A DNA stretch of 64,000 nt. Source: Patescibacteria group bacterium. Lineage in GTDB: Bacteria > Patescibacteriota > Minisyncoccia > UBA6257 > GWB1-50-10. Below, piece after piece: positions 1 through 64,000 of this stretch. Each line of letters starts with the position of its first letter. Position 1 is the stretch's first letter. The notes under the pieces were generated by a model. That model saw only the letters and a list, made by a program, of their open reading frames with translations, was not told the origin of the DNA and did no database searches. Location: contig JANBVK010000001.1 in NCBI GenBank assembly GCA_024239035.1, positions 235,010 to 299,009 of the forward strand. Reading direction: 5' to 3'. A program made the position numbers and the translations under genes.

Positions 1-605
1 AAGTGAATATCTGATGCCCGTGAAGAAAAGGCATAAGATAGTAAATTATCAACAATGGCAACAACGGGCAGGTCGGCTGCAGCTTCTTCAAGATCACCTT
101 TACTAGCTTTTATCTTTAAAGATTCTTTAATACTCCCCTCTATGATTTCCTTAAAATCTTGAGTAAGTTTCTGCTCGTAAAGAGAAAAGCCTCTATTAAG
201 GTCTTCGTCGGTAGCTAAGAATGGTTTTATAGGGCCTCCCAATCTCAGTTTCAAAAAATCAATCGTTTCAAGATTAGTTGGATCTTCCATAGCCACATCA
301 AACTTCCCATCGGGCTCGCGGCCGAAAACAATAACTTTCCTGTGCCTCGCCGCATCCTCGGTCAAAAGGTGTAGAACTTTCTCGTCAATCTTAACCGTCC
401 CTAAATTCACCCGTTCAACGCCCAAAGACTTAGCAATGAGGATGTATAGGTAATCCTTATTAATAAGTCCTTGAGAAACTAACACGTCAGCTAAATTCTG
501 ACGTTTCCGTTTGGCCTCTGTAAAGAGCTTATCAAACGTATCCGAATCAATAATACCTTGCTTAATTAAAATTTCCTTAAGTTTTTGCGGGGGGAGAGAA
601 ATCAT
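1..605 (-). CDS. pilB: Type IV pilus / type II secretion ATPase PilB/GspE, N-terminal portion; the gene runs off the window start
   Basis: My own minus-strand translation from the ATG at 605 gives MISLPPQKLKEILIKQGIIDSDTFDKLF...PVVAIVDNLLSYAFSSRASDIH, the GspE N-terminal domain and the conserved ASDIH(IEP) stretch. It is absent from the ORF track because there is no stop inside the window. Confidence 0.8.
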   Translation of the reverse strand, partial: MISLPPQKLKEILIKQGIIDSDTFDKLFTEAKRKRQNLADVLVSQGLINKDYLYILIAKSLGVERVNLGTVKIDEKVLHLLTEDAARHRKVIVFGREPDGKFDVAMEDPTNLETIDFLKLRLGGPIKPFLATDEDLNRGFSLYEQKLTQDFKEIIEGSIKESLKIKASKGDLEEAAADLPVVAIVDNLLSYAFSSRASDIH

Positions 606-1225
606 GCCATTTTTGTAATTATAACCAATATCGCGACCGGCAGCCACAGCCAGTATAATGAGAACCTGCGGTTTTCTTTGGTAATCAGTAACTGGTAACT
701 GGTAACTAGAGAGGCCATTAAAAGAAGGGTAATAATGTAATATATCCAAACATAACCCCACGCAGGATTTCCTAAAATAAAAACAGCAAGAGCGCCCAAG
801 TATGGCTCCTCGTCTTCAAAAAATCTTCTTTTAAATTTTATATTAAGGCGGCTAGCTAATACTAATAACAGAAGTGCTACCGCAAGAGATACAAGATAAT
901 AAAGCCCAAAACGGGTGAAATGATAACCAAACACATAGGCGATACTTTGATGAGGAGGCACTAAGAGTTGAGTGAAAGAGCCACCGTCCCGCCAGGCAAT
1001 ATACTGGGCATAAACGAGGTAAAAATAATAAGTGAATATGAACGCAACGGAAATCCAGAAAAGATATTTAAAAATCCTATACGCCTTACTTGTCCTGCCT
1101 GCCCCGAGTTTCGTTGAGGGGAGCTGCGTCGAAGGACCTGCTCCGAACCGCCTCAAAAATAACTGCACAACAAATCCCCCGCCCAAAACCGCAAAAGAGA
1201 ATATCTCAATAAGCATCCACTTCAT
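602..1225 (-). CDS. Polytopic membrane protein (about 6 TM), possibly an A24 prepilin-peptidase-like protein lacking the N-terminal domain
   Basis: 207-aa ORF rich in hydrophobic helices. Its stop overlaps the pilB start by 4 nt (ATGA). FEDEEPYLGALAVFILG weakly recalls the GDxKLLAALGAW motif of PilD. Confidence 0.5.
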   Translation of the reverse strand: MKWMLIEIFSFAVLGGGFVVQLFLRRFGAGPSTQLPSTKLGAGRTSKAYRIFKYLFWISVAFIFTYYFYLVYAQYIAWRDGGSFTQLLVPPHQSIAYVFGYHFTRFGLYYLVSLAVALLLLVLASRLNIKFKRRFFEDEEPYLGALAVFILGNPAWGYVWIYYIITLLLMASLVTSYQLLITKENRRFSLYWLWLPVAILVIITKMA

Positions 1226-1237
1226 TATATATCAAAA

Positions 1238-1262
1238 AGCGCCGGACTCCCGGCGCTTTTTA
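1238..1262 (-). terminator. Rho-independent terminator downstream of the pilin gene (hairpin is palindromic, so it could act on either strand)
   Basis: GCGCCGGactcCCGGCGC hairpin flanked by an A-run and a T-run, sitting between genes. Confidence 0.6.
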
Positions 1263-1284
1263 GTTTAAAAATTAAGACAAAAAT

Positions 1285-1860
1285 CTATATATTAAGGTCA
1301 CTCCCCACTTCATAGATGTTAGGATCGCTTCCACCATCCGTACCCTCCACATCAGAACCTCCGCCCGCAAACTTCGTGCTCTCCATCGTAGCACCTAACT
1401 CGTAGTTAGTGCCATTACAGGCAAAAGAGTAAAAACACCTCTCATCGGTAGCCCCACAATTAGTGGATCCTTGAGTGGCAATGGGATCAACTGGAAGCCG
1501 GGATAGCGGTGAACCGCTCGAGATGTCAAGGAAATCAACCCCAACCCAGCCGACACCATCAACGGTCGTCGAAGCATTAGTGGTGCAGGTTGCCTCAGCT
1601 CTTCCTGCTGTCCCAAAAGTGCAGCGCTCGGTAGCCGAAGAACAGGCCTGACCATCCGCCCCATCAAGTCCGGGGGTTGCTACATCAGCAAGGTAAAGCG
1701 AGACTGCACTGTTTAACGCCGCCATGTCAGAAATCCTTGTTGAATCCCGCGCCTGCTTAATAAGTTCGGCGGGGTTAATAACTAAAATCACCGCCGTAGC
1801 CAAGACAGCAACAATCGCAATAACAACTAAAAGCTCAATAAGAGTAAATCCTTTCTTCAT
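1285..1860 (-). CDS. Type IV pilin / pseudopilin with class III signal peptide
   Basis: N-terminus MKKGFTLIELLVVIAIVAVLA is the canonical prepilin cleavage and methylation motif (G|FTLIELLVV). The C-terminal half is Cys-containing and Gly/Thr-rich. Confidence 0.85.
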   Translation of the reverse strand: MKKGFTLIELLVVIAIVAVLATAVILVINPAELIKQARDSTRISDMAALNSAVSLYLADVATPGLDGADGQACSSATERCTFGTAGRAEATCTTNASTTVDGVGWVGVDFLDISSGSPLSRLPVDPIATQGSTNCGATDERCFYSFACNGTNYELGATMESTKFAGGGSDVEGTDGGSDPNIYEVGSDLNI

Positions 1861-1931
1861 TGCTATTTTATTTATTGTATCATAATCAGCATCTCCAATG
1901 CCAAGAAGTTATCCACAAGAACCGGCAGACA

Positions 1932-2309
1932 TCAAACAGCAAGAAAACCTTTCACTTTCTTCACCAAATCTTCAATTGACATTTTGGCCTTAACAAAATA
2001 ACCGATTGCTCCCAACACCTGACCTTTCTCAACGTCACTCTCCTGACCTAAGTTGGAGATAATAACTATCGGCGCCTGATTATAGGAAGGATCATCTTTC
2101 AGGATTTCCATCAACTCAAACCCCGATACCTTCGGCAAGATAATATCCAAAAGGACCAAGTCGGGCTTGATACTTTTTAAAACTTTTAATGCCTCCTCGC
2201 CATCTCTGGCTAAGTTAACAATAAACTTCTCCTTTTCCAGCCGTTGCTTAAGGAGATTACCTAAAAGCGGTTCATCTTCAACTAAAAGGATGGTTTTTTG
2301 ATCTGGCAT
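1932..2309 (-). CDS. Single-domain response regulator (CheY-like receiver)
   Basis: LLVEDEP...DLVLLDIILP...K motifs with phospho-acceptor Asp context; 125 aa. Confidence 0.8.
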   Translation of the reverse strand: MPDQKTILLVEDEPLLGNLLKQRLEKEKFIVNLARDGEEALKVLKSIKPDLVLLDIILPKVSGFELMEILKDDPSYNQAPIVIISNLGQESDVEKGQVLGAIGYFVKAKMSIEDLVKKVKGFLAV

Positions 2310-2574
2310 TGACCTGATTATAACATTTACCCCGTTAGAAATCCCCCTATCTATAGCAATAGTAGGGGGGGCAGCCTCGACATAATATCGGGGCTTGTTT
2401 CTGATTGGGGTAAGTTGAAAACTTTTTTAGTTGTCCCATACCCGCCATAGCTTTAGAGCGACGGCGGGGGCCACCTACTTAAAGGCTGAGTGGCCAACAC
2501 CTTCCGCCTTATCAGCGGAATCGACTCAAACTAACAAGAGGTTTTATAACGGCTGTTATAAACTTTATTAGTTT

Positions 2575-4100
<1,526 letters not shown>

Positions 4101-4461
4101 AAAAAATTGGGACAACTAAAAAAGTTTTCAATTCTGGTTCTCCGATTTCACAATATCGGAGGTATATTCATATTTTCAAGTAACATTCGGCTCAATCATA
4201 GTCAAAATAATACACCCACCTCACTCGACATGATCGACGTCTCAAGTGGGGTGGATGTACTAAACTCCAAAGTTCTCTCCAAATTTTACTATCTATGTAC
4301 TATCCATTGTTAGTTTCAGTATAGTGAGTCACCCGTGCTTGTCAATCCCCCACATAAGTACTTATTTTGTGGGGGGTCAACTCCCTAAAACCAAGGGTTT
4401 AGTTGAAAAATTCAGTCTCAGGTGCTAATATTCTTGCAATCTAAACTATGAAACCTAAACC

Positions 4462-4737
4462 ATGAAAAGTGATATTCACCCACAATATTACCCGAAGGCT
4501 AAAGTAAGCTGCGCCTGCGGAAACAAATTTACGGTTGGAGCCACCAAGTCGGAGATCAAAGTTGAGATCTGCAGCAAGTGCCACCCTTTCTATACCGGCT
4601 CACAAAAGCTTATTGACACTACTGGAAGAGTAGAACGGTTTAAAGCAAGGAAGGCGAAGGCTGCCACCAAGAACGAAAAGGCGCGAAAGAAGAGTACGCA
4701 AAAAAGTGCTAAAAAAAATCCGCGTAAATCCGCGTAG
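4462..4737 (+). CDS. rpmE: Ribosomal protein L31 with Lys-rich C-terminal extension
   Basis: [10 protein letters not shown]...CACGN...[10 protein letters not shown] matches the L31 zinc-ribbon signature (CxxC...CxxCHPF). Confidence 0.9.
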
Positions 4738-4767
4738 CTATCCGCGTTTATCCGCTTCTATAAATTT

Positions 4768-5448
4768 ATGGAACTTAAAGTTAAAAACCGCATAATTCTT
4801 GGCAAAAAAGTAAAACACCTTCGCGACAAAGGTTTAATCCCTGCTGAACTCTTTGGTCACGGCGTAACGAACAAACACCTGGAGATTCCGGAGAAAGATC
4901 TTATAGATATTTATAAAAAAGCTGGCAGTCACACCATTATCCAGGTGATAACAGAGGAAGGAGAAAAAATACCAGCCCTGATTTCAGAGGTGCAACACCA
5001 TCCCTTATCAAGAAAGCCTCTTAATGTTGATCTCCACCAGATACGAATGGATGAAATTATTGAAACCGGAGTTCCAATTAAATTTAAAGGTGAAGCCCCT
5101 GTCGAGAAAAGTGGATTTTTTGTGATGAGGGTCTTAGATGAAATTGAAATTAAGGCACTGCCGGACAAGATTCCTCACTCTTTTGAAGTAGATCTGTCTA
5201 CTCTTAAAGAAGTTGGCCAGAGCATTAACGTAAACGACATTACTGTTCCTAAAGAAGTTAAAATATTAACTCCTGGAGAAACAGTTATCGCAACCGTAAC
5301 CGAACGCGAAAAAGAAGAAGAGGAAACTTCTTCCCCGGCCGCCGAGGCTACCGAGGTTACTGCTAAGACTACGCCCGAAACCACTGAAACGCCAAGTAAG
5401 CCTACTGAAGCGGAAAAGAAAAAAGAACCGGAGAAATCTAAAAAATAG
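4768..5448 (+). CDS. rplY: Ribosomal protein L25 / general stress protein Ctc, with acidic and Thr/Lys-rich C-terminal tail
   Basis: N-terminal region (LIPAELFGHG...HLEIPEKDL...) and central beta-barrel region are L25/Ctc-like; 226 aa. Confidence 0.75.
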   Translation: MELKVKNRIILGKKVKHLRDKGLIPAELFGHGVTNKHLEIPEKDLIDIYKKAGSHTIIQVITEEGEKIPALISEVQHHPLSRKPLNVDLHQIRMDEIIETGVPIKFKGEAPVEKSGFFVMRVLDEIEIKALPDKIPHSFEVDLSTLKEVGQSINVNDITVPKEVKILTPGETVIATVTEREKEEEETSSPAAEATEVTAKTTPETTETPSKPTEAEKKKEPEKSKK

Positions 5449-5490
5449 TTATTTCTGAAACGTTATCCGCCCCTGTGCTATTATATAAAT

Positions 5491-6948
5491 ATGAGAAGGA
5501 TGTTCGATATAGTTCCCAAACGCCCTAACCGCTTAAACTTCTCTTACTCCAAGCGGTTCTTTTTCCCCTTAAACGCTTTTATGAAAATCACGGTAGCCGT
5601 GCTGGTTCTTCTGCTTTTTACGGGTTCTGTGCAGGCACCGCAAGTAGCCTATTACACCCGCGCGGCCGAAAACGAGGATGGAGAAAACAATAAAACTACC
5701 CAAGAAGAACGGCTGGAACTGGAAAACAAACTCACTGAATTAGAACAGCAAATTGTTGAACACCAAAACACTATTGATGAATATAAGAGACAGGGTAAAA
5801 CTCTAAATAATGAAATCTACGCCCTGAATGCACAAATCGGTCAAATTAATCTCAAGATTAAAGCTATTGGCCTGAATCTTGAGAAACTTAACGTTGATAT
5901 AACCGACACGCAGGCGCAAATCAACCGAAGCGAAAACAAAATTGACAGCCACAAAGTCGCTCTTGGAAAAGGTGTCCGGGATCTCTACGAAGCTGACAAC
6001 GTTGGCCTCATTGAAATTCTCCTGGCTAACAACAGGCTCTCCGATTTCTTCGGCAACATCAATGATATTGCTCTCGTCCAAAATAACCTGCGAATAGACC
6101 TAACAGACATCATAAAACTTCGCCAGGAACTTCTCGAACAAAAACAAGAACTTGCGCTCGAAAAAGAAGATGTCGAAAATCTCAGGACTTACCGAGAATC
6201 CCAAAAACAGACAGTAGCTGTAACAAAGGGAAAGAAAGCAAATCTCCTGGACATAACAAAAGGTAAGGAATCCGAATATCAAAAACTACTCATAGAAACA
6301 AAGAAAACAGCAACTGAGATACGGGGCAGAATTTTTAAATTTCTCGGCGGCGGCGAGCTTACCTTTGAAGAAGCGTATGACTACGCACGCCTCGCAGAAG
6401 GCGCTACCGGCGTACGCGCGGCCTTAGTCCTTGCAATTCTTGACCGCGAATCACTCCTCGGCAAAAATGTAGGCCGCTGCGGTTATAAAACCGCCATGCA
6501 CCCAACGCGCGATATCCCCTATTTCCTCGATATGCTACGACGCTTGAATATTGACCCAGATTCAACCCTGGCAAAGGTATCCTGTCCCAATGCTCACGGT
6601 TCCTATGGTGGTGCTATGGGACCGGCACAATTCATCCCATCAACATGGGAGCTCTATGAAGATAGAGTCGCTAAAGTCACAGGAAACAACCCCGCAAACC
6701 CTTGGAATAATTCAGATGCGTTTGTCGCGACCGCGATCTACATTGAGGATCTTATCGGCTCATCAGGCTGCCAAAGTTACGGAGAAAAAAACAAACACAT
6801 CGTTCCGAAACAAACTCTTATTGAACGGTGCGCTGCTGCTAAGTACTATTCCGGGAAACGGTGGTATACCTACCGTTTCTGGTACGGCGAACCGGTGGTT
6901 ACAAAGGCAAACGAGTTTGAGGAAGATATTAAAATCTTAACTAGCTAG
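5491..6948 (+). CDS. Secreted coiled-coil protein with C-terminal MltB-like lytic transglycosylase domain; probable true start at 5581 (MKITVAVLVLLLF signal peptide)
   Basis: Signal peptide, then a long heptad-rich region (PcsB/EnvC-like coiled coil), then ...GSYGGAMGPAQFIPSTW..., which resembles the AGAMGPMQFMPATW motif of the MltB / Slt35 family. Confidence 0.65.
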   Translation: MRRMFDIVPKRPNRLNFSYSKRFFFPLNAFMKITVAVLVLLLFTGSVQAPQVAYYTRAAENEDGENNKTTQEERLELENKLTELEQQIVEHQNTIDEYKRQGKTLNNEIYALNAQIGQINLKIKAIGLNLEKLNVDITDTQAQINRSENKIDSHKVALGKGVRDLYEADNVGLIEILLANNRLSDFFGNINDIALVQNNLRIDLTDIIKLRQELLEQKQELALEKEDVENLRTYRESQKQTVAVTKGKKANLLDITKGKESEYQKLLIETKKTATEIRGRIFKFLGGGELTFEEAYDYARLAEGATGVRAALVLAILDRESLLGKNVGRCGYKTAMHPTRDIPYFLDMLRRLNIDPDSTLAKVSCPNAHGSYGGAMGPAQFIPSTWELYEDRVAKVTGNNPANPWNNSDAFVATAIYIEDLIGSSGCQSYGEKNKHIVPKQTLIERCAAAKYYSGKRWYTYRFWYGEPVVTKANEFEEDIKILTS

Positions 6949-6951
6949 CAG

Positions 6952-7707
6952 CTACCCGCCGCTTTTCCGAAACGCTTTCACAATCGGCTCCAAGTTACCT
7001 TCCAAAATTTTCTCAATATTTCCCCATTTCTTCTTGATTCGGTGATCGGTGATCCGGTCTTGGGGAAAGTTATAAGTGCGGATCTTTTCCGCTCGTTCCG
7101 CAGAGCCAATCTGTTCTCTTCGAAGTGAACTTATCTCTTCCACTCCCGCAGACTGCTGAGCTTCATAAAGCTTCGCGCGCAAAATATTCATTGCTTGTTC
7201 CCGGTTTGCGCTCTGTGAACGCCCGGCTTGAGAAGAAACAGTTACACCTGTCGGAATGTGGCGAATTCGCACTGCGGTCTCAACTTTGTTTACGTTCTGT
7301 CCGCCCGGACCGGAAGACCGAAAAAAAGAAACTTCCAACTCATCCGGCTTAACTTGCACTTCCTTTGGTTCAACTACGGGTAGTACGGCAACAGAGGCGG
7401 TTGAAGTATGAATCCGTCCCGACTTTTCGGTTTCGGGGATGCGTTGCACCCGATGAACTCCAGATTCATTTTTCAAAATCTCGTAGAGATTTTGTCCTGA
7501 GCCTGTCGAAGGATTACTTATCTCCGCAACAAACGTTTTATATCCCCTGACCGAACTGGCGCTAGAATCCAAAACGGTAAAGCGCCACTCGCGCTTCGCG
7601 GCGTACTTCTGATACATACGCGCCAAATCCCCGGCAAAAAGCGACGCCTCTTCACCTCCGGTTCCGGCACGGATTTCTAGGATTATTCTGTTTATATTCT
7701 GTTCCAT
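6952..7707 (-). CDS. prfA: Class I peptide chain release factor, RF1-like, lacking the N-terminal domain 1
   Basis: GGQ motif (SSGPGGQNVNK), a PxT-type codon-recognition tripeptide in context (RVQRIPETEKSGRIHTS) and a C-terminal RTYNFPQDRITDHR. It aligns to E. coli RF1 from about residue 110 onward. Only 251 aa. Confidence 0.85.
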   Translation of the reverse strand: MEQNINRIILEIRAGTGGEEASLFAGDLARMYQKYAAKREWRFTVLDSSASSVRGYKTFVAEISNPSTGSGQNLYEILKNESGVHRVQRIPETEKSGRIHTSTASVAVLPVVEPKEVQVKPDELEVSFFRSSGPGGQNVNKVETAVRIRHIPTGVTVSSQAGRSQSANREQAMNILRAKLYEAQQSAGVEEISSLRREQIGSAERAEKIRTYNFPQDRITDHRIKKKWGNIEKILEGNLEPIVKAFRKSGG

Positions 7708-7743
7708 AAAAGCAGTTTAAACATAAAGAAATTCTCAATTTAA

Positions 7744-7781
7744 GTTAACGGCTCAACGACACTCATCGTTGAGCCGTTAAC
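7744..7781 (-). terminator. Strong hairpin (15-bp perfect stem) downstream of fba; terminator-like
   Basis: GTTAACGGCTCAACG-acactcat-CGTTGAGCCGTTAAC, followed on the minus strand by an AU-rich stretch. Confidence 0.5.
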
Positions 7782-7795
7782 AAAGATCACGCTCA

Positions 7796-8677
7796 CTAAA
7801 GCTTATTAAACAACCTTAATCTGTTCTCTATCACTTTCTCCATCTTCTCAATAACTTCCGGCGTAAGTTTATAAGACGCTATTTCTTCTGGATTATTCTT
7901 GAGCGCTTCCTCAAAGCTTTTGCGCCAGGCGACACGCAATTCCGTAGAAATATGAATAATAGAAATTCCAGCATTAATTGCCGCGACAAAATCCTCATCA
8001 CTGACCCCCGATCCCCCATGCAAGACAAGCGGCACTTTCGCAGCGTCTTTAATCTCTCTAATGCGTTCTATCTGCAAGTTTGGGTTAGATGCGCCAGAGA
8101 GCATCCCATGAACGTTTCCCACCGCAGGCGCAAGCATGTCCACGCCGGTTTCCCTGACAAACTGCTCGGCCTGCTCGGGTGTAGGAAGATCTTCTAAACG
8201 AATCGCTGCGCCTTCTGGTAATTCTTTTAGGACTTTAGACGACTGACCGATATATCCCAATTCTCCCTCCACAACAATTTCGGGGTTGATTTTTTTCGCA
8301 ATCTGAACCGCCTTTTTCGTCTGTTGAACATTCTCCTCAAACGGTAATTTTCCTCCGTCAAATATAATTGAGTCATATCCAACCTCTGCTGCATCTTTAA
8401 CTTTATCTAATGAGTATGTATGATCTGCATTTAAAAAGAGCGTATACCCACTACCCTTAGCATGCTCTTTGTTATAGCTCGCAATCAAATCAACGCTGTG
8501 ATGAATGCCAAGAAATCCGCGTTCTCCTTCCGAGGTACCGATGATAACTGGTAACTGCAATCTCTCCGCCACGTGAGAGACAGCTTTCAACATCTCAAGA
8601 TTAGCAACATTAAAATGACCAACCGCTACTCTTTTCTTTTCCGCTTCTTTTATTATTTGGATTAAACTTTTTGTCAT
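7796..8677 (-). CDS. fba: Class II fructose/tagatose-bisphosphate aldolase
   Basis: VAVGHFNVANLE...HGGSG...family pattern of class II aldolases; 293 aa. Confidence 0.85.
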   Translation of the reverse strand: MTKSLIQIIKEAEKKRVAVGHFNVANLEMLKAVSHVAERLQLPVIIGTSEGERGFLGIHHSVDLIASYNKEHAKGSGYTLFLNADHTYSLDKVKDAAEVGYDSIIFDGGKLPFEENVQQTKKAVQIAKKINPEIVVEGELGYIGQSSKVLKELPEGAAIRLEDLPTPEQAEQFVRETGVDMLAPAVGNVHGMLSGASNPNLQIERIREIKDAAKVPLVLHGGSGVSDEDFVAAINAGISIIHISTELRVAWRKSFEEALKNNPEEIASYKLTPEVIEKMEKVIENRLRLFNKL

Positions 8678-9913
8678 TTAAAATTTGATAATGCCTTTAT
8701 CAAAATTACACAAAAGAAGTTCTTCTGTTTTATCTTCGCCGCCCACGTAATCCTCAAAAATTCTCGTCCACATTGCTTCTCTTTGATGATAGGTGAAAAA
8801 TTTTTCCTTACCTTCCATAAAAGATACTAGCGACATTGCATTGTCTTCCAAATCAAAACTTACCAATTCTTCCCTCCCTCCGTCATCGAAGAGTCCTCCT
8901 ACCCAATCAAGGTCGTGCCATAACTCCAAATCAAGGTCATTCCGATCAAGGGCGAATTTGGCCAAATCCCGCTCGCCTCTTAACCAGTGCATGGACTCGG
9001 GGTTGACTCTCGGGAGAAACAAACGGGGGTCGGCAGGATTCTCCTTTGCTAAATATCGTTGAACAATGAGCCATTCGCCGACTCCTACTTTATTAGTTTC
9101 CAAAACGTCGCCTCGGAGAAGTTTTTTAAAACGCTCGGCGAAATTTTTTTCTTTGCTGTATCTCCTGAAAAGTTTGGAATAAAAGTCAATTTCATGGAAA
9201 TAATGCAAAAGCAGGGCAAAGTCCCGCAAAAACTTTCCGGGGACATCCTCTTTGATTGGATTTAAAAATATAACTCCAAACTCTTTTAAGTGACTGACGT
9301 TATGATGTTTTTTAGCGACGAATTTCTTACTCACGTCAAGCCATTTCGCTCCCAACATCTTAAGTTCAATTGGCCGTTCTTCGAAGTCGGATGCCTTAAA
9401 ACCGCTGTAAGCCTTTTCAAAAGTTTCGTGCATCCAATCGTTTGACTCAATGAATCTAAGAGCGCTGAATACCTCCAGAACATCCTCGTTCTTTATAAGC
9501 TCGTCAATCCCCTTGTAGCCGAGATAATCCAAAAGTTTTTGGGAAGGTCTCTCTTTCAAAATTTCCTTCAAGTAATCTTTCTTTAAAAAAAATCCGTCTG
9601 TAGCTGTTGATATTTTTTTAGCCAAACTCACGGATTTCTCAAATTCATTTGCGCCTGGAACGCCCGCTAAAAAACCAAAAAACTGCTTCTCGTGATTGAA
9701 AATTGTTTTCCGCAAAGCGCCGCGGACATGATTTGCTTCCATAATCTTTGAATTTATCTTATCGAGTGTTGAAGCAATGGTCCGCTCATTTAAATCGCAA
9801 AGTTTTTCCATAACACCCGAACGACCCGTTTTCTCGGACATCTTTCCGTCAAGTTCTTTTAACATTTGAGGATTGACCTCTAAAACTTTCGCGATTTTCT
9901 CTGCTGCAAACAT
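8678..9913 (-). CDS. Hypothetical protein (411 aa) embedded in the sugar-phosphate metabolism cluster
   Basis: Long ORF immediately adjacent to fba and pfkB, with no intergenic gap. I recognise no motif; no Cys; charged and helical-looking. Confidence 0.6.
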   Translation of the reverse strand: MFAAEKIAKVLEVNPQMLKELDGKMSEKTGRSGVMEKLCDLNERTIASTLDKINSKIMEANHVRGALRKTIFNHEKQFFGFLAGVPGANEFEKSVSLAKKISTATDGFFLKKDYLKEILKERPSQKLLDYLGYKGIDELIKNEDVLEVFSALRFIESNDWMHETFEKAYSGFKASDFEERPIELKMLGAKWLDVSKKFVAKKHHNVSHLKEFGVIFLNPIKEDVPGKFLRDFALLLHYFHEIDFYSKLFRRYSKEKNFAERFKKLLRGDVLETNKVGVGEWLIVQRYLAKENPADPRLFLPRVNPESMHWLRGERDLAKFALDRNDLDLELWHDLDWVGGLFDDGGREELVSFDLEDNAMSLVSFMEGKEKFFTYHQREAMWTRIFEDYVGGEDKTEELLLCNFDKGIIKF

Positions 9914-9915
9914 GT

Positions 9916-10920
9916 TTATACTGGATCAACGTCTAGGTCTAAATACTGCCAACGTTTCTTCTTAAAATCGCTCTTTCGTAAAATGCCCTCCTGCGCCCCA
10001 ATATGCTCAATAACCGAGGTGGCGTTTGCGCTTGCAAGTCGCAGAGCCCAACAAATATCTTTCTTTTGGATTAAACCAGCGACAAATGCTGAACCAAAGG
10101 CATCACCAGCTCCTGTCCGGTCAATAAGTTTTTTCTCTTTGAAAGTGCCGGCACGATAAAAATATTCTCCATCTGAGACAAATGATCCTCTGGCACCGTC
10201 GGTCATAATGGCTGTGCCGCCAACCATATCTTTAAATTTTTTGAAAATTTTCTTATCCCGCTTATAATCCAAACCTGTTAAATAAGATGCTTCCTCCCGG
10301 TTAATAACCACCACATCAAGACTTTTTAAGAGGGGTTTTAATTTTTGAGCACCCATTTTTAAATAATGTTTAGATGGGTTCATTGCAACCATTGTTCCCT
10401 TCTTCTTTAAATGGGAAATAATCGACTGAATTACGGTAATGGCAATGGTACCCGGTGAAATGTAAGCCCAGCGCGCTTTTAAACTTCTAATCGGTACTTC
10501 TTTTTTTTGAAAATCTCCTGAAGCTCCCCGGTAAACCAAAACGGTCCGCTCGCCTCCTGGTGTCAGAAGAATAGTTGAATAAGCCGTACCGGTTTTCTTG
10601 TCTTTCACGGCTATCGGCGTAACTTTTTCGTTTTTTAGTTCCTTAATTATTGTTTCACCAAACTCGTCACTACCCACTCTCACTAAGGCTGCTGTCCTGA
10701 AACCTTGCCGGCTAAAGGTGATAGAGGTATTAGCCGCCCCGCCGCCGAGGGCAAGGACGGGTTCGTCAATGTTAAGCTTCGTGCCCAACGCGAAACATTC
10801 TGCCTCACCGGTTTTAAAACCAATCTTTTTAAGATGTATTGGATCTCGTAAAACCTTAAAGAACGAGCTTTTCAAAAACACGTCTCGCGTCGCTGTACCT
10901 ATGGTTATTATGTCAAACAT
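9916..10920 (-). CDS. PfkB-family carbohydrate kinase (ribokinase / phosphofructokinase-B-like)
   Basis: C-terminal TGAGDAF anion-hole motif, N-terminal GG dipeptide region, 334 aa. Confidence 0.8.
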   Translation of the reverse strand: MFDIITIGTATRDVFLKSSFFKVLRDPIHLKKIGFKTGEAECFALGTKLNIDEPVLALGGGAANTSITFSRQGFRTAALVRVGSDEFGETIIKELKNEKVTPIAVKDKKTGTAYSTILLTPGGERTVLVYRGASGDFQKKEVPIRSLKARWAYISPGTIAITVIQSIISHLKKKGTMVAMNPSKHYLKMGAQKLKPLLKSLDVVVINREEASYLTGLDYKRDKKIFKKFKDMVGGTAIMTDGARGSFVSDGEYFYRAGTFKEKKLIDRTGAGDAFGSAFVAGLIQKKDICWALRLASANATSVIEHIGAQEGILRKSDFKKKRWQYLDLDVDPV

Positions 10921-10930
10921 AATTTATGAT

Positions 10931-20601: not shown

Positions 20602-20653
20602 CTCCCCCTACAGAACGCATTCAGAACTCTGGATTGGGTTGGTATTAGGAAAG
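20602..20653 (+). repeat. Dispersed repeat family R1 (CTCCCCCTACAGAACGCATTCAGAACTCTGGATTGGGTTGGTATTAGGAAAG), copy 1
   Basis: Four copies of a near-identical sequence in this window, all in the same orientation and all intergenic. Confidence 0.85.
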
Positions 20654-20742
20654 GGCTGGGCGCTGTTAGAACTTGTTTAAGGTAAGGAAAAACTCCGAAG
20701 GGCTAAGCGGAGGGTTTGCCGACAATTACTATAAAAGACTGA

Positions 20743-21195
20743 TTAGAAAAACTTTGTTGCTTCCTTGAGAGATTTTACTGTTACCGTAGGATAACCTGTG
20801 GTTTCGTTTGGTAGTTCATTCGCAAATTTACCTCTCTGAATCCAAATAGTTTTGCAACCTTCCGCTATCGGAAATTGGAGCCTTCTCATTATGTCATCTA
20901 TAACTAAAATTTCTTCTGGCTTAAATTTAAAATTGCCGAATGCATTACGGAAAAGAGAATCTTTATCAGAGATATGAAAAAGCGCGAATCGAAAATATTT
21001 CCTAATGTCGTATTCGTCCATCTTCTCAAACCGTCCCTCAATGTCGTCATCAATTGCAAGAGATACTACTGCAAGGGGGTGTTTCTTGGAAGCGTATTCT
21101 AAAACCTCTTTAGTTTCGGGGAAAAGCCTCTCGTTTTCTTTGTCATAAATAGTACGCCCCCAATCGAAAATAATAGCTCTTATATTCTCTATCAT
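20743..21195 (-). CDS. HAD-superfamily-like hydrolase (divergent)
   Basis: N-terminal AIIFDWGRT resembles HAD motif I (hhhhDxDGT) with the second Asp replaced; 150 aa. Confidence 0.4.
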   Translation of the reverse strand: MIENIRAIIFDWGRTIYDKENERLFPETKEVLEYASKKHPLAVVSLAIDDDIEGRFEKMDEYDIRKYFRFALFHISDKDSLFRNAFGNFKFKPEEILVIDDIMRRLQFPIAEGCKTIWIQRGKFANELPNETTGYPTVTVKSLKEATKFF

Positions 21196-21266
21196 TTTAA
21201 ATATACTAGCATTGCCTTCTGTAGAAAGAAAATGTTTTACCTACTCGTCTTAATCTCTTGTGCTAG

Positions 21267-21323
21267 CTCCCCCTACAGAACGCATTCAGCCTGCCCGACC
21301 AGGGAACCTTGGATTAGAATAAG
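21267..21323 (+). repeat. Repeat family R1, copy 2 (with 17-nt internal insertion), 55 nt upstream of the ABC transporter gene
   Basis: CTCCCCCTACAGAACGCATTCAG[cctgcccgaccagggaa]CCTTGGATTAGAATAAG. Confidence 0.8.
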
Positions 21324-21378
21324 ATCAGGGAAGAAATAGCAAGTCTTAGAGTATCATTTAAAGTTACTCTTAGTTATA

Positions 21379-23169
21379 GTGAGGTTTGCAACTATGGTAA
21401 AAAATATTAAACAACTTAGCGGGTGGAGGATTATCTTTAAATATCTCCTCGAATACAAGCGAGAAATTGTTGCTCTCTCGGCTCTCGGGGTTATTTCTGC
21501 TCTTGCAAATGGCACTGTTCCATACATCGTGGGTAGTTTTTTTGATGCAATTCTTGATATGTCGAGCGTGTCATTTAGTACATCAATAATATTACCTTTA
21601 TGGGCAGTATTTTTAATACTCTGGAGTATCGCTCAGGCAGTAGCGAACGTGGTTGATTGGATTATCGGTAAGCAGAGTAGCAAGATAGGTACATTGCTCC
21701 ACGCCACATACCAGTCGAGAGCATTTAGTTACTTGCTCAAATTACCGCTCACCTTCCACGTTCACCATAAGTCGGGTGTGGTTTGGGATAAAATTTCACG
21801 GGCAAGCAATGCACTTTGGGGTATTGTCGAGAGAGTAATTATCACCATTGCACCACAACTTTTGAGCGTTATTGTAGGATTTACCATTGCCTTCTTTATA
21901 CATTCTGTGCTCGCTGTTATTTTGATAATAGGACTCTTACTTTATATCGGGACGTTGTTCAAAATCGTTCCCCCGCTTGTAAAACTCCAAAAAAAGGGAC
22001 ATAAAGCATGGAGTGAGGCATACGGGGATGCACACGATGCTCTTACAAATGTGCAGGCAGTCAAACAATCCACTGCTGAACTCTATGAAAACAAAAAAAT
22101 TAACCGTCGGTTTGTCAGTCAAGCCGCTCGCCTATGGTATAAGATAGAGCAAATCTGGGCTGGAATTAACTTCTACCAGCGAGTTGTAGTTGCGCTTACA
22201 CAACTTACTATATTTGTTCTCGCAGTTCACTTCATACAGGCCGGTGAGCTTACTATTGGGGGTCTCATTGCCCTAAACGGCTACGCAGCGATGATTTTGG
22301 GACCATTCGTGAGACTCGGTTATAACTGGCAGACAATACAAAACGGTGTTGTAGCAATTGAGCGAGCTGAGGAGTTACTCAAAACGCCTACAGAAAATTA
22401 CACGCCCAAGAACTTAATAAAACTTCAAGAATTACGTGGCGATGTAGAGTTCAAAAACGTTTCATTTACTTACAAGAATAACGAACCGGACGTGCTTAAT
22501 AATGTAAGTCTTAAAATTACACAAGGAAAAGTCATCGCTCTTGTGGGAGAGTCAGGTGTTGGTAAAAGCACGGTCGTAGATTTGATATCGGGGTATTATT
22601 TTCCAGACAAGGGCAAGGTGTTGGTTGATGGACACGACATTAAGAAGCTGGATTTAGAGTTTTTAAGAAAAAATATCGCTGTTGTTCCTCAGGAAATTGT
22701 GCTCTTTAACGATACTATCAAAACCAACATCAAGTATGGTAATTTTGGGGCAACCGATGAAGAAGTAGAAAAAGCGGCAAAGGCAGCACACGCAGATATT
22801 TTTATTGAAAAGTTCCCCAAAAAGTACAATCAGGTTGTAGGAGAACGAGGTATCAAGCTCTCAGTAGGACAAAAACAGCGTGTGGCAATTGCACGAGCGA
22901 TACTCAGAAACCCTAGAATCCTCATTCTTGATGAACCCACAAGCGCACTTGATGTAAAAACAGAACAGTTTATTGCAGAATCTCTTAAAACTCTTATGGA
23001 GGGAAAAACAACGTTTATCATCGCTCATCGTTTAAGCACGGTGAGGAATGCTGATAAAATAATTGTTTTTGATAAAGGGAAGGTAGTTGAGAAAGGTAGG
23101 CACGAAGAATTGATACAGAAGGATGGTGTATACCAACGTCTCTACAAACTCCATGTTGGGTTACGGTAA
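21379..23169 (+). CDS. ABC transporter, fused permease/ATPase (type I exporter, MsbA/ABCB-like)
   Basis: Six-TM N-terminal domain, then Walker A GESGVGKST, signature LSVGQKQR and Walker B ILILDEPTSALD. Confidence 0.9.
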   Translation: MRFATMVKNIKQLSGWRIIFKYLLEYKREIVALSALGVISALANGTVPYIVGSFFDAILDMSSVSFSTSIILPLWAVFLILWSIAQAVANVVDWIIGKQSSKIGTLLHATYQSRAFSYLLKLPLTFHVHHKSGVVWDKISRASNALWGIVERVIITIAPQLLSVIVGFTIAFFIHSVLAVILIIGLLLYIGTLFKIVPPLVKLQKKGHKAWSEAYGDAHDALTNVQAVKQSTAELYENKKINRRFVSQAARLWYKIEQIWAGINFYQRVVVALTQLTIFVLAVHFIQAGELTIGGLIALNGYAAMILGPFVRLGYNWQTIQNGVVAIERAEELLKTPTENYTPKNLIKLQELRGDVEFKNVSFTYKNNEPDVLNNVSLKITQGKVIALVGESGVGKSTVVDLISGYYFPDKGKVLVDGHDIKKLDLEFLRKNIAVVPQEIVLFNDTIKTNIKYGNFGATDEEVEKAAKAAHADIFIEKFPKKYNQVVGERGIKLSVGQKQRVAIARAILRNPRILILDEPTSALDVKTEQFIAESLKTLMEGKTTFIIAHRLSTVRNADKIIVFDKGKVVEKGRHEELIQKDGVYQRLYKLHVGLR

Positions 23170-23186
23170 ACTTTTATATCCTCGGT

Positions 23187-23305
23187 CAGGACTCAAACCG
23201 ATCGGCTCGAAACCTGCTTAAACGAATCAATTATCCATTGTCCTCACTTTGTCCACATATGTGGACAAAGTGAGGACACAGCAGATCTGCTTGAAAATCA
23301 AATCA
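23187..23305. repeat. Composite repeat family R2/R3, copy A: a roughly 50-nt block (CAGGACTCAAACCGATCGGCTCGAAACCTGCTTAAACGAATCAAT), a 38-bp perfect palindrome GTCCTCACTTTGTCCACATATGTGGACAAAGTGAGGAC (23240-23277), and a conserved tail ACAGCAGATCTGCTTGAAAA
   Basis: Seen directly. The palindrome core TTGTCCACA / TGTGGACAA is a 1-mismatch DnaA-box-like 9-mer in inverted orientation. Confidence 0.85.
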
Positions 23306-23341
23306 AGTTAAGAAAAGACGCACAAGAAGAGTTAAATCTAT

Positions 23342-24073
23342 TTAGTTTCTAAAAAGAAGGGTAGCGCCAATGGCTGCACCGTTTTCTTGAAGGGCAGATT
23401 TTTTTGTTTTACATTTTACCCCTCGTTTTATTAGTTCGGTTTTTAATTTAACAAAGAGGTTTTTCTTCCCCTTTTTGATAACTCCACCGCCGAATATAAT
23501 GGTATCCGGTTTGTAATATTTTATAATCGGCAGTAAGTGTTGAGCGATAAAAATTGTAAGCCTTATCTTTTTTCCGCTTCTTATTTTTTGGTATTGTTTT
23601 TCCCACTTTTCAGGATATTCAAATCTTTTTATCTTTTTCACCCTCCCATTTTTTACGAAAGCTCTTCCAATGCCTGTGCCTAACGTAATTACTAAAAGAT
23701 TTTTTGATTTTTTTCCAGCGCCCAATAAATATTCTCCTTTAGCAAAAGCCCTGGCGTCGTTATCCACTTTTAGTTTTAAGGATCGCGGAAAAATGCCCGC
23801 GAGATCCATTTTTTTAAGATAGGGAATATTAGGACTAAAAACTATAGTGTTTTTATTAATTACTCCGGCAGAGCCCACGCCTATTTTTGATACTCGATGA
23901 CCTTTCTGTAAAAATTTATTGGTAATTTCGTGAAGGATTTTTATAAACTCGCTTTTGTTTAGCGGGGTTTTCTTCTCATAAGAGGCCTTAATCCTTTTGC
24001 CATCCCATAAGATAGCTCTTATTTTTGAGCCGCCAATATCAATACCTATAATATCGCTTTTATGCGTCCTCAT
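23342..24073 (-). CDS. ROK-family sugar kinase / transcriptional-regulator-like ATPase; start probably at 24073 (MRTHKSDIIGIDIGGSKI)
   Basis: IGIDIGGSKIR is an actin-like ATPase phosphate-1 motif typical of ROK/glucokinase. The ORF track extends to 24136, but the M at 24073 gives a sensible 62-nt divergent intergenic gap. Confidence 0.7.
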   Translation of the reverse strand: MRTHKSDIIGIDIGGSKIRAILWDGKRIKASYEKKTPLNKSEFIKILHEITNKFLQKGHRVSKIGVGSAGVINKNTIVFSPNIPYLKKMDLAGIFPRSLKLKVDNDARAFAKGEYLLGAGKKSKNLLVITLGTGIGRAFVKNGRVKKIKRFEYPEKWEKQYQKIRSGKKIRLTIFIAQHLLPIIKYYKPDTIIFGGGVIKKGKKNLFVKLKTELIKRGVKCKTKKSALQENGAAIGATLLFRN

Positions 24074-24135
24074 CTTTTCTATTGTAACAAACGCAATAAT
24101 AGTATTTATCTCTATTTGCCACTGGGCGTGATACA

Positions 24136-25365
24136 ATGGAACATGTTAATATTCATGAAACTGTGAAAAAGCTCCTGGACGATAACATAAAAGACGCTGT
24201 TTTGAAACTCATGCTTAAAAATAGACGGCAGGCCGGGGAATATCAGTACACGCTCCCATCCACCGAGACGTACCCCTATCAGTGGCTATGGGATTCCTGT
24301 TTTCATGCCATTATTTTAAACCATTTCAGCGCGGACGATGCTCAAAAAGAGATTTTGTCATTTCTTTCTAAACAATTCGACAACGGCCTTATTCCTCATA
24401 TGATCTATTGGGAAAAAGCGGATGTTTTTAATATTAATTGGGGCACTGAAGGGACCAGCAGCATCACCCAGCCTCCGATGGTTGCCTATGCGGTGTGGCG
24501 AATCTTTCAAAAAAATGGAGATGAAAAGTTCCTAAGGAAGGTGTATCCGAATCTTTTTCATTTTTACAAATATTTAATCAATGAAAGAGATCCACATGAA
24601 CAAAATCTCGTTGGCATCATAACTCCAGACGAATCTGGTGAAGATAATTCACCTCGCTTTGACGAACCCCTTGGTCTTCCCCCCATCCATTCCAGAAAAA
24701 CGAACTTCAAAAGAAGGCTCAAATTAATCGATGAAAATAGGAAATGCAATTTTGATGCACCGTTCTGTATGAAAAACTTCTTCTGGGTAAAGGACGTTCC
24801 CTTTAATGCGATTATGGTGGAAAACTTAAAATGCCTCGCTCACATTGCTGAGCGACTCGGTCATGACTATGATGCCGAATACTTTGGCAAACAGCGGCAA
24901 GAAATCATTGACGCGATGCGTGAACTTATGTTCGAAGATGGCATATTCTGGACAACCTATGGCGAAGATTACAAAAAAATTAAAGTAAAAACATGGGCGC
25001 TCTTTGCGCCACTCTTTGCAAAAATCCCCACACAAGAAGAGGCTGAACTACTGGTGAATACGTATCTTCTCAATAAGGAAGAATTTTGGACAGAGTATCC
25101 CCTCCCCACTGTTTCTCTCGGAGAACCGTCATTTAATGCTGAAGGATATTGGCGTGGTCCCACATGGTTTGCTCCAAATTGGTTCATCTATAAGGGGCTT
25201 ATCCAGTATGGCTTCATGGATATAGCTTCCAAACTTAAAAATAGTTCTCTCAAACTTCTTAAGAAATCAGGTTTCCGTGAACAATTCAATCCCCAAACAG
25301 GAAAAGGTCTTGGGGCAAAAGAATTCACCTGGGGCGGACTGATCATTGATATGAATGACACATAA
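24136..25365 (+). CDS. Six-hairpin glycoside hydrolase (GH63 / GH37 trehalase-like)
   Basis: YPYQWLWDSCFH resembles trehalase signature 1 (Y-x-W-D-x-Y). YWRGPTWFAPNW resembles signature 2 (Q-W-D-x-P-x-G-W-A-P). Confidence 0.55.
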   Translation: MEHVNIHETVKKLLDDNIKDAVLKLMLKNRRQAGEYQYTLPSTETYPYQWLWDSCFHAIILNHFSADDAQKEILSFLSKQFDNGLIPHMIYWEKADVFNINWGTEGTSSITQPPMVAYAVWRIFQKNGDEKFLRKVYPNLFHFYKYLINERDPHEQNLVGIITPDESGEDNSPRFDEPLGLPPIHSRKTNFKRRLKLIDENRKCNFDAPFCMKNFFWVKDVPFNAIMVENLKCLAHIAERLGHDYDAEYFGKQRQEIIDAMRELMFEDGIFWTTYGEDYKKIKVKTWALFAPLFAKIPTQEEAELLVNTYLLNKEEFWTEYPLPTVSLGEPSFNAEGYWRGPTWFAPNWFIYKGLIQYGFMDIASKLKNSSLKLLKKSGFREQFNPQTGKGLGAKEFTWGGLIIDMNDT

Positions 25366-25426
25366 TCTTTCGATGAATTGAAAAAAATGAAAGCCCGTGC
25401 CCACACCAGACCTTGGCTCCCCCTAC

Positions 25427-25468
25427 AGAACGCGTTCAGAACTCTGGATTGGGCTGTTATTAGGAAAG
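25427..25468 (+). repeat. Repeat family R1, copy 3
   Basis: CTCCCCCTACAGAACGCGTTCAGAACTCTGGATTGGGCTGTTATTAGGAAAG. Confidence 0.85.
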
Positions 25469-25564
25469 AATTGGCAGCGTCGCCTGCTTTTGTATAGAAA
25501 AAGACCGCCCGAAGGAGGTCTTCCTTTGAGCGGTTTGTTGTTTTCATGGGATAGAGCGTAGACG

Positions 25565-26122
25565 TCAATTTGCCTTTAGCGATTTCCCATACGCTGCGAT
25601 TACGATGATGAAACTGAAGGCTTGTTGGAGTGCCAGAAGTGGATATTCCTGCATCCACATCAGAGTTCCTGCAGACCCGTTCATTAGTAGATACCAAGGC
25701 CACCCCGTTGGATTCTTTCTAGCAAGAAGATATGTCCCGACGAGAAATCCAATCGCAACACCAAGCTCCAACGCCTGAGTGAGCGTCACAAGTCCACCAA
25801 AGACGTACAAGCTAACACCAATTCCAACGAACGTCATTACTATTGCGAAAGTATTGAGCCACTCTGGTTCCTTACCACTACCACGAAGGGCAATAATTAG
25901 CCCGAGAACCATTGATGGCGCACCTCCGCCCTCGACAAAGATGAGAATCAAATCACTTTCAATGAAAAAGATTACCATCCACATTGGAAGACCGATAAGA
26001 TATGCTATCCATCCAGAGATTCTCCAGCGACGCCCACAAACTGACTCATCTCCCTCTGCAATGAGGAGGAAGACTTTTTGCAGAAGATAGCCGAGACCAG
26101 CAAATGCTTCGACGACTCCCAT
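25565..26122 (-). CDS. Small polytopic membrane protein, possibly a PnuC-like transporter
   Basis: 185 aa, Trp-rich TM helices (NPTGWPWYLLMNGSAGTLMWMQ) reminiscent of the PnuC family; weak. Confidence 0.35.
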   Translation of the reverse strand: MGVVEAFAGLGYLLQKVFLLIAEGDESVCGRRWRISGWIAYLIGLPMWMVIFFIESDLILIFVEGGGAPSMVLGLIIALRGSGKEPEWLNTFAIVMTFVGIGVSLYVFGGLVTLTQALELGVAIGFLVGTYLLARKNPTGWPWYLLMNGSAGTLMWMQEYPLLALQQAFSFIIVIAAYGKSLKAN

Positions 26123-26199
26123 TGCAACCTCCTCTCAAGTGTTCTGTTAAAATATCTAGTAGAGATTATATCAGATATTTAGAATACGTCAAGTAATAG

Positions 26200-26250
26200 C
26201 TCCCCCTACAGGACGCGTTCAGAACTCTTGATTGGATTGGGATTAGGAGA
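26200..26250 (+). repeat. Repeat family R1, copy 4
   Basis: CTCCCCCTACAGGACGCGTTCAGAACTCTTGATTGGATTGGGATTAGGAGAG. Confidence 0.85.
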
Positions 26251-26335
26251 GATTTAGAAACTATAGTTGGTTTTATAAAAATGGAAAAGGCGGGTGCAGT
26301 TTGTCACTGACCCGCCCTCTCTGCTGTATTCGCTA

Positions 26336-26815
26336 TTAGAAAATGAACCTAATAGACCGTTCCTCAATGATGCGTATCTGGATGGTCTCTATGGGCTCAT
26401 TAAGCCGAAGCGCTTTACCTACGACGGCTCGCATGAAACAGTGGCCCTCCGAGCTTCCGGTGATCTCCATAGTAGATTCGAGCCACCCGTCGAGTCCTTC
26501 ACGTTCGCCCCTGCGAAGTAGCGGTCGTAATGTCTGCAGCAGCTCCCCACCAGTTTCCTCGCGCCTCTTTGATTCCTCATTGATACACAGAAGGCACGCG
26601 GACAAGCCATCTTCGAAGCCGATGTGAGGCCTCTGGTGTTTCTCGCAGTAGAGACCTGACTTGATCGCACAAGGGACACAGCTAGTGAGCTTATCGTTCC
26701 CGCGTGCTTTAGGGAGAAGCACGATTACTTCAGGATCTTTACCGCAGATCTCGCATCCCGCTAGTGTCTCAGACATATAGGTTAATCCTTTTCCGATAGT
26801 TGGTAAAATATTCAA
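26336..26815 (-). CDS. Cys-rich hypothetical protein (zinc-ribbon-like CxxC pairs)
   Basis: CEICGK...CVPCAI...CEKH...CLLC spacing suggests two zinc knuckles; 159 aa. Confidence 0.45.
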   Translation of the reverse strand: MNILPTIGKGLTYMSETLAGCEICGKDPEVIVLLPKARGNDKLTSCVPCAIKSGLYCEKHQRPHIGFEDGLSACLLCINEESKRREETGGELLQTLRPLLRRGEREGLDGWLESTMEITGSSEGHCFMRAVVGKALRLNEPIETIQIRIIEERSIRFIF

Positions 26816-26872
26816 AGAGCAAAAACAAGATACTACACTACATGGTAGTCCGTCAATACCTAGCTCCGCGAG

Positions 26873-27320
26873 CAGGACTCAAACCGATCGGCCTGAAACC
26901 TACTTAAACAAATCAATCACTGCTGATTCTAACTGTCCTCACTTTGTCCACATACGTGGATAAAGTGAGGACACGGTAGATCTGCCTGAAAACCGAAAAA
27001 TTAATTTAAAACTGTAACCGGGTGGCCGGTAAAGAGCGGAGTATTTACGACGTCGCCCAAATTGCACGGCTCGCCCACGTAGAGAGCAAATTCCACTTCC
27101 CTGCCCAATAAATCACTAGACACTGCAGTGCCGCTCAAAGAAGAAAAGTGCGTTTCGTACTGCCAGCTGCTTATTTTTTCTTAGCGAGGAACAAGCTTAG
27201 AAAAACAAGTATCCCGAGCGAGTCTCAAACGAATGTGAGAGACGACGAGGGACTACCAAATATTGATTCGGAAAGAAACTAACGAAAAATGAGCCAGTCG
27301 ATTGGCTTATTTTTCGGATT
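26873..27320. repeat. Composite repeat family R2/R3, copy B: the 50-nt block, a palindrome at 26935-26972 (GTCCTCACTTTGTCCACATACGTGGATAAAGTGAGGAC), a CCGGTAAAGAGCGGAGTATTTAC block, a roughly 225-nt insert, and a terminator-like block AACGAAAAATGAGCCAGTCGATTGGCTTATTTTTCGGATT (27279-27320)
   Basis: Shares the 50-nt block and tail with copy A, and shares the CCGGTAAA.AGCGGAG block and the terminator block with copy C. Confidence 0.85.
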
Positions 27321-27598
27321 AAATAATACACAACAATTTCGAATCCCAGCCCGGCAGCCAGTTAGTGGGAGGTTCAAGTGACCTGATTGGTTCACAAATC
27401 TCACTAATTTCTATTATTCATAAATTTGTTAAAATAAGACTACGAATACAGTTGAGAAAAAAGTATGGTCAGAATATTTTCAACAAATTCTTGATGTTAA
27501 AAGGACTTTTGAACTTAGACTGAACAATTTTGAAATTAATGAAGGCGGTAAAGCCGCAACGTGTTAAAGAGGTGGAAGATGACTCAACCTAATTCGTT

Positions 27599-29320
27599 AT
27601 GCCTAATGATAAACAAGAAACAACTAGCGAAATTAAACTAATCGGCACGATGCCGACTTATAGGGACTTATTTCCTGAACAAGGAGCTGTTGGAGAAAAA
27701 TTTGTAATAAGGATTTTACAAAACCTCTATCAGAGAGATTGTTTATTGATTTTGTATCAACTTTCTAAACATTATTACAAATATTGCCAGAAAGGTTGCG
27801 GAGGGAAAAATAGTCTAGATATTTACAAACAGAGATGTTTTGAACTGGTAAGTTCAGAAATACAGGAAAAAATAAAAAAGAAAAACCCAATGCCACCTAG
27901 GGACTATATGATCATTTTTCCTGAGCCATCAATAGTCCATTTAGTTAAGCTTTGTTTGCGATATTGCGACAACGCAGACTACACAAAAAATGGCGTAGAG
28001 TTCTCACAAGAAACTCTACACAATATCGGCAAGAGTTTACTTGTAGTTAATTCTATCTTCGCAGATTGGCAGTTAAAAAATACCAGCGAAAAAACTCGAA
28101 TGACCCTTGATTTATTGGCTAATCTTACAAAACAGCAAATTGTAGATAAAAACTTTGAGATGTCTCAGAAGATGTATCAGAACTACTTTATCTTTAAAAA
28201 ACTATTAAATAACTACAATGCCAAGTTTGATCTTCAAAGTCTTTTTCAGGAAAAGTTTGGTGTCGAGGTGCAGGAGTATTTCGCTTTCCTAGCGGTGCTT
28301 CAGGGGCAATACGATATTAAAGATATACTAGATGAAGATTGGGCGTTGCCATTCTTAGACTTCGACATTGCGTTAAAGAATTTAAAATCAAAATATAAAC
28401 ATAAACTTTTAGATAGCCTCCTAATTAATAATATGAACTATAAAAATCTTAGCATGAGCTTTTTTGATGTGACCGATGTCATAAAAAGGCCACTTGTGAA
28501 GTTACCAGATAATAAAATAATACCCCTGAGTTTACGTCGACTTTTTAACCGGCTCTCAACCTCTGTTTATTTTGATTTACTAGACTCTCTAACCAATAAA
28601 AAAGAAAAAGATAAATTTTCTCAGTATTTTGGATATGCTGTGGAAGACTATTTTCGAGATTTAATTCGTTCTATAGATAGTAGCGTCTTGTTTCCGCGCT
28701 ACGGTAAAGCCGATGAACAAGAAGCAAATGATGCAGTTTTGGTTCAAAAGGATGCAGTTATATTTTTTGAATGCAAAAAACGCCCATTTCATAACCTCGA
28801 ATTTCTTCAAAAGGGCAACGGCGACTATTACCTGGATAGACTTAGAGAGTCTTACTTCAAACCACTAGATCAGATTTGTGAAAGAATTAAAGATTTTAGA
28901 GATGGTAAGTTCTCTGTCGAAGGTGTTGGGAACGATGCACTTGTATATCCGGTGGTTGTATCTCCTGCAACTCCACCACTTTTTTCTGGAGCTTGGGACA
29001 AGTTTAATTTGAATCAATATGTTTTGCCTAAATATTACAATGAGGATAAGAGCATAGCCCCACCAGAGTTTATTGATTTTTCAGAGTTAGAACATATAGA
29101 GGAAGTCCTTAAAAGACAGCAAGATATTGATATTGTCGACCTGATAAAAAGGAAACGGGCTGATACAACGTATCACAGCGCTAATTTTTTGGTGTTTCTC
29201 CATAAAAACCATATGGTCTTTCACAATAAGAGATTATTGGAAAAGTATTTGAGCGAAGTTAAAAGCTTCAAAGAACTTCTTTTTAAAGATAGTGAGAAAA
29301 GGTCGATAGGTGGAAAGTGA
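27599..29320 (+). CDS. Orphan hypothetical protein (573 aa), very AT-rich, bracketed by composite repeats; possible defence or abortive-infection-type protein
   Basis: Long ORF with Lys/Asn/Tyr-rich composition, clearly different from its neighbours. A candidate PD-(D/E)xK-like motif (VQKDAVIFFECKK) is a weak indication only. Confidence 0.6.
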   Translation: MPNDKQETTSEIKLIGTMPTYRDLFPEQGAVGEKFVIRILQNLYQRDCLLILYQLSKHYYKYCQKGCGGKNSLDIYKQRCFELVSSEIQEKIKKKNPMPPRDYMIIFPEPSIVHLVKLCLRYCDNADYTKNGVEFSQETLHNIGKSLLVVNSIFADWQLKNTSEKTRMTLDLLANLTKQQIVDKNFEMSQKMYQNYFIFKKLLNNYNAKFDLQSLFQEKFGVEVQEYFAFLAVLQGQYDIKDILDEDWALPFLDFDIALKNLKSKYKHKLLDSLLINNMNYKNLSMSFFDVTDVIKRPLVKLPDNKIIPLSLRRLFNRLSTSVYFDLLDSLTNKKEKDKFSQYFGYAVEDYFRDLIRSIDSSVLFPRYGKADEQEANDAVLVQKDAVIFFECKKRPFHNLEFLQKGNGDYYLDRLRESYFKPLDQICERIKDFRDGKFSVEGVGNDALVYPVVVSPATPPLFSGAWDKFNLNQYVLPKYYNEDKSIAPPEFIDFSELEHIEEVLKRQQDIDIVDLIKRKRADTTYHSANFLVFLHKNHMVFHNKRLLEKYLSEVKSFKELLFKDSEKRSIGGK

Positions 29321-29451
29321 TAAGGGGGTGTGTCTCATTTGTCTCATTTACCATATAACACCCCTGACCCGAGTGGGTTGATTCTCGTGCTATAATAGCT
29401 TCAAAGAACCCCCTAAACACCCCCATTAAAACAAATCACCTTTATTTTCAT

Positions 29452-29628
29452 GTCCTCAATATGTCCACGTATGTGGATAAATTGAGGACAAATGAAATCC
29501 GCTCTGATAATCAATGTCTCCTACTCAACAAATTATCAATTGGAAACGGTAACTGGGTAGCCGGTAAAAAGCGGAGAATTTACTGCAAACGAAAAATGAG
29601 CCAGTCAATTGGCTCATTTTTCGGATTG
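29452..29628. repeat. Composite repeat family R2/R3, copy C: palindrome GTCCTCAATATGTCCACGTATGTGGATAAATTGAGGAC (29452-29489), a CCGGTAAAAAGCGGAGAATTTAC block, and a terminator-like AACGAAAAATGAGCCAGTCAATTGGCTCATTTTTCGGATT (29586-29625)
   Basis: Direct comparison with copy B; the terminator hairpin TGAGCCagtcaattGGCTCA has an A-run and a T-run on either side, so it could terminate in both directions. Confidence 0.85.
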
Positions 29629-29964
29629 TGGTTTTATACGATAAACCACTCCTCTACCAATTTTGCCCACTTGTTCCACGCCACCTTCTTTTTCGAGCTC
29701 CTCCATATAGCGGGCAACAGACCTGCGAGAGATACCTAAAACCTCACGAATATCGGAATTGGTAAGTTCTGGCCGCTCTTTAAGGAGTTCAAGGATTCTC
29801 ACTTTGTTCTTATTCTTCCTAACAGTTCTGTCTAGTGCGATATTACAAATTCCCGCAAACTCTTTCGCGGTGGTTGTGTCATGCTTTTTTGCCTCACTAC
29901 AAGACAACCAGAACAGGATAAACAAAAGGGCAACAAAGAGAAAAAGAAAGATTAATAAATTCAT
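29614..29964 (-). CDS. Membrane-anchored winged-helix (HTH) transcriptional regulator
   Basis: N-terminal TM (LLIFLFLFVALLFILFWL), then a C-terminal HTH (LTNSDIREVLGISRRSVARYMEELEKEG). Confidence 0.6.
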   Translation of the reverse strand: MNLLIFLFLFVALLFILFWLSCSEAKKHDTTTAKEFAGICNIALDRTVRKNKNKVRILELLKERPELTNSDIREVLGISRRSVARYMEELEKEGGVEQVGKIGRGVVYRIKPQSEK

Positions 29965-30014
29965 GCTTTAAATTTATACCTGCTTTAGCTATCGTGTCAG
30001 ATCCTGCCGAGGTT

Positions 30015-30512
30015 TTAAATTTTCTTAAAAAGTTCGGTATCCATTATTCTCCACCACATCATTTCCTCGCTTACTTTGTATCTCTGAGCCAGTGATTTCA
30101 CATCTTTAATTCCTTCTGCAAAATCTCTTTTCAAAAAATCAATTGGCACTAAAAGCTCTGCCGCAAATTTGTTTACGGCTGTTTCTTCGGGATTCTTAGA
30201 ATTGAAATCATCACCATTATTTCGCAAATCGGCATGTCCCAATATCAGATGCCCTAATTCGTGTGCAATTGTAAATCGTTGACGATGTGGGTGATGATCT
30301 CGATTGTATGCAATTACATGTTTTTTGTTTTTGCTAATATGCGCGCCGGAAACCTTATTGATAAAAGAATGCGACACGAGTTCAATTATAATCTTTCGCT
30401 TCCTGCTAATATGTTGAATAACTTCTTTAATACCAATAGGAGGGTTATTTATTTGTAGTTCACTGATAATTCGACGCGCTAATTTTTGTGGGAATTGTAT
30501 TTTACTTTTCAT
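30015..30512 (-). CDS. ImmA/IrrE-family (COG2856, DUF955) zinc metallopeptidase
   Basis: HEXXH motif in context: FTIAHELGHLILGH. 165 aa; the start overlaps the methyltransferase stop by 4 nt. Confidence 0.75.
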   Translation of the reverse strand: MKSKIQFPQKLARRIISELQINNPPIGIKEVIQHISRKRKIIIELVSHSFINKVSGAHISKNKKHVIAYNRDHHPHRQRFTIAHELGHLILGHADLRNNGDDFNSKNPEETAVNKFAAELLVPIDFLKRDFAEGIKDVKSLAQRYKVSEEMMWWRIMDTELFKKI

Positions 30513-31864
30513 AATTTCTTTTTAAGTATATCGATTGAATATTGAAGTTTTCGCTCTTCTTCTACTGTCAACCCCTGTTCAGACCTAAAAGCGACCTTAA
30601 CTACTGGATCATTTCTTTTAACAACGGTTCCTCCGTAACTTAATGGGAACCTTCTATCTATCAATTTTGGCTCAATCGCTTGATTGAGCACTTGTTTTAT
30701 TTCAAAAACATTTGCACGAGAACTTTTCTTTGTCGAATCAATTATAATAACAAACTCCGTATTGTGTCCTCTATCCTCTACGTTGACCCCAGAATATCTT
30801 TGTGAACTTACTCTATATCGTTTATATTTCTTAAGCACTATGTCGAGGTATCCTTTATCAGCAAACATATCTAACAGCGTATTGAAATTTACCAAACCAT
30901 CCGTGGAGTAACTTATTAAAATAAATCTGGCTTTTAATTTACTGATTAATTCTCTAAATGCTTCTGTGGCCGTATCTCGATAGCAATAGAAGCTCTTTCT
31001 CTCGGTTCGCCAATCCAATCTGATAGCCGATTTGTTGACCGTTTTGCCATTGACCAAAATCTCTTTGTTAATTTTTGGTTTATCCCAGAGGTCAATAGTG
31101 CTCAAAAGATGGTAATTTGAACCATATTGATGTTGATTATATGGAGGGTCTATATAAGCAATATCGCACTTAATATTAGAAGCCAACTCATTTGCGTCCT
31201 CTTTATATACGTTATTTTCTTTACCGTTATTGTGAAAAAGTGGCGGCTCAATCGTTAATCGACTTCTGATTCTATAGAGAGCAGTGCTCGTTGATCCACC
31301 CCACCCCCGATGATAGGCCTTGAAAACACCTGAGGTATTACTGCAGTAAGCTCCTTGAAAAATTAGTGGCGCTAACAAAACTCGCATCTCACTTTCATTG
31401 ATAGTTCCATCCTCTCTCCACTCTCGTATCTTTTCTCTGATCGCATCAATTCGTCGACCGTTCTCTTGCGTATAGAACATACGTTCTTTATCAGGGTTAG
31501 GATTTTCATCATTTGCTGGGCAATAGTACGTAGCAATATAGCCTTTGATTGGTTTGAGATTATTCAAAATACCAAACGCCTTCTGCATTCCGCCTAATTT
31601 TCTAAATGTTGGCGGGCGGTTTCGTTTAATATAGGTATGGTTGATCGTATAAGAATACGGCTCCCAATCATTACTAATGACTTGGTAGCCAAAAACTTTG
31701 GCTAATCTTGATATCACACCGCTACCTGCGAATACATCAAAAAACACGCCGGAGTTCACGCCAGTTTTGCGAACCGCTTGTTCAATAAGAGGCACTAACC
31801 GCCTTTTGTTCCCTATATAGGGTATGAGCTGATTATATGTAAAACTATCTTGATTGCGCGGCAT
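30509..31864 (-). CDS. N6-adenine DNA methyltransferase (Dam-like D12 class) of a type II restriction-modification system
   Basis: IPYIGNKRRL (Dam KWAGGK-equivalent region), FAGSGVIS (FxGxG SAM-binding motif) and catalytic DPPY. Confidence 0.8.
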   Translation of the reverse strand: MPRNQDSFTYNQLIPYIGNKRRLVPLIEQAVRKTGVNSGVFFDVFAGSGVISRLAKVFGYQVISNDWEPYSYTINHTYIKRNRPPTFRKLGGMQKAFGILNNLKPIKGYIATYYCPANDENPNPDKERMFYTQENGRRIDAIREKIREWREDGTINESEMRVLLAPLIFQGAYCSNTSGVFKAYHRGWGGSTSTALYRIRSRLTIEPPLFHNNGKENNVYKEDANELASNIKCDIAYIDPPYNQHQYGSNYHLLSTIDLWDKPKINKEILVNGKTVNKSAIRLDWRTERKSFYCYRDTATEAFRELISKLKARFILISYSTDGLVNFNTLLDMFADKGYLDIVLKKYKRYRVSSQRYSGVNVEDRGHNTEFVIIIDSTKKSSRANVFEIKQVLNQAIEPKLIDRRFPLSYGGTVVKRNDPVVKVAFRSEQGLTVEEERKLQYSIDILKKKL

Positions 31865-31865
31865 A

Positions 31866-33383
31866 TTATCTTTGAGTTTGGGTATCCCTTATGAGGTTAT
31901 GCCAAAGTTTCTCTACATTAATGATCGGAATTTTGATCTTTTTCTTAGTAGTATAGATGTCATTCGGATAATTGCTGATCCATGCAGCTACAAATCTTGA
32001 TCGGGTAATATCGTCTTTCGGAGACTCGTGCGCACTAAACTCGAATGCATCATATTCTGCCTCAATTTCAAATAGTCGACCTTTATAACTATCAACATTT
32101 TGAATGATATCATGACGGATCGAAAATAAGTCCATTAAATCCAAAGATTTAAGTGATTTATTAAACCTTTCAGCAGGAACGAGGTCATCTAAATAAATAC
32201 AAAGGAGATCTGGATAGGCCGTATCCACCCGCACCACGAGAATTATCTTTTCTTCTTTGTCTTGTTTAACCTTAAGAGCTTTAGCTAAGCTTAGATTTTC
32301 TATATAGGAAATAACATTTACTTCTTGGTTTGCCTCTTTATACTTTTTAATAAGTTTAATTTTGTCCTCGAACGTACTTGTAATTTGGGCATGTAGCTGT
32401 TCTCTATATTTTTTGAGACGAGCGTTTTGAAATGGCGCGGTGTATGGAGCTTTACTAATGTCCTCAATTTTATTTAACTTGTGATATTCCGCGAGCGGGA
32501 GTATTGGTTGGCCTGTTTTGAAATATAACCATTCCTCACCGTTTTTAGGCTTAATAAAAAAGTAAAAGATATTAGCGGCGTCAGGTTCTAATTTTTTAAA
32601 CACTAAATTATCGAGGACTCGAAACGGGATAGTGTAAAAATCTTTATATTCCAAATCATCTGTTAATATTTTGAAAACAAAATTCGGGCAGTTTTGATGG
32701 TAGATAAAACTTTTTGGTATCGAGTAATAAATCCTCGGATGAGATTTAAGTATCTCCTCATAAGGTATCGTCGGATACGGAATATAAATATGTTCGCGCT
32801 TGTTGGTTTCAAAACAAGCCTTCCGTTGCTCAAAAAAATATTGAGACACTTTCCTGCCGCTGTTTGATATCTCTTGGATCACTGCACGCTTCGGCCACTT
32901 TTTATCATAATCTCGCAATTTAAATTCTTGAGTTTTGCGATCCAAGAAAACCTGTAACGCTTTCTCTACTTCTTGTTTGAATGCTTCAAACTTTTTATTG
33001 CTGACTTTCGTGATGTTTGTAAATTGAGGTTCAACATCACCGTCCGATCGAACCCTAAAAAGCAGGATACCATCTTTTATTGGTCTAAATAAAATCTCAG
33101 GTAACCTGTAGTAGTAATCATCAGAACCTCTAACAAGACCTATCGCATTGAGAACCATTGAAATGTTGCCGGGGAGCCCCCGTAAAAATGAGCGAATCTT
33201 TTTTTCTGGTACTGACCTACCAATACCCATCATCATTCCGATATAAGCAGGGTTGTCGCGAAAAAACTTTAGAATGTCATTAGTTGAAAATCGATTTGCT
33301 TTCAGCTTGCCATGTTGGACAAAAATGAGAAACTTTAATGGGACGCGGTCTTTTTTAATAACCATGGTTTGGGGATTATCCAC
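31866..33383 (-). CDS. Putative cognate restriction endonuclease (505 aa hypothetical), 1 nt upstream of the methyltransferase gene
   Basis: Position and tight coupling to the methyltransferase; no conserved motif expected or seen. Confidence 0.45.
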   Translation of the reverse strand: MDNPQTMVIKKDRVPLKFLIFVQHGKLKANRFSTNDILKFFRDNPAYIGMMMGIGRSVPEKKIRSFLRGLPGNISMVLNAIGLVRGSDDYYYRLPEILFRPIKDGILLFRVRSDGDVEPQFTNITKVSNKKFEAFKQEVEKALQVFLDRKTQEFKLRDYDKKWPKRAVIQEISNSGRKVSQYFFEQRKACFETNKREHIYIPYPTIPYEEILKSHPRIYYSIPKSFIYHQNCPNFVFKILTDDLEYKDFYTIPFRVLDNLVFKKLEPDAANIFYFFIKPKNGEEWLYFKTGQPILPLAEYHKLNKIEDISKAPYTAPFQNARLKKYREQLHAQITSTFEDKIKLIKKYKEANQEVNVISYIENLSLAKALKVKQDKEEKIILVVRVDTAYPDLLCIYLDDLVPAERFNKSLKSLDLMDLFSIRHDIIQNVDSYKGRLFEIEAEYDAFEFSAHESPKDDITRSRFVAAWISNYPNDIYTTKKKIKIPIINVEKLWHNLIRDTQTQR

Positions 33384-33444
33384 GCTTTATTCCATTATAT
33401 ACTATCGTTCTGATTTTAAGTAGTTAATAGTATATAAATCAAAA

Positions 33445-33708
33445 TCAGAGATCTGGCCTATCCTGCCAATCGTCATAAAGCGGCACAGCAACATAAATCG
33501 CAATTAAAAAAATAAACGCCAAAAAGGCGATGAAGACAACCCAAAACCATCTCTTTTCTCCCGGAGAGACTTTTTTTTCCGAGTTTTTAGAATTAAAAAA
33601 ATTAGGGCCGGAGGTCCCACGTTGCTCATCCATAGCCGAGTTTTTTGACCCGAATCGGAGGTATTCTTTCTTTAATTTAAGTCTTATAAAGCTTCTACTT
33701 ACTGTCAA
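33445..33708 (-). CDS. Small protein with C-terminal TM anchor
   Basis: 87 aa; C-terminal WFWVVFIAFLAFIFLIAIYVAV helix. Confidence 0.4.
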   Translation of the reverse strand: MTVSRSFIRLKLKKEYLRFGSKNSAMDEQRGTSGPNFFNSKNSEKKVSPGEKRWFWVVFIAFLAFIFLIAIYVAVPLYDDWQDRPDL

Positions 33709-33797
33709 CCCCGTACAATTACACCGCTCGCGCTATCCGAGCGCAAAAGACACGAAGTGGCGGTGTAATTATACGGGATCAAGACAAATCTTCCATC

Positions 33798-33892
33798 GTC
33801 TTCACTTTGTCCACATATGTGGATAAACTGAAGACATGTTCCGTAAATTGAGTTGTCCTCACTTTATCCACATATGTGGGGCTTTTGAAGAC
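33798..33892. repeat. Two tandem palindromes of family R3 (33798-33835 GTCTTCACTTTGTCCACATATGTGGATAAACTGAAGAC; 33855-33892 GTCCTCACTTTATCCACATATGTGGGGCTTTTGAAGAC) in the divergent promoter region of the PaaX-like regulator gene
   Basis: Each contains perfect TTATCCACA / TGTGGATAA DnaA-box 9-mers. Confidence 0.85.
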
Positions 33893-33924
33893 AGATAATA
33901 TTGTTATAATTCGGTAACACAAAA

Positions 33925-34440
33925 ATGGCTAAAACTTCTCGCGACACGTGGAAACATATAAGGGAGTGGAGCGGCTTCTTCAAAGACGAAAAAGCCGTTA
34001 CCGAAGCATCGGTGGACAAATTCCTGACGCATCACAAAAAAAGAAAACACTTGAAACAAAGTTTGGACCGCCTTATCAAACGCGGATTTATAAAAGAGCG
34101 AGGCGGCAAACTCACTCCAACAGATAACGGCATCCGCTTTTTCCGAAAGCATACCGGCGCGCGGCAAAACCCAAAGCGGTGGGACGGCAAATGGCGCTTA
34201 ATATCTTTTGACGTGCCGGGTGGCTACAGCATAAAACGCGACCAGCTGCGAGCGCTCCTTAAAGAGTTTAATTTCTATCCCCTGCAGAAAAGTGTGTGGG
34301 TGTGCCCAAGTTATGTCGCAGATGAGTTTTGGAAACTGGTGACCGGATATGATCTCGATAAATATTGCAAAGTAATGCTCGTAGATATTGTAGAAGGAGA
34401 CAAAGAATTAAAAAATCATTTCAGGCGATTTATTAGTTAA
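33925..34440 (+). CDS. PaaX-family-like transcriptional regulator (winged-helix plus PaaX C-terminal-like domain)
   Basis: WDGKWRLISFDVPGGYSIKRDQLRALLKEFNFYPLQKSVWVCP matches the PaaX_C pattern (W.G.W.L..FD.P......R..LR..L...GF..LQ.SVW). Confidence 0.6.
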   Translation: MAKTSRDTWKHIREWSGFFKDEKAVTEASVDKFLTHHKKRKHLKQSLDRLIKRGFIKERGGKLTPTDNGIRFFRKHTGARQNPKRWDGKWRLISFDVPGGYSIKRDQLRALLKEFNFYPLQKSVWVCPSYVADEFWKLVTGYDLDKYCKVMLVDIVEGDKELKNHFRRFIS

Positions 34441-35693
34441 CGTTTCTTTCTCTTTCTTAAAAACGCCGGGATGTCCCACTCTGATTTATGAGAGTCTTTT
34501 TTCTTTGCGCTTTTCTTACCTCTCGTATCCTCCTCTCTTTCTTCCGCCTCCTTCACACTTCCTTCGTCTTTTATCTCCGTCACGCCTTCTTCCTTTAGTT
34601 CATCTTTTAGGAAAAGAGACGGCATACCCAAACGATTGCTGCTCATCAAGCCGTTGAACCCGGTGGCAACCACCGTTACTTTAATGCTCTTGTCTTTGAG
34701 ACTGCGGTCATAGTAAGCGCCGAAAATTACCTTAGCATTGGCGTCCAGGTTGGCTGAGATGGTTTTAGCTACCTCGTTTATTTCCGCCATTTTCAAGTCT
34801 CTCCCGCCGGCGACGCTAAAGAGTACCCGTTTTGCACCATCAGTGGAAATCTCAAGAAGAGGGGAATTAATTGCGGCTTTCGTCGCCTTCAGGCTCCGGT
34901 CGGCGCCCGAGGCAATACCGATGCCAATCAGCGTCGGTCCAGAATCTTTGATAATTGCCTTAATATCAGAAAAATCAACGTTTATAATGCCTGGTGCGTT
35001 TATAAGGTCAGCAACAGCACTAACCGCCTGCTGGAGAACCTCATCAACAAAACTGAAGGCGCGGGCGACAGAAGTGTCTTTGCTAATCAAACCAAAAATC
35101 CGGTCATTGGGAATTACAACCAGGGCATCAACTTTATCCTTCAAATTACTAAGTCCTTCTTGGGCAATCCTCGATCGATCCATTCCTTCGAATGAAAACG
35201 GCTTGGTAACGATGGCAACTGTCAAAATATTTTTTTCTTTTGCCGTCTCGGCAATAACAGGGAGAGCTCCAGTGCCGGTGCCGCCGCCAAAACCAGCGGT
35301 GAGAAAAACAATATCCGTCCCTTCCAACGCTTCTATAATTTCCGAACGGTTTTCTTCAGCCGCTTGCTTGCCGACATCCGGATTCATGCCGGCACCAAGT
35401 CCACGAGTAAGAGCTTTACCAATGTAAATTTTACGGTGAGCCAGCGTATGATTTAGGTCCTGAGTGTCTGTGTTTATAGCAAGGAATTGAACGCCTCGCA
35501 TCCGGTTCCCTTCCATCATTCTGGTTACGGCATTGCCGCCGCCGCCGCCAACTCCGACAACCTTAATAGACGTAACACCCGATTTTGCTTTACTCGGAGA
35601 TCTCAACTTTAATACCCTCCTTGCCTTTCTTGCTGGCCTTGATCTGGGTCTGGATCTTTTTAGTTTGGGTCTTCTTCTTATTCTTCTTGCCAT
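34437..35693 (-). CDS. ftsZ: Cell division GTPase FtsZ, with Arg-rich N-terminal extension if the ATG at 35693 is used
   Basis: IKVVGVGGGGGNAV tubulin signature, GTP-binding NTDAQ-equivalent, C-terminal conserved peptide DIPAFLRKRKK. Confidence 0.9.
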   Translation of the reverse strand: MARRIRRRPKLKRSRPRSRPARKARRVLKLRSPSKAKSGVTSIKVVGVGGGGGNAVTRMMEGNRMRGVQFLAINTDTQDLNHTLAHRKIYIGKALTRGLGAGMNPDVGKQAAEENRSEIIEALEGTDIVFLTAGFGGGTGTGALPVIAETAKEKNILTVAIVTKPFSFEGMDRSRIAQEGLSNLKDKVDALVVIPNDRIFGLISKDTSVARAFSFVDEVLQQAVSAVADLINAPGIINVDFSDIKAIIKDSGPTLIGIGIASGADRSLKATKAAINSPLLEISTDGAKRVLFSVAGGRDLKMAEINEVAKTISANLDANAKVIFGAYYDRSLKDKSIKVTVVATGFNGLMSSNRLGMPSLFLKDELKEEGVTEIKDEGSVKEAEEREEDTRGKKSAKKKDSHKSEWDIPAFLRKRKKR

Positions 35694-35704
35694 AATTATT
35701 GTTC

Positions 35705-36922
35705 CTACGGCACGAGGTTCCTAAAAAACTTTCTAACCCCGCCGATACTGCCTCCCGATTTTCTATTCTCTGAGTCTGCCCATAAAACCAATCCCACCGC
35801 CGTAGAAAATTCAGGATCATCCAGAAGTTCTTTGTGGGCGGAATTCAAAATCTCAAAACTACCAAGCTCCGGATAACCAACGTGGGCCGGCAACCGCAAC
35901 TCCCGCCTCACTAATTCAACCATACCGGCCAGCTTAACTCCTCCCCCAGTTACAACAACACCGGCTGGAAGCTGGGTGCTTCGCCCCAAGGCTTTCAGCT
36001 CATTATTAACAAGATCCAATATTTCCGCAACTCTGATTTCAATAATTTCAGCAAGGAAGCGCCTTGAAATGTCACCTTTGGCGGTGGGGTCAAAATCAAC
36101 AAGTTCAATTGTTTCTCTCCTTGAAATTTCCCTGGCAAGGGCGAATCCGTGGGTTAGCTTCAGTTTTTCGGCAGCATCAATTGAAGTTTTAAAACCAACG
36201 GCAATGTCATTGGTGATATACCCCACGCCAACCGGCAAACTCTTTACGTGCGTAACTTTATTTTCTTCAAAAATGGCCATCGAAGTGGCTCCAAAACCGA
36301 AGTCAATCATTAAAACCCCCAAATCTTTCTGCTTTTTCGTCAGTGTCGCCCGGGCGGCGGCAAGCGGGCTAAAAATTAAACCACCAACCCGGATCCCCAC
36401 CCGTTCCAAACTTTTTACAAGAAGATTAACTTGGGGTGAAAAAGCTTCAACAATAAGAGTAGATACTTCCAGTCGATTACCGGTCATCCCTAAGGGGTCG
36501 TGGATATCGCCCACGTCGTCAATAAAATACTCACGTGCGATGTTATGAAGAATCAAATGATTCGGCGAAAGCTTAACTGCCCGCGACCCTTGAATAACTT
36601 TTTCAATGTCGTCTTGCTGGATTTCTTGGTCAGGCCGGGAGACCACGACCACCCCTCTGGAATTACGAGGTTTAATATTCTCGCCGTTTACATTTACAAA
36701 AACGTTATGAACAGTCTTTTTAGAAATTTTCTGGAGATCAACAACTAAATCTCTCAAAATCCTAGTTGCGTCCTCCACGTCCACTAAAAGCCCTTTACGC
36801 AGGCCCGATGAGGGGTATTTAAGAGCAGCGACAACCGAGAGCTTGCCTTTTTTCTTCTCTTCGGCCACGACGCACTTTATCTGAGACGAGCCGATATCTA
36901 AACCAGTGATTATATTAGCCAT
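35705..36922 (-). CDS. ftsA: Cell division protein FtsA (actin-like ATPase)
   Basis: N-terminal GLDIGSSQIKCVVAE, phosphate-2 and adenosine motifs; 405 aa; directly upstream of ftsZ. Confidence 0.9.
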   Translation of the reverse strand: MANIITGLDIGSSQIKCVVAEEKKKGKLSVVAALKYPSSGLRKGLLVDVEDATRILRDLVVDLQKISKKTVHNVFVNVNGENIKPRNSRGVVVVSRPDQEIQQDDIEKVIQGSRAVKLSPNHLILHNIAREYFIDDVGDIHDPLGMTGNRLEVSTLIVEAFSPQVNLLVKSLERVGIRVGGLIFSPLAAARATLTKKQKDLGVLMIDFGFGATSMAIFEENKVTHVKSLPVGVGYITNDIAVGFKTSIDAAEKLKLTHGFALAREISRRETIELVDFDPTAKGDISRRFLAEIIEIRVAEILDLVNNELKALGRSTQLPAGVVVTGGGVKLAGMVELVRRELRLPAHVGYPELGSFEILNSAHKELLDDPEFSTAVGLVLWADSENRKSGGSIGGVRKFFRNLVP

Positions 36923-37328
36923 ATGAGAGTATTTTCTCTTCTAATCGTTCCATCTCTATCCTATCACTCTTTTTCGTGTGTGTGTATCCCAAGAGGTGGA
37001 GCAAGCCATGAATCGTGAGACGGCCTAAATTTTCTCCTCGACGGTGAATATGGCCCGGTGCCAGGTAAATCTCACCAAGGTAAGAAAGACGGCTCTCCGG
37101 ATGCGGCCATTTTTCTGATCGTTCTTTAAAACTCAAAACGTCAGTAATTTTATCCCTTTTGCGAAACTCTTTATTCAACAACTGCATCCTCTGGTCGCTA
37201 ATAAGGTATATTTCCAGTTGAACACCACCTTTCTTAAGGTAAGTTAGAGCAAGCTTAGCTGCTTCTTTAGCCTCTTTCTCCAACCCTCTAAATTTCTTAC
37301 TCAAACTAAAAACGGATACTCTGTTCAT
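36915..37328 (-). CDS. ybeY: rRNA maturation endoribonuclease YbeY
   Basis: HGLLHLLGYTH (H-x-x-x-H-x-x-x-x-x-H zinc motif), 137 aa. Confidence 0.85.
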   Translation of the reverse strand: MNRVSVFSLSKKFRGLEKEAKEAAKLALTYLKKGGVQLEIYLISDQRMQLLNKEFRKRDKITDVLSFKERSEKWPHPESRLSYLGEIYLAPGHIHRRGENLGRLTIHGLLHLLGYTHTKKSDRIEMERLEEKILSYG

Positions 37329-37347
37329 GCTGAACCGATTTGTTCTA

Positions 37348-37824
37348 CTACTCGTGAACTCCCTCTAATTTCTTTTTTATTAATCCGGCAACCATTTGTG
37401 CGTCGGCCTTGCCTTTAAGCTGTTTCATTGCATCCCCCATCACTTTACCAAAATCAGCCGGACCTCCCGGTTTCACTCGCACCATTGTCTCGTCAAGAAT
37501 TTTTACTATCTCCTCCTCATTCATCTGGGAAGGCAGATACTCCTCAATAATGTTAAGTTCTTTCTCCTCCTTCTCGGCTAATTCGCCTCTCTTTCCTTTC
37601 TTATACATTTCAATCGCCTCTTTCCTCTTTTTCGCTTCTTTTCTTAAAACCTCTAAAACCTCATCATCTCCCAGGACAACTTCTTTCCCTTCACTCTTTC
37701 CTTTCTTCTCAATTTCTAAGTTATGAGTTGCCGAGAGGACCAAGCGTAGAGTTCCGCTTCGCAACCCATCCTTTTCCTTCAATGCTTGAACTAAGTCACT
37801 CTTTATTTTCTCCTCCAATGTCAT
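37348..37824 (-). CDS. GatB/YqeY-domain protein
   Basis: Helical 158-aa protein with the YqeY-like pattern (LKEKD...RLVLSA...). Confidence 0.6.
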   Translation of the reverse strand: MTLEEKIKSDLVQALKEKDGLRSGTLRLVLSATHNLEIEKKGKSEGKEVVLGDDEVLEVLRKEAKKRKEAIEMYKKGKRGELAEKEEKELNIIEEYLPSQMNEEEIVKILDETMVRVKPGGPADFGKVMGDAMKQLKGKADAQMVAGLIKKKLEGVHE

Positions 37825-38036
37825 GAATGGCCGTATTTTCTCTGCCGAGCAACTTGTTTCTTTTTTTGGATGCGATAAAGAGCAGAAGCGCGCCGTTTGT
37901 TGCGATTCACATTTCTGGAATGAAAACGCCTTTTCTTTGCTTCTTTAAGAATTCCGCTTTGCCTAATCCTCTTATTAAAGCGGTATAGAAACGAGCCTAG
38001 ACTTTCTCCTTCCTTTTTTTTTATTTCGATGGGCAT
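37821..38036 (-). CDS. rpsU: Ribosomal protein S21
   Basis: MPIEIKKKEGESLGSFLYRFNKRIRQSGILKEAKKRRFH fits the S21 family pattern. Confidence 0.85.
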   Translation of the reverse strand: MPIEIKKKEGESLGSFLYRFNKRIRQSGILKEAKKRRFHSRNVNRNKRRASALYRIQKKKQVARQRKYGHS

Positions 38037-38048
38037 ATACGTTAAAAA

Positions 38049-38459
38049 TTAGCTCGCTTTCAAAATTTTTTCTTTTATCACCTGTAATGACTCCTTCGGC
38101 GGGTTGTTGACCACTCCGTGAATGGAGGTACCGCCGTCGCTATTATAACGAGGAATAACAAGAACATGCAAGTGGTCGATCGCCTGACCAACTTTATGGT
38201 TAATGCCTATCGTAAAGCCGTCTGGTTTAATCGTTTTATCCAAAAGGTCGGTAACTTTCTTCACTGCTCGGAATAAAAGATTAACCTCATCATCCGAAAG
38301 TTCAAGAATGTTCTCGGCATGAGTTCTTGGTATAACTACTGTTTGACCCGGCGCGAGCGGATTCACATCTAATAAACCAAGTGCCGACTCATCTTCATAA
38401 ATAATGTTATCGGCAGGAACTTCCTTATTAGCTATCTTACAAAATAGACAATCACTCAT
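38049..38459 (-). CDS. HIT-family (histidine triad) nucleotide hydrolase
   Basis: CLFCKI N-terminus and histidine triad HLHVLVIP. Confidence 0.85.
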   Translation of the reverse strand: MSDCLFCKIANKEVPADNIIYEDESALGLLDVNPLAPGQTVVIPRTHAENILELSDDEVNLLFRAVKKVTDLLDKTIKPDGFTIGINHKVGQAIDHLHVLVIPRYNSDGGTSIHGVVNNPPKESLQVIKEKILKAS

Positions 38460-39790
38460 TTAAGTCTCTTCTTCGTCTCTTCAACCAGCTTTTCAAGAAT
38501 AATATTTTCCTGCACCCCTGATTTCATATCCCTAACAATAGCCGAACCTTCAAAAACCTCTCGCTGACCCACAATAATAGCGAGCCGCGCCTTAAACTTA
38601 TCCGCCATCTTAAGCTGATTTCCTAAAGATTTCTTGCCGAGTGATTCGAGGGTTTGAATTCCATTTGAACGCAGCTCGTTAATAAACTTCAAGCTTGCCT
38701 TCTTAGCTTCATCTCCTATAGCGATAAAAAACACTTTAGGTTTCGACTTCAGAGGAGGAGTTAAATCTTCGGCCTGCATAGCCTCAATAATCCTCTCAAG
38801 TCCCGACGAGCTGCCCACCGCCGGCATGGGTCTTCCTCCTAGAAGTTCCGAGAGATAATCATAGCGGCCGCCGCCTGCAAGTGCTGCCTCGGGTAGAGAA
38901 GAAGAAAAAACTTCAAACACCGTCTTATTATAGTAATCTAAGCCGCGGACTAAATACGGGTCGGGAACATAGGCAATATTATTATCCTCCACTAATTCCA
39001 AAACTGATCTGAAGTGATTATTGCAGCTACTACAAAGATAATCAAGGATAATCGGCGCATTTTCTCTTAACTTCTGACATTCCGGCTGCTTGCAGTCCAG
39101 AAGCCGGAGAATGTTCTGGTCATATCGCCGCACGCAGTCGCGGCAAAGCTTGGCTTTCCTGTAACGGTAATACTCCTTGAGTTTATCCCGATAGGTTGGA
39201 CGGCAAATCCGACAACCGATAGTATTAATTTTTAAAGTTGGTTCTTTAAACTTCAACGCTTTCAAAAAACTAAGAACCACTAAGATAATCTGAACATCGT
39301 AGACAGCGTCACTGTCTCCTATAATCTCAAATCCCCACTGGTGATGCTCACGATAGCGAGATTTCTGAGGTCTCTCGTATCTAAACATCGGACCGTAATA
39401 AAACACCTTTAGGGGTGATGCAAAATAACCCAGGTGGTGCTCAAGATAACTCCTCATAACGGGTGCTGTTCCTTCGGGGCGGAGGGCTACTTTCTCACCG
39501 CCTTTAGTTTTAAAAACGTACATTTCTTTCTCTACGATATCCGTTGCCGCCCCGACGCCCGCTTCAAAAAGACCAGCCTGTTCCACAATCGGCGTCTCAA
39601 TAAAACGGAAATCGTGAAGCTCACTAACCGTCCAACCGACATCAAAAATCGCCTTCCACCAACTCTGGTTTTTCGGCAAGATATCTGCCATCCCCCTGAC
39701 CGACTGAAATAAGTGATTTTTTTTTCTTTTCTTTACAGTCTTCTTACTCTCCTGTTTGACTGTTTTTGATTTAGGTATATTCATCCGCAT
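38456..39790 (-). CDS. hisS: Histidyl-tRNA synthetase, with Lys-rich N-terminal leader if the first ATG is used
   Basis: Class II aaRS motifs: RGMADILP, FRYERPQKSRYREHHQWGFEIIG, GGGRYD; C-terminal anticodon-binding domain. Confidence 0.9.
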   Translation of the reverse strand: MRMNIPKSKTVKQESKKTVKKRKKNHLFQSVRGMADILPKNQSWWKAIFDVGWTVSELHDFRFIETPIVEQAGLFEAGVGAATDIVEKEMYVFKTKGGEKVALRPEGTAPVMRSYLEHHLGYFASPLKVFYYGPMFRYERPQKSRYREHHQWGFEIIGDSDAVYDVQIILVVLSFLKALKFKEPTLKINTIGCRICRPTYRDKLKEYYRYRKAKLCRDCVRRYDQNILRLLDCKQPECQKLRENAPIILDYLCSSCNNHFRSVLELVEDNNIAYVPDPYLVRGLDYYNKTVFEVFSSSLPEAALAGGGRYDYLSELLGGRPMPAVGSSSGLERIIEAMQAEDLTPPLKSKPKVFFIAIGDEAKKASLKFINELRSNGIQTLESLGKKSLGNQLKMADKFKARLAIIVGQREVFEGSAIVRDMKSGVQENIILEKLVEETKKRLK

Positions 39791-39796
39791 TATAAG

Positions 39797-40336
39797 CTAG
39801 TAACTTGGCGCACTAAACGCCATCACTTCATTAATCGGCCACAGACGGAAACGAGCAAAACCGACAATGTCGTCCTCTTCTAGTGGCCCCCAGCTCCTTG
39901 AATCAAAACTAAAATTACGGTTGTCCCCCATTACAAAGTACTCTGTAGAACTAAGCGTTTCATCAAAACTACCTCGCGTTCCTGTCCCCCAAAGATATGA
40001 CTCGGAAAGAATTTTTTCTTCCCCGTCTTCGTAAACCAGAACCTCACCATCTTTCACTACCACCCGCTCACCCGGTAGACCAATTATCCTTTTAATATAA
40101 AAAGCTCTCTTATCAGCCGGATATCTGAAAACAATCACCTCGCCGCGCTTTGGCTCACGGAAACGATACGTAAGTTCATCAACTAGTAAGTAATTATTAT
40201 CATAAAAATTAGGCTCCATACTGGAACCACTCACTAGAAAAGGTTGGGCTATAAAACTCCTAACCAAAAAAACTATCACTACCGCGATAACAAGGGTTTC
40301 AACTATTTCGAAGAAAGACCAAAGAAGTTTACGCAT
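39797..40336 (-). CDS. lepB: Signal peptidase I
   Basis: GSSMEPNF (box B Ser), catalytic-Lys box YIKRIIGLPGE, and GDNRNFSFDSRSWG box E. Confidence 0.85.
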   Translation of the reverse strand: MRKLLWSFFEIVETLVIAVVIVFLVRSFIAQPFLVSGSSMEPNFYDNNYLLVDELTYRFREPKRGEVIVFRYPADKRAFYIKRIIGLPGERVVVKDGEVLVYEDGEEKILSESYLWGTGTRGSFDETLSSTEYFVMGDNRNFSFDSRSWGPLEEDDIVGFARFRLWPINEVMAFSAPSY

Positions 40337-40381
40337 ATAATATGGCAGACAATAAAAAACTATGCGATAATTCTACAAAAT

Positions 40382-40930
40382 ATGCAACAAAAATTCAACC
40401 TTAAGCAGATTAAATTAGTTATCGGTCTCGGTAACCCCGGCAAAAAATATGAGGGCACGTACCATAACATCGGCTTTTTGTTCGTAGATTATCTAACAAA
40501 TCCGCCGGCTGGCGGACCAATTTCTAAGCCGCTCAAATCGAGCGTACACATGAACGAGTCAGGAAAATTTGTGCGAGCATCGATGAAAAAACGTGGGGTA
40601 AAACCCAAGGAATTGCTGATTGTCCACGACGATTCCGATATAATACTTGGGTCTTACAGATTCTCCTATCGTCGCGGTTCAGCGGGACACAAAGGGGTGG
40701 AATCAATTGTCCGGGTTCTCAAAACGAAAAATTTTTCCCGTCTCCGCATCGGCATCCGACCCAAAAAAGCGGGTCTGCCCGCCGGCTTGCCCGCCAAAGC
40801 TTTAGCATCGGCAGGAGCCCGGAGGGCGAAGGCGGGAGAGTTGGTGTTAAAAAAAATAACCCCAAGCCATAGAAAAACATTAGAAGAGGTATTTAAGAAA
40901 ATAGAGAAAGACTGCTTCTCCTTTACCTAA
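40382..40930 (+). CDS. pth: Peptidyl-tRNA hydrolase (start at internal ATG 40382; the ORF track starts at 40244, inside lepB)
   Basis: KLVIGLGNPGKKYEGTYHNIGF N-terminal signature; HDDSDI; RIGI. Confidence 0.8.
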   Translation: MQQKFNLKQIKLVIGLGNPGKKYEGTYHNIGFLFVDYLTNPPAGGPISKPLKSSVHMNESGKFVRASMKKRGVKPKELLIVHDDSDIILGSYRFSYRRGSAGHKGVESIVRVLKTKNFSRLRIGIRPKKAGLPAGLPAKALASAGARRAKAGELVLKKITPSHRKTLEEVFKKIEKDCFSFT

Positions 40931-42416
40931 TCCGAAAACTTACATTAAAACCTACAGAACCGTCTTTCGAAACTGTAATCCCTGCAAGGGGTAAATCAAC
41001 GTTGAAAAAATCGGATTCATCTACTAATACATTTTTAAACTTTATCACCTGGGAATTACTGGGTGCGCGGCCAACAAGGCTCACAGGTTCGGTGCTGGCC
41101 CCAACGCTAAGCCTACCCAAAGTAATATTATTCCCGTCCGCCAACTGCTTGATCCGGCTAAAAATCTGATGCCAAGGTCGGGATTCACGTCTTGCTTTTT
41201 CCACCGCCCCAACTAAGTTATTAAACTCGTCTACTTTTTGCCCAAGTTGAACTAACTCAGTTTGAGAAATCTGGGCTTTAAAAACATTTAACCTATCAGT
41301 TAAAATATTTGACTGCTTTACTAAAAATACGGCTGACATCCCGAAAGCCCCCAAAAAAACCAACATCGCCCCAATAACAACACCTCTCCACATCCTTATA
41401 AAATTTAGAGCACGTTCCTGATAGAACGTCTCGACTAAGCTCTCGCCGCTTAAATTAACCTGAGTGTCTCGACCACCATGCAATTTTCCCCTCATTGCTG
41501 ATCCTAAAACTGCGTACCAGCCGGGTGCAAGCGGATAAGATTTAACAGAAAGCATTGTTGCTTTTAATTTGAAATGGTTTTGAAGTAATTGCCCAATATC
41601 TCCTTCAAAACCAGGTGCAATGATAAGTACTTGGCTTACATTTTCTTTAAACCGCTTAAGAGAAAAATCAATAACTCTTCTTACCTCTTGGATTACTACT
41701 TCCTCGAAAGCCGCCTTGGAAATCTCATGACTTTCTCCTTGAACCGACTGCCAAGAACGGAAATATTGAAAATAGAGCGATCCTTTTTTTAGAATAGAAA
41801 GGTCTAGGCCATCACTTGAAATTTGGAGAACAATCACCGGTTCCAGAGATAAATTAACAGAACTGCTTATCACCCTCGCCAAGGCTAGGGCCGGAAACTC
41901 AAAAATTAGACCATCAAAGTTAGCCGCTGCCAATAAACTTTTTAGTTTATCTACAACATCCTTGGATACAAAAGCACCTAACAGGTCATACCGGTCCTCC
42001 GTATCACCGATTACCTGCCAACTCATATGAGCATCTCCAACGTCAATCGGAGATATTATTTGAAGGTTAAGTTGAGCGGACTCTTCAAGTTTTTCTTGGT
42101 CAATTTTGGGGACATTAAAACTTTGAGTGTAAATAACGGCGGGTGGAAGAGAAACAATAACCTGCAATTTACGATTATCATCATTGGAAGAAATCATTTT
42201 GTGAAGCTGGCGCAGAAGACTCAAAAGCTGATCGGGAGCTTCAATTTTTCCTCCCTTAACTACTCCCGGCGGCAAACGCAGAGAAAAAGAGACAGGTTTT
42301 CCTTTCTCCAAAAGAACGTACTGGATAACTGAGTCACTAATCTGAAGCCCTCCTGTTTTTGGCTTTGAGCCTAACTTATCAAAAAAGTAAGCAAGACTTT
42401 CAAATATTCTTCTCAT
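40923..42416 (-). CDS. Type IV pilus assembly PilM-PilN fusion protein (actin-like cytoplasmic domain, a TM helix, then a periplasmic domain)
   Basis: 497 aa; N-terminal 340 aa is PilM/FtsA-like; central TM (VVIGAMLVFLGAFGMSAVFLV); C-terminal about 130 aa is PilN-like. Confidence 0.6.
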   Translation of the reverse strand: MRRIFESLAYFFDKLGSKPKTGGLQISDSVIQYVLLEKGKPVSFSLRLPPGVVKGGKIEAPDQLLSLLRQLHKMISSNDDNRKLQVIVSLPPAVIYTQSFNVPKIDQEKLEESAQLNLQIISPIDVGDAHMSWQVIGDTEDRYDLLGAFVSKDVVDKLKSLLAAANFDGLIFEFPALALARVISSSVNLSLEPVIVLQISSDGLDLSILKKGSLYFQYFRSWQSVQGESHEISKAAFEEVVIQEVRRVIDFSLKRFKENVSQVLIIAPGFEGDIGQLLQNHFKLKATMLSVKSYPLAPGWYAVLGSAMRGKLHGGRDTQVNLSGESLVETFYQERALNFIRMWRGVVIGAMLVFLGAFGMSAVFLVKQSNILTDRLNVFKAQISQTELVQLGQKVDEFNNLVGAVEKARRESRPWHQIFSRIKQLADGNNITLGRLSVGASTEPVSLVGRAPSNSQVIKFKNVLVDESDFFNVDLPLAGITVSKDGSVGFNVSFRIR

Positions 42417-42426
42417 AGTTTACAAA

Positions 42427-42897
42427 TTAAGTTACCGGTTCCTCACTAAGCGACTGAAGTTGGACATAACCCGTGGTCTGGTTAACCACCAAGATTGCAA
42501 CTAGTTTCCTCTGCCTACTGCCGGCTGTTGCTGTGGAACTTATTGTATAAATATAGATATTTAAAGCGTTATCAACGGTCCTCATTGCGGAAACCGAGGT
42601 ATTATCATCACCTACAGTTAGATTATAGTTTTGAGGAGTAGAGCCGAATTCTTTGTCCCTTGTAATTTTAATCATTGCATCGCGAATGCCTGAATGGGCT
42701 GCCGCCGAGGCTCTCAAAGACAATCGCTCTCCTAAACCGGCTGTGCCCAAAAAATAAGTTACGAAAGAACCGGCAATGGTAATCTCAATGATAATGCCGC
42801 TTATAAGAAGAATAAACGGAAGAGCAATCTGCCCTCGCGCGGAGTTATATCCCATGTCACTATAATACCAAAATGTACATCCTTGTGTCATGCACAC
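42427..42897 (-). CDS. Membrane-anchored protein in the pilus operon (PilO-like or non-canonical minor pilin)
   Basis: N-terminal TM (IALPFILLISGIIIEITIAGSF) with Glu in the helix; directly downstream of pilMN. Confidence 0.4.
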   Translation of the reverse strand: MCMTQGCTFWYYSDMGYNSARGQIALPFILLISGIIIEITIAGSFVTYFLGTAGLGERLSLRASAAAHSGIRDAMIKITRDKEFGSTPQNYNLTVGDDNTSVSAMRTVDNALNIYIYTISSTATAGSRQRKLVAILVVNQTTGYVQLQSLSEEPVT

Positions 42898-42972
42898 TTA
42901 ACCAAACTAAAAACTCCCCATATATGGGGAGTTTTTAGTTGTTGGAAAACTGTTTGTGGCTCATTCAGATTA

Positions 42973-43422
42973 CTATTGTCCTTCTGGTACTTCCTGTGGC
43001 GCAGCGGGTGCGGCGGGGGCAGGAGCTGACGGCGGACCAACTGCTCCTCCTTGAGCTTGAGGCAAAAGATCCGGATTTGCTCTAATCACTTGGGCCAGCT
43101 GTCCTTGGGGATTAAGTTTAGTAATCCAAATAACCTCTTCACGATTAAGTTTTATCCGGTCCTCCGGCCCCCAAAAAATATTCGTAAACTTCTGAATGCT
43201 AACAGGGTTCTGTTGGTTTTGTGGATTAACTTGCAGGAGATATACGTTCTTCAAACCGAGGGATGGAAAACGAGTAAGCTGTCCGAAATAAAGGTCGCCG
43301 GTCCGCAAAAGAACCGCGTAGTAAGGCTGGCTTCCTAAAACCGTTTTCCAAACAACTACTCCAACCAGAACTATTAACAGCAACACGACCAGCACCAAAA
43401 GAATTTTATTTGTCCTGCTCAC
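42973..43422 (-). CDS. Membrane-anchored hypothetical protein with Pro/Ala-rich C-terminus
   Basis: N-terminal TM, 149 aa, C-terminal PSAPAPAAPAAPQ low-complexity tail. Confidence 0.45.
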   Translation of the reverse strand: MSRTNKILLVLVVLLLIVLVGVVVWKTVLGSQPYYAVLLRTGDLYFGQLTRFPSLGLKNVYLLQVNPQNQQNPVSIQKFTNIFWGPEDRIKLNREEVIWITKLNPQGQLAQVIRANPDLLPQAQGGAVGPPSAPAPAAPAAPQEVPEGQ

Positions 43423-43524
43423 AATATGTAATAATATAACATACTCTGCCTTTTTTGAAATTCCTGCCTGTGGATAACAAGAGGGCCCCGACGTCTATAC
43501 GAACGTCGAGGCCCTTACTACAGG

Positions 43525-44706
43525 TTACCTCTTATTGTGGAACCGTTTTGTGACAGGATCAATGTACCCTATCAAACTGCCGTCAACCTTGACGGCTACC
43601 TGACCGTTTACGATGAAACCTCCACTTGCGCCGGCGGGTGCCGTAACGACAAACCTTCGCGCATCCTCTGCTACCCCCTCGCCGACAGCCAAGGTGGAGA
43701 CAAGCCAGTTACCAACACTGCCAAATTCAGCCTCGAGCTCGAAGTCAATTCTCTCGCCAGCAGCGTAAGCCCTACCGAGGTAATCGTCAACGACGAAGGC
43801 GATTGAGACGCAGGGATTTTGTCCCTCTACACATTCCGGCCACGCCGCTGTGAAAATAGCATATCGCAGAGCGTTGTCGGCGTCACCCCAGAACGAAGCT
43901 TTAAAGGTGTGGGTACCGTCAACGGTGCTACTTTGGACTTCCGCCCCGGATCCATCGGTAATGCTAAGCTCCGTATGGACAAGATTATCGGCTGACGGGC
44001 TGGCAGTCACGAACATCCAAACAGGACCTTCCGTCTCACCAGCATCGTTTACGGCCGTCACCTGCCAGTAATGGGGGGTCGAGAAAGCGAGTCCCACCAC
44101 ACTCAGGGTTGTATCCTGAGTAGTGCCACACACGCTCAAGTTGTCTTCCGCAGTACCTCGGCAGACTCGGTAGAGCTCTGCTCCATTAGTCGTGAACCAC
44201 TTAAAAGTGGTGTTTGTTAACACGACTGTGCCTGCTGTCGGCGAGACATAAACCGGTGCCGCAGGCGGCATAAGAGCGGGCACGGTTGTAAATGACCACA
44301 TATCTCCCCAAACGGTAGTATCGGGTGCAACAGCTCCCACCTGCCACGGGATGGTGGTGCCATGAGGAAGATCAAGGAGCGCAAGACTGGTTTCCCGGGT
44401 CTCTACGCTATCCATTTGGTCTGGACGAGAACCCACTAGAACGATGTACCAATCAGCTCCTTTAGCCTCAGACCACTCGAGTTCAATATTCACCGGAACA
44501 TCATCTGCACCGTTTAACGGAGACAGATATTGAGGTTTTTCAGGTACTACAGTTCCCGGTCCAGTCCCGTCGCTGCAGGAGAGGGCAGCGAAAACTGCGA
44601 CCGCAAGCGAGATGCGCATATAGATTTTCACAACTCCCTCCGTACGCTTAGGGTTAATAAATAAACGATCTATAGTCCTTATACTATAAAAGACATCCTT
44701 TGTCAA
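43525..44706 (-). CDS. GC-rich secreted lipoprotein with Ig/FN3-like beta-sandwich repeats; probable start at MRISLAVAVFAALSC (lipobox)
   Basis: Lipobox ALSC, repeated ...W.V.AVN..GET..P.W.F...-type segments; GC well above the window average. Confidence 0.5.
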   Translation of the reverse strand: MTKDVFYSIRTIDRLFINPKRTEGVVKIYMRISLAVAVFAALSCSDGTGPGTVVPEKPQYLSPLNGADDVPVNIELEWSEAKGADWYIVLVGSRPDQMDSVETRETSLALLDLPHGTTIPWQVGAVAPDTTVWGDMWSFTTVPALMPPAAPVYVSPTAGTVVLTNTTFKWFTTNGAELYRVCRGTAEDNLSVCGTTQDTTLSVVGLAFSTPHYWQVTAVNDAGETEGPVWMFVTASPSADNLVHTELSITDGSGAEVQSSTVDGTHTFKASFWGDADNALRYAIFTAAWPECVEGQNPCVSIAFVVDDYLGRAYAAGERIDFELEAEFGSVGNWLVSTLAVGEGVAEDARRFVVTAPAGASGGFIVNGQVAVKVDGSLIGYIDPVTKRFHNKR

Positions 44707-44766
44707 TAAAATGAAAAGGCGCCCACTGCTGCGAGCGCCTTTACTAACTTGAATCCCCCATCGGAA

Positions 44767-45957
44767 TCACTGCGACTCAAGGGTATTCGTAAAGCTTGCG
44801 AAATCGTAACTTACGAACCCCAAGTGCCACGTTCCGTCGCCGGCCAGAGTTGAGAACCAGACTCTCAAGACACCACCGTTCCCGTACACAAAAGATGCCC
44901 TGTAGAGCGACCGCGATGCCCAATCGGCGAAACCCTTCTCTAGAAAAGGTGTCGCGTACGTCTCCCAGACAACGCCGTCAGCACTCCTCGCGAAAAACAA
45001 GTCATTGTCTCCGCAACCAGACCCCGACGGATAGGCAGCATAGATTGCCCAGTACTCCCTTGAAGAGGGAATATAGACAACGTCAATGTGCCATATAACG
45101 TAGCCGGGTTGGTCAAACGCCGTAACCACCGGCTCCGACCAATTAGCTCCCGAGAGTCCCGAACCAAGACCACCCAAGCCGCTCGCCGACCTCATCTTGA
45201 CTTCCGTAGAGGTAGCTCGGCATCCCGACGACCCCGAGTCAACGTACCAAATCTTAGGATAGAGTCCGTCAACAAGAACTAAAGACCTGCTCGCTGCTTG
45301 AGAAACGGCGCTGTGATTCGGTTCCTGAAACGCGATCTGTTCCGAATGCCAATCAATCCCGTCCTCCGAAACCCGCGTTTTGATAACGTTGTTTCCGTCT
45401 CTCACCTCTCGCCAGGTAAGAACGAGACGATCCCTAAAAGAATCGTAGAGTAAGTCCGGGTCGGAGTTGTGAAGAGCGCCCGGCTCGAGAGGAGCAACAG
45501 GGTTCGTTATCCCTTCGGGCTCAAGCCACGTCATCCCATCCTGACTCACTACAATCGAGGGATTTTCAAGTCTGGCGTTCCCATTCGGGTAGGGTGTAAT
45601 CGCCATCCAGTAGTTCCATCCATTCCACCCTAGAGAAAAATGCAGAATGTCGGGATGAACGGTTTGACCCGACCCATCGTACGTCGGTACACTGAGCTCC
45701 GTCGGTTCACCAAGAACCGAAACGGTGAGTTCCATCGGTCCCGTAAGCGGCCCAGGCAGCTCCACCGTGGATGGAGCATGACTGTCCGTGCAGCCGAGAA
45801 GCACACCAACAAGCAACACTATCGATCTATTCATGGTTACATCTCCATGCGCTGAAGTGAATTTGCTAAAGCCAATATAACAGAATCGCGAGTATTTGTC
45901 AAAAGAGCTCAAGAGAGCCGGAGTGAGATTACCACGTCTCTGCCGATTCAACGACAC
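44767..45957 (-). CDS. GC-rich predicted lipoprotein (396 aa), possibly a glycoside-hydrolase-like beta-propeller
   Basis: LLGC lipobox; Trp- and Asp-rich repeats; no confident family. Confidence 0.45.
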   Translation of the reverse strand: MSLNRQRRGNLTPALLSSFDKYSRFCYIGFSKFTSAHGDVTMNRSIVLLVGVLLGCTDSHAPSTVELPGPLTGPMELTVSVLGEPTELSVPTYDGSGQTVHPDILHFSLGWNGWNYWMAITPYPNGNARLENPSIVVSQDGMTWLEPEGITNPVAPLEPGALHNSDPDLLYDSFRDRLVLTWREVRDGNNVIKTRVSEDGIDWHSEQIAFQEPNHSAVSQAASRSLVLVDGLYPKIWYVDSGSSGCRATSTEVKMRSASGLGGLGSGLSGANWSEPVVTAFDQPGYVIWHIDVVYIPSSREYWAIYAAYPSGSGCGDNDLFFARSADGVVWETYATPFLEKGFADWASRSLYRASFVYGNGGVLRVWFSTLAGDGTWHLGFVSYDFASFTNTLESQ

Positions 45958-47165
45958 TGCTGGGTCCTTGTTACCCAGTTACAACCGTAAGCCTGCCAAG
46001 GACAGCCATCAATCATACAATCGCCGGGGTTTGTGTAATAGGTAGCTGATGACCCACACCCAGGAGCTGATCCGCTCCAACCCGTACCGCCTACTCCAAG
46101 CGGAAAACATTCCCCGTTCCCGTTCGGAAAATGTTGGAAAGCTAAAGCGTCTTCTATAAGAGTTGCGAAGAACTTACTATCCTCCTTCCGTGCTTCCGAT
46201 GAGCAATTCTCACACCTTCCACCGGTCTGGGTGTACCTTTTCGTCTGAGAACCGTCGCAATTATAATCAAACGAACCGTCGCCCCGGTGGGTTGTGAAAT
46301 AAGACGACTGCCCCGGTTTTGCATTTGAATTGCTGTCATAGCAATCCGTAGTGTAAGAAGTTAAGACACTTCGACGGCGGCGACCACTTGCTGAACCCGT
46401 ATATTGGGTGGAATTTGCCGGATAGCCGTCACTATCAGAATCAGCCATATAAAGATACGCTTCTCTAAGCTGGCCACTACTTCCAATAACAATTGACCCG
46501 CTGTTAATGGAGACTGAACGCCCCGGGTTCCGTGCGAAAGCAGCATTTAACGTAAGAGTATACGTTTGTATAGTCACGTTTCCATTATCAACTCCGTCTG
46601 TTGAGGAAATAGTGCAATTGGCCGTCGTGGTCCAATTTCCGGAAATAGGAATTCCACATGCGTCCGACCACGCAATGGTTATTGAGTTTTCTCTGTCGGC
46701 TGCGTCTCTCGCAACAAATATGGTGTGGTAAAACGTGTCGTGGGTATCTTTGACCTGCCATTCTCCTTCCCAAGTTTCTTCTCCTGTCATCTCAAGCGGG
46801 ACCGTTGTTGTTCCGTTGTCGGTTTCAATGTTGGCAATAACCGAGTTTATCCCTGCCGGTGATTGAACTACAATTCTGAACTTCTGGATATCACCGACAT
46901 GCACGTCAGGCGGGTCAACGACTCCTTCAAGGAACTTTGGCTGCGCATTTTCGGCGGAGATCACCTGGAATACATACTCTCCTTCAGGTAACGGTCCCCA
47001 TTTTTCTCCTTTCTCATTCACGAATTTCCTATCACTTTGCAAGGCCTGCTCATCAGAGCTGGCTTGTTCCTTATTCCTCTGCGGTTCGTAAAATTGAACA
47101 AGCACACCAATACCTACCACAATCAAAACTGCAAGAATAATTAAAATATTTTTCCTCGTAATCAA
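45948..47165 (-). CDS. GC-rich secreted, Cys-rich protein (405 aa)
   Basis: N-terminal TM/signal, many Cys pairs in the C-terminal third (CENCSS...CDGS...CGSS...CMIDGC). Confidence 0.45.
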   Translation of the reverse strand: MITRKNILIILAVLIVVGIGVLVQFYEPQRNKEQASSDEQALQSDRKFVNEKGEKWGPLPEGEYVFQVISAENAQPKFLEGVVDPPDVHVGDIQKFRIVVQSPAGINSVIANIETDNGTTTVPLEMTGEETWEGEWQVKDTHDTFYHTIFVARDAADRENSITIAWSDACGIPISGNWTTTANCTISSTDGVDNGNVTIQTYTLTLNAAFARNPGRSVSINSGSIVIGSSGQLREAYLYMADSDSDGYPANSTQYTGSASGRRRRSVLTSYTTDCYDSNSNAKPGQSSYFTTHRGDGSFDYNCDGSQTKRYTQTGGRCENCSSEARKEDSKFFATLIEDALAFQHFPNGNGECFPLGVGGTGWSGSAPGCGSSATYYTNPGDCMIDGCPWQAYGCNWVTRTQQCR

Positions 47166-47184
47166 GCCTTTGTCCTTATTAATA

Positions 47185-47565
47185 TTACTGGTATAAATCG
47201 TGAAGAATGCGGCAGGGTTCCACGATACGCGGGTTTGTAATTTTATAGTAGACGTTTAGTCCTTCACGTCGCGTCTTAACGAGTTTATTGTGACGAAGTA
47301 CTGCAAGGTGCTGAGAAACATTTGCCTTTTTAAGCTTGAGTATCCCGACAAGTTTTTCAACAGGGAGTTCACGCTTACTCAAAATATTCAAAATCTCAAG
47401 GCGCTTTGAATTTGCCATAATCTTATAGATCTCGGCGTTACGGAGGTAGGTTGCTTTTGGAAATGGCGATTTCATAGTTTCGAAACTATGCAATAAGTAT
47501 ATAATAATACGGGCATCCTTCAAGGGGGAGTTATCCACGTCCAACTCGGTGGGAATTATAGACAC
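47185..47565 (-). CDS. ArsR/SmtB-family HTH transcriptional regulator
   Basis: LEILNILSK...EKLVGILKLKKANVSQHLAVLRHNKLV is the ArsR winged-helix signature. Confidence 0.75.
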   Translation of the reverse strand: MSIIPTELDVDNSPLKDARIIIYLLHSFETMKSPFPKATYLRNAEIYKIMANSKRLEILNILSKRELPVEKLVGILKLKKANVSQHLAVLRHNKLVKTRREGLNVYYKITNPRIVEPCRILHDLYQ

Positions 47566-47585
47566 ACCAGGTTCATAATTGACAG

Positions 47586-48098
47586 GTGGGAGGAAGCGGT
47601 TACCATAAAGTTATGCAACTTAAAACAAAATACCTGAACGGTTTACTTATTTTTCTTATAGTTGTGGCAGTTGTTCTGGGGTACGCTATTTACAGCCAGT
47701 CGCCCGAAAAACCCGAGCTTAAAGCAGAAATATCGTCCTTGACCCCGACCCCCGACGAGTCCGAAGTTTTAAACGTTCCCGACCTTAATGCGTCCACTGA
47801 AGAAAAACAACGTCACTTTGAGCTTGTAGTGCAGGTTGCTAAAACCGCTGAATTCTTGGATATAAGCGATTGCAATCCATCACCGGTAGTAATGAAAATA
47901 AAAAAAGGAGAAACGATAGCTGTCAGAAACAATGACTCAGCCGATCACTCAATTGTGTTTAATTTAGAGAGCATACACCCCATCCCCGCAGGGAGCACAA
48001 AAAATATTACCAACGTCTTTGATAAGGGTCCGGGAGTTTACGGTTATGGGTGCGACGCATCAACCGGTGCTGTCGGTATGTTCTTAGTGACCGAATAG
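47586..48098 (+). CDS. Membrane-anchored plastocyanin-like cupredoxin-domain protein (family X, member 1)
   Basis: TM anchor, then VRNNDSADHSIVFNLESIHPIPAG ... GPGVYGYGCDASTGAVGMFLV, which aligns with plastocyanin [21 protein letters not shown] ... YSFYCSPHQGAGMVGKVTV. His, Cys and Met ligand positions are present; the second His is absent. Confidence 0.6.
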   Translation: MGGSGYHKVMQLKTKYLNGLLIFLIVVAVVLGYAIYSQSPEKPELKAEISSLTPTPDESEVLNVPDLNASTEEKQRHFELVVQVAKTAEFLDISDCNPSPVVMKIKKGETIAVRNNDSADHSIVFNLESIHPIPAGSTKNITNVFDKGPGVYGYGCDASTGAVGMFLVTE

Positions 48099-48117
48099 CT
48101 GATTTCTTTCTTGGTCT

Positions 48118-49371
48118 ATGAAATTTATTATCCCCAAAAAACCTCTTCTTTTGGTGCTCCTTGCCTTTCTTATTCTAGATGGCCTACTCTTGGTCTTCTT
48201 ACTTCAAGGAAAAGCGGAAATTCAAATCCCTAAAAACTTATCAGCAGCACTCACAAATTCCTACCCAGAAATAGCCGATCTCAAAGACAAACAACTGTCA
48301 TTTAAAGACCTATCCAACTATTTTAGCGATCTTGCCGAAGAAAAAGATGCAGTGTATGCCTACGAAGTGCTCAAGGTTGCACCAATCCCTCCCGGAATAG
48401 ATATGCATTTAATGGGGCATGTCGTTGGCGACATTCTTTACCGACAACAGGGTGTTCGGGGCATAGGTGTCTGTACCCACGATTTCCGGAACGCCTGTTC
48501 TCACAGCATCGTGGTGGGTCTGCTCCTTGAAGGTGGTGAGGGAGCCATACCCGAAATCACTGAAGCGTGCGGCGAAGCGCCTGGGGGAACCGGCGCCTAC
48601 TCAATGTGCTTTCACGGGCTTGGGCACGGAGTTTTAGCTTACGCCGATTATGATTTAGAAAAAGCCATTGAGCTTTGTAAAAAAACCGGCAGCGCAGAAT
48701 CCCCTCGCAGAGAACAAGTGGAATGCGTTGGTGGCACAATCATGGAGATAATTGGTGGTGGCTTCCACAACCCGAAACTATGGGCCGAGCAATCCAAAAA
48801 ATATCTTAGCGCTGATGATCCTCTCCACCCGTGCAGTAGCGACTTCATACCTGATATCGCCCGCCCTCAATGTTACATCTATCTTACTCCTCATCTCTTT
48901 AAAGTGGTTGGTGGAAGTCTTGGTAGTCCTACCCCGGAAGACTTTGAAAAAGCATTCCTTCTTTGTGAAAAAATTCCCGCCTCTGACACCGCTAGCCGCC
49001 ACACGTGCTACGGCGGTTTTGGAAAAGAATTTATAGTGCTCGCAAAAAACCGCGACATACGAAACATTGATAAGATGACAGACGAGGAGCTCGCAAAGGT
49101 GTATGAGTGGTGTCTTCTAGCGAAAAACCAGAACGGAATATTAGCGTGCGTCAACAGCGCCGCGGCCTCACTGTATTGGGGTGGTGAAAACGATCGCGGA
49201 ATTGTCATTAAATTCTGCGGATCATTGACAGAACCGAATATCCAAGCCTCCTGCTTTGCAAACATTATTGGAGGAGTTTCTTACTACATCAACGATCCTA
49301 CCTACAGACGCGGATTTTGTGAGGAGTTACCACCTACCTACCATGAAGACTGCCTTACCAGATTACTATAG
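48118..49371 (+). CDS. Secreted Cys/His-rich repeat protein, paralog B1 (417 aa)
   Basis: Signal/TM; repeated C-x-H-G-[LIV]-G-H-G and C-x-x-G-G motifs (MCFHGLGHGV; ECVGGTIMEI; TCYGGFGKEF); about 14 conserved Cys. Confidence 0.7.
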   Translation: MKFIIPKKPLLLVLLAFLILDGLLLVFLLQGKAEIQIPKNLSAALTNSYPEIADLKDKQLSFKDLSNYFSDLAEEKDAVYAYEVLKVAPIPPGIDMHLMGHVVGDILYRQQGVRGIGVCTHDFRNACSHSIVVGLLLEGGEGAIPEITEACGEAPGGTGAYSMCFHGLGHGVLAYADYDLEKAIELCKKTGSAESPRREQVECVGGTIMEIIGGGFHNPKLWAEQSKKYLSADDPLHPCSSDFIPDIARPQCYIYLTPHLFKVVGGSLGSPTPEDFEKAFLLCEKIPASDTASRHTCYGGFGKEFIVLAKNRDIRNIDKMTDEELAKVYEWCLLAKNQNGILACVNSAAASLYWGGENDRGIVIKFCGSLTEPNIQASCFANIIGGVSYYINDPTYRRGFCEELPPTYHEDCLTRLL

Positions 49372-49380
49372 CGAGATGTT

Positions 49381-50469
49381 ATGGACGTTATATTAAAAAA
49401 AATTAAAACAGCGCCAAAAGCTCCGTTTTTCCTCGGGGTTCTGGTCCTCGTCGCACTTATTGGGGGTGGCGGAACGTTCCTAAAAAATAAAAGTGGCAAC
49501 ACACCAGACCCGAATCTAACAAGCGCGATAAGCTCCGGTTTACGCACCACCGATCCAATAAAAGCTCGCAACTATTGGGCAGAACGCATTGATGCCGTAG
49601 GCGCTAAGCGTGCGTATGAAGAATTTAAAGAGACTTACTACAAGGAACACTTCGGTATCCAACATACTCTCGCCCACGTTATGGGGGAGCTGCTCTACGA
49701 AAAAGAAAGTGTTCAAGGGCTTACGGTATGCGACGCCACTTTCGCCTTTGGTTGCTATCACAGTTTCTTCGGGAGAGTATTGAGCGAACACGGAATCGCA
49801 ATCATACCCGAACTCGATAAGGCATGTGTCGAAAAGTTTGGACCCCTAGGAACAGGCTGCCAGCACGGTATCGGCCATGGATTAAGAGAATTTATGGGTA
49901 GTGAGAAACTAGTGGACGCTCTTGAGGCGTGCATCTTGACCACCCAACTAAAAGATTTGTTTGGTTGCACATCAGGCATCTTTATGGAAAACAACGTTCC
50001 TATAGTCATTAGCGCAGACAAACCGGCGTATACTGAACCACGAACCCTGAATCCAAATAATCCTTACGAACCGTGCAACACAATAGTACCGGAACAGTTC
50101 AGAAATTCGTGCTACTACGAAATGGCACAGTGGTGGAATCAGGTATTTAATCGCAACTGGGAAAAAATGGGGAGATTGTGCGAGGAGGTCGGCAACGAAG
50201 AATACACAAAGTCATGCTATTTTGGTATCGGCAATATTACCGCTCCCTCAAGCCAGTATGAAGTTGAGGCGACGATCAATAAGTGCAAACAAATGCCCTC
50301 CCGAGAAGCGGAGGTAACCTGCAGATCAGGAGCGTCGTGGAGTTTCTTTGCCGAACCGATTGCAAGAGACAAATCACCGGAGATATGTAAAGGGCTTGGA
50401 GCTGAAATAGAACAGAAGTGCGCGAAGGAATCCGACCTAATCGGCAACGGTGAAAAATTTATTCAATAA
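49381..50469 (+). CDS. Secreted Cys/His-rich repeat protein, paralog B2 (362 aa)
   Basis: Collinear with B1 (HTLAHVMGELLY; GCQHGIGHGL; NPYEPCNTIVPEQFRNSCYYE). Confidence 0.7.
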   Translation: MDVILKKIKTAPKAPFFLGVLVLVALIGGGGTFLKNKSGNTPDPNLTSAISSGLRTTDPIKARNYWAERIDAVGAKRAYEEFKETYYKEHFGIQHTLAHVMGELLYEKESVQGLTVCDATFAFGCYHSFFGRVLSEHGIAIIPELDKACVEKFGPLGTGCQHGIGHGLREFMGSEKLVDALEACILTTQLKDLFGCTSGIFMENNVPIVISADKPAYTEPRTLNPNNPYEPCNTIVPEQFRNSCYYEMAQWWNQVFNRNWEKMGRLCEEVGNEEYTKSCYFGIGNITAPSSQYEVEATINKCKQMPSREAEVTCRSGASWSFFAEPIARDKSPEICKGLGAEIEQKCAKESDLIGNGEKFIQ

Positions 50470-50478
50470 GTTTCTATT

Positions 50479-51690
50479 ATGGTGAAAAAAATTTTTATCG
50501 CGGCTCTGTTTGTAATAGTTCTTGCAGAAACTGCCGTACTCATAAAAGATAAACTACCACGCCTTACCGCGTCGCTCTTTCAATCCAGACAAGTTTCCTT
50601 TGAAGAGTATGCCGATCGCGTGGTTGAAAAATGTAAAGACGCGGGATATCGCCCGAGCTGCTACGATAAGGAGATTCCAGAACTTATGGATGCAATCTCA
50701 ATGGAGGATGCCTTTGAGGTTACAAGAATTGTCCAAGATCAAGATAGATCATACTACTATTGTCACGTACTCGGGCATGAATTAAGTGCTCGAGAGGTGC
50801 GCAAAGACCCGAGCAGTTGGAAGGATGTTGTTACACAATGCCCAAGCGGTATGTGCTCAAACGGCTGCCTCCACGGCGGGTTCCAAGAACGCTTCCGAGA
50901 AGGAGCCTTTACTGAAACCGAAGTGCGAGAGATCACCAAAGAACTCACCAACCTTTGTGAAGAAAAGCCTGCGTGGCGCCCCACCGGCCTTGAACAAGCT
51001 TCCTGCTACCATGCACTGGGACATCTCACGATGTATATCACGAGCGCCGAACTAAACAAATCATCAGAAATTTGCGAAGAGATTGCAGTAAAGCCGGATG
51101 GTAGAAATTACTCGCAACTTTGCTTTGACGGAGTATTTATGCAAATCTTCCAACCGCTCGAACCCGAGGACTTTGCGCTCGTTGAAGGAAAACAACCCAC
51201 AAAAGAGGAGGTACCTCTATTTTGCGGAAACTTCACAGGCAAAAAGAGAGCATCGTGTCTCAGCGAAAGTTGGCCGCTATTTTTTAAGGAGCTCAAAAAT
51301 CCCGAAAACTTAGTACGGTTTTGCTCAATGACCGAGGAGAGCGAACGGACAAGGTGTTATAACGTTATCTTCTATGTAATGACCGCCCAACTTGGCTTCA
51401 ATGTAGAGACACTACAAAATTATTGCGCGGGCTTGCCCAAGGAACGGCAGGGGTTGTGTTTCGCAAACGCTGCCTCTCGCATGATTGAAACTGACTACAG
51501 AAACATTGATAAGTCGGTACGCTTGTGCACCACCGCAGAAGATTACGATGCAGACGAAGAGTGTTTTGCAGAACTCTTACAGTATTCGACTTACAATTTC
51601 CATGCCGGATCAGAAGCGTTTTTCCGTCTCTGTAACAGTTTACCAGAGCCATGGAGCGAGAAATGCCTAAGTAAAAACACGGCCTCTTGA
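50479..51690 (+). CDS. Secreted Cys/His-rich repeat protein, paralog C1 (403 aa), with HExxH-like CHVLGHELS and CYHALGHL motifs
   Basis: Close paralog of 59901-61196 (for example FEEYADRVVEKCKDAGYRPSCYDKEIPELMD matches LEEHADRMIEKCKKAGSNQRCYDEEIPHLMD). Confidence 0.7.
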   Translation: MVKKIFIAALFVIVLAETAVLIKDKLPRLTASLFQSRQVSFEEYADRVVEKCKDAGYRPSCYDKEIPELMDAISMEDAFEVTRIVQDQDRSYYYCHVLGHELSAREVRKDPSSWKDVVTQCPSGMCSNGCLHGGFQERFREGAFTETEVREITKELTNLCEEKPAWRPTGLEQASCYHALGHLTMYITSAELNKSSEICEEIAVKPDGRNYSQLCFDGVFMQIFQPLEPEDFALVEGKQPTKEEVPLFCGNFTGKKRASCLSESWPLFFKELKNPENLVRFCSMTEESERTRCYNVIFYVMTAQLGFNVETLQNYCAGLPKERQGLCFANAASRMIETDYRNIDKSVRLCTTAEDYDADEECFAELLQYSTYNFHAGSEAFFRLCNSLPEPWSEKCLSKNTAS

Positions 51691-52169
51691 TAACGGTGTC
51701 GCATAACGTCTTCAAAATATTCCTCGTTGCTCTCTTCCTCCTCTATTTTTTAGGGAGTTTCTACACCTCCGGTACTCTTGAGGGAGAAGCGTATCCGTTC
51801 TTTTCCTGGTTTGTATTCACAAAAGTACCACCTAAATTTCAAGAAGGATACACAATAAGAATTCTCAAGTACGGAGACAAGCAATTACATTCGCCTGTCT
51901 CTTTTGAAGACGCCTACGATGTGTACATGAACAGAGGTATAGCCTCACCCCAATACAACTACATGATCAGGGCTTTGGGAACAAGCGTTGAAAATAAAGA
52001 CTTGAGAGAAATAAAACGACACCGCCACACACTAGAAGCAACCTTCCTGTCCCAGCCAGTTGTGTACGAGGTAGTAAAAATTAAATTTAGCACGCTTGAG
52101 CGCTGGAGAACAGGACAAGTACTCGAATCAAAAAGTATCGCCGTCTTCAATGTTCCAAAAGAACTATGA
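51687..52169 (+). CDS. Membrane-anchored hypothetical protein (160 aa), translationally coupled to the following membrane protein
   Basis: ATGA overlaps at both ends (51687/51690 and 52166/52169); N-terminal TM. Confidence 0.5.
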   Translation: MITVSHNVFKIFLVALFLLYFLGSFYTSGTLEGEAYPFFSWFVFTKVPPKFQEGYTIRILKYGDKQLHSPVSFEDAYDVYMNRGIASPQYNYMIRALGTSVENKDLREIKRHRHTLEATFLSQPVVYEVVKIKFSTLERWRTGQVLESKSIAVFNVPKEL

Positions 52170-53122
52170 AGTTGAACCAATCAATCAAAAATTTACGCGC
52201 GCTCGTCTCCTCTTTCCCGATGATTACATCTTTTGCCACAGGAAAACGGTCGCTCGAGAAAGCAAAAACCATTACCCGCTTTCTCTACTATTTCTTGGCG
52301 TTCCGATCTTTGTCCATACTGTTCGGTCGCGGGCAGTATGCTTCACAGGAAGGAAACTTCTCACCCATCTGGTCAATTAAATGGGCAGAGCTTCTAAATT
52401 TCCCTGACGTAATCAATATCATTGTTTTTTTCTTCCTCATCAGCGCGTTTGTGGGAGCACTTTTTAATCAGCTCCGCGTAGGTCGCGTTATAGCTTTCTT
52501 GGGAGTATTCCAACTGCATGCGTTCTTGAGTTCATTCATACAGGTTGACCATCAGTGGTACCCGTGGCTCTACGTCACGTTTTTGTTAATTTTTCTACCA
52601 GATGCTCCTGCACAAGAATACTCCTTTGAAAAACGCAAGAAGTTTTTATTAGTTTTTTTTGGTGCCCAAGCTGCTATATTCACGATCTATTCAATGGCAG
52701 GTTTTGGCAAGACGTACGGTGCAATCGAGCAGTTTCTGCAAGGAGGGGTCCACGCATTCGCACCCGAGGCTCTCGCGCTTCATATCGCACATTGGCTAGT
52801 GGCAAATAATTCAACAAGTCTGGTAGGATCTTTTATAATTGCGCACCCCTTAGTGGGATGGCCCTTTTTTGTCGGCAGTATTTACCTACTACTCTTCTCG
52901 TTGTGGGCTGTTTTCAAACCGTCTCTCCATAGATTGTGGGCATTTGGATTACTGCTCTACCATATAGGAGTGTATGCGGCCATGAACATAAGTTTCTTGG
53001 GATCCCCGCTGCTTTTACTGCTTTTGTTCTTCGACTCGCCATTTAAAAAACGGGGCGTAAAGTGGAAAGAAATAATTCTAGATTTACCACTCTTCGGGTG
53101 GCTATTGCGCCGCCTTAATTGA
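52166..53122 (+). CDS. Polytopic membrane protein (318 aa), HTTM-like
   Basis: 8-9 predicted TM helices, Trp/His-rich loops; embedded in the Cys-rich paralog locus. Confidence 0.4.
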   Translation: MKLNQSIKNLRALVSSFPMITSFATGKRSLEKAKTITRFLYYFLAFRSLSILFGRGQYASQEGNFSPIWSIKWAELLNFPDVINIIVFFFLISAFVGALFNQLRVGRVIAFLGVFQLHAFLSSFIQVDHQWYPWLYVTFLLIFLPDAPAQEYSFEKRKKFLLVFFGAQAAIFTIYSMAGFGKTYGAIEQFLQGGVHAFAPEALALHIAHWLVANNSTSLVGSFIIAHPLVGWPFFVGSIYLLLFSLWAVFKPSLHRLWAFGLLLYHIGVYAAMNISFLGSPLLLLLLFFDSPFKKRGVKWKEIILDLPLFGWLLRRLN

Positions 53123-53139
53123 TTCGAAAGAAAAACGTG

Positions 53140-53264
53140 CTAAAATCAATACGCAGCATTTTATGACCAAGCGTTCTAACGTCGTTCTTACAGCACTCAC
53201 TACGTCAATCTTCCTGGGAGCACTATTCTCTCCCACAACACCCACGCACGCACATGGAGTCTGA
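53140..53264 (+). pseudogene. Duplicated 5' fragment (promoter-proximal 25 nt plus first 33 codons) of gene 56388-56930
   Basis: AATACGCAGCATTTTATGACCAAGCGTTCTAACGTCGTTCTTACAGCACTCACTACGTCAATCTTCCTGGGAGCACTATTCTCTCCCACAAC... is near-identical to 56360-56470. It encodes MTKRSNVVLTALTTSIFLGALFSPTTPTHAHGV and then a stop. Confidence 0.7.
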
Positions 53265-53268
53265 CACA

Positions 53269-53421
53269 ATGTTTGAAACAATAAAGCAAATCCTTACTTT
53301 AACTTTAAAATCAAGGAAGATCTGGTTAATTCCTCTCCTTCTTTTACTAGTCATTATCGCCCTACTTGTTATCGGCGCATATGTCTCCCCTGTTCCTATA
53401 TTTATCTACCCAATAATATGA
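53269..53421 (+). CDS. Micro membrane protein (50 aa), coupled (ATGA) to the next small ORF
   Basis: My own reading: MFETIKQILTLTLKSRKIWLIPLLLLLVIIALLVIGAYVSPVPIFIYPII; below the ORF-track size cutoff. Confidence 0.4.
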   Translation: MFETIKQILTLTLKSRKIWLIPLLLLLVIIALLVIGAYVSPVPIFIYPII

Positions 53422-53615
53422 AGAGAATTGTCCGTGTAATGAACAATTTCTTCATTTCCGTTGTACTCACAATTTTCTATTTCACCGCAGTGGGGTTGTC
53501 ATTTATTATCTTACGATTGTTCACAAAGTCCAAACCGGAAAAACATAAAAATTCTTATTGGCAAAGTATAAACAAAGAAAACCCAAATAGAAACTATTTT
53601 GAATCAGCTTACTGA
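53418..53615 (+). CDS. Small membrane protein (65 aa) immediately upstream of the carbamoyltransferase
   Basis: Single TM (FFISVVLTIFYFTAVGLSFIILRLF); 2-nt spacing to the next gene. Confidence 0.4.
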   Translation: MKRIVRVMNNFFISVVLTIFYFTAVGLSFIILRLFTKSKPEKHKNSYWQSINKENPNRNYFESAY

Positions 53616-53617
53616 AA

Positions 53618-55330
53618 ATGTATATTCTGGGAATCTCCGCATTCTATCATGACAGCGCCGCAGTACTTATCGAAGACGGACATATACGTTCCGCTGCTGA
53701 AGAAGAACGCTTCACTCGCGTGAAACATGATAACAGTTTTCCCTTTAATGCGATCGAGTCCTGCCTGGATAACGCAGACATCTCCATTAATGAAGTGGAC
53801 TACACTGCTTACTACGAAAAGCCACTCCTTAAGTTCGAAAGGATTCTCGACACATTTGTCCGCACGTACCCTCTTTCTCTGAAGCCGTTCTTGAGAGGAG
53901 TCCCTGAGTGGCTCACCTCGAAAATAAAGGTAGAGGGGATTATTCGAAAAAAGCTGGGATACAAGGGAAAAACCTTTTTTATCCCTCACCATCTCTCTCA
54001 CGCCGCCGCAACGTTTTACCCCTCCCTTTTTAAAGAATCAGCAATCCTCACTGTGGACGGGATAGGAGAATACCAAACAACAGGTTTGTGGACAGGTGAA
54101 GGTGTTACCATCACTCCGCTCAAGGCAATTAATTTCCCGCACTCTCTGGGGCTCCTCTACTCTACTCTTACCTCATTTCTGGGATTTAGAGTCAACGAAG
54201 ACGAATATAAAGTTATGGGGCTCGCGGCTTATGGAAAACCTAGTTATGCAGATCAAGTCTATAAGACAGTAAACGTAAAAAACAACGGAAGTTTCAACCT
54301 AAACATGAAATTCTTCTCCTTTAGAGAACGATTTCAAATGTGGACTAAAGAATTCGAGAAACTGTTCGGAAAACCGCGATTACCCGATGAACCGATCACC
54401 GAACGGGAAAAGGATATAGCAGCAAGCATCCAGAAGGTGACCGAGGATATTTACCTTGGTATGCTCAACCACCTCTATAAACTTACAAAGTGTCCAAATT
54501 TATGCATAAGCGGCGGCGTCGCGTTAAACGCCCTCGCAAACGGAAAAATATACGAAATAACTCCCTTTAAGAGGGTATATATCTTGGGTGCCGCCGGCGA
54601 CAGCGGTGCTACACTGGGGGCAGCGCTTTTTACACATCACGGTATTCTCAACTTCAAACAACGATGTTCAATAAATAATTTATGTCTCGGTTCCTCCTAC
54701 GATAATGAGGATGTAGAACAGATACTCAAAAAATATAACGTATACTATAGAAAATTCGGCAACGAAACCAACCTCGTTAAACATACCGCCTCACTCCTCG
54801 CCGACCACAACGTAATCGGTTGGTTCCAAGGGAGAATGGAATTCGGCCCCCGGGCACTCGGATCACGATCCATCCTTGCTTATCCCAGCCCCGCCTCTAT
54901 GAAAGAAAAAGTTAATACAATAAAAGTGCGGGAGCAATTCAGGCCTTTCGCATGCTCAATTCTGGAAGAAAAAATTCATGAATACTTCAACGTTCCAGGA
55001 CCCCGCCACGCCTCACCTTTTATGAACTTTTGTTTCCGGATAAAGAGAGTAAAAACGGCAGAGTTAGCTGCCGTAGTTCACAAAGATGGAACCTGCAGAA
55101 TTCAGACAGTAACTAAAGAAAACGGACGGTACTATAAGCTAATTAGAAAATTCTACGAGTTGACCGGCACTCCCTGCATCTTAAATACGAGTTTTAACAC
55201 AAAAGGAGAACCCATTGTAGAGAGTCCCGAAGACGCTATTAAAGACTTCTTAAAAACTGAACTCGATTACTTGGTTATCAACAACTTTATCGTTTCAAAA
55301 CCCGGGTCACACGGCATAAGATTCTTCTGA
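53618..55330 (+). CDS. Carbamoyltransferase (NodU/CmcH family)
   Basis: N-terminus MYILGISAFYHDSAAVLIEDGHI... and the HxxH/Kae1-like fold pattern, C-terminal YrdC-like region; 570 aa. Confidence 0.8.
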   Translation: MYILGISAFYHDSAAVLIEDGHIRSAAEEERFTRVKHDNSFPFNAIESCLDNADISINEVDYTAYYEKPLLKFERILDTFVRTYPLSLKPFLRGVPEWLTSKIKVEGIIRKKLGYKGKTFFIPHHLSHAAATFYPSLFKESAILTVDGIGEYQTTGLWTGEGVTITPLKAINFPHSLGLLYSTLTSFLGFRVNEDEYKVMGLAAYGKPSYADQVYKTVNVKNNGSFNLNMKFFSFRERFQMWTKEFEKLFGKPRLPDEPITEREKDIAASIQKVTEDIYLGMLNHLYKLTKCPNLCISGGVALNALANGKIYEITPFKRVYILGAAGDSGATLGAALFTHHGILNFKQRCSINNLCLGSSYDNEDVEQILKKYNVYYRKFGNETNLVKHTASLLADHNVIGWFQGRMEFGPRALGSRSILAYPSPASMKEKVNTIKVREQFRPFACSILEEKIHEYFNVPGPRHASPFMNFCFRIKRVKTAELAAVVHKDGTCRIQTVTKENGRYYKLIRKFYELTGTPCILNTSFNTKGEPIVESPEDAIKDFLKTELDYLVINNFIVSKPGSHGIRFF

Positions 55331-56337
55331 GTAACGTAGCGTAAAAGCTCGTACGCAATCATCTTATGTCCCTTGGTATTGGGATGCCAGTCGGGCAATA
55401 CTCCGTCGGGCCTGAGACGCAACTCGCTTTCATAGAAATATGTGTTGGCACGAGAGGCAACGAAACGTCCTATAATAGGTCTGTACTTATCTTCAATCTT
55501 GCTCTCATGAATCAAGCTAAATACAACAAGCGGGCCTTGATAGTACTCATTAATCAAACTTAGTGCTTCCTCCTGATATTGGGCAACTCCCTCTTCTCCG
55601 TACTCCTTAAATTGATCTCTAACTGCCCTCTGCCATATTCCAAACTCAAGTTCATCGGGCGGTTTGGTAAATTCTCTCCATGAACCCCGACGGCCATCAC
55701 TGTCTCCTCCCTCTGCACTCGCCTGTTCTGCAAGCCGCTTTGTTCTCGGTTTAAGAAATTCATTGATTTCTTGAAAATCGTTTTCAATCAAGTGCCACAG
55801 CACAAGGTCGGGGCTGTACTTCATTCCACGCATCCTAAACCGCTCCACGGCGTATCGAATGTCATAGCTCGGCACACCTAAATTTACCACTTCAAACTTC
55901 ATAATAGTGTCGCAGTCAAGCTCATTGTTTAGTAAATCTTCCAGAACCTCTGAGTAATTATTCTCTGTGTTCATAAACATGCCGTATGTCCAAGAATCAC
56001 CTAAAGCAATAACCCTAAACGTACCCTCGGGTTTTTCAGTAGTATAATTGAAACGCTCGTTTAAAGTATCAGCGTTAATGGTTATCTCGGGAGTATACGA
56101 GAGCCAAGTAGGAATAAACACTTGTCCCTGGTAGTCGGGGTTTAGCTCGTAAAAATGTTGAAGATCTGAGTCCTCTGGAAAACTGAGACTTTCTCTCGGA
56201 ATGAGTGCAATACTTGCCGTGTATCGGTTTTCATACACATTGATACCGATAAGCACAATAACGATAAGTTGGACAACCACTAAACCTATAACCAATGAAT
56301 TTTTTTTTCTAGTCTTTATCATAAAGTTGATTCGCAA
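55267..56337 (-). CDS. SGNH/GDSL-family hydrolase, membrane-anchored
   Basis: N-terminal TM; block I VIALGDSWTYG (GDS), block V DWHPN-like (D-x-x-H); 356 aa. Confidence 0.7.
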   Translation of the reverse strand: MRINFMIKTRKKNSLVIGLVVVQLIVIVLIGINVYENRYTASIALIPRESLSFPEDSDLQHFYELNPDYQGQVFIPTWLSYTPEITINADTLNERFNYTTEKPEGTFRVIALGDSWTYGMFMNTENNYSEVLEDLLNNELDCDTIMKFEVVNLGVPSYDIRYAVERFRMRGMKYSPDLVLWHLIENDFQEINEFLKPRTKRLAEQASAEGGDSDGRRGSWREFTKPPDELEFGIWQRAVRDQFKEYGEEGVAQYQEEALSLINEYYQGPLVVFSLIHESKIEDKYRPIIGRFVASRANTYFYESELRLRPDGVLPDWHPNTKGHKMIAYELLRYVTQKNLMPCDPGFETIKLLITK

Positions 56338-56387
56338 AATCGGTGTGTTAAAATCAGTATACGCAGCATTTAATCCTCTTTCAATTT

Positions 56388-56930
56388 ATGATCAGGCGCT
56401 CCAATGTCATTTTAACGGTACTAATTATATCGCTCTTCCTGGGAGCACTATTCTCTCCCACAATTCCTGTCCGCGCCCACGGAGTAGGAGAATCATTAGA
56501 AAAAGTTGTAGGAGAATATCTCGTCGACATCGGCTATGACGCTTTCGAACTCCGCGCTAAAGAATCAGTTCGCTTCGACTTTTCCTTATGGACAAGTGAC
56601 CAAAGCGAAGAAATACCCTTTACTGATATCTGGTTGAGAATTAGTCAAAACAACAAAGCTGTTCTTGCTGGAGGAATTCAAAACCCCCGTTTTGGCAAAG
56701 CGGGAGTCACCTATGCATTCCCCGAAAAAGGCGAGTACACACTCTTTGTACGATTCCAGAATGGAGATGAGTCACTTGTTGAAACATCATTTCCGCTTGC
56801 AGTTGAAGAGGGCAACGAAAGCGCGAGCAACACCTCTCCGGTTTCAAAAGAGCTGCTCATCGGCGTAGGTGTAGGGCTTGTTATCGGTTCACTAATCACT
56901 TTTCTCCTGCGACGCGTACGCCATGGGTAA
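56388..56930 (+). CDS. Secreted protein with C-terminal TM anchor; mature N-terminus predicted to begin with His (VRA|HGVGES)
   Basis: Signal peptide, beta-rich middle, C-terminal LIGVGVGLVIGSLITFLL anchor; 180 aa. Confidence 0.55.
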   Translation: MIRRSNVILTVLIISLFLGALFSPTIPVRAHGVGESLEKVVGEYLVDIGYDAFELRAKESVRFDFSLWTSDQSEEIPFTDIWLRISQNNKAVLAGGIQNPRFGKAGVTYAFPEKGEYTLFVRFQNGDESLVETSFPLAVEEGNESASNTSPVSKELLIGVGVGLVIGSLITFLLRRVRHG

Positions 56931-58425
56931 AAAAGCGCTAATCTTCTTACCACTCCTCGTTCTTACTATTGGCGGTTCCATTACTTACCGTGAGCTCCGA
57001 GTATCGGACACAGAGCCCGCACGGATGGCGAGCGAATACGTCGTAGAACTTCACGAAGACGGTTTCCACCCAGAGAAAATTACCATCCAGAAAGGTGCGG
57101 TGGTGACTTTCATAACCACAAGAAACAAAGATTTCTGGCCAGCATCAAACCTCCATCCCACCCACATTATCTACAGAGAGTTCGATCCCAAAAAAGCAAT
57201 CGCGCCTGACAATTCCTGGAACTTCACGTTTAATAAAACCGGTGAGTGGAGATATCACGACCACACTGCCCCCTATTTTACAGGAACAATAATTGTCGAA
57301 GAGCACGACCACGACAAAACCCACGTTCATCATCTCGACACCGCAGAAAACATTGATTGCAGTAAATTGGATGCTCTCAACGACTACGAGAAAGAAAAAT
57401 GCTGGGATAAAGTCCTGGGCGAGGCGCTCAGGGAAAAAGGGGTAGAAGGATCTCTCGAGGCGTTTAGACAACTCTACACCACCCAACCTAATTTTGCCCA
57501 AAGTGGATGTCACTGGTATGCGCACCGTATCGGTGAAGAAGCCTACGGATACTATAGAGGCGGCGAAGATCTCGATCTTCCGCAAGAAGTGAGCTACTGC
57601 GGCTATGGTTTTGTACACGGTTTCTTAGAGCACGGTTTCAGGGAAGAAAGAAATCCAACCGAGGCAAAGAGGCTGTGCAACTACCTCGACACCCAACTAT
57701 CAGATATCCTCCCAAGAATTCGATTAAATTGTTTCCACGCAATAGGTCACGGGTTCATAGATGATCCACCAAATCCAAGAATATGGGGAAATTCTCAAGC
57801 TATAATAGGGCCGGCGCTAAAAATCTGTGAAAGCGTTTCCGACGTACCAATCGAAGTCAAAGAATGTTTTGATGGGGCATACAACACTCTAGTAATCTTT
57901 ATGCAAACGAACCAGTATGGGTTGTCATTCGATAAAAAAGATCCACTCGGTTTCTGTCATAATGAACCTGACCGTTACCAACTCTCATGTTATTATGAGT
58001 TTGCCCAAGTGCTCGACTCCGCAGGTGACCGGGATCTCGCGACAATTGCAAAATTCGTTGAAGGCATTCCCGAAGATACGCTTGCAGGTATGATTATCAA
58101 CACCGCAGCTGCAGGTGTGGTGCAGGGAGATATCACAAACGATGACTTCACAAACTATATCCTTGAGTGCCGAAAAACAGGAGAACGCCTGCGCCTGCAG
58201 TGCATACGAGGCGTAGTAGGGGGACTTCTCGCCCACGGTGAACCGGGAAAAGAGTACATCAAAGCTCTGAAGTTATGTGATGCCGGTCTACTCCTTGAAG
58301 ACGAGCACAAAGCGTGCTTCCATAACACTCTAAATGGAATCAAGACTATCTATCCCCGCGAGAAAGTAGAACAAATTTGCAAAACAATTGATGAGAAATA
58401 CCAAAGCTACTGCACCTATCAATAA
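56923..58425 (+). CDS. Secreted cupredoxin-like domain plus Cys/His-rich repeat protein, paralog A1 (500 aa)
   Basis: N-terminal domain VVELHEDGFHPEKITIQKGAVVTFITTRNKDFWPASNLHPTH...GEWRYHDHTAPYFTGTIIV, then the shared Cys/His repeat region (NCFHAIGHGF). Confidence 0.7.
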   Translation: MGKKALIFLPLLVLTIGGSITYRELRVSDTEPARMASEYVVELHEDGFHPEKITIQKGAVVTFITTRNKDFWPASNLHPTHIIYREFDPKKAIAPDNSWNFTFNKTGEWRYHDHTAPYFTGTIIVEEHDHDKTHVHHLDTAENIDCSKLDALNDYEKEKCWDKVLGEALREKGVEGSLEAFRQLYTTQPNFAQSGCHWYAHRIGEEAYGYYRGGEDLDLPQEVSYCGYGFVHGFLEHGFREERNPTEAKRLCNYLDTQLSDILPRIRLNCFHAIGHGFIDDPPNPRIWGNSQAIIGPALKICESVSDVPIEVKECFDGAYNTLVIFMQTNQYGLSFDKKDPLGFCHNEPDRYQLSCYYEFAQVLDSAGDRDLATIAKFVEGIPEDTLAGMIINTAAAGVVQGDITNDDFTNYILECRKTGERLRLQCIRGVVGGLLAHGEPGKEYIKALKLCDAGLLLEDEHKACFHNTLNGIKTIYPREKVEQICKTIDEKYQSYCTYQ

Positions 58426-58428
58426 AAA

Positions 58429-59904
58429 ATGAGCAACCAGACAAAAAGGCTATCCCTATTTATTTTGATCGTACTCGTTGCAAGCGCTGTTGGTTTCCTG
58501 CTCTATAAAAGAGCACAACTCGGTGCAAGTCTCCTTCCTGCCGCAGGATCAGAACACGTCGTCGAGCTTCGAGAAGACGGATTTCATCCCGAAGAACTTA
58601 CCATACATAAAGGGGATACCGTCACCTTCGTTACCAAAAACAGTAATTATTTCTGGCCTGCCTCCAATCTCCACCCCACCCACACTATTTACCCCGAATT
58701 CGATCCGGAGGAACCAATTGCGCCCGACGAACGCTGGGGTTTTCGTTTTAAAAAACCGGGAGAATGGAAATATCACGACCATCTCGCTCCCTACTTCACG
58801 GGAAAAATAACGGTTATAGATGGCTCTCAAGCGCGTGCCGCCCAAAGTAAATGCAAAGACGACAAAAACTCGTTCGAGTGCTGGCAAGAAATTCTCCTCA
58901 CCACGCTCGATAAAAAGGGGGTTGAGGCAACCTTCGACCGCTTGGCCGAACTCTATGTAAGTGAATCTTATTTTCCACTAGCCTGCCACTATCTTACTCA
59001 TAATATCGGTATTGCTGCTTATAAACACTACCTCAAAGACAAAGATTCGGTCTTAACCCCAAAGGCTGCGTACTGCGCAAACGGTTTCTACCACGGATTT
59101 ATGGAAGCGTTCCTTACCGTAACGAAAGATCCCGAAAAAGCAAAAGCATTTTGCATATACGTGGATAGTAAGCTTACCAAAGACGCACCGGATGCGGCGC
59201 TTCAGTGCTATCACGGGGTCGGCCACGGCGCAATTGAAACGACGCTTGCGAGGTGGACAAGACCCGACGGGGGGGAAGATGAGATGGTGAAACCCGCGCT
59301 CGAGATATGCGAGGCTATCTCTGATGCACCGGAAGAACTCTACCGCTGCACTTCAGGCGTGTTCAACACCATTGCAAATTTCTACACCAGCGGTGGGTTT
59401 GGACTCACCGCGAATATGGAAAATCCTCTTTGGCTCTGCGATAAACAACCCGACGAGTACAAACTAAGCTGCTATGGCAACATGAACACAGTACTTCGAT
59501 GGATCGCCGGAGAGGATTTTCAAAAAGCTGCCCGGTTTATCGAGCAAATCCCCGACAGAGCATATACTGCCCCTGCCCTACGCTACCTTGCAAACATGTA
59601 CACACTGTTTCTTGCTCGAGGTAACTACACGGGGGCGGTAGAGAACTGCCGCGCGCTTGATAAGTCGTTGCATGTCTCTTGTATTGAGGGATTCGCGCAC
59701 GGATTCCTTGAGCAGGGAGTGCCGGGAGAAGAGTACATCGAAGCATTCGCGTTCTGTAGAGCAGATGCGCTCTCTGAAGAAGAGCGTGAGATATGCTTCA
59801 AGTATGCATTAAATCTTGATGGTTGGTATGATAAAGAGAAAGTAAAAGAAATTTGCAAAACAGTGGAGGAGGACTACAGACAATATTGCATCATTAAAAA
59901 GTGA
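58429..59904 (+). CDS. Secreted cupredoxin-like domain plus Cys/His-rich repeat protein, paralog A2 (491 aa)
   Basis: VVELREDGFHPEELTIHKGDTVTFVTKNSNYFWPASNLHPTH...GEWKYHDHLAPYFTGKITV; QCYHGVGHGA. Confidence 0.7.
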   Translation: MSNQTKRLSLFILIVLVASAVGFLLYKRAQLGASLLPAAGSEHVVELREDGFHPEELTIHKGDTVTFVTKNSNYFWPASNLHPTHTIYPEFDPEEPIAPDERWGFRFKKPGEWKYHDHLAPYFTGKITVIDGSQARAAQSKCKDDKNSFECWQEILLTTLDKKGVEATFDRLAELYVSESYFPLACHYLTHNIGIAAYKHYLKDKDSVLTPKAAYCANGFYHGFMEAFLTVTKDPEKAKAFCIYVDSKLTKDAPDAALQCYHGVGHGAIETTLARWTRPDGGEDEMVKPALEICEAISDAPEELYRCTSGVFNTIANFYTSGGFGLTANMENPLWLCDKQPDEYKLSCYGNMNTVLRWIAGEDFQKAARFIEQIPDRAYTAPALRYLANMYTLFLARGNYTGAVENCRALDKSLHVSCIEGFAHGFLEQGVPGEEYIEAFAFCRADALSEEEREICFKYALNLDGWYDKEKVKEICKTVEEDYRQYCIIKK

Positions 59905-61196
59905 TTAAATTCCATAAACATTTTCGTTTCTTCCTCGCCGTTACCCTTATTTTAGGTGCGGGAATGCTATTTCTTGCCTTTTTTAATCAACACCCCAAGG
60001 AAATATTAGCGTCTCTTTTCACAAGTAACAAAACCGTATCGCTTGAAGAACATGCCGACCGAATGATAGAAAAATGTAAAAAGGCTGGTTCAAACCAGCG
60101 GTGCTACGACGAGGAAATCCCCCACCTAATGGATTTCATCTCGATGAAGGAAGCATTCGAAGTAACAAAAATTATCCAAGAAAAAGATCCTACGTATTGG
60201 TTCTGCCATGAGCTCGGGCACAACTTGAGTGAAAAAGAGTATGCGAAAGATCCGGCAAAGTGGAAAGATGTGGTAACAAGCTGCCCGGTGGGGATGTGCT
60301 CAAACGGATGTGTCCACGGCGCAATCCAAAGGCATTTCATTGCAGCATCACTCGACAACACCCAGCTACAAGAATTACTGCCTGTCGTAGAGAGCTTGTG
60401 CGAGAGACGAACGAATTGGAACCCAACTCCGCTCGAGCAGGCAAGTTGCTACCACGAACTCGGCCACCTCTCGCACTACCTCACCGATACCAACATTCCC
60501 AAATCGAAGGAGCTGTGCGACACGATCGCATTAAAAGAAGACGGGAGAAATTACCTGCAAACATGCTACGAAGGGATGTTTATGCAGTTATTTGAACCTC
60601 GTGAGCCAGAGGACTTCGCCCTGATTTATAATATTGTCCCCTATAAGGAAAAATTGGGTGTGTGCGAACAGTACACAAGCGGGGTAGAAAAAGGAGCGTG
60701 CTGGAAGATAGGGTGGTTAGGAAAAGAAAAAGAGTTTTGCAACCAATTTACTGGAGAAATTCGCGGCGCATGCTTCCGTGAGGCATGGGTAATACAGGAC
60801 GAGAAGATAGAAACTCCCGAAGGGATCGTAGAGTATTGTAACTACTCCGATGATCCAACAGAGAAAAGAAAATGCTACAACAAGCTCTACTATTCCCTAA
60901 TGGCGAAGTTCGAATTTGATGAGGAACGGATGAAACCAATATGCATGGGGTTACCTCGTGCGCTGCAGGGTCAGTGCTTTGCAAACACGGCCTCCCGAAT
61001 GATCGAAACTGATAAACGCTTGGTTGAGAAAGCGCTTTCTATGTGCGCGTTTGCCGCAACACTCGGTGTAGAGCGCGAATGCTACGGAGAACTCGCTCAT
61101 TACGCTACATTTGCCCTCCATGCTCAATCGGACGAATCCCTCAGTTTGTGCAACAGTCTCCCCGAACCATGGAGCACAAGTTGTTTATCTCGTTAG
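59901..61196 (+). CDS. Secreted Cys/His-rich repeat protein, paralog C2 (431 aa), HExxH-like CHELGHNLS
   Basis: Close paralog of 50479-51690; ATGA overlap with the upstream gene. Confidence 0.7.
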   Translation: MIKFHKHFRFFLAVTLILGAGMLFLAFFNQHPKEILASLFTSNKTVSLEEHADRMIEKCKKAGSNQRCYDEEIPHLMDFISMKEAFEVTKIIQEKDPTYWFCHELGHNLSEKEYAKDPAKWKDVVTSCPVGMCSNGCVHGAIQRHFIAASLDNTQLQELLPVVESLCERRTNWNPTPLEQASCYHELGHLSHYLTDTNIPKSKELCDTIALKEDGRNYLQTCYEGMFMQLFEPREPEDFALIYNIVPYKEKLGVCEQYTSGVEKGACWKIGWLGKEKEFCNQFTGEIRGACFREAWVIQDEKIETPEGIVEYCNYSDDPTEKRKCYNKLYYSLMAKFEFDEERMKPICMGLPRALQGQCFANTASRMIETDKRLVEKALSMCAFAATLGVERECYGELAHYATFALHAQSDESLSLCNSLPEPWSTSCLSR

Positions 61197-61233
61197 AAAT
61201 TAAGCAGTTCGTCAAAGTATAATAATCACAACA

Positions 61234-62724
61234 ATGAGAAAAAAAGCAATTACTCTTCTGGTTACGTTCGTGCTCCTCATCACTGGTACACTCATCTATC
61301 GAACTAATCAACTACCAGCTCAGCTTGTCAGGGATGGGGGAAACACCCCACAGACAATATCCGGAAAAGAACACATAATTGAGCTTCGTGAGGGGGGCCT
61401 GTCCCCAGAAGAGATTACCGTACAGAAAGGCGACACAATAATCTTTGCAAACGCTAGCGACGAGCCGTTCTGGCCCGCGAGTGACCCACATCCTACACAT
61501 CAATTCCTATCCGGGTTTGACCAAGGACATGCGATAGACAGCGGCTCCAGTTGGAATTACACATTTTATGAACCAGGAATATGGTACTACCATGACCACC
61601 TCAACTTAACTCTGAAGGGCAAAATAACAGTTGTAGACAGTAGCAACTTAGAAAAACCCACTGGCGAACTCGACTGCGAGTACGGCAGCGAAAACGAAAA
61701 AGCACGGTGTTTTGACGAACGGATAAAAACCGCAGTAAAGGTTGAGGGGGTTGGTGCTGCATTTAAGCTCTTCGCCAAACTTTACGAGAGCGGGTCAGCT
61801 CCCGAGAGCTGCCACTGGACCGGACACCTGATCGGAGAAGAAGCTTACCACGAATATAAGCAAGGAAAAGACGTGCCCGTAACTTCTGAGGCTAACTATT
61901 GCGGCTATGCATTCTACCATGGTTTCTTGGAAACCCTCTTGAGAGACAATCCGGACATCGAATGGGCTCGTTCATTCTGTAAGTATGTGCTCGAAAAAGT
62001 CGGGCCCGATGCACAAGATAACTGTTTCCATGGGATTGGACACGGATTCACTGAAGACCCACCCGACCCTCGCCTTCATGGAAATGCCAGAGGCTATCTC
62101 AAGCCTGGGTTAGAGGTCTGTGAATATCTCTACGGGGATACAGAAAATAAGTGGGAGATATGCGCAACGGGTGTCTACACTGTCCTTGCTGGGTTTATGT
62201 GGGATGGAAAGTATGAGTTCTCGCTTGATCCTAAAGATCCTTTCGCGTTCTGCCGCGCGCAACCGGAACGCTACCACATCGCGTGCTACGGGGAGTTTGC
62301 GCCGCGGCTTGACAGTGCAACCAACTGGGACGTATCCAAGCTCCCACAGCACATTAAGAACATTGACAACCCGGATCTAAGAAAATTTGTCGTCAGGGTC
62401 GCAGCAGGAGTGATGATGCAACGAGACATTGCAAAATATGACCTCACAAACTACATCCAAGGTTGTCGGACGTTAAAAGGGAATCTCCCACTCGCATGTC
62501 TCGGAGGCGTTTCGTGGGGATTGGTAATGAGCAGCGAACCAGGGAGAGAACATGTGTATGCGTTGAGGTTCTGCGGGTCAGGGACACTCAATGAAGAGGA
62601 ACGCGGGACATGTTACAGAGAAGCGCTCCTACAACTCAAACGCTCCCTCACACCCGAGAAACTAAAGCCCGTCTGTGAGAGCGTCGATGAAAAGTACAGA
62701 ACGTACTGCATTAAGAATCCATAG
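61234..62724 (+). CDS. Secreted cupredoxin-like domain plus Cys/His-rich repeat protein, paralog A3 (496 aa)
   Basis: IIELREGGLSPEEITVQKGDTIIFANASDEPFWPASDPHPTH...GIWYYHDHLNLTLKGKITV; NCFHGIGHGF. Confidence 0.7.
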   Translation: MRKKAITLLVTFVLLITGTLIYRTNQLPAQLVRDGGNTPQTISGKEHIIELREGGLSPEEITVQKGDTIIFANASDEPFWPASDPHPTHQFLSGFDQGHAIDSGSSWNYTFYEPGIWYYHDHLNLTLKGKITVVDSSNLEKPTGELDCEYGSENEKARCFDERIKTAVKVEGVGAAFKLFAKLYESGSAPESCHWTGHLIGEEAYHEYKQGKDVPVTSEANYCGYAFYHGFLETLLRDNPDIEWARSFCKYVLEKVGPDAQDNCFHGIGHGFTEDPPDPRLHGNARGYLKPGLEVCEYLYGDTENKWEICATGVYTVLAGFMWDGKYEFSLDPKDPFAFCRAQPERYHIACYGEFAPRLDSATNWDVSKLPQHIKNIDNPDLRKFVVRVAAGVMMQRDIAKYDLTNYIQGCRTLKGNLPLACLGGVSWGLVMSSEPGREHVYALRFCGSGTLNEEERGTCYREALLQLKRSLTPEKLKPVCESVDEKYRTYCIKNP

Positions 62725-62749
62725 AATAAAGATATGATATAATTATGCT

Positions 62750-63214
62750 ATGCAGGGTAAGGTTGTGATTACTATTTTCGTGCTATTAGCTGTTGGGGTA
62801 GGATATACCCTCTGGAGAAACGGAACCCCTTCATGGCTCTCCTTTAGTACCTTAAGTGATAAAGAGGCATTATTTATCAGCCTCCCTACAAGCACCTCAA
62901 CACAGGAAGAGGTAAGACGCCACCGTGAACTCGCGGGAAAACTTGCCGAAGACGGCAACGAAATAAATATCGCCGGATGTATACCCGACCCACCCGTGCT
63001 CAGAGTAAAAAGAGGTGATAATATAACTTTTATAAACAACTCTCAGGAAGAAGTTCGCTTGCAAATCGGTAACGTTGGCATCTTTAGTGTTCAACTGGAA
63101 GATACGCTTGTTGAGAGGGCAGAATTCGGTACAACAGGCGAAGCCCTAGTCGCTTATCTGTGCCACAGCGGTGATTCATCAGAGAGAGATTTTGGATTTA
63201 TTTTAATACAATAA
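62750..63214 (+). CDS. Membrane-anchored cupredoxin-like protein (family X, member 2)
   Basis: TM, then IPDPPVLRVKRGDNITFINNSQ...ALVAYLCHSGDSS...FGFILI, a cupredoxin-like beta pattern with Cys-His. Confidence 0.5.
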   Translation: MQGKVVITIFVLLAVGVGYTLWRNGTPSWLSFSTLSDKEALFISLPTSTSTQEEVRRHRELAGKLAEDGNEINIAGCIPDPPVLRVKRGDNITFINNSQEEVRLQIGNVGIFSVQLEDTLVERAEFGTTGEALVAYLCHSGDSSERDFGFILIQ

Positions 63215-63244
63215 AAGAAAGGTCGTTGTGCTATAATAAGACAT

Positions 63245-63739
63245 ATGAAAAACAAACTTACCCTTATTGTTATTCTCTTAATAGTAGCCGTCGTCATAAG
63301 CTATCTCGTTTACAGCTCGGGTGCACCGCAACCAGCAGAACAAGAATCACCCATACAACAGTTAACATTAACAACAGAAGAGAAGAAAGCAATTTTAAAC
63401 TTTCCTGCGGCTGATGCATCGGAAGGAGAACAACAAAGGTACTTTGAACTTGCAGAGAGGCTTGCGCAACAATCCGGGGTCTTGGACGTCACAAACTGCA
63501 ACCTACAGCCATTGGTACTAAACGCAGATTTGAAAAGTGACATAATACTAAAAAACACAAGCGACTACGATATCACGCTAGATATTGAAAACGAAAGCAA
63601 CACCGTCCCCGCAAATCAAGAGGTGGTTATAAAAGTTGACTTCGGCAAGGGAGGAGGACTCTACGGCTACGGATGCAACTCCGCTAATCCAGATGGGAGC
63701 AGCTCTGGTTCCGGGCTTATCCTCGTAGGAGCCGAATAA
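63245..63739 (+). CDS. Membrane-anchored plastocyanin-like protein (family X, member 3), paralog of 47586-48098
   Basis: RYFELAERLAQQSGVLDVTNCNLQPLVL...GLYGYGCNSAN..GSGLILV aligns with RHFELVVQVAKTAEFLDISDCNPSPVVM...GVYGYGCDAS..GMFLV. Confidence 0.6.
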   Translation: MKNKLTLIVILLIVAVVISYLVYSSGAPQPAEQESPIQQLTLTTEEKKAILNFPAADASEGEQQRYFELAERLAQQSGVLDVTNCNLQPLVLNADLKSDIILKNTSDYDITLDIENESNTVPANQEVVIKVDFGKGGGLYGYGCNSANPDGSSSGSGLILVGAE

Positions 63740-63752
63740 GAAAATTGCTCGA

Positions 63753-63792
63753 TATAAAAACCACCCCGACATCACGTCGAGGTGGTTTTTTA
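63753..63792 (+). terminator. Rho-independent terminator ending the plus-strand locus
   Basis: CCACCCCGACatcacGTCGAGGTGG followed by TTTTTT. Confidence 0.7.
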
Positions 63793-63865
63793 TAGGTACA
63801 ATTAAGTTTTACCTGCACTGTTTCGCAGGCGGAGCGAGTCGGATCTATAATAAGACTAAACCTAA

Positions 63866-64000
63866 ATGCATAATCTTTTTCCCACGCTAAAACAAAAACT
63901 CTCTCCGCTCTTTCAAAAAATAAAAGAGTACTATAGCATAGACACGCGGGCACTGGCCGTTTTTCGTATTGGAATTGCCTTAATGATACTTGCTGATCTC
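63866..64000 (+). CDS. N-terminal start of an HTTM-domain-like membrane protein (continues beyond the window)
   Basis: My own reading: MHNLFPTLKQKLSPLFQKIKEYYSIDTRALAVFRIGIALMILADL. The ...DxRxLAxFRIxxGLxxLxD segment is characteristic of the HTTM N-terminus. Confidence 0.4.
   Translation, partial: MHNLFPTLKQKLSPLFQKIKEYYSIDTRALAVFRIGIALMILADL

Follow-up and report, generated by a model that had tools for sequence, protein, structure and literature searches.

A putative type II restriction-modification operon of a Patescibacteria genome with an ImmA-like metallopeptidase and a methyltransferase tail resembling that of XRE repressors

Gene organisation of the locus

The whole stretch of DNA analysed (64,000 nucleotides, hereafter the window) comes from a Patescibacteria MAG, and the four minus-strand ORFs announced by the original prediction were all present at the expected coordinates (Table 1). 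The predicted gene order and junctions were likewise read from the sequence, with a 1-nt gap between the first gene and the methyltransferase gene (TAA, T, ATG), a 4-nt overlap in which the methyltransferase stop and the peptidase start share ATGA, and 50 nt between the peptidase stop and the start of the winged-helix gene. A single terminator follows the last gene, directly 3' of its stop codon. The operon lies in a low-GC island (GC 0.374 vs 0.449). A second copy of the terminator hairpin, 95% identical, is found at 27281-27320.

Table 1. Features of the operon, in coordinates of the window
Feature	Position	Strand	Details
Putative restriction endonuclease	31866..33365	-	499 aa from ATG 33365
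Alternative start of putative endonuclease	GTG 33383 (31866..33383)	-	505 aa
D12-class (alpha) N6-adenine DNA methyltransferase	30509..31864	-	451 aa; MCP6719963.1
Repressor-like C-terminal tail of methyltransferase	30512..30610	-	residues 419-451
M78 (ImmA/IrrE, COG2856) zinc metallopeptidase, stand-alone	30015..30512	-	165 aa
Winged-helix protein with N-terminal hydrophobic (TM) segment	29614..29964	-	116 aa; MCP6719961.1
Bidirectional intrinsic-terminator hairpin	29590..29623	.	15-bp stem, A and T runs; closes operon
Promoter/operator 5' of first gene	33394..33449	-	inverted repeat and TATAAT, conserved

Judged by its sequence, the second gene product is certainly a D12-class enzyme, in line with the Dam-like N6-adenine methyltransferase proposed earlier. 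It matches PF02086 (E=7.6e-33) and the PADLOC MTase_II profile (E=1.5e-103), and contains the AdoMet-binding and catalytic motifs of a type II restriction-modification (R-M) methyltransferase (FAGSG, residues 45-49; DPPY, residues 239-242). Relatives sharing 72-88% identity are all 448-451 aa long; those at 55-65% identity are ~400 aa and end without the C-terminal tail described below.

The third gene product matches PF06114 (Peptidase_M78, E=6.3e-22, 78 bits against a cut-off of 22) and carries the zinc site HELGH at residues 84-88 (30249-30263), with HEXXH invariant in homologues, as anticipated for a COG2856/DUF955 peptidase. Among PADLOC profiles it matches CapP (E=1.5e-27) over profile positions 5-153 of 242 only, and among PDB sequences IrrE (3dte, E=1e-6) and CapP (7t5t, E=2e-4). 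It has neither an HTH nor a GAF domain; the PADLOC RmrA profiles match it solely via the peptidase domain, unlike the RosmerTA / COG2856-Xre toxin-antitoxin-like modules, where a toxin gene accompanies a peptidase with a fused or partner HTH. On these matches the protein is a short ImmA-like M78 enzyme, of a length typical of COG2856 proteins, which are ~160 aa (PMC2701414). Purifying selection acts on all three genes (first gene, methyltransferase and peptidase), with pN of 0.18-0.28 vs pS of 0.76-0.97 in the peptidase.

Peptidase and methyltransferase tail across loci

The triad of first gene, tailed methyltransferase and peptidase was directly inspected in four independent lineages, namely the window and the homologous loci L001/L002, L005 and L009/L010, and two to three further triads were inferred from equal-sized contigs (4586, 4682 and 3709) across three hit lists. 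Since the triad recurs in four independent lineages, the view that more than coincidence places the M78 peptidase beside the R-M genes is supported. The original prediction had offered the absence of the peptidase and HTH genes from homologous R-M loci as the sign of coincidental adjacency, and the outcome was divided: the peptidase is missing from L003, L004 and L006, which have a different methyltransferase lineage, and from L014-L017, all tail-less, but it was present at every checked locus with a tail-bearing methyltransferase and at none of those checked without one. As the peptidase tracks the tailed methyltransferase across loci, the evidence points to the methyltransferase tail, rather than to the HTH protein, as its partner.

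In tail-bearing methyltransferases the C-terminal extension comprises ~50 residues. In the window, its final codons overlap the peptidase start, residues 419-451 read DPVVKVAF/RSEQGLTVEEERKLQYSIDILKKKL, and the consensus is ...VAF/RSExxL[TS]xEE...LKKKL, where the slash marks the predicted scissile bond, F426/R427 (codons 30584-30589), placed by analogy with cleaved repressors; R427 stands 25 residues from the C-terminus. Among 14 tail-bearing methyltransferases A425, R427 and L432 are invariant, and F426 is kept in 13 (Y in L001). The hydrophobic residue and Arg that mark the cleavage and dimerisation tail of repressor substrates, ~20-30 residues before the C-terminus, here belong to the methyltransferase (AF426/R427 plus 25 residues).

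The nearest peptidases from outside such operons (38-47% identity) all have an overlapping 113-116-aa XRE protein encoded upstream, and these sister XRE-peptidase pairs usually adjoin R-M genes. Aligned with these XRE partners, the tail gave an hhalign score of 31.7 (P=2.5e-5), a value reached by 0 of 300 column shuffles (mean 11.3, sd 2.4, maximum 20.7), although the match spans only ~30-35 columns of charged helix and has an HHsearch probability of 75%. Moreover, the HMMs of the two tails are reciprocal best non-self matches among 2796 ORFs, with individual E-values that are modest (0.006-3). From these comparisons, the methyltransferase tail resembles the C-terminal tail of XRE repressors paired with sister peptidases.

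A proposed proteolytic switch acting on the methyltransferase

The best explanation, to which we give a little less than an even chance taken as a whole, is that the locus is a horizontally acquired type II R-M operon into which the protease component of an XRE-repressor/ImmA-type switch was recruited, with the tail of the repressor placed on the methyltransferase. The HTH domain of the repressor would have been lost, and its C-terminal cleavage and docking tail, that is, a hydrophobic residue and Arg followed by an amphipathic helix of ~25 residues, would now form the methyltransferase C-terminus. Most likely, and by analogy, the peptidase would dock on the methyltransferase and cut F426/R427, removing the last 25 residues, which would alter the oligomeric state, stability or activity of the enzyme and with it the restriction-to-modification balance. 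Again by analogy, the trigger may be DNA damage or ssDNA, though the peptidase carries no sensor domain. The more specific proposal, put forward tentatively and rated somewhat less likely than not, is that an ImmA-type metallopeptidase encoded by the system itself has the type II methyltransferase as its direct target, the latter having gained the cleavable dimerisation and docking tail of an XRE repressor through domain transplantation. If true, control would be post-translational: proteolysis would reset the balance of restriction and modification, and could serve restriction alleviation after self-damage or unleash restriction during infection. Repressor tails would then be portable "protease handles", open to grafting onto enzymes.

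ImmA belongs to the same size class as the stand-alone M78 peptidase of ~165 aa. The module shares with ImmR/ImmA of ICEBs1 and with phage XRE/COG2856 pairs such a stand-alone peptidase with HEXXH, whose gene directly follows that of the protein with the partner tail and is coupled to it, and its closest peptidase relatives are genuine XRE-peptidase pairs. Unlike those pairs, it has no XRE repressor gene (the methyltransferase gene lies upstream and a non-XRE winged-helix gene downstream), the tail belongs to a DNA methyltransferase, and the module occupies the distal portion of an R-M operon instead of serving as a mobile-element switch.

In CapH/CapP, which regulate CBASS and further defence operons, the anti-phage association is shared, and CapP is the best PADLOC match of the peptidase. 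CapH is cut at F82/R83 (bioRxiv 10.1101/2022.04.27.489752) and docks through its final helix on the peptidase domain, and the R83A substitution blocks cleavage, a hydrophobic/Arg cut and docking helix comparable to the AF/R and terminal helix of the methyltransferase tail. In contrast, CapP has ~290 aa with HTH and ssDNA-sensing GAF domains, whereas the peptidase here consists of the peptidase domain only; capH and capP sit upstream of the operon they regulate, in divergent orientation, whereas the peptidase gene here is the third of a co-directional series, downstream; and the CapP partner CapH is a transcription factor, the presumed partner of the present peptidase an enzyme. In DdrO/IrrE of Deinococcus, with an M78 peptidase that is the best PDB sequence match, DdrO is cut at L106/R107, 23 residues before its C-terminus, a position close to that of R427, and the cut releases a helix needed for dimerisation (PMC6868357). 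IrrE differs in its extra HTH and GAF domains and in controlling a DNA-repair regulon, not an R-M enzyme.

Like the locus, type II R-M operons with a C protein, or with HTH-autoregulating methyltransferases, have a control layer of their own and an inverted repeat over the promoter as operator, and the XRE proteins paired with the sister peptidases resemble C.BclI and C.AhdI. M.SsoII and M.EcoRII are methyltransferases of this autoregulating kind, acting through an HTH domain. Unlike C-protein systems, the locus has no C gene, and the protease and methyltransferase tail would give post-translational, not transcriptional, control. Furthermore, in the restriction alleviation of type I EcoKI, ClpXP degrades HsdR, and proteolysis would in both cases tune the balance of restriction and modification; that case involves a housekeeping protease and a type I restriction subunit, whereas the presumed pair here is a metallopeptidase encoded within the system and a type II methyltransferase as its target.

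Among the alternatives, it is possible but unlikely that a deletion fused the 3' end of an adjacent XRE gene onto the methyltransferase gene and left the tail as a tolerated remnant. The peptidase would then have another target, be it an XRE repressor encoded at another site or an anti-restriction protein of a phage, or would be an abortive-infection effector similar to a toxin. The position of the sister pairs next to R-M genes makes such a deletion easy to conceive, the similarity is limited to ~30 residues, and a role as toxins or as the third component of TA-like modules has been suggested for COG2856 proteins (PMC3632139; PMC2701414). However, the tail motif is kept in all 14 sequences, down to 72% methyltransferase identity, with a pN (0.19-0.25) far below pS (0.54-0.79), the ATGA coupling of tail end and peptidase start is retained in L002 and L009, and searches with the tail HMMs found no XRE-tail motif elsewhere in the 64-kb window.

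Winged-helix gene, operator and first gene

The TM-anchored winged-helix protein of the original prediction was recovered: its hydrophobic N-terminus (MNLLIFLFLFVALLFILFWLSC) leads into a winged helix (HTH_24, E=3.9e-11), and it matches the C-terminal half of the PADLOC CARF_TM profile (E=4.5e-10). Its proposed pairing with the peptidase was not supported. In that proposal, which we find improbable, peptidase and winged-helix protein would be an ImmA/ImmR-like pair, and the latter would repress the R-M promoter until cleaved on a signal. It draws on the same-strand HTH gene that follows the peptidase in the window and in L005, on the conserved inverted repeat over the promoter of the first gene, and on the adjacent HTH repressor that M78 peptidases normally target (PMC2701414; PMC6868357). 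However, those known repressors are of the XRE type, with genes that precede that of the peptidase, and the HTH proteins of the two loci are unrelated, a TM and Csa3-like winged-helix protein in the window vs a MarR protein in its place in L005; no counterpart was found after the peptidase in L001/L002 or L009/L010. The window protein is a singleton cluster among 15 billion proteins, ends at the wing without a C-terminal tail, and is matched by neither tail HMM. Its gene is probably a local accessory outside the conserved unit, and a weak match to a promoter of its own lies at 30000-29971. Given that a winged-helix gene follows the peptidase in two of the four triad lineages, some link of the peptidase to a DNA-binding protein may exist.

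The operator itself consists of an inverted repeat with the arms TCTGATTTT (33449-33441) and AAAATCAGA (33417-33409), found in the window, L001, L005 and L006, and of a TATAAT at 33399-33394, ~30 nt upstream of the ATG. All nine loci of an alignment share the right arm and TATAAT, and six share the left arm. These elements are also kept where neither peptidase nor HTH gene occurs (L003, L006 and L008), which again speaks against the winged-helix protein as repressor; since relatives lacking the peptidase share the operator, the protein that binds it is presumably the product of the first gene or the methyltransferase. No ORF for a small XRE-type C protein precedes or overlaps the first gene at the locus, and the 87-aa ORF upstream (33445-33708) encodes a small membrane-like protein without HTH. 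Under the proteolytic switch that we favour, transcription of the operon would probably be controlled separately, through this inverted-repeat operator over the promoter.

Regarding the first gene, the 505-aa ORF of the original prediction does exist from its GTG, but 16 homologues begin at M7 (MIIKKDRVPLKF, ATG 33365) and the NCBI record likewise has 499 aa, so M7 is probably the true start. The reading as an R-M operon is plausible as far as the methyltransferase and the ORF as its conserved partner are concerned, whereas "REase" had been assumed and no known family was matched: searches of Pfam, PADLOC, NCBIfam, PHROGs and PDB sequences returned zero matches. With only 16 close and ~10 distant homologues in sets of 5.8 and 1.8 billion proteins, the protein is, by these searches, a member of a small orphan family.

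A D12 methyltransferase always comes next after homologues of the first protein, the 20%-identical P0022 included. In the window, L001-L006, L009 and L022, the two genes adjoin, overlap or are separated by 1 nt, and the order is kept across two methyltransferase lineages. Residues E354, P391-D392, E441-x-E443, F449 and H452 (505-aa numbering; alignments A8 and A10) are invariant. In the AF2 model (pLDDT 85), which comprises an N-terminal winged-helix-like, a central beta and a C-terminal alpha/beta domain, the E...PD...ExE...H set sits on a beta-beta-(helices)-beta-alpha-beta segment, and E...PD...ExE fits a BamHI-like variant of the PD-(D/E)XK signature. A fold search with this model gave no significant match, and small enzymes of the PD-(D/E)XK class, NhoI and PvuII among them, are over-represented in its weak matches. 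By sequence and model, the first protein is probably a new type II endonuclease of unclassified family, its nuclease activity being inferred.

It is quite unlikely that the 499-aa protein is instead a non-nucleolytic DNA-binding or specificity partner within a protease-containing methyltransferase module of epigenetic or regulatory function, a view fed by the missing nuclease family or fold match at any threshold, by the winged-helix-like N-terminal domain and by a 43%-identical A. baumannii methyltransferase that looks orphan, but countered by the gene order and tight junctions kept over 20-85% identity of the first protein, the invariant PD-(D/E)XK-like set, the leaning of the weak fold matches, and a low-GC or defence-island setting, L009 adjoining BrxC/D-like and DEAD-helicase genes. 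Finally, GATC is depleted within the window, which is only a hint as to methylation-blocked cleavage.

The operon and its candidate endonuclease

The four minus-strand open reading frames (ORFs) of the original prediction were recovered in the window at the positions claimed, and the gene junctions were confirmed by direct reading: the first gene, R, ends in TAA, followed by a single T (1 nt) and the methyltransferase ATG, the methyltransferase and peptidase genes share a 4-nt overlap (ATGA), and 50 nt separate the peptidase stop from the start of the fourth gene, which encodes a TM-winged-helix protein (wHTH). Since a hairpin follows the fourth stop, all four genes can end at one terminator. 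The region adjoins ftsZ and ftsA, its proteins are exact matches to MCP6719960-63 (locus tag KJI72_01380), and the operon is AT-rich, with a GC content of 0.374 vs 0.449 elsewhere in the window. Convergent with the operon, the same low-GC island (GC 0.347) holds a 573-aa ORF, a singleton cluster with no match in Pfam, PADLOC, NCBIfam, PHROGs or PDB, which may be another defence gene.

Sixteen homologues place the start of R at M7 (MIIKKDRVPLKF, ATG at 33365), giving a protein of 499 aa. No match to R was found in Pfam, PADLOC, NCBIfam, PHROGs or PDB sequences, and out of 1.84 billion representatives an exhaustive profile search (E ≤ 0.001) picked just 11 proteins, namely the representative of its own 50%-identity cluster (P0003) and about 10 more distant relatives. 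Neither the R family nor the peptidase had relatives in scans of genome contigs, and a metagenome scan yielded only four further loci. Furthermore, nothing significant emerged from a profile search with the C-terminal domain of R, from an hhalign comparison of R with an AlwI-family enzyme of locus L019, or from Foldseek searches against PDB (two models) and BFVD.

In every inspectable locus, R is followed by a D12 methyltransferase gene, the two overlapping or lying a few nt apart. This holds for R homologues on other contigs with 77% (L001/L002), 85% (L005), 67% (L009/L010) and about 68% identity (L003, L004, L006), as well as for L022, where an R-like protein of 20% identity precedes a methyltransferase 37% identical to that of the window. 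The sole invariant residues over 23 R relatives are E354, P391-D392, E441, E443, F449 and H452 (505-aa numbering). The AlphaFold2 model, whose pLDDT rose from 60 to 85 once distant relatives were added, predicts a winged-helix-like N-terminal unit (helix-helix-helix-strand-strand), a central beta domain, and a C-terminal alpha/beta domain in which D392 would precede a strand, a helical insertion would follow, and the core strand that comes next would carry E441-x-E443. The PD...ExE pattern is a BamHI-type variant of the PD-(D/E)XK signature. From the constant D12 linkage and the invariant residues we infer a nuclease role for R, although the predicted "REase" label found no family or significant fold match; R probably acts as the system's endonuclease and founds a family with no characterised member, and the operon is likely a restriction-modification (R-M) system. 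The model of this candidate endonuclease family is confident, and structural relatives could not be detected.

The methyltransferase is a D12-class N6-adenine enzyme (PF02086, E=7.6e-33; PADLOC MTase_II, E=1.5e-103), with FAGSG at residues 45-49 and DPPY at 239-242, and belongs to a large family (>5,800 matches). The only annotated relative found, 43% identical and apparently orphan, is encoded in A. baumannii between ribD and riboflavin synthase and may be AamA, which methylates GAATTC / TTTRAATTYAAA (PMC10483419, PMC10287943). A recognition site was not transferred from this relative, 43% identity being too distant for specificity, nor taken from the operator arms, whose word counts reveal no depletion. 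Of all 4-mer palindromes in the 64-kb window, GATC shows the strongest depletion (167 observed per strand vs 235 expected, z=-4.4), although CTAG and GGCC are depleted to a comparable degree. The lineage may therefore practise, or once have practised, GATC-directed restriction, a hint that no evidence ties to the operon.

Features of the operon, its surroundings and related loci (window positions unless a locus is named)
Feature	Position	Strand	Remarks
R gene	31866..33383	-	first gene; 505 aa from GTG start
Methyltransferase gene	30509..31864	-	second gene; 451 aa
Peptidase gene	30015..30512	-	third gene; 165 aa
wHTH gene	29614..29964	-	fourth gene; TM and winged helix; 116 aa
Terminator hairpin	29590-29623		15-bp stem, A and T runs on its flanks; directly 3' of fourth stop
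Inverted repeat, R-gene promoter	33449-33441, 33417-33409		TCTGATTTT, AAAATCAGA; upstream of R
TATAAT	33399-33394		after inverted repeat, about 30 nt before R ATG
Second inverted repeat	33395-33405 / 33427-33437		TTATATACTAT / ATAGTATATAA
Hypothetical ORF	27599-29320	+	573 aa; MCP6719960.1
PF20803 protein gene	33925-34440	+	171 aa
39-nt palindrome	23244-23273, 26935-26973, 29452-29490, 33798-33836, 33855-33893		five copies
Intergenic module	26916-27320, 29451-29627		two copies
Module, 49-nt block	27000-27048, 29535-29583		84% identical
Module, bidirectional terminator	27281-27320, 29588-29627		95% identical
Module, GC-rich insert	27049-27280		232 nt; first copy
Trio, L011	6225-7507		other Patescibacteria contig
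Trio, L012	5151-7501		other Patescibacteria contig
Trio, L013			other Patescibacteria contig
Trio, L018	2055-5528		other Patescibacteria contig
Trio, L019	1-5504		other Patescibacteria contig
Trio, L020	1-5501		other Patescibacteria contig
Triad and defence block, L009	1850-10706
ORF after methyltransferase, L003	7007-8122		371 aa

The peptidase and the methyltransferase tail

The HEXXH peptidase of the COG2856 type was also confirmed, as an M78 enzyme (PF06114, E=6.3e-22; HELGH at residues 84-88). Its best match in the defence library was CapP (E=1.5e-27), covering profile positions 5-153 of 242 only, and its PDB relatives are IrrE and CapP. Unlike CapP and IrrE, which carry HTH and GAF ssDNA-sensing domains, it consists of the peptidase domain only, and in this respect is akin to ImmA and other COG2856 proteins of roughly 160 aa (PMC2701414). 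The peptidase is under purifying selection (pN 0.18-0.28, with synonymous sites saturated at pS 0.76-0.97).

The peptidase gene lies 3' of the methyltransferase gene in the window, L001/L002, L005 and L009/L010, with an ATGA overlap in most. Contigs of the same sizes (4586, 4682, 3709, 6096, 11496, 305897) recur in the match lists of all three genes, which points to shared contigs for the close homologues of R, methyltransferase and peptidase. In L003, L004 and L006, the R homologue is paired with another D12 lineage (37% identical, 392 aa, tail-less), and inspection of these loci found no peptidase; in L014-L017, tail-less methyltransferases (about 60% identity) are followed by an unrelated 213-aa ORF, the peptidase again being absent. 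Consequently, the peptidase tracks the C-terminal extension of the methyltransferase, not the R gene, and we hold with high confidence that it is integral to the operon. In L003, an ORF of 371 aa, without Pfam match and running in the same direction, begins 10 nt after the methyltransferase gene, and may be a different accessory gene in the peptidase's slot. In L009, the triad is flanked on one side by a TrwB/TraG-like coupling-protein gene and on the other by a convergent block with a DEAD/Cas3-like helicase and two BrxC/BrxD-family ATPases, a defence island that probably sits on a mobile element.

The original prediction had joined the ImmA-like peptidase to the downstream HTH protein, suggesting protease-based control of R-M expression or a fused defence module. 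The protease proved to be a real and selected part of the operon in a sub-clade, but the HTH partner gained no support: the wHTH protein of the window is a singleton cluster, a MarR-family gene starts 10 nt past the peptidase in L005, and no HTH gene follows the peptidase in L001 and L009. Being neither conserved nor equipped with a tail, wHTH was rejected as a peptidase substrate. Over its whole length, hydrophobic segment included, it matches the C-terminal half of the PADLOC profile CARF3--CARF_TM (positions 113-212 of 222, E=4.5e-10) as well as Csa3-type wHTH profiles, and resembles a CRISPR-associated CARF regulator reduced to its output half, with the CARF domain missing.

The extension of the methyltransferase itself is better supported as the counterpart of the peptidase. 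Methyltransferase relatives at 55-65% identity have about 400 aa, and all 13 at 72-88% identity have 448-451 aa because of this extension, which ends ...V-K-V-A-F-R-S-E-Q-G-L-T-x-E-E-E-x-K-L-Q-x-S-I-D-x-L-K-K-K-L. The tails of the sister XRE proteins, i.e., the partners of the nearest peptidases outside the operon family, read ...D-I-R-F-A-L-R-A-D-K-D-L-S-x-K-x-Q-x-x-I-L-x-F-I-x-F-I-K-K. A425, R427 and L432 do not vary in the set of 14 methyltransferases with this tail, and F426 is replaced once (Y in L001; 13/14). In a profile-profile comparison, the 76-residue tail alignment matched the full-length XRE alignment with P=2.5e-5 and a score of 31.7 (tail columns 41-75 on XRE columns 73-107), as against a mean of 11.3 (sd 2.4, maximum 20.7) for 300 column shuffles and 10.8 for the reversed alignment. 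Moreover, in a reciprocal HMM test over 2,796 six-frame ORFs, XRE partners made up seven of the eight best non-self matches of the tail HMM (best E=0.006), the best non-self match of the XRE-tail HMM was the L009 methyltransferase (E=0.007), and neither HMM matched wHTH or R. BLASTP of the methyltransferase against the XRE partner gave nothing, so the similarity is profile-level only, over about 30 residues. Judged from these alignments, the likeness is credible, not overwhelming, and homology of the tail to repressor tails is likely. The tail is under purifying selection (pN 0.19-0.25 vs pS 0.54-0.79).

Sister repressor-peptidase pairs and a proposed mechanism

The next-closest peptidases (38-47% identity; L011-L013, L018-L021) each follow an overlapping gene for a 113-116-aa XRE-family protein, whose HTH domain is like those of R-M controller proteins and ImmR. 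The pair adjoins R-M genes in all but one of five distinct loci, the neighbours being DpnI (L012, L013), an N6_Mtase/Eco57I enzyme (L018), a RadC-D12 protein, a second D12 methyltransferase and an AlwI-family endonuclease (L019), and an N6_N4 methyltransferase with a serine recombinase (L020). A recurrent trio was also noted, made up of a divergent ORF of about 90-105 aa without Pfam match, the 113-116-aa XRE gene and a 166-175-aa M78 peptidase, in fixed order; the trio, too, has R-M genes beside it in four of the five distinct loci, and it may be a protease-gated regulator or toxin-antitoxin-like module travelling with R-M systems in Patescibacteria.

CapP cleaves CapH at F82|R83, in the first helix of the C-terminal dimerisation domain; R83A blocks this cleavage, and the last CapH helix was modelled as docked on a hydrophobic face of the peptidase domain (bioRxiv 10.1101/2022.04.27.489752). 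Similarly, IrrE cleaves DdrO at L106|R107, freeing the last 23 residues, which are required for dimerisation (PMC6868357). The AF|R site of the methyltransferase tail resembles both, with R427 25 residues from the C-terminus, and the A-L|R of sister XRE proteins lies about 30 residues from theirs. Based on tail similarity, published cleavage sites and selection on the tail, we propose the methyltransferase itself as partner or substrate of the peptidase, with a predicted cut at F426|R427 that could abolish dimerisation, destabilise the enzyme or relieve auto-inhibition. That the peptidase acts on this tail is, from sequence, an evenly balanced proposition. The simplest history would be an in-frame deletion joining a methyltransferase gene to an adjacent XRE-peptidase pair, arranged as in L019, that removed the XRE HTH and grafted the XRE tail onto the methyltransferase, after which selection would have kept the tail and the coupling to the peptidase gene. 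Taken as a whole, a type II R-M system whose methyltransferase bears a transplanted repressor tail for an ImmA-type peptidase is tentatively proposed, with a probability just short of even, and is better supported than the ImmA-plus-HTH pairing.

To our knowledge, type II R-M systems are regarded as controlled almost wholly at the level of transcription, through C proteins, methyltransferase autoregulation and antisense RNA. Parts of the proposed system are already known and the arrangement appears new: a limited literature search found COG2856/XRE pairs and defence-operon regulators of the CapH/CapP type, and no description of a stand-alone peptidase coupled to a repressor-tailed methyltransferase. 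If the peptidase cuts the methyltransferase, R-M systems would have a control principle of a new kind, and the transfer of only about 30 residues would be enough to rewire a repressor-protease switch. The motif h-A-[FL]-R-[AS]-[DE]-x-x-L-[ST]... at a C-terminus directly 5' of an M78 gene would then serve as a handle to find other enzymes under such proteases.

Promoter operator and flanking repeats

The promoter of R carries a putative operator with arms CTGATTTTGA / TCAAAATCAG. Its right arm (AAAATCAGAAA) and the TATAAT are kept in all nine loci aligned and its left arm (CTGATTTTGATTT) in six of the nine, although the encoded proteins are only 67-85% identical, making it a candidate autoregulation site. 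Since the element also occurs in two-gene loci without peptidase or HTH, its binder is presumably encoded by R or M, or is a host factor, which further weakens wHTH as regulator of the system; the winged-helix-like N-terminus of the R model is a candidate. A second, perfect 11-nt inverted repeat, interleaved with the operator arms, was seen in the window copy only.

A 39-nt near-perfect palindrome (GTCCTCACTTTGTCCACATACGTGGATAAAGTGAGGACA) occurs five times within 10.7 kb, with a chance expectation of zero, and holds an inverted pair of TTATCCACA, which we take to be the DnaA-box consensus. The copies bracket the R-M operon and the 573-aa gene, and one lies between ABC transporter and ROK kinase genes. 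A role as island or att boundaries was rejected because the copy at 23244 sits between housekeeping genes, and Rfam matches there were discarded as spurious hairpin matches; by its placement the palindrome seems to be a repeat between genes or a site for a regulator. It is also part of a duplicated intergenic module, both copies of which hold a 49-nt block and a bidirectional terminator and flank the 573-aa gene in a cassette-like manner. Divergent from the double palindrome at 33798-33893 and directly beside ftsZ, lies the gene of a candidate binder of the palindromes, a protein of 171 aa whose middle domain is of the PaaX-type Cas2-like family (PF20803, E=1.6e-18) and which also matches a winged helix weakly.

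What the first reader, a model, noticed from the sequence alone, without database searches (positions are those of the whole stretch)
47185..63792. 16 kb plus-strand locus: tandem array of seven paralogous secreted Cys/His-rich repeat proteins, three with N-terminal cupredoxin-like domains
Seven large ORFs share one collinear architecture of repeated roughly 45-55-aa units.

- They are 48118-49371, 49381-50469, 50479-51690, 56923-58425, 58429-59904, 59901-61196 and 61234-62724.
- The units carry conserved Cys and a recurring C-x-H-[GAE]-[LIV]-G-H-G element: MCFHGLGHGV, GCQHGIGHGL, SCYHALGHLT, NCFHAIGHGF, QCYHGVGHGA, SCYHELGHLS, NCFHGIGHGF.
- They fall into three subfamilies, in the order B1-B2-C1 ... 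A1-A2-C2-A3, which implies a segmental duplication of an [A, C] unit.
- The A members carry an extra roughly 100-aa N-terminal domain with a cupredoxin-like beta pattern and His clusters (HPTH, YHDH).
- Several genes are translationally coupled through ATGA overlaps.

The locus is preceded by an ArsR/SmtB-type regulator, which is typically metal-responsive, and is flanked by small anchored plastocyanin-like proteins. I do not recognise the Cys/His repeat domain as a described family. The combination suggests an extracellular metal (possibly copper) binding or redox system, or a diversifying surface-protein family.
Basis: partly seen in the sequence, partly recalled or inferred. Interest (0 to 1): 0.9.

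Follow-up and report, generated by a model that had tools for sequence, protein, structure and literature searches.

The report
Undescribed His-cluster surface protein family
This Patescibacteria locus encodes seven copies of a very large, unannotated family of membrane-anchored, probably disulfide-braced helical proteins that all keep the same five-histidine cluster, most likely a metal-binding site. No protein-family database, solved structure or paper that I could find describes this family.

Summary
Seven co-directional ORFs at the stated coordinates are true paralogs in three old subfamilies (A, B, C), and the A members carry a real cupredoxin domain.

- **Size and spread:** 6,995 representatives at the 50% identity level, nearly all from Patescibacteria. 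The genes typically sit in arrays of 3-12 paralogs.
- **Conserved core:** all five His are present in 730 of 749 domains. Coevolution and joint-loss patterns place them on three stacked helices as a triad plus a pair. The Cys behave as 7-9 disulfide pairs rather than metal ligands.
- **Cupredoxin domain:** it lacks the blue-copper Cys (replaced by Asp) and instead has four invariant His.
- **Array partner:** a small protein with a conserved predicted N-terminal His and a C-terminal anchor, the same layout as YcnI.
- **Best reading (inferred, about 50%):** a cell-surface metal-binding or redox system, with copper the favoured metal.
- **Not supported:** a conserved ArsR link, the HTTM assignment, recent duplication, or surface diversification.

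The parts
47185..47565 (-). ArsR-family HTH regulator, divergent from the array. It is probably a local regulator, but it is not a conserved partner of the family.
   Evidence: Pfam HTH_5 E = 1.9e-9. It has no ortholog near the family in any of 80 related loci. Reading its sequence shows no alpha3 CXC motif and no alpha5 DxH...HxxE motif.
47586..48098 (+). s170: a small N-terminally anchored protein with a marginal cupredoxin-like signal and two conserved Cys. It is the first gene of sub-array 1.
   Evidence: Cupredoxin_1 E = 0.0023, below the gathering cutoff. Present in 30 of 80 related loci, usually just upstream of the B1 ortholog. C96, P100, N115, C156 and G164 are conserved and there is no copper ligand set.
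48118..49371 (+). B1: family member with an N-terminal anchor and a ~330-aa Cys/His helical body. It belongs to the most conserved orthologous group.
   Evidence: Orthologs are 50-68% identical. The AlphaFold2 model has pLDDT 93.4 and is all-alpha. There is no Pfam, NCBIfam or PDB match.
48403..48630 (+). Region of B1 (residues 96-171) that carries the invariant His cluster: H97, H101, H129, H166 and H170, with C127, C164 and G169.
   Evidence: All five His are present in 730 of 749 domains. The pairs H101-H170, H101-H166 and H97-H129 rank among the top coevolution couplings.
49381..50469 (+). B2: family member without a cupredoxin domain.
   Evidence: 27% identical to B1, E about 1e-21 to 1e-24. 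It shares the invariant Cys/His columns.
50479..51690 (+). C1: family member of subfamily C.
   Evidence: 45% identical to C2 (1e-141) and 53% identical to the C-type ortholog in L001.
51687..52169 (+). p160: a small anchored protein. Its ORF overlaps the C1 stop by 4 nt.
   Evidence: TTGA overlap and one N-terminal hydrophobic segment. Orthologs occur in L003 and in 7 of 80 loci, always together with m318. No Pfam hit.
52166..53122 (+). m318: a polytopic membrane protein with about 5-7 hydrophobic segments. It overlaps p160 by ATGA. It is not detectably HTTM.
   Evidence: Hydrophobic segments and junction. No HTTM hit at E <= 1. No similarity to the L003 HTTM protein. 42% identical to an L003 ortholog and present in 9 of 80 loci.
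56388..56930 (+). s180: signal peptide, then a predicted mature N-terminal His, an Ig-like beta domain and a C-terminal TM anchor. It is the first gene of sub-array 2 and overlaps A1 by 8 nt.
   Evidence: A30 is nearly invariant; H31, D47 and W82 are invariant and E38 nearly so in 20 aligned orthologs. Present in 27 of 80 loci, usually adjacent to the array. Only weak filamin/Ig-like matches and no YcnI match, even with a profile.
56923..58425 (+). A1: family member with an N-terminal Cupredoxin_1 domain followed by the Cys/His body.
   Evidence: Pfam PF13473 E = 3e-7, 30.8 bits against a cutoff of 27. 39% identical to A2.
58429..59904 (+). A2: family member with an N-terminal Cupredoxin_1 domain followed by the Cys/His body.
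58552..58821 (+). Cupredoxin domain of A2 (residues 42-131), with invariant H82, H85, H116 and H118 and nearly invariant D117. The domain contains no Cys.
   Evidence: Invariant columns in 79 A-type sequences. In the alignment to amicyanin the ligand Cys92 falls on D117, Met98 on Phe and His53 on H82.
59901..61196 (+). C2: family member of subfamily C. It overlaps the A2 stop by 4 nt (GTGA).
61234..62724 (+). A3: family member with a more diverged N-terminal cupredoxin domain.
   Evidence: PF13473 E = 0.0019, below the cutoff. 35-37% identical to A1 and A2 over the full length. The cupredoxin His motifs are conserved.
62750..63214 (+). s154: a small anchored protein of the s170 type.
   Evidence: Its tblastn hit falls on an s170-type gene in L003 and L004. 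One N-terminal hydrophobic segment. No Pfam family.
63245..63739 (+). s164: a small anchored protein of the s170 type.
   Evidence: Its hits fall on the s170-type genes in related loci, and it is found in 27 of 80 loci.

Best explanation
The locus is one example of a conserved Patescibacteria gene array. It encodes a large, previously undescribed family of extracytoplasmic proteins tethered by an N-terminal hydrophobic helix.

**Shown**
- Each ~330-aa body is an alpha-solenoid.
- Its Cys residues occur as co-varying pairs, as 7-9 disulfides would.
- Five essentially invariant His sit on three consecutive, parallel-stacked helices. They split into a triad (H101, H166, H170) and a pair (H97, H129).

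**Inferred**
- The His cluster is a metal site, possibly binuclear, because H97 and H101 lie one helical turn apart and belong to different subsets.
- In the A subfamily a Cupredoxin_1 domain precedes the body. Its blue-copper Cys is replaced by Asp, and four invariant His form what looks like a second, non-blue metal site. This gives an overall layout like EfeO: a cupredoxin domain followed by a helical metal-binding domain.
- A co-transcribed small protein, s180, has a conserved predicted N-terminal His and a C-terminal anchor, the same layout as the copper-binding protein YcnI.
- I therefore propose that the array forms a cell-surface system that captures a transition metal and may redox-process it. 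Copper is favoured, and iron or zinc are not excluded.
- The diverged A, B and C paralogs would act as non-redundant components, not as antigenic variants.
For: **Family and fold**
- The family is real and large: 6,995 representatives at E <= 1e-3 and 1,803 at E <= 1e-30. B1 orthologs were confirmed in 154 stretches of species-representative genomes, of which the best 80 were examined.
- There is no known family or fold match.
- The models are high-confidence and all-alpha.

**His cluster and Cys pairs**
- All five His are present in 730 of 749 domains, and in nearly every module of the 3-7-module giant proteins.
- Coevolution couples equivalent positions of successive units: M96-C127, H97-H129, S128-M163, G167-G205 and L173-M209. 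It also ranks H101-H170 and H101-H166 5th and 7th overall.
- Eleven variants, in six different residue patterns, lose H101, H166 and H170 together while keeping H97 and H129. Those examined are A-type and keep the cupredoxin His motifs.
- Cys pairs are gained and lost together: 283/297 has phi 0.97; C164 pairs with column 151 or 144; C127 pairs with C96 or C119/122.

**Cupredoxin domain and neighbours**
- The fold is confirmed and is nearest to cupredoxins, including a copper-bound Cupredoxin_1 protein, EfeO and FtrB. The His set replaces the Cys/Met ligands.
- s180 conserves its predicted N-terminal His, and its layout matches YcnI (PMC8424229).
- The arrays and their gene order are conserved across genomes.
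Against: - No metal has been demonstrated. I could not read model coordinates, so the clustering of the His rests on coevolution and joint loss. In near-invariant columns that signal comes from few sequences and could partly reflect shared ancestry.
- No carboxylate or sixth ligand is universally conserved. Position 105 is D/E in only about half of domains, and position 209 is Met or Asn.
- Alpha-solenoids are typically binding scaffolds. Some relatives are fused to a GH3 glycosidase, an esterase or FG-GAP repeats. Three to seven modules per polypeptide fit binding or scaffolding at least as well as catalysis.
- The copper-specific hints are indirect. s180 gave no DUF1775/YcnI match at E <= 1 (Pfam) or E <= 10 (PDB profile). 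The small s170-type proteins lack ligands. The ArsR neighbour is not conserved. The window contains no recognisable cuproenzyme or metal transporter.
Confidence: 0.5

Rival explanations
1. The proteins are a structural or adhesive surface scaffold. The solenoids would be binding modules that build a cell-surface layer or mediate attachment to a host cell. The His cluster would be a purely structural feature, for example a zinc or hydrogen-bond staple, with no role in metal handling.
For: - The fold class is that of HEAT/ARM/TPR-type scaffolds.
- Giant relatives string 3-7 modules in front of a GH3 glycosidase, and other relatives carry an esterase domain or FG-GAP repeats.
- Some arrays lie next to type IV pilus clusters.
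- All members are membrane-anchored and probably disulfide-stabilised.
Against: - Binding surfaces usually vary, whereas here five His and several Gly are about 99% conserved among domains only about 20% identical.
- B1 orthologs are 50-68% identical across lineages, which is unlike adhesins.
- Pilus genes are nearby in only 4 of 80 loci.
- The recurrent fusion to a His-rich cupredoxin domain is hard to explain for a pure scaffold: roughly 240 of 749 domains show its motifs.
Confidence: 0.25
2. The body is an extracytoplasmic enzyme, a metal-dependent hydrolase or oxidase acting on envelope or host glycans or lipids. The His cluster would be its catalytic centre, and the paralogs would have different substrate specificities.
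For: - An invariant polar cluster on a rigid scaffold is typical of an active site.
- Relatives are fused to, or neighbour, a GH3 glycosidase, an Abhydrolase_2 esterase, a GDSL esterase, a carbamoyltransferase, glycosyltransferases and PMT_2 envelope enzymes.
Against: - There is no similarity to any enzyme fold or motif.
- No conserved acid/base residue accompanies the His.
- Up to six intact modules on one polypeptide is unusual for a catalytic domain.
- The neighbouring enzymes are not conserved: the carbamoyltransferase occurs in 1 of 80 loci and the GDSL esterase in 2 of 80.
Confidence: 0.12
3. The A-type proteins and the small flanking proteins are plastocyanin-type blue-copper electron carriers, for example feeding NirK as assumed for cupredoxins of candidate phyla radiation (CPR) bacteria. 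Alternatively, the array is a rapidly diversifying surface-antigen family created by recent segmental duplication.
For: - The cupredoxin fold is confirmed.
- JGI names some homologs 'plastocyanin'.
- Papers on these bacteria treat single cupredoxin proteins as electron carriers to NirK (PMC5581439 and PMC12931201).
Against: - The type-1 ligand Cys is absent (Asp117 in its place), Met is replaced by Phe, and the domain has no Cys at all.
- Blue-copper equivalog models score 11.6-15.3 bits against cutoffs of 88-110.
- The s170-type proteins have no ligand set.
- The paralogs are older than the divergence of these genomes, and the gene order is conserved, so the array is neither recent nor diversifying.
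Confidence: 0.04

Closest known systems
EfeO / FtrB (Cupredoxin_1 domain proteins of iron-uptake systems; EfeO = cupredoxin domain plus helical M75 metal-binding domain)
   Same: - That domain is followed by an all-helical domain with conserved metal-type ligands.
- Both are extracytoplasmic.
   Different: - The ligand set is His-only.
- No Ftr1/EfeU-type permease or EfeB was recognised in the locus.
- Most family members (types B and C) have no cupredoxin domain at all.
Blue copper proteins (plastocyanin, amicyanin, purple cupredoxin 5fc9)
   Different: - The Cys ligand is replaced by Asp and the Met by Phe.
- There are extra invariant His (H85, H116, H118).
- NCBIfam equivalog scores are far below their cutoffs.
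- The domain is fused to a 350-aa helical body and a membrane anchor.
YcnI (DUF1775) copper-binding protein of Bacillus subtilis
   Same: s180 has the same layout: a signal peptide, a conserved His predicted to become the mature N-terminus, a beta-sandwich domain and a C-terminal TM helix. It also conserves an acidic residue and a Trp (YcnI facts from PMC8424229).
   Different: No sequence relationship could be detected: Pfam gives no DUF1775 hit at E <= 1, and a 20-sequence profile finds no YcnI chain in the PDB at E <= 10. No CopC/CopD partner was recognised. Copper binding has not been tested.
Sel1-like / Helicobacter cysteine-rich proteins, and HEAT/ARM/TPR solenoids
   Same: They share the helical-repeat solenoid architecture. 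As I recall for the Helicobacter Hcp proteins (own knowledge, not checked here), disulfides staple adjacent helices. The best structural neighbours are designed or natural helical repeat proteins.
   Different: - There is no Sel1, TPR or HEAT Pfam hit at E <= 1.
- The units are irregular (31-50 aa), with only weak internal sequence repeats.
- The invariant five-His cluster has no counterpart in those families.
Hemerythrin-like and type-3 copper four-helix-bundle metal centres (comparison from my own knowledge)
   Same: Metal ligands come as HxxxH pairs on adjacent helices, and the count of five His split 3 + 2 resembles the hemerythrin di-iron ligand set. A Cys two residues before a ligand His (C-x-H) also occurs in some type-3 copper proteins.
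   Different: - This is a resemblance only. These proteins do not appear among the listed best matches of either structure search.
- No conserved bridging carboxylates are present.
- The C-x-H Cys here have disulfide partners.
- The site geometry could not be measured.

Membership tests
Cupredoxin_1 (Pfam PF13473) | Sequence match above the Pfam gathering score | tested here: met
   A1 scores 30.8 bits and A2 31.8 bits against a cutoff of 27. A3 scores 18.6 bits, below the cutoff, but it aligns along its full length with A1 and A2.
Cupredoxin_1 (Pfam PF13473) | Cupredoxin beta-sandwich fold | tested here: met
   [not shown]
Type-1 blue copper proteins (plastocyanin / amicyanin / pseudoazurin) | Ligand set His...Cys-x(n)-His-x(n)-Met | tested here: not met
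   In the HMMER alignment to amicyanin, Cys92 aligns to D117, His95 to Ala and Met98 to Phe; only His53 is kept, as H82. No Cys is conserved in the domain across 79 sequences.
Type-1 blue copper proteins (plastocyanin / amicyanin / pseudoazurin) | NCBIfam equivalog score above the cutoff | tested here: not met
   Scores are 11.6-15.3 bits against cutoffs of 87.85-110.2.
EfeO | C-terminal Peptidase_M75 / imelysin-like domain | tested here: not met
   [not shown]
Sel1 / TPR / HEAT repeat families | Pfam repeat profile match | tested here: not met
   There are no such hits at E <= 1 for any of the seven paralogs. The precomputed Pfam field shows no such family for any of the listed homologs, only '-' or PF13473.
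Sel1 / TPR / HEAT repeat families | Close structural superposition on a member | tested here: not met
   [not shown]
YcnI / DUF1775 (tested for s180) | Sequence match to DUF1775 or to YcnI structures | tested here: not met
   Pfam lists no DUF1775 hit at E <= 1. A single sequence and a 20-ortholog profile searched against the PDB give only weak filamin/Ig-like matches.
YcnI / DUF1775 (tested for s180) | Signal peptide followed by a conserved His as mature N-terminus, plus a C-terminal TM helix | tested here: met
   A30 is nearly invariant and H31 invariant in the ortholog alignment, and there are hydrophobic segments at both ends. The cleavage site is predicted, not shown.
YcnI / DUF1775 (tested for s180) | Binds Cu(II) through the N-terminal His | not testable with these tools
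   This needs purified protein with a native N-terminus, analysed by EPR or ICP-MS.
ArsR/SmtB metal-sensing repressors (47185-47565) | HTH_5 winged-helix domain | tested here: met
   Pfam PF01022 E = 1.9e-9.
ArsR/SmtB metal-sensing repressors (47185-47565) | Known metal-site motifs (alpha3 CXC, or alpha5 DxH...HxxE) | tested here: not met
   By direct reading of the translation there is a single Cys near the C-terminus, no CXC motif and no alpha5 His/Asp/Glu set. The motif definitions come from my own knowledge.
HTTM / vitamin K carboxylase-like membrane domain (tested for m318) | Pfam PF05090 match or similarity to a true HTTM protein | tested here: not met
   There is no HTTM hit at E <= 1. 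BLASTP against the PF05090-positive protein of L003 gives E = 3.3.

The most novel reading that the evidence does not exclude
The five-His cluster is a new kind of binuclear (3 + 2 His) metal centre built on a disulfide-braced solenoid. Together with the non-blue cupredoxin domain and the s180 protein with its predicted N-terminal His, the arrays would form an extracellular metal-acquisition or oxidoreductase machine specific to Patescibacteria. That would be a major, so far unseen part of how these ultra-small bacteria, which lack electron-transport chains, deal with metals or oxygen at their surface.
Probability: 0.25. Interest if true: 0.85.

Novelty: categorically new. Interest (0 to 1): 0.72.

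Why it matters
- **Scale of the gap:** Patescibacteria make up a large share of bacterial diversity, and most of their conserved genes have no assigned function. This family has about 7,000 clusters at 50% identity, sits in conserved arrays of 3-12 genes per genome, and is absent from Pfam, NCBIfam and the PDB. It is therefore one of the larger unannotated protein families of the phylum.
- **A testable hypothesis:** the invariant, rigidly held His cluster and the recurrent fusion to a His-rich cupredoxin domain suggest metal binding at the cell surface. That can be tested directly on recombinant ectodomains.
- **A practical correction:** proteins annotated as 'cupredoxin' or 'plastocyanin' in these genomes, which published metabolic reconstructions treat as electron carriers to NirK, include members of this family. 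These lack the blue-copper Cys ligand and should not be counted as such carriers.

Tried and rejected
- **AlphaFold database search:** the afdb50 library was not available, so predicted-structure relatives could not be surveyed.
- **Model coordinates:** they are not exposed, so His-His and Cys-Cys distances could not be measured. I substituted mean-field coevolution analysis and co-occurrence statistics.
- **HTTM lead for m318:** rejected. There is no Pfam hit and no similarity to a real HTTM neighbour, and the L003-type HTTM protein is found in none of 80 loci.
- **YcnI membership of s180:** rejected at the sequence level. Only the shared layout remains.
- **Type IV pilus linkage:** seen in the first two contexts but it does not generalise (PilB in 4 of 80 loci).
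- **ArsR linkage:** 0 of 80 loci.
- **Promoter and terminator scan:** counts are at the shuffle background (27 vs 24.6; 20 vs 18.6), so the scan does not define operons.
- **Sel1/TPR/peptidase identity and low-complexity artefact:** both rejected.
- **Literature:** five full-text searches found no description of the family. A Yanofskybacteria transcriptome paper does not mention it.
- **dN/dS among paralogs:** not run. At 20-45% protein identity synonymous sites are saturated, so the result would not be informative. Comparing orthologs with paralogs answers the diversification question instead.

Full report
**1. What is in the sequence**

I name them B1 (48118-49371), B2 (49381-50469), C1 (50479-51690), A1 (56923-58425), A2 (58429-59904), C2 (59901-61196) and A3 (61234-62724).

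- **Paralogy.** Within subfamilies, A1/A2/A3 are 35-39% identical (E about 1e-100 to 1e-124), C1/C2 45% (1e-141) and B1/B2 27% (1e-21 to 1e-24). Between subfamilies E-values are mostly 1e-4 to 1e-13, with A1-B1 the weakest at 0.05. The best E among 140 shuffled queries was 0.008. The similarity is therefore real and not compositional.
- **Invariant columns.** The seven-way alignment has 19 invariant columns, 16 of them Cys or His.
- **Topology.** Each protein has one N-terminal hydrophobic segment, modelled as a long helix. The bodies are therefore extracytoplasmic, either anchored or secreted.
- **Operon structure.** The array is split by a carbamoyltransferase (53618-55330) and a minus-strand GDSL esterase (55267-56337). 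Gene junctions suggest two operons: s170-B1-B2-C1-p160-m318 and s180-A1-A2-C2, followed by A3, s154 and s164. True 4-nt overlaps occur at C1/p160, p160/m318 and A2/C2, and s180/A1 overlaps by 8 nt. The promoter and terminator scan was at background level.
- **Wider context.** The rest of the window is ordinary housekeeping: CTP synthase, FtsZ/FtsA, HisRS, an ABC transporter and a DNA methyltransferase. The window comes from a 729-kb contig of a Patescibacteria metagenome-assembled genome. NCBI names the proteins 'hypothetical protein' or 'cupredoxin domain-containing protein'.

**2. Identity of the Cys/His body**

- None of the seven bodies matches a Pfam family; the only hit at E <= 1 is one chance-level match (E = 0.084) on C1. 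NCBIfam gives nothing on the body either.
- Profiles of the paralogs and of 86 B1-type sequences find nothing credible among PDB sequences.
- An AlphaFold2 model of B1 built on 86 sequences is confident (pLDDT 93.4, pTM 0.87) and all-alpha, with 19 helices.
- Foldseek gives no hit at E <= 1e-3 and TM-scores of at most 0.25. All its hits are generic HEAT/ARM/TPR-type solenoids.

The body is therefore an alpha-solenoid-class domain with no specific known relative.

**3. Size and distribution**

- An exhaustive HMMER search of 1.84 billion cluster representatives finds 6,995 proteins at E <= 1e-3, 5,482 at 1e-10 and 1,803 at 1e-30. Some are giants with up to seven modules.
- The word-indexed searches return only unnamed or 'hypothetical' proteins from Patescibacteria lineages such as Kaiser-, Sung-, Colwell-, Nomura- and Spechtbacteria.
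- A scan of one genome per species confirmed B1 relatives in 154 stretches, and the best 80 loci were kept. Informative labels are almost all Paceibacteria/Parcubacteria or Microgenomates lineages. A few automated labels (Gammaproteobacteria, Saccharibacteria, Bacteroidetes, Acidimicrobiales, Nanoarchaeia) are probably unreliable.
- Within 10 kb of the B1 ortholog those loci carry 1-12 family genes, most often 4-5. Nearly all are co-directional, and A, B and C types occur together in 45 of 80 loci. The order s170-B-B-C-A-A recurs, for example in L007.
- Orthologs in other genomes are closer than the in-window paralogs: B1 57-68% vs 27% to B2, A2 66% vs 39% to A1, and C1 53% vs 45% to C2.

The array is therefore ancient and conserved. 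It is not a recent segmental duplication, and it is not a diversifying antigen family.

**4. Anatomy of the conserved core**

- **Histidines.** H97, H101, H129, H166 and H170 (B1 numbering) are all present in 730 of 749 domains. G169 and G206 are conserved in more than 99% (a 420-domain subset agrees).
- **Cysteines.** C164, C187, C203, C239, C252, C332, C344, C367 and C379 are conserved in at least 99% of domains.
- **Disulfide pattern.** The variable Cys come and go in pairs. For 283/297, both are present in 406 domains, both absent in 332 and discordant in 11 (phi 0.97). For 401/412 phi is 0.76. C164 always has a partner, at column 151 (51%, B/C types) or column 144 (46%, A types). C127 pairs with C96 (C127 present in all 477 domains that have C96) or with C119/C122. 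Cys counts are even (16 in B1). This is the pattern expected for 7-9 structural disulfides, not for thiolate ligands.
- **Coevolution.** Mean-field direct-coupling analysis (effective sequence number 712) gives top couplings that link equivalent positions of successive units: M96-C127, H97-H129, D105-G134, S128-M163, G167-G205, L173-M209, A174-E210 and G205-Q251. The motif-bearing helices therefore stack in parallel, as in a solenoid. H101-H170 and H101-H166 rank 5th and 7th of all pairs.
- **Joint loss.** Those couplings arise from rare joint losses. Eleven domains, in six different residue patterns, have lost H101, H166 and H170 together while keeping H97 and H129. The ten I examined individually are all A-type proteins; all keep the first cupredoxin His motif, and all but one also match the second.
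- **Internal repeats.** Profile self-comparison shows only weak sequence repeats: residues 120-297 vs 245-412 at E = 7e-6, and the two HxxxH helices at E = 0.07.

The cluster therefore splits into a triad (H101, H166, H170) and a pair (H97, H129), on three adjacent helices that are cross-linked by the C96-C127 and C144/151-C164 pairs.

**5. The cupredoxin domain and the small partners**

- **Not a blue-copper site.** Seventy-nine A-type sequences conserve W76-P-A-S-x-x-H82-P-x-H85 and H116-D117-H118, with no Cys. In the HMMER alignment to amicyanin the ligand Cys92 falls on D117, Met98 on Phe and His53 on H82. Blue-copper equivalog models score 11.6-15.3 bits against cutoffs of 88-110.
- **Consequence for annotation.** The domain has a cupredoxin fold with a His-rich site, so it is not a plastocyanin. 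This matters because papers on these bacteria treat 'cupredoxin/plastocyanin' genes as electron carriers to NirK (PMC5581439 and PMC12931201), and JGI names some A-type homologs 'plastocyanin'.
- **s170, s154 and s164.** These small proteins are related to each other. Only s170 has even a marginal cupredoxin signal. Their orthologs conserve two Cys and no copper ligand set.
- **s180 (56388-56930).** This is more interesting. Its orthologs conserve Ala-His at the end of the signal peptide (A30 93%, H31 96% of 28 sequences; H31 invariant in a 20-sequence alignment), together with E38, D47 and W82, and they end in a TM helix. It occurs in 27 of 80 loci, usually directly next to the array. This is the layout of B. 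subtilis YcnI, which binds Cu(II) through its N-terminal His, a Glu and a nearby Trp (PMC8424229). No sequence relationship to DUF1775/YcnI is detectable, even with a profile.

**6. Other context**

- The ArsR-family gene is real. It is not found near the family in any of 80 loci, and by reading its sequence it lacks the known metal-site motifs.
- m318 is not detectably HTTM. With p160 it forms a conserved overlapping pair seen in 7-9 of 80 loci.
- Type IV pilus genes flank the array in the first two loci examined but only in 4 of 80 overall.
- Domain fusions in relatives include Cupredoxin_1 (several), a GH3 glycosidase with LRV/HEAT repeats after seven modules, an Abhydrolase_2 esterase, and FG-GAP repeats.
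- In the giant proteins nearly every module keeps all five His and the invariant Cys.

**7. Interpretation**

- **Shown:** a very large, undescribed family largely confined to Patescibacteria; an extracytoplasmic, anchored topology; a solenoid body whose Cys behave as disulfide pairs; a rigid five-His cluster that is essentially invariant and splits 3 + 2; a non-blue, His-rich cupredoxin domain in one subfamily; and conserved multi-paralog arrays with an s180 partner.
- **Inferred:** the His cluster binds one or two transition-metal ions. H97 and H101 are one helical turn apart and belong to different subsets, which is the geometry of a binuclear site. The array would act at the cell surface in metal capture or redox handling. 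I favour copper because of the cupredoxin fold, the all-nitrogen ligand sets and the s180 layout. Iron (by analogy with EfeO and FtrB) and zinc are not excluded.
- **Confidence:** about 0.5 for this reading as a whole and about 0.3 for copper specifically.
- **Main rival (0.25):** a binding or scaffolding surface protein in which the His are structural. The fold class and the multi-module fusions to hydrolases favour this reading. The extreme conservation of the His and Gly, and the cupredoxin fusions, argue against it.
- **Other rivals:** a catalytic role (0.12) has no supporting fold or acid/base residues. The blue-copper electron-carrier and diversifying-antigen readings are contradicted by the ligand and orthology analyses.

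**8. Novelty and limits**

I found no database family, solved structure or paper describing this domain. The nearest comparisons are resemblances of layout or fold class only, and each fails a membership test. They are EfeO, YcnI, Sel1-like disulfide-stapled repeats, and hemerythrin-like or type-3-copper HxxxH centres.

The main weaknesses are these:
- I could not read model coordinates.
- The coevolution signal among near-invariant columns rests on few sequences.
- No experiment links the family to any metal.

Noticed in passing
window 56388-56930 (+): s180 is a 180-aa protein whose orthologs conserve Ala-His at the predicted signal-peptide cleavage site, so the mature protein would begin with His. 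They also conserve E38, D47 and W82 and end in a TM helix. This is the layout of the copper-binding protein YcnI, but no sequence relationship is detectable.
   Followed up: yes
window 45948-47165 (-): u405 is a 405-aa N-terminally anchored protein with a Cys-rich C-terminal half and no Pfam match. A relative lies next to the family array in 17 of 80 related loci, so it may be a further member of the system.
   Followed up: partly
window 51687-53122 (+): p160 and m318 are an overlapping (ATGA) gene pair: a small anchored protein plus a polytopic membrane protein. The pair is conserved in 7-9 of 80 related loci. m318 is not detectably HTTM. It could be a membrane partner or permease of the system.
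   Followed up: partly
window 53618-56337: A NodU/CmcH-type carbamoyltransferase (+) and a GDSL esterase (-) split the array in two. They are not conserved neighbours (1 and 2 of 80 loci). Related loci instead carry GT2/methyltransferase and PMT_2 envelope-glycosylation genes.
   Followed up: partly
window 43525-45957 (-): Two exported-looking proteins without any Pfam match lie in the most GC-rich stretch of the window (0.526 against about 0.44). This may be foreign DNA.
   Followed up: no
window 28000-34000: This is a low-GC stretch (0.37) containing a D12-class N6-adenine DNA methyltransferase (30509-31864, -) directly followed by a 505-aa protein with no Pfam match (31866-33383, -). It may be a restriction-modification or defence island.
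   Followed up: no
P0238 (3580 aa), P0239, P0240, P0242, P0245, P0252 (database proteins): These giant relatives carry 3-7 tandem copies of the module, nearly all with an intact five-His cluster. P0238 ends in a GH3 glycosidase plus LRV/HEAT repeats, and P0252 carries FG-GAP repeats.
   Followed up: partly
P0141, P0184, P0232 (database proteins); PMC5581439, PMC12931201: JGI names some A-type homologs 'plastocyanin', and metabolic reconstructions of these bacteria use such annotations as electron carriers to NirK. The A-type cupredoxin domain lacks the Cys ligand, so such calls may be wrong where they rest on members of this family.
   Followed up: partly
L008 (DATBWR010000009.1, labelled Candidatus Nanoarchaeia): A contig assigned to a DPANN archaeon carries the same B-B-C array with s170-type and PMT_2 neighbours as the Patescibacteria loci. 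This is either a binning or labelling error or a transfer between the two groups of ultra-small organisms.
   Followed up: no
L001 1-9334, L003 147-9433: In two related genomes the array starts immediately downstream of a complete type IV pilus cluster (PilM/O, PilB, PilT, PilC, several pilins and the prepilin peptidase). This adjacency does not generalise (4 of 80 loci).
   Followed up: yes

What the first reader, a model, noticed from the sequence alone, without database searches (positions are those of the whole stretch)
47586..48098. Membrane-anchored plastocyanin-like cupredoxins with incomplete type-1 copper ligand sets bracket the array
The protein at 47586-48098 and its paralog at 63245-63739 align convincingly with plastocyanin across both ligand loops.

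- ...VRNNDSADHSIVFNLESIHPIPAG aligns with [21 protein letters not shown].
- ...YGYGCDASTGAVGMFLV aligns with YSFYCSPHQGAGMVGKVTV.
- His, Cys and Met are retained in 47586, but the second His is missing.
- 63245 keeps only the Cys.
- A third member, 62750-63214, has a C-H pair.

Cupredoxin-fold proteins that have lost some copper ligands and are tethered by an N-terminal TM helix point to a modified metal site or a non-redox role tied to the adjacent Cys/His-rich proteins.
Basis: partly seen in the sequence, partly recalled or inferred. Interest (0 to 1): 0.6.

Follow-up and report, generated by a model that had tools for sequence, protein, structure and literature searches.

The report
Membrane-tethered cupredoxin with rebuilt copper site
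Three small membrane-anchored proteins in this Patescibacteria genome have the fold of blue copper proteins, but the classic copper site is replaced by an invariant cysteine pair plus a co-evolving His-Asp pair, and they belong to a large unannotated family that in these bacteria always sits next to genes for cysteine/histidine-rich helical-repeat surface proteins.

Summary
47586-48098 (A), 63245-63739 (O) and 62750-63214 (N) are paralogs: an N-terminal TM helix, a linker, a helix, then a roughly 85-residue domain.

- **Fold.** Sequence profiles give only sub-threshold cupredoxin signals. The AlphaFold model matches only cupredoxins in the PDB (E about 1e-6).
- **Not a blue copper protein.** The C-terminal His is absent across the family. 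The ligand loop has collapsed to a tight hairpin.
A second Cys in the β1-β2 loop is invariant together with the ligand Cys (170/170). His112 and Asp148 form the strongest co-evolving pair in the domain.
- **Family.** At least 1,174 cluster representatives, with no Pfam or NCBIfam model. Most are from CPR bacteria, with lipoprotein versions in Poribacteria.
- **Linkage.** In every CPR locus with enough flank, the gene abuts 1-7 genes of the Cys/His-rich family, which models as a new α-solenoid.

Best model: a Sco-like extracytoplasmic thiol/metal accessory factor for those proteins. A purely structural disulfide is nearly as likely. This is a new variant of a known fold, and its function is unproven.

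The parts
47586..48098 (+). Gene A. Small membrane-tethered cupredoxin-like protein: 170 aa from GTG 47586, or 161 aa from ATG 47613 as in the NCBI record KJI72_01475. This is the 'complete' copy, with C87, H112, C147 and D148.
47622..47696 (+). N-terminal transmembrane helix of A (residues 4-28 in the 161-aa numbering). It is followed by a low-confidence P/E/S/T-rich linker.
   Evidence: helix 4-28; pLDDT<50 for residues 27-43. (150/154 members have the helix; flank charges favour N-in/C-out).
47844..48095 (+). Cupredoxin-fold domain of A (residues 78-161), seven strands.
47871..47873 (+). Cys87 codon, in the β1-β2 loop. Invariant in 170/170 family members. It has no counterpart among type-1 copper ligands.
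47946..47948 (+). His112 codon. Aligns with the N-terminal His ligand of type-1 sites. Present in 73% of the family and co-evolves with Asp148.
48051..48056 (+). Cys147-Asp148 codons at the tip of the β7-β8 hairpin. Cys147 aligns with the type-1 Cys ligand and is invariant. Asp148 is kept essentially only when His112 is kept.
62750..63214 (+). Gene N. Degenerate paralog: both Cys kept (aa 77 and 138), Val at the His position, His at the Asp position.
63245..63739 (+). Gene O. Degenerate paralog: both Cys kept (aa 85 and 144), Ile at the His position, Asn at the Asp position, and a 5-residue insertion after the Cys.
48118..51690 (+). Genes B, C and D. Membrane-anchored Cys/His-rich α-solenoid family, first sub-array, starting 19 bp after A.
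56923..62724 (+). Genes J, K, L and M. Same α-solenoid family, second sub-array. J, K and M carry a fused N-terminal Cupredoxin_1 domain with the invariant motif WPAS[ND]xHPxH...HDH.
47185..47565 (-). ArsR/SmtB-family metalloregulator, divergent from A. Not conserved at the other loci.
56388..56930 (+). Gene I. Signal peptide (AxA|H, giving a mature N-terminal His), an Ig/filamin-like domain and a C-terminal TM anchor. It recurs directly after small-family genes at other loci.

Best explanation
**What it is.** Gene A encodes a single-pass membrane protein. Its C-terminal domain of about 85 residues probably faces outside the cell. The domain has a cupredoxin fold descended from the plastocyanin/Cupredoxin_1 lineage, but it is not a blue-copper electron carrier.

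**How the site has changed.**
- The type-1 ligand loop has collapsed to a tight β-hairpin.
- The C-terminal His and the axial Met are gone across the family.
- The former copper site now holds an invariant Cys pair: Cys87 from the β1-β2 loop and Cys147, the old Cys ligand.
- In about three quarters of members it also holds a co-evolving His112-Asp148 pair.

**Proposed mechanism.** I propose it works like a Sco-type factor.
- It is a membrane-tethered, extracytoplasmic dithiol/disulfide site with a nearby His.
- When reduced, it can hold a metal ion, most plausibly copper, as Cys2-His with Asp orienting the His.
- When oxidised, it closes to a disulfide.
- It would serve as a dedicated assembly, metallation or thiol-redox partner for the Cys/His-rich α-solenoid proteins encoded next to it.
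- Paralogs N and O keep only the Cys pair. They would be degenerate adaptor copies.

**Shown versus inferred.**
- Shown: the fold, the tether, the conservation and co-evolution pattern, and the gene linkage.
- Inferred: outward topology, Cys-Cys proximity, any metal binding, and the partner relationship.
For: **Fold.**
- AF2 block-mean pLDDT is 79-94 over the domain.
- Every one of the top 50 Foldseek PDB hits is a cupredoxin.
- The family profile hits 5fc9 and plastocyanin in the expected register.
- hhalign against the Pfam-positive fused Cupredoxin_1 domains gives P 0.0011 over 74 columns.

**Site.**
- C87 and C147 are present in 170/170 members. H112 is in 73% and D/E148 in about 84%.
- H112-D148 is the strongest direct coupling in the domain, at 4.40.
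- His was lost at least 20 independent times. D/E148 is lost only in His-less lineages, with 1 genuine exception among 126.
- Couplings D86-D108, D108-H112, P89-V154 and S90-I114 place the Cys87 segment over the His112/hairpin-tip region.
- 141/154 members have exactly two Cys.

**Outside location.**
- Flank charges favour N-in/C-out.
- Poribacteria homologs carry a lipoprotein lipobox.

**Linkage.**
- Small and big genes are adjacent on the same strand, with gaps under about 160 bp or overlapping, in the window and in all 9 genome/ENA loci.
- The same holds in every metagenome locus of at least 3.6 kb.
- A cupredoxin domain is fused to the same α-solenoid in J, K and M.

**Copper-flavoured context.**
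- Gene I has a conserved AxA|H cleavage site giving an N-terminal His. This resembles the YcnI/CopC histidine brace (PMC12154828).
- An ArsR/SmtB regulator lies next to A.

**Sco precedent.** Sco is membrane-tethered, binds Cu through a Cys pair plus a distant His, and its Cys pair also forms a disulfide (PMC6669012).
Against: - No coordinates were available, so the Cys87-Cys147 distance was never measured. Proximity rests on topology and noisy DCA (Neff 168).
- About 27% of members lack His112, including N and O and all copies found at loci L006, L008 and L009. A Cys2-His site therefore cannot be the universal mechanism.
- In an oxidising extracytoplasmic setting, an invariant buried Cys pair is most simply a structural disulfide.
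- No copper transporter or cuproenzyme was found among the 29 window ORFs scanned. ORFs upstream of position 31866 were not scanned.
- The ArsR gene does not recur at other loci.
- Poribacteria homologs have no α-solenoid neighbour.
- Most CPR bacteria are fermenters with little known copper use.
Confidence: 0.4

Rival explanations
1. A copper-free structural or adaptor domain. Cys87-Cys147 is a permanent structural disulfide that staples the N-terminal loop to the β7-β8 hairpin, and the protein binds no metal. The cupredoxin domain is a membrane-proximal docking or scaffold subunit for the α-solenoid proteins, and His112-Asp148 is a surface salt bridge or binding hot-spot. From general knowledge, precedents for copper-less, membrane-tethered cupredoxin folds include subunit II of quinol oxidases (CyoA) and plant early-nodulin-like phytocyanins.
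For: - Both Cys are invariant even where His and Asp are lost, and 141/154 members have exactly two Cys.
- The location is probably extracytoplasmic.
- The neighbouring α-solenoids carry periodic Cys pairs (C-x11-C every ~34 aa). These look like disulfide staples, which implies an oxidising folding environment.
- Whole loci lack any His-bearing copy: L006, L008 and L009.
Against: - It does not explain why His112-Asp148 is the strongest coupled pair. It also does not explain why Asp is discarded as soon as His is lost, in 11 of 20 independent His-less clades.
- The pair sits exactly at the ancestral metal site.
- The same C..N..H..CD signature is kept in a distant phylum.
Confidence: 0.35
2. 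A genuine, perturbed type-1 or 'red/green' mononuclear copper electron-transfer protein. It would use His112, Cys147, Met156 and a fourth ligand (Asp148 or Cys87), shuttling electrons at the membrane surface.
For: - His and Cys align with the type-1 ligands.
- The closest PDB relatives are redox cupredoxins.
- A itself has a Met nine residues after the Cys.
Against: - The Met position is L39/M38/F31/I26 across the family. It couples with V142, V52 and V55, and lies 4-5 residues down the strand from the hairpin tip.
- The Cys+3 His is Ser or aliphatic.
- 27% of members lack the His.
- No redox partner (NirK, oxidase, cytochrome) was found among the window ORFs scanned.
- The Pfam and NCBIfam plastocyanin models score far below their cutoffs.
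Confidence: 0.07
3. An enzyme with a Cys-His-Asp catalytic triad (Cys147/His112/Asp148) grafted on a cupredoxin scaffold. It could be a protease, transpeptidase or acyl-transferase that processes or anchors the adjacent surface proteins.
For: - Co-evolving His-Asp lies next to an invariant Cys.
- The gene is tightly linked to putative substrates.
- 'Complete' and 'dead' paralogs coexist, as is common for enzyme/pseudoenzyme pairs.
Against: - Asp is sequence-adjacent to the Cys, which is unusual for triads.
- The second invariant Cys is unexplained.
- No cupredoxin-fold hydrolase is known to me.
- Loci without any His-bearing copy exist.
- There is no similarity to any hydrolase model.
Confidence: 0.08
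4. A CupA-like cytoplasm-facing Cu(I) chaperone. It would be a TM-anchored cupredoxin that binds Cu(I) between two Cys and hands it to an exporter.
For: - The architecture of TM anchor, cupredoxin fold and two essential Cys resembles CupA (PMC5646241).
- CupA (4f2e) is Foldseek hit 18, at E 2.1e-5.
- A metalloregulator-family gene is adjacent.
Against: - CupA's first Cys replaces the N-terminal His ligand, and its second Cys lies in a C-x-M-x-M loop. Here the His is retained, the extra Cys is in the β1-β2 loop, and there is no Met motif.
- Flank charges and the lipoprotein homologs point outward.
- No CopA or CopY was found among the window ORFs scanned.
Confidence: 0.05

Closest known systems
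Type-1 blue copper proteins: plastocyanin, amicyanin and the Nitrosopumilus 'purple cupredoxin' 5fc9 (Pfam PF00127 / PF13473)
   Same: - Same fold and strand order.
- The N-x-D-S-x-x-H segment and the G-x-Y-x-Y-x-C strand align residue for residue.
- The Cys-to-Gly loop length equals that of 5fc9.
   Different: - There is no C-terminal His (Ser or aliphatic at Cys+3) and no conserved axial Met.
- The ligand loop is a tight hairpin.
- There is an extra invariant Cys in the β1-β2 loop and an Asp after the Cys.
- Scores fall below both Pfam cutoffs.
Sco/SenC copper chaperones (ScoI)
   Same: - Single-helix membrane tether with a domain outside the cell.
- A Cys pair plus a distant His forms the site.
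- The Cys pair can alternatively form a disulfide.
- It acts on a co-functioning extracytoplasmic client (PMC6669012).
   Different: - Sco has a thioredoxin fold with a CxxxC motif.
- Here the fold is a cupredoxin and the two Cys are 60 residues apart.
- No cytochrome oxidase client is present.
- This is analogy only, not homology.
CupA of Streptococcus pneumoniae (PDB 4f2e)
   Same: A TM-anchored cupredoxin fold whose function depends on two Cys, one of them at the old type-1 Cys position (PMC5646241).
   Different: - CupA's other Cys replaces the N-terminal His.
- CupA has the C-x-M-x-M motif.
- CupA faces the cytoplasm and sits in a cop operon with CopA and CopY.
Bacillus anthracis 'Cupredoxin_1' protein 4hcf/4hcg (Cu- or Zn-bound), and the fused Cupredoxin_1 domains of J, K and M in this window
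   Same: - 4hcf is the best structural match (E 1.3e-6, TM 0.67-0.73).
- It belongs to the only Pfam family with recurrent weak hits: 7/73 members, best 4.2e-5.
- The small-domain profile aligns with the fused domains of J, K and M over the full domain by hhalign.
   Different: - The fused domains have a Cys-free, His-rich motif (HPxH...HDH).
- 4hcf has Phe where Cys87 sits.

Membership tests
Type-1 (blue) copper proteins, plastocyanin/azurin family (PF00127, TIGR02656) | Cupredoxin Greek-key β-sandwich fold | tested here: met
   The AF2 model plus Foldseek gives only cupredoxins in the top 50.
Type-1 (blue) copper proteins, plastocyanin/azurin family (PF00127, TIGR02656) | N-terminal His ligand and Cys ligand | tested here: met
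   His112 and Cys147 align with these ligands in A. In the family, His is present in only 73% and Cys in 100%.
Type-1 (blue) copper proteins, plastocyanin/azurin family (PF00127, TIGR02656) | Second His, 2-4 residues after the Cys, in the ligand loop | tested here: not met
   Cys+3 is Ser in A. Across the family it is S70, V15, I12 of 154. The model shows a two-residue hairpin turn instead of a loop.
Type-1 (blue) copper proteins, plastocyanin/azurin family (PF00127, TIGR02656) | Axial Met (or Gln) at the start of the last strand | tested here: not met
   Position 156 is L39/M38/F31/I26 and couples with V142, V52 and V55. By the conserved Gly anchor (Gly155, aligned to the Gly two residues after Met92 in plastocyanin), the position equivalent to Met92 is residue 153, mostly Ala. 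The plastocyanin numbering is from my own knowledge.
Type-1 (blue) copper proteins, plastocyanin/azurin family (PF00127, TIGR02656) | Score above the curated model cutoffs | tested here: not met
   PF00127 scores 12.5 bits against 21.2. TIGR02656 scores 17.5 against 87.85.
Pfam Cupredoxin_1 (PF13473) | Score above the gathering threshold (27 bits) | tested here: not met
   A scores 18.4-18.6 bits. Only 7/73 family members reach E<=0.01, with a best of 4.2e-5. The fused domains of J and K do pass, at 30.8 and 31.8 bits.
CupA-type Cu(I) chaperones | Cys at the N-terminal ligand position plus a C-x-M-x-M loop | tested here: not met
   The His is retained at that position. There is no Met motif after Cys147. 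The extra Cys is in the β1-β2 loop (PMC5646241).
CupA-type Cu(I) chaperones | Operon with a CopA P-type ATPase and CopY | tested here: not met
   None was found among the 29 window ORFs scanned with Pfam.
CuA domains (cytochrome oxidase subunit II / N2O reductase) | H...C-x-x-x-C-x-x-x-H-x-x-M binuclear motif in the C-terminal loop | tested here: not met
   There is only one Cys in the C-terminal region, and no His or Met in register.
Sco/SenC | Thioredoxin fold with CxxxC...H | tested here: not met
   The fold is a cupredoxin. The Cys are 60 residues apart. The resemblance is functional analogy only.
Metal-binding by the Cys87/His112/Cys147(/Asp148) cluster (the proposed new site) | The four side chains converge within bonding distance, and metal is bound | not testable with these tools
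Only indirect DCA and topology support exists.

The most novel reading that the evidence does not exclude
The family defines a previously unrecognised metal or redox centre built on the type-1 copper scaffold. The centre would be Cys(β1-β2 loop)-His-Cys, with a second-sphere Asp. It would act as the dedicated extracytoplasmic metallochaperone or thiol-redox maturation factor for a CPR-wide system of disulfide-stapled, His-rich α-solenoid surface proteins that has never been described. That whole gene cluster also includes an N-terminal-His Ig-like protein and His-rich fused cupredoxins. Together it would be a copper- or metal-handling apparatus of ultra-small, host-dependent bacteria.
Probability: 0.25. 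Interest if true: 0.75.

Novelty: new variant of a known kind. Interest (0 to 1): 0.55.

Why it matters
- **Protein science.** Cupredoxins are a textbook case of how one fold is retuned for different copper sites (T1, CuA, red copper, CupA, PCuAC, CopC/YcnI). A family of more than 1,000 sequence clusters keeps the His and Cys of the blue site, recruits a new loop Cys and an Asp, and discards the rest. It would be either a new member of that series or a clear natural example of a metal ligand being converted into a disulfide partner.
- **CPR biology.** Patescibacteria have tiny genomes full of unannotated membrane and surface proteins, which are presumed to mediate their episymbiotic lifestyle. 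This work defines a conserved operon unit: the small cupredoxin-like gene followed by 1-7 α-solenoid genes, whose D-type members are 53-67% identical across Parcubacteria and Microgenomates. That gives a concrete, testable handle on one such system.

Tried and rejected
- **Sequence profiles alone.** Pfam and NCBIfam give only sub-threshold hits. I did not accept the fold on these.
- **Word-indexed homolog search with A.** It found only 3 proteins. The exhaustive profile search was needed to reveal the family.
- **The search for related loci with the 73-sequence alignment.** I repeated it with a 28-sequence subset. Recall is limited by the exact-pattern step, giving 6 and 15 loci.
- **DCA numbering error.** The first listing and the first ligand table were off by one residue because hmmalign trimmed the first residue. 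Those tables are void. This was corrected.
- **ArsR regulator.** I considered it as evidence for metal regulation. It does not recur at other loci, so I gave it little weight.
- **E/F as an SdpA/SdpB-like pair.** The sizes of 160 and 318 aa match, and the ArsR gene weakly resembles SdpR. No HMM supports this, so I did not pursue it.
- **Literature.** Searches for CPR cupredoxins found only canonical NirK-associated plastocyanin-like proteins, not this family. A search for CPR Cys-rich families found nothing relevant.
- **PDB searches with D and J.** Sequence searches found no relatives of the α-solenoid core. Foldseek gave only generic HEAT/TPR/importin matches.
Full report
**Source and gene layout.** The window comes from a Patescibacteria (CPR) MAG. 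The product of 47613-48098 is 100% identical to NCBI 'hypothetical protein KJI72_01475 [Patescibacteria group bacterium]'. Among the upstream ORFs that matched a Pfam family are the housekeeping genes FtsA, FtsZ, HisRS and signal peptidase.

From 47586 onward the + strand carries:
- A (47586-48098)
- B, C and D (48118-51690)
- E and F (51687-53122)
- a carbamoyltransferase (53618-55330)
- I (56388-56930)
- J, K, L and M (56923-62724)
- N (62750-63214)
- O (63245-63739)

Gaps within each block run from -8 to 37 bp. An SGNH hydrolase lies on the minus strand.

**Checking the observation.** A, O and N are real paralogs.
- A vs O is 36% identical (E 4e-22), and A vs N is 25% identical (E 1e-12).
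- By sequence alone the support is weak but consistent. All 11 PDB phmmer hits are cupredoxins at E 0.076-1.4.
- Pfam Cupredoxin_1 scores 18.4 bits against a cutoff of 27. Copper-bind scores 12.5 against 21.2. TIGR02656 scores 17.5 against 87.85.
- A 73-member family profile improves this only to E 0.008 (5fc9) and 0.019 (plastocyanin).

The fold is settled by structure.
- An AlphaFold2 model built on five sequences has block-mean pLDDT of 79-94 over residues 51-161. It shows a TM helix (4-28), a disordered linker, a helix (62-75) and seven strands.
- Foldseek against the PDB returns 219 hits at E<=1e-3, and the top 50 are exclusively cupredoxins. These include B. anthracis Cupredoxin_1 4hcf (E 1.3e-6, TM 0.67-0.73 by target), the 5fc9 purple cupredoxin, plastocyanins, amicyanin, CuA domains and CupA.
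- A profile-profile comparison with the Pfam-positive cupredoxin domains fused to J, K and M aligns 74 columns in the same register (P 0.0011).

**The family.** The word-indexed search saw only three relatives. An exhaustive profile search of 1.84 billion cluster representatives found 1,174 proteins at E<=1e-3 and 801 at E<=1e-10. Nearly all of the 150 listed are 135-222 aa and match the profile end to end; two longer ones (P0065, 288 aa; P0121) match in two stretches. No Pfam or NCBIfam model covers them.

The named sources are Patescibacteria, Saccharibacteria and Yanofskybacteria, plus one MAG labelled Gammaproteobacteria. A subfamily in Candidatus Poribacteria, and unnamed close relatives on 5-6 Mb contigs, has a lipoprotein lipobox (…VVAGC) in place of the TM helix. 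It sometimes carries two tandem domains.

**What is conserved (161-aa numbering).** On 154-171 non-identical members:

| Position | Conservation |
|---|---|
| Cys87 | invariant |
| Asn106 | invariant |
| Cys147 | invariant |
| Gly155 | invariant |
| Pro91, Gly141, Phe136, Tyr143 | nearly invariant |
| His112 | 73% |
| Asp/Glu148 | about 84% |
| Cys+3 (position of the second type-1 His) | S70/V15/I12 of 154 |

In addition, 141 of 154 members have exactly two Cys.

In the model, Cys147-Asp148-Ala149 form the turn of a tight β7-β8 hairpin (strands 141-147 and 150-160). Direct-coupling analysis agrees with this: G146-S150 and V142-M156 are coupled, and Met156 also couples to V52 and V55 of the N-terminal extension. 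Position 156 is therefore a packing residue 4-5 residues down the strand from the Cys. It is not an axial ligand. Anchored on the conserved Gly155, the position equivalent to plastocyanin Met92 is residue 153, mostly Ala (the plastocyanin numbering is from my own knowledge).

**A different site at the old copper position.** His112-Asp148 is the strongest coupling in the whole domain (4.40, against 4.13 and 3.43 for the next two pairs).
- The counts are 124 members with both, 24 with neither, 21 with Asp only and 2 with His only. One of the last two is a truncated ORF. Fisher's test gives 8e-15.
- On a neighbour-joining tree His was lost at least 20 times. Asp/Glu148 is lost in 11 of the 20 His-less clades and essentially never where His is kept. 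The association is therefore replicated, not a single inherited event.
- Couplings D86-D108, D108-H112, P89-V154 and S90-I114 put the Cys87 segment on top of the His112 / hairpin-tip region. This matches cupredoxin topology: by my own alignment, Cys87 falls at the position of plastocyanin Leu12, which borders the copper site.

Cys87, His112, Cys147 and Asp148 are thus inferred to cluster where the type-1 copper would sit. I could not measure distances because model coordinates are not exposed.

**Gene linkage.** I built HMMs for the small family and for the Cys/His-rich 'big' family and ran them over all ORFs of the window and 24 fetched loci.
- Every small gene with enough flank lies next to big-family genes on the same strand. 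Most often it is immediately upstream of 1-4 of them (L004-L009, L017, L019, L020, L022). Sometimes it is downstream of 1-7 (L001, L003, L015, L016, L018).
- The window shows both arrangements.
- Two or three small paralogs per locus are common. Some loci (L006, L008, L009) have only His-less copies.
- The Poribacteria locus has no big-family neighbour.
- Genes E and F recur in L004 and L006. Gene I recurs directly after small genes in L015, L017 and L018. The carbamoyltransferase and SGNH genes recur in L015. The ArsR gene does not recur.

**The neighbouring proteins.**
- D has 881 homologs at E<=1e-5. All are 'hypothetical' and all but one lack a precomputed Pfam domain; a 585-aa member carries PF00535. 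Identity across the sampled Parcubacteria and Microgenomates members is 53-67%.
- Its AF2 model (pLDDT 93) is all-α with 24 helices. It matches only generic HEAT/TPR/importin solenoids (E>=9.5e-3, TM<=0.32).
- Conserved features are Cys pairs spaced 11 apart with a ~34-residue period (249/260, 282/293, 316/327, 350/362, 385/396). There are also C-x-H-x-x-G-H-type motifs in the N-terminal half.
- J, K and M, and their relatives elsewhere, add an N-terminal Cupredoxin_1 domain with the invariant motif WPAS[ND]xHPxH…W.[YF]HDH. This is a Cys-free, His-rich site.
- Gene I encodes a signal peptide ending AxA|H. The mature protein would therefore start with a conserved His. It also has an Ig/filamin-like domain and a C-terminal TM anchor. 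This architecture recalls the N-terminal-His copper site and C-terminal anchor of B. subtilis YcnI (PMC12154828).

**Mechanism.** Four things are shown: a tethered cupredoxin fold, loss of two of the four type-1 ligands, an invariant Cys pair with a co-evolving His-Asp, and tight linkage to the α-solenoid genes. Three things are inferred: outward orientation, spatial clustering of the four residues, and function. Orientation rests on K+R of 2.9 against 2.1 and D+E of 0.46 against 1.34 on the N- and C-flanks of the helix, and on the lipoprotein homologs.

My preferred model (about 0.4) is a Sco-like accessory factor. A Cys pair with a nearby His can hold copper or close to a disulfide, as described for membrane-tethered ScoI (PMC6669012). 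It would serve the co-encoded proteins. His-less paralogs such as N and O would be degenerate adaptors.

The main rival (about 0.35) is a permanent structural disulfide in a copper-free adaptor domain. It explains the absolute invariance of the Cys pair and the His-less loci. It does not explain the His-Asp coupling.

The remaining rivals fit the data worse, for the reasons given in their entries:
- a true blue-copper carrier (0.07)
- a Cys-His-Asp enzyme (0.08)
- a CupA-like cytoplasmic chaperone (0.05; PMC5646241)

**Novelty and score.** The fold is known, and copper-less or re-ligated cupredoxins have precedents. The specific C…N…H…CD signature, the size of the family, its absence from curated libraries, and its fixed pairing with an undescribed α-solenoid family in CPR bacteria are, as far as my searches show, undescribed. 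I rate it a new variant of a known kind, with interest 0.55.

Noticed in passing
window 48118-51690 and 56923-62724 (genes B, C, D, J, K, L, M): The 'Cys/His-rich' proteins are membrane-anchored α-solenoids (AF2 pLDDT 93, 24 helices) with no specific structural relative. They carry Cys pairs spaced 11 apart every ~34 residues and C-x-H-x-x-G-H motifs. D-type sequences are 53-67% identical across distant CPR lineages, and all but one listed homolog lacks any Pfam domain. This is a large undescribed family in its own right.
   Followed up: partly
window 57013-57297 (J), 58474-58815 (K), 61366-61632 (M): The fused N-terminal Cupredoxin_1 domains carry an invariant Cys-free, His-rich motif, WPAS[ND]xHPxH ... 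W.[YF]HDH. It is conserved in 8 sequences from the window, L004, L006 and L008. It looks like a distinct mononuclear metal site on the same fold as the stand-alone small proteins.
   Followed up: partly
window 56388-56930 (gene I); L015 8590-9138; L017 4730-5440; L018 4018-4728: This 180-aa protein has a signal peptide ending AxA|H, so the mature N-terminus is a conserved His. It also has an Ig/filamin-like domain and a C-terminal TM anchor. It recurs immediately after small cupredoxin-like genes at other loci. It is a candidate histidine-brace (YcnI/CopC-like) copper binder, but no HMM supports this.
   Followed up: partly
window 51687-52169 (E) and 52166-53122 (F); L004 9009-10468; L006 3-251: An overlapping gene pair encodes a 160-aa single-TM protein and a 318-aa Cys-free polytopic membrane protein. 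It recurs next to the α-solenoid arrays. The sizes and the adjacent ArsR-type gene loosely recall SdpA/SdpB/SdpR, but neither Pfam nor NCBIfam gives any hit.
   Followed up: partly
window 53418-56337; L015 11100-13997: A 65-aa TM peptide gene, a carbamoyltransferase (PF02543/PF16861, 67% identical in L015) and a convergent SGNH/GDSL hydrolase travel together with the array in at least one other CPR genome. This hints at a glycan or lipid-modification module linked to the surface proteins.
   Followed up: partly
L025 10001-10870 (Candidatus Poribacteria-like 5.7 Mb contig); proteins P0273, P0278, P0281, P0284, P0287: Homologs outside the CPR are lipoproteins (lipobox VVAGC), single-domain or tandem two-domain. 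They keep the C..N..H..CD signature but have no α-solenoid neighbour. Their neighbours are β-propeller and unannotated membrane proteins.
   Followed up: partly
window 45948-47165 (-); L006 5925-7487; L015 9724-10644: A 405-aa TM-anchored protein with a very Cys-rich C-terminal third lies just upstream of the ArsR gene. It recurs near the arrays in two other loci. No family hit was found.
   Followed up: no
window 47185-47565 (-): An ArsR/SmtB-family regulator (NF033788, 79.7 bits) is transcribed divergently from gene A. The listed ORF probably starts too far upstream, because the HTH begins near residue 44. It is not found at any of the other loci.
   Followed up: partly
window 47586 vs 47613: The start codon of gene A is ambiguous. 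The longest ORF starts at GTG 47586, and NCBI annotates ATG 47613. A GGAGG-like motif at 47589-47593 lies 19 nt upstream of the ATG and inside the GTG-start ORF. Either start precedes the TM helix.
   Followed up: no
L001 4180-5979: Next to the small genes in a related metagenome contig is a 599-aa protein whose C-terminal half consists of degenerate 'YGQ[SAG]TYY/AY' repeats. Its function is unknown.
   Followed up: no
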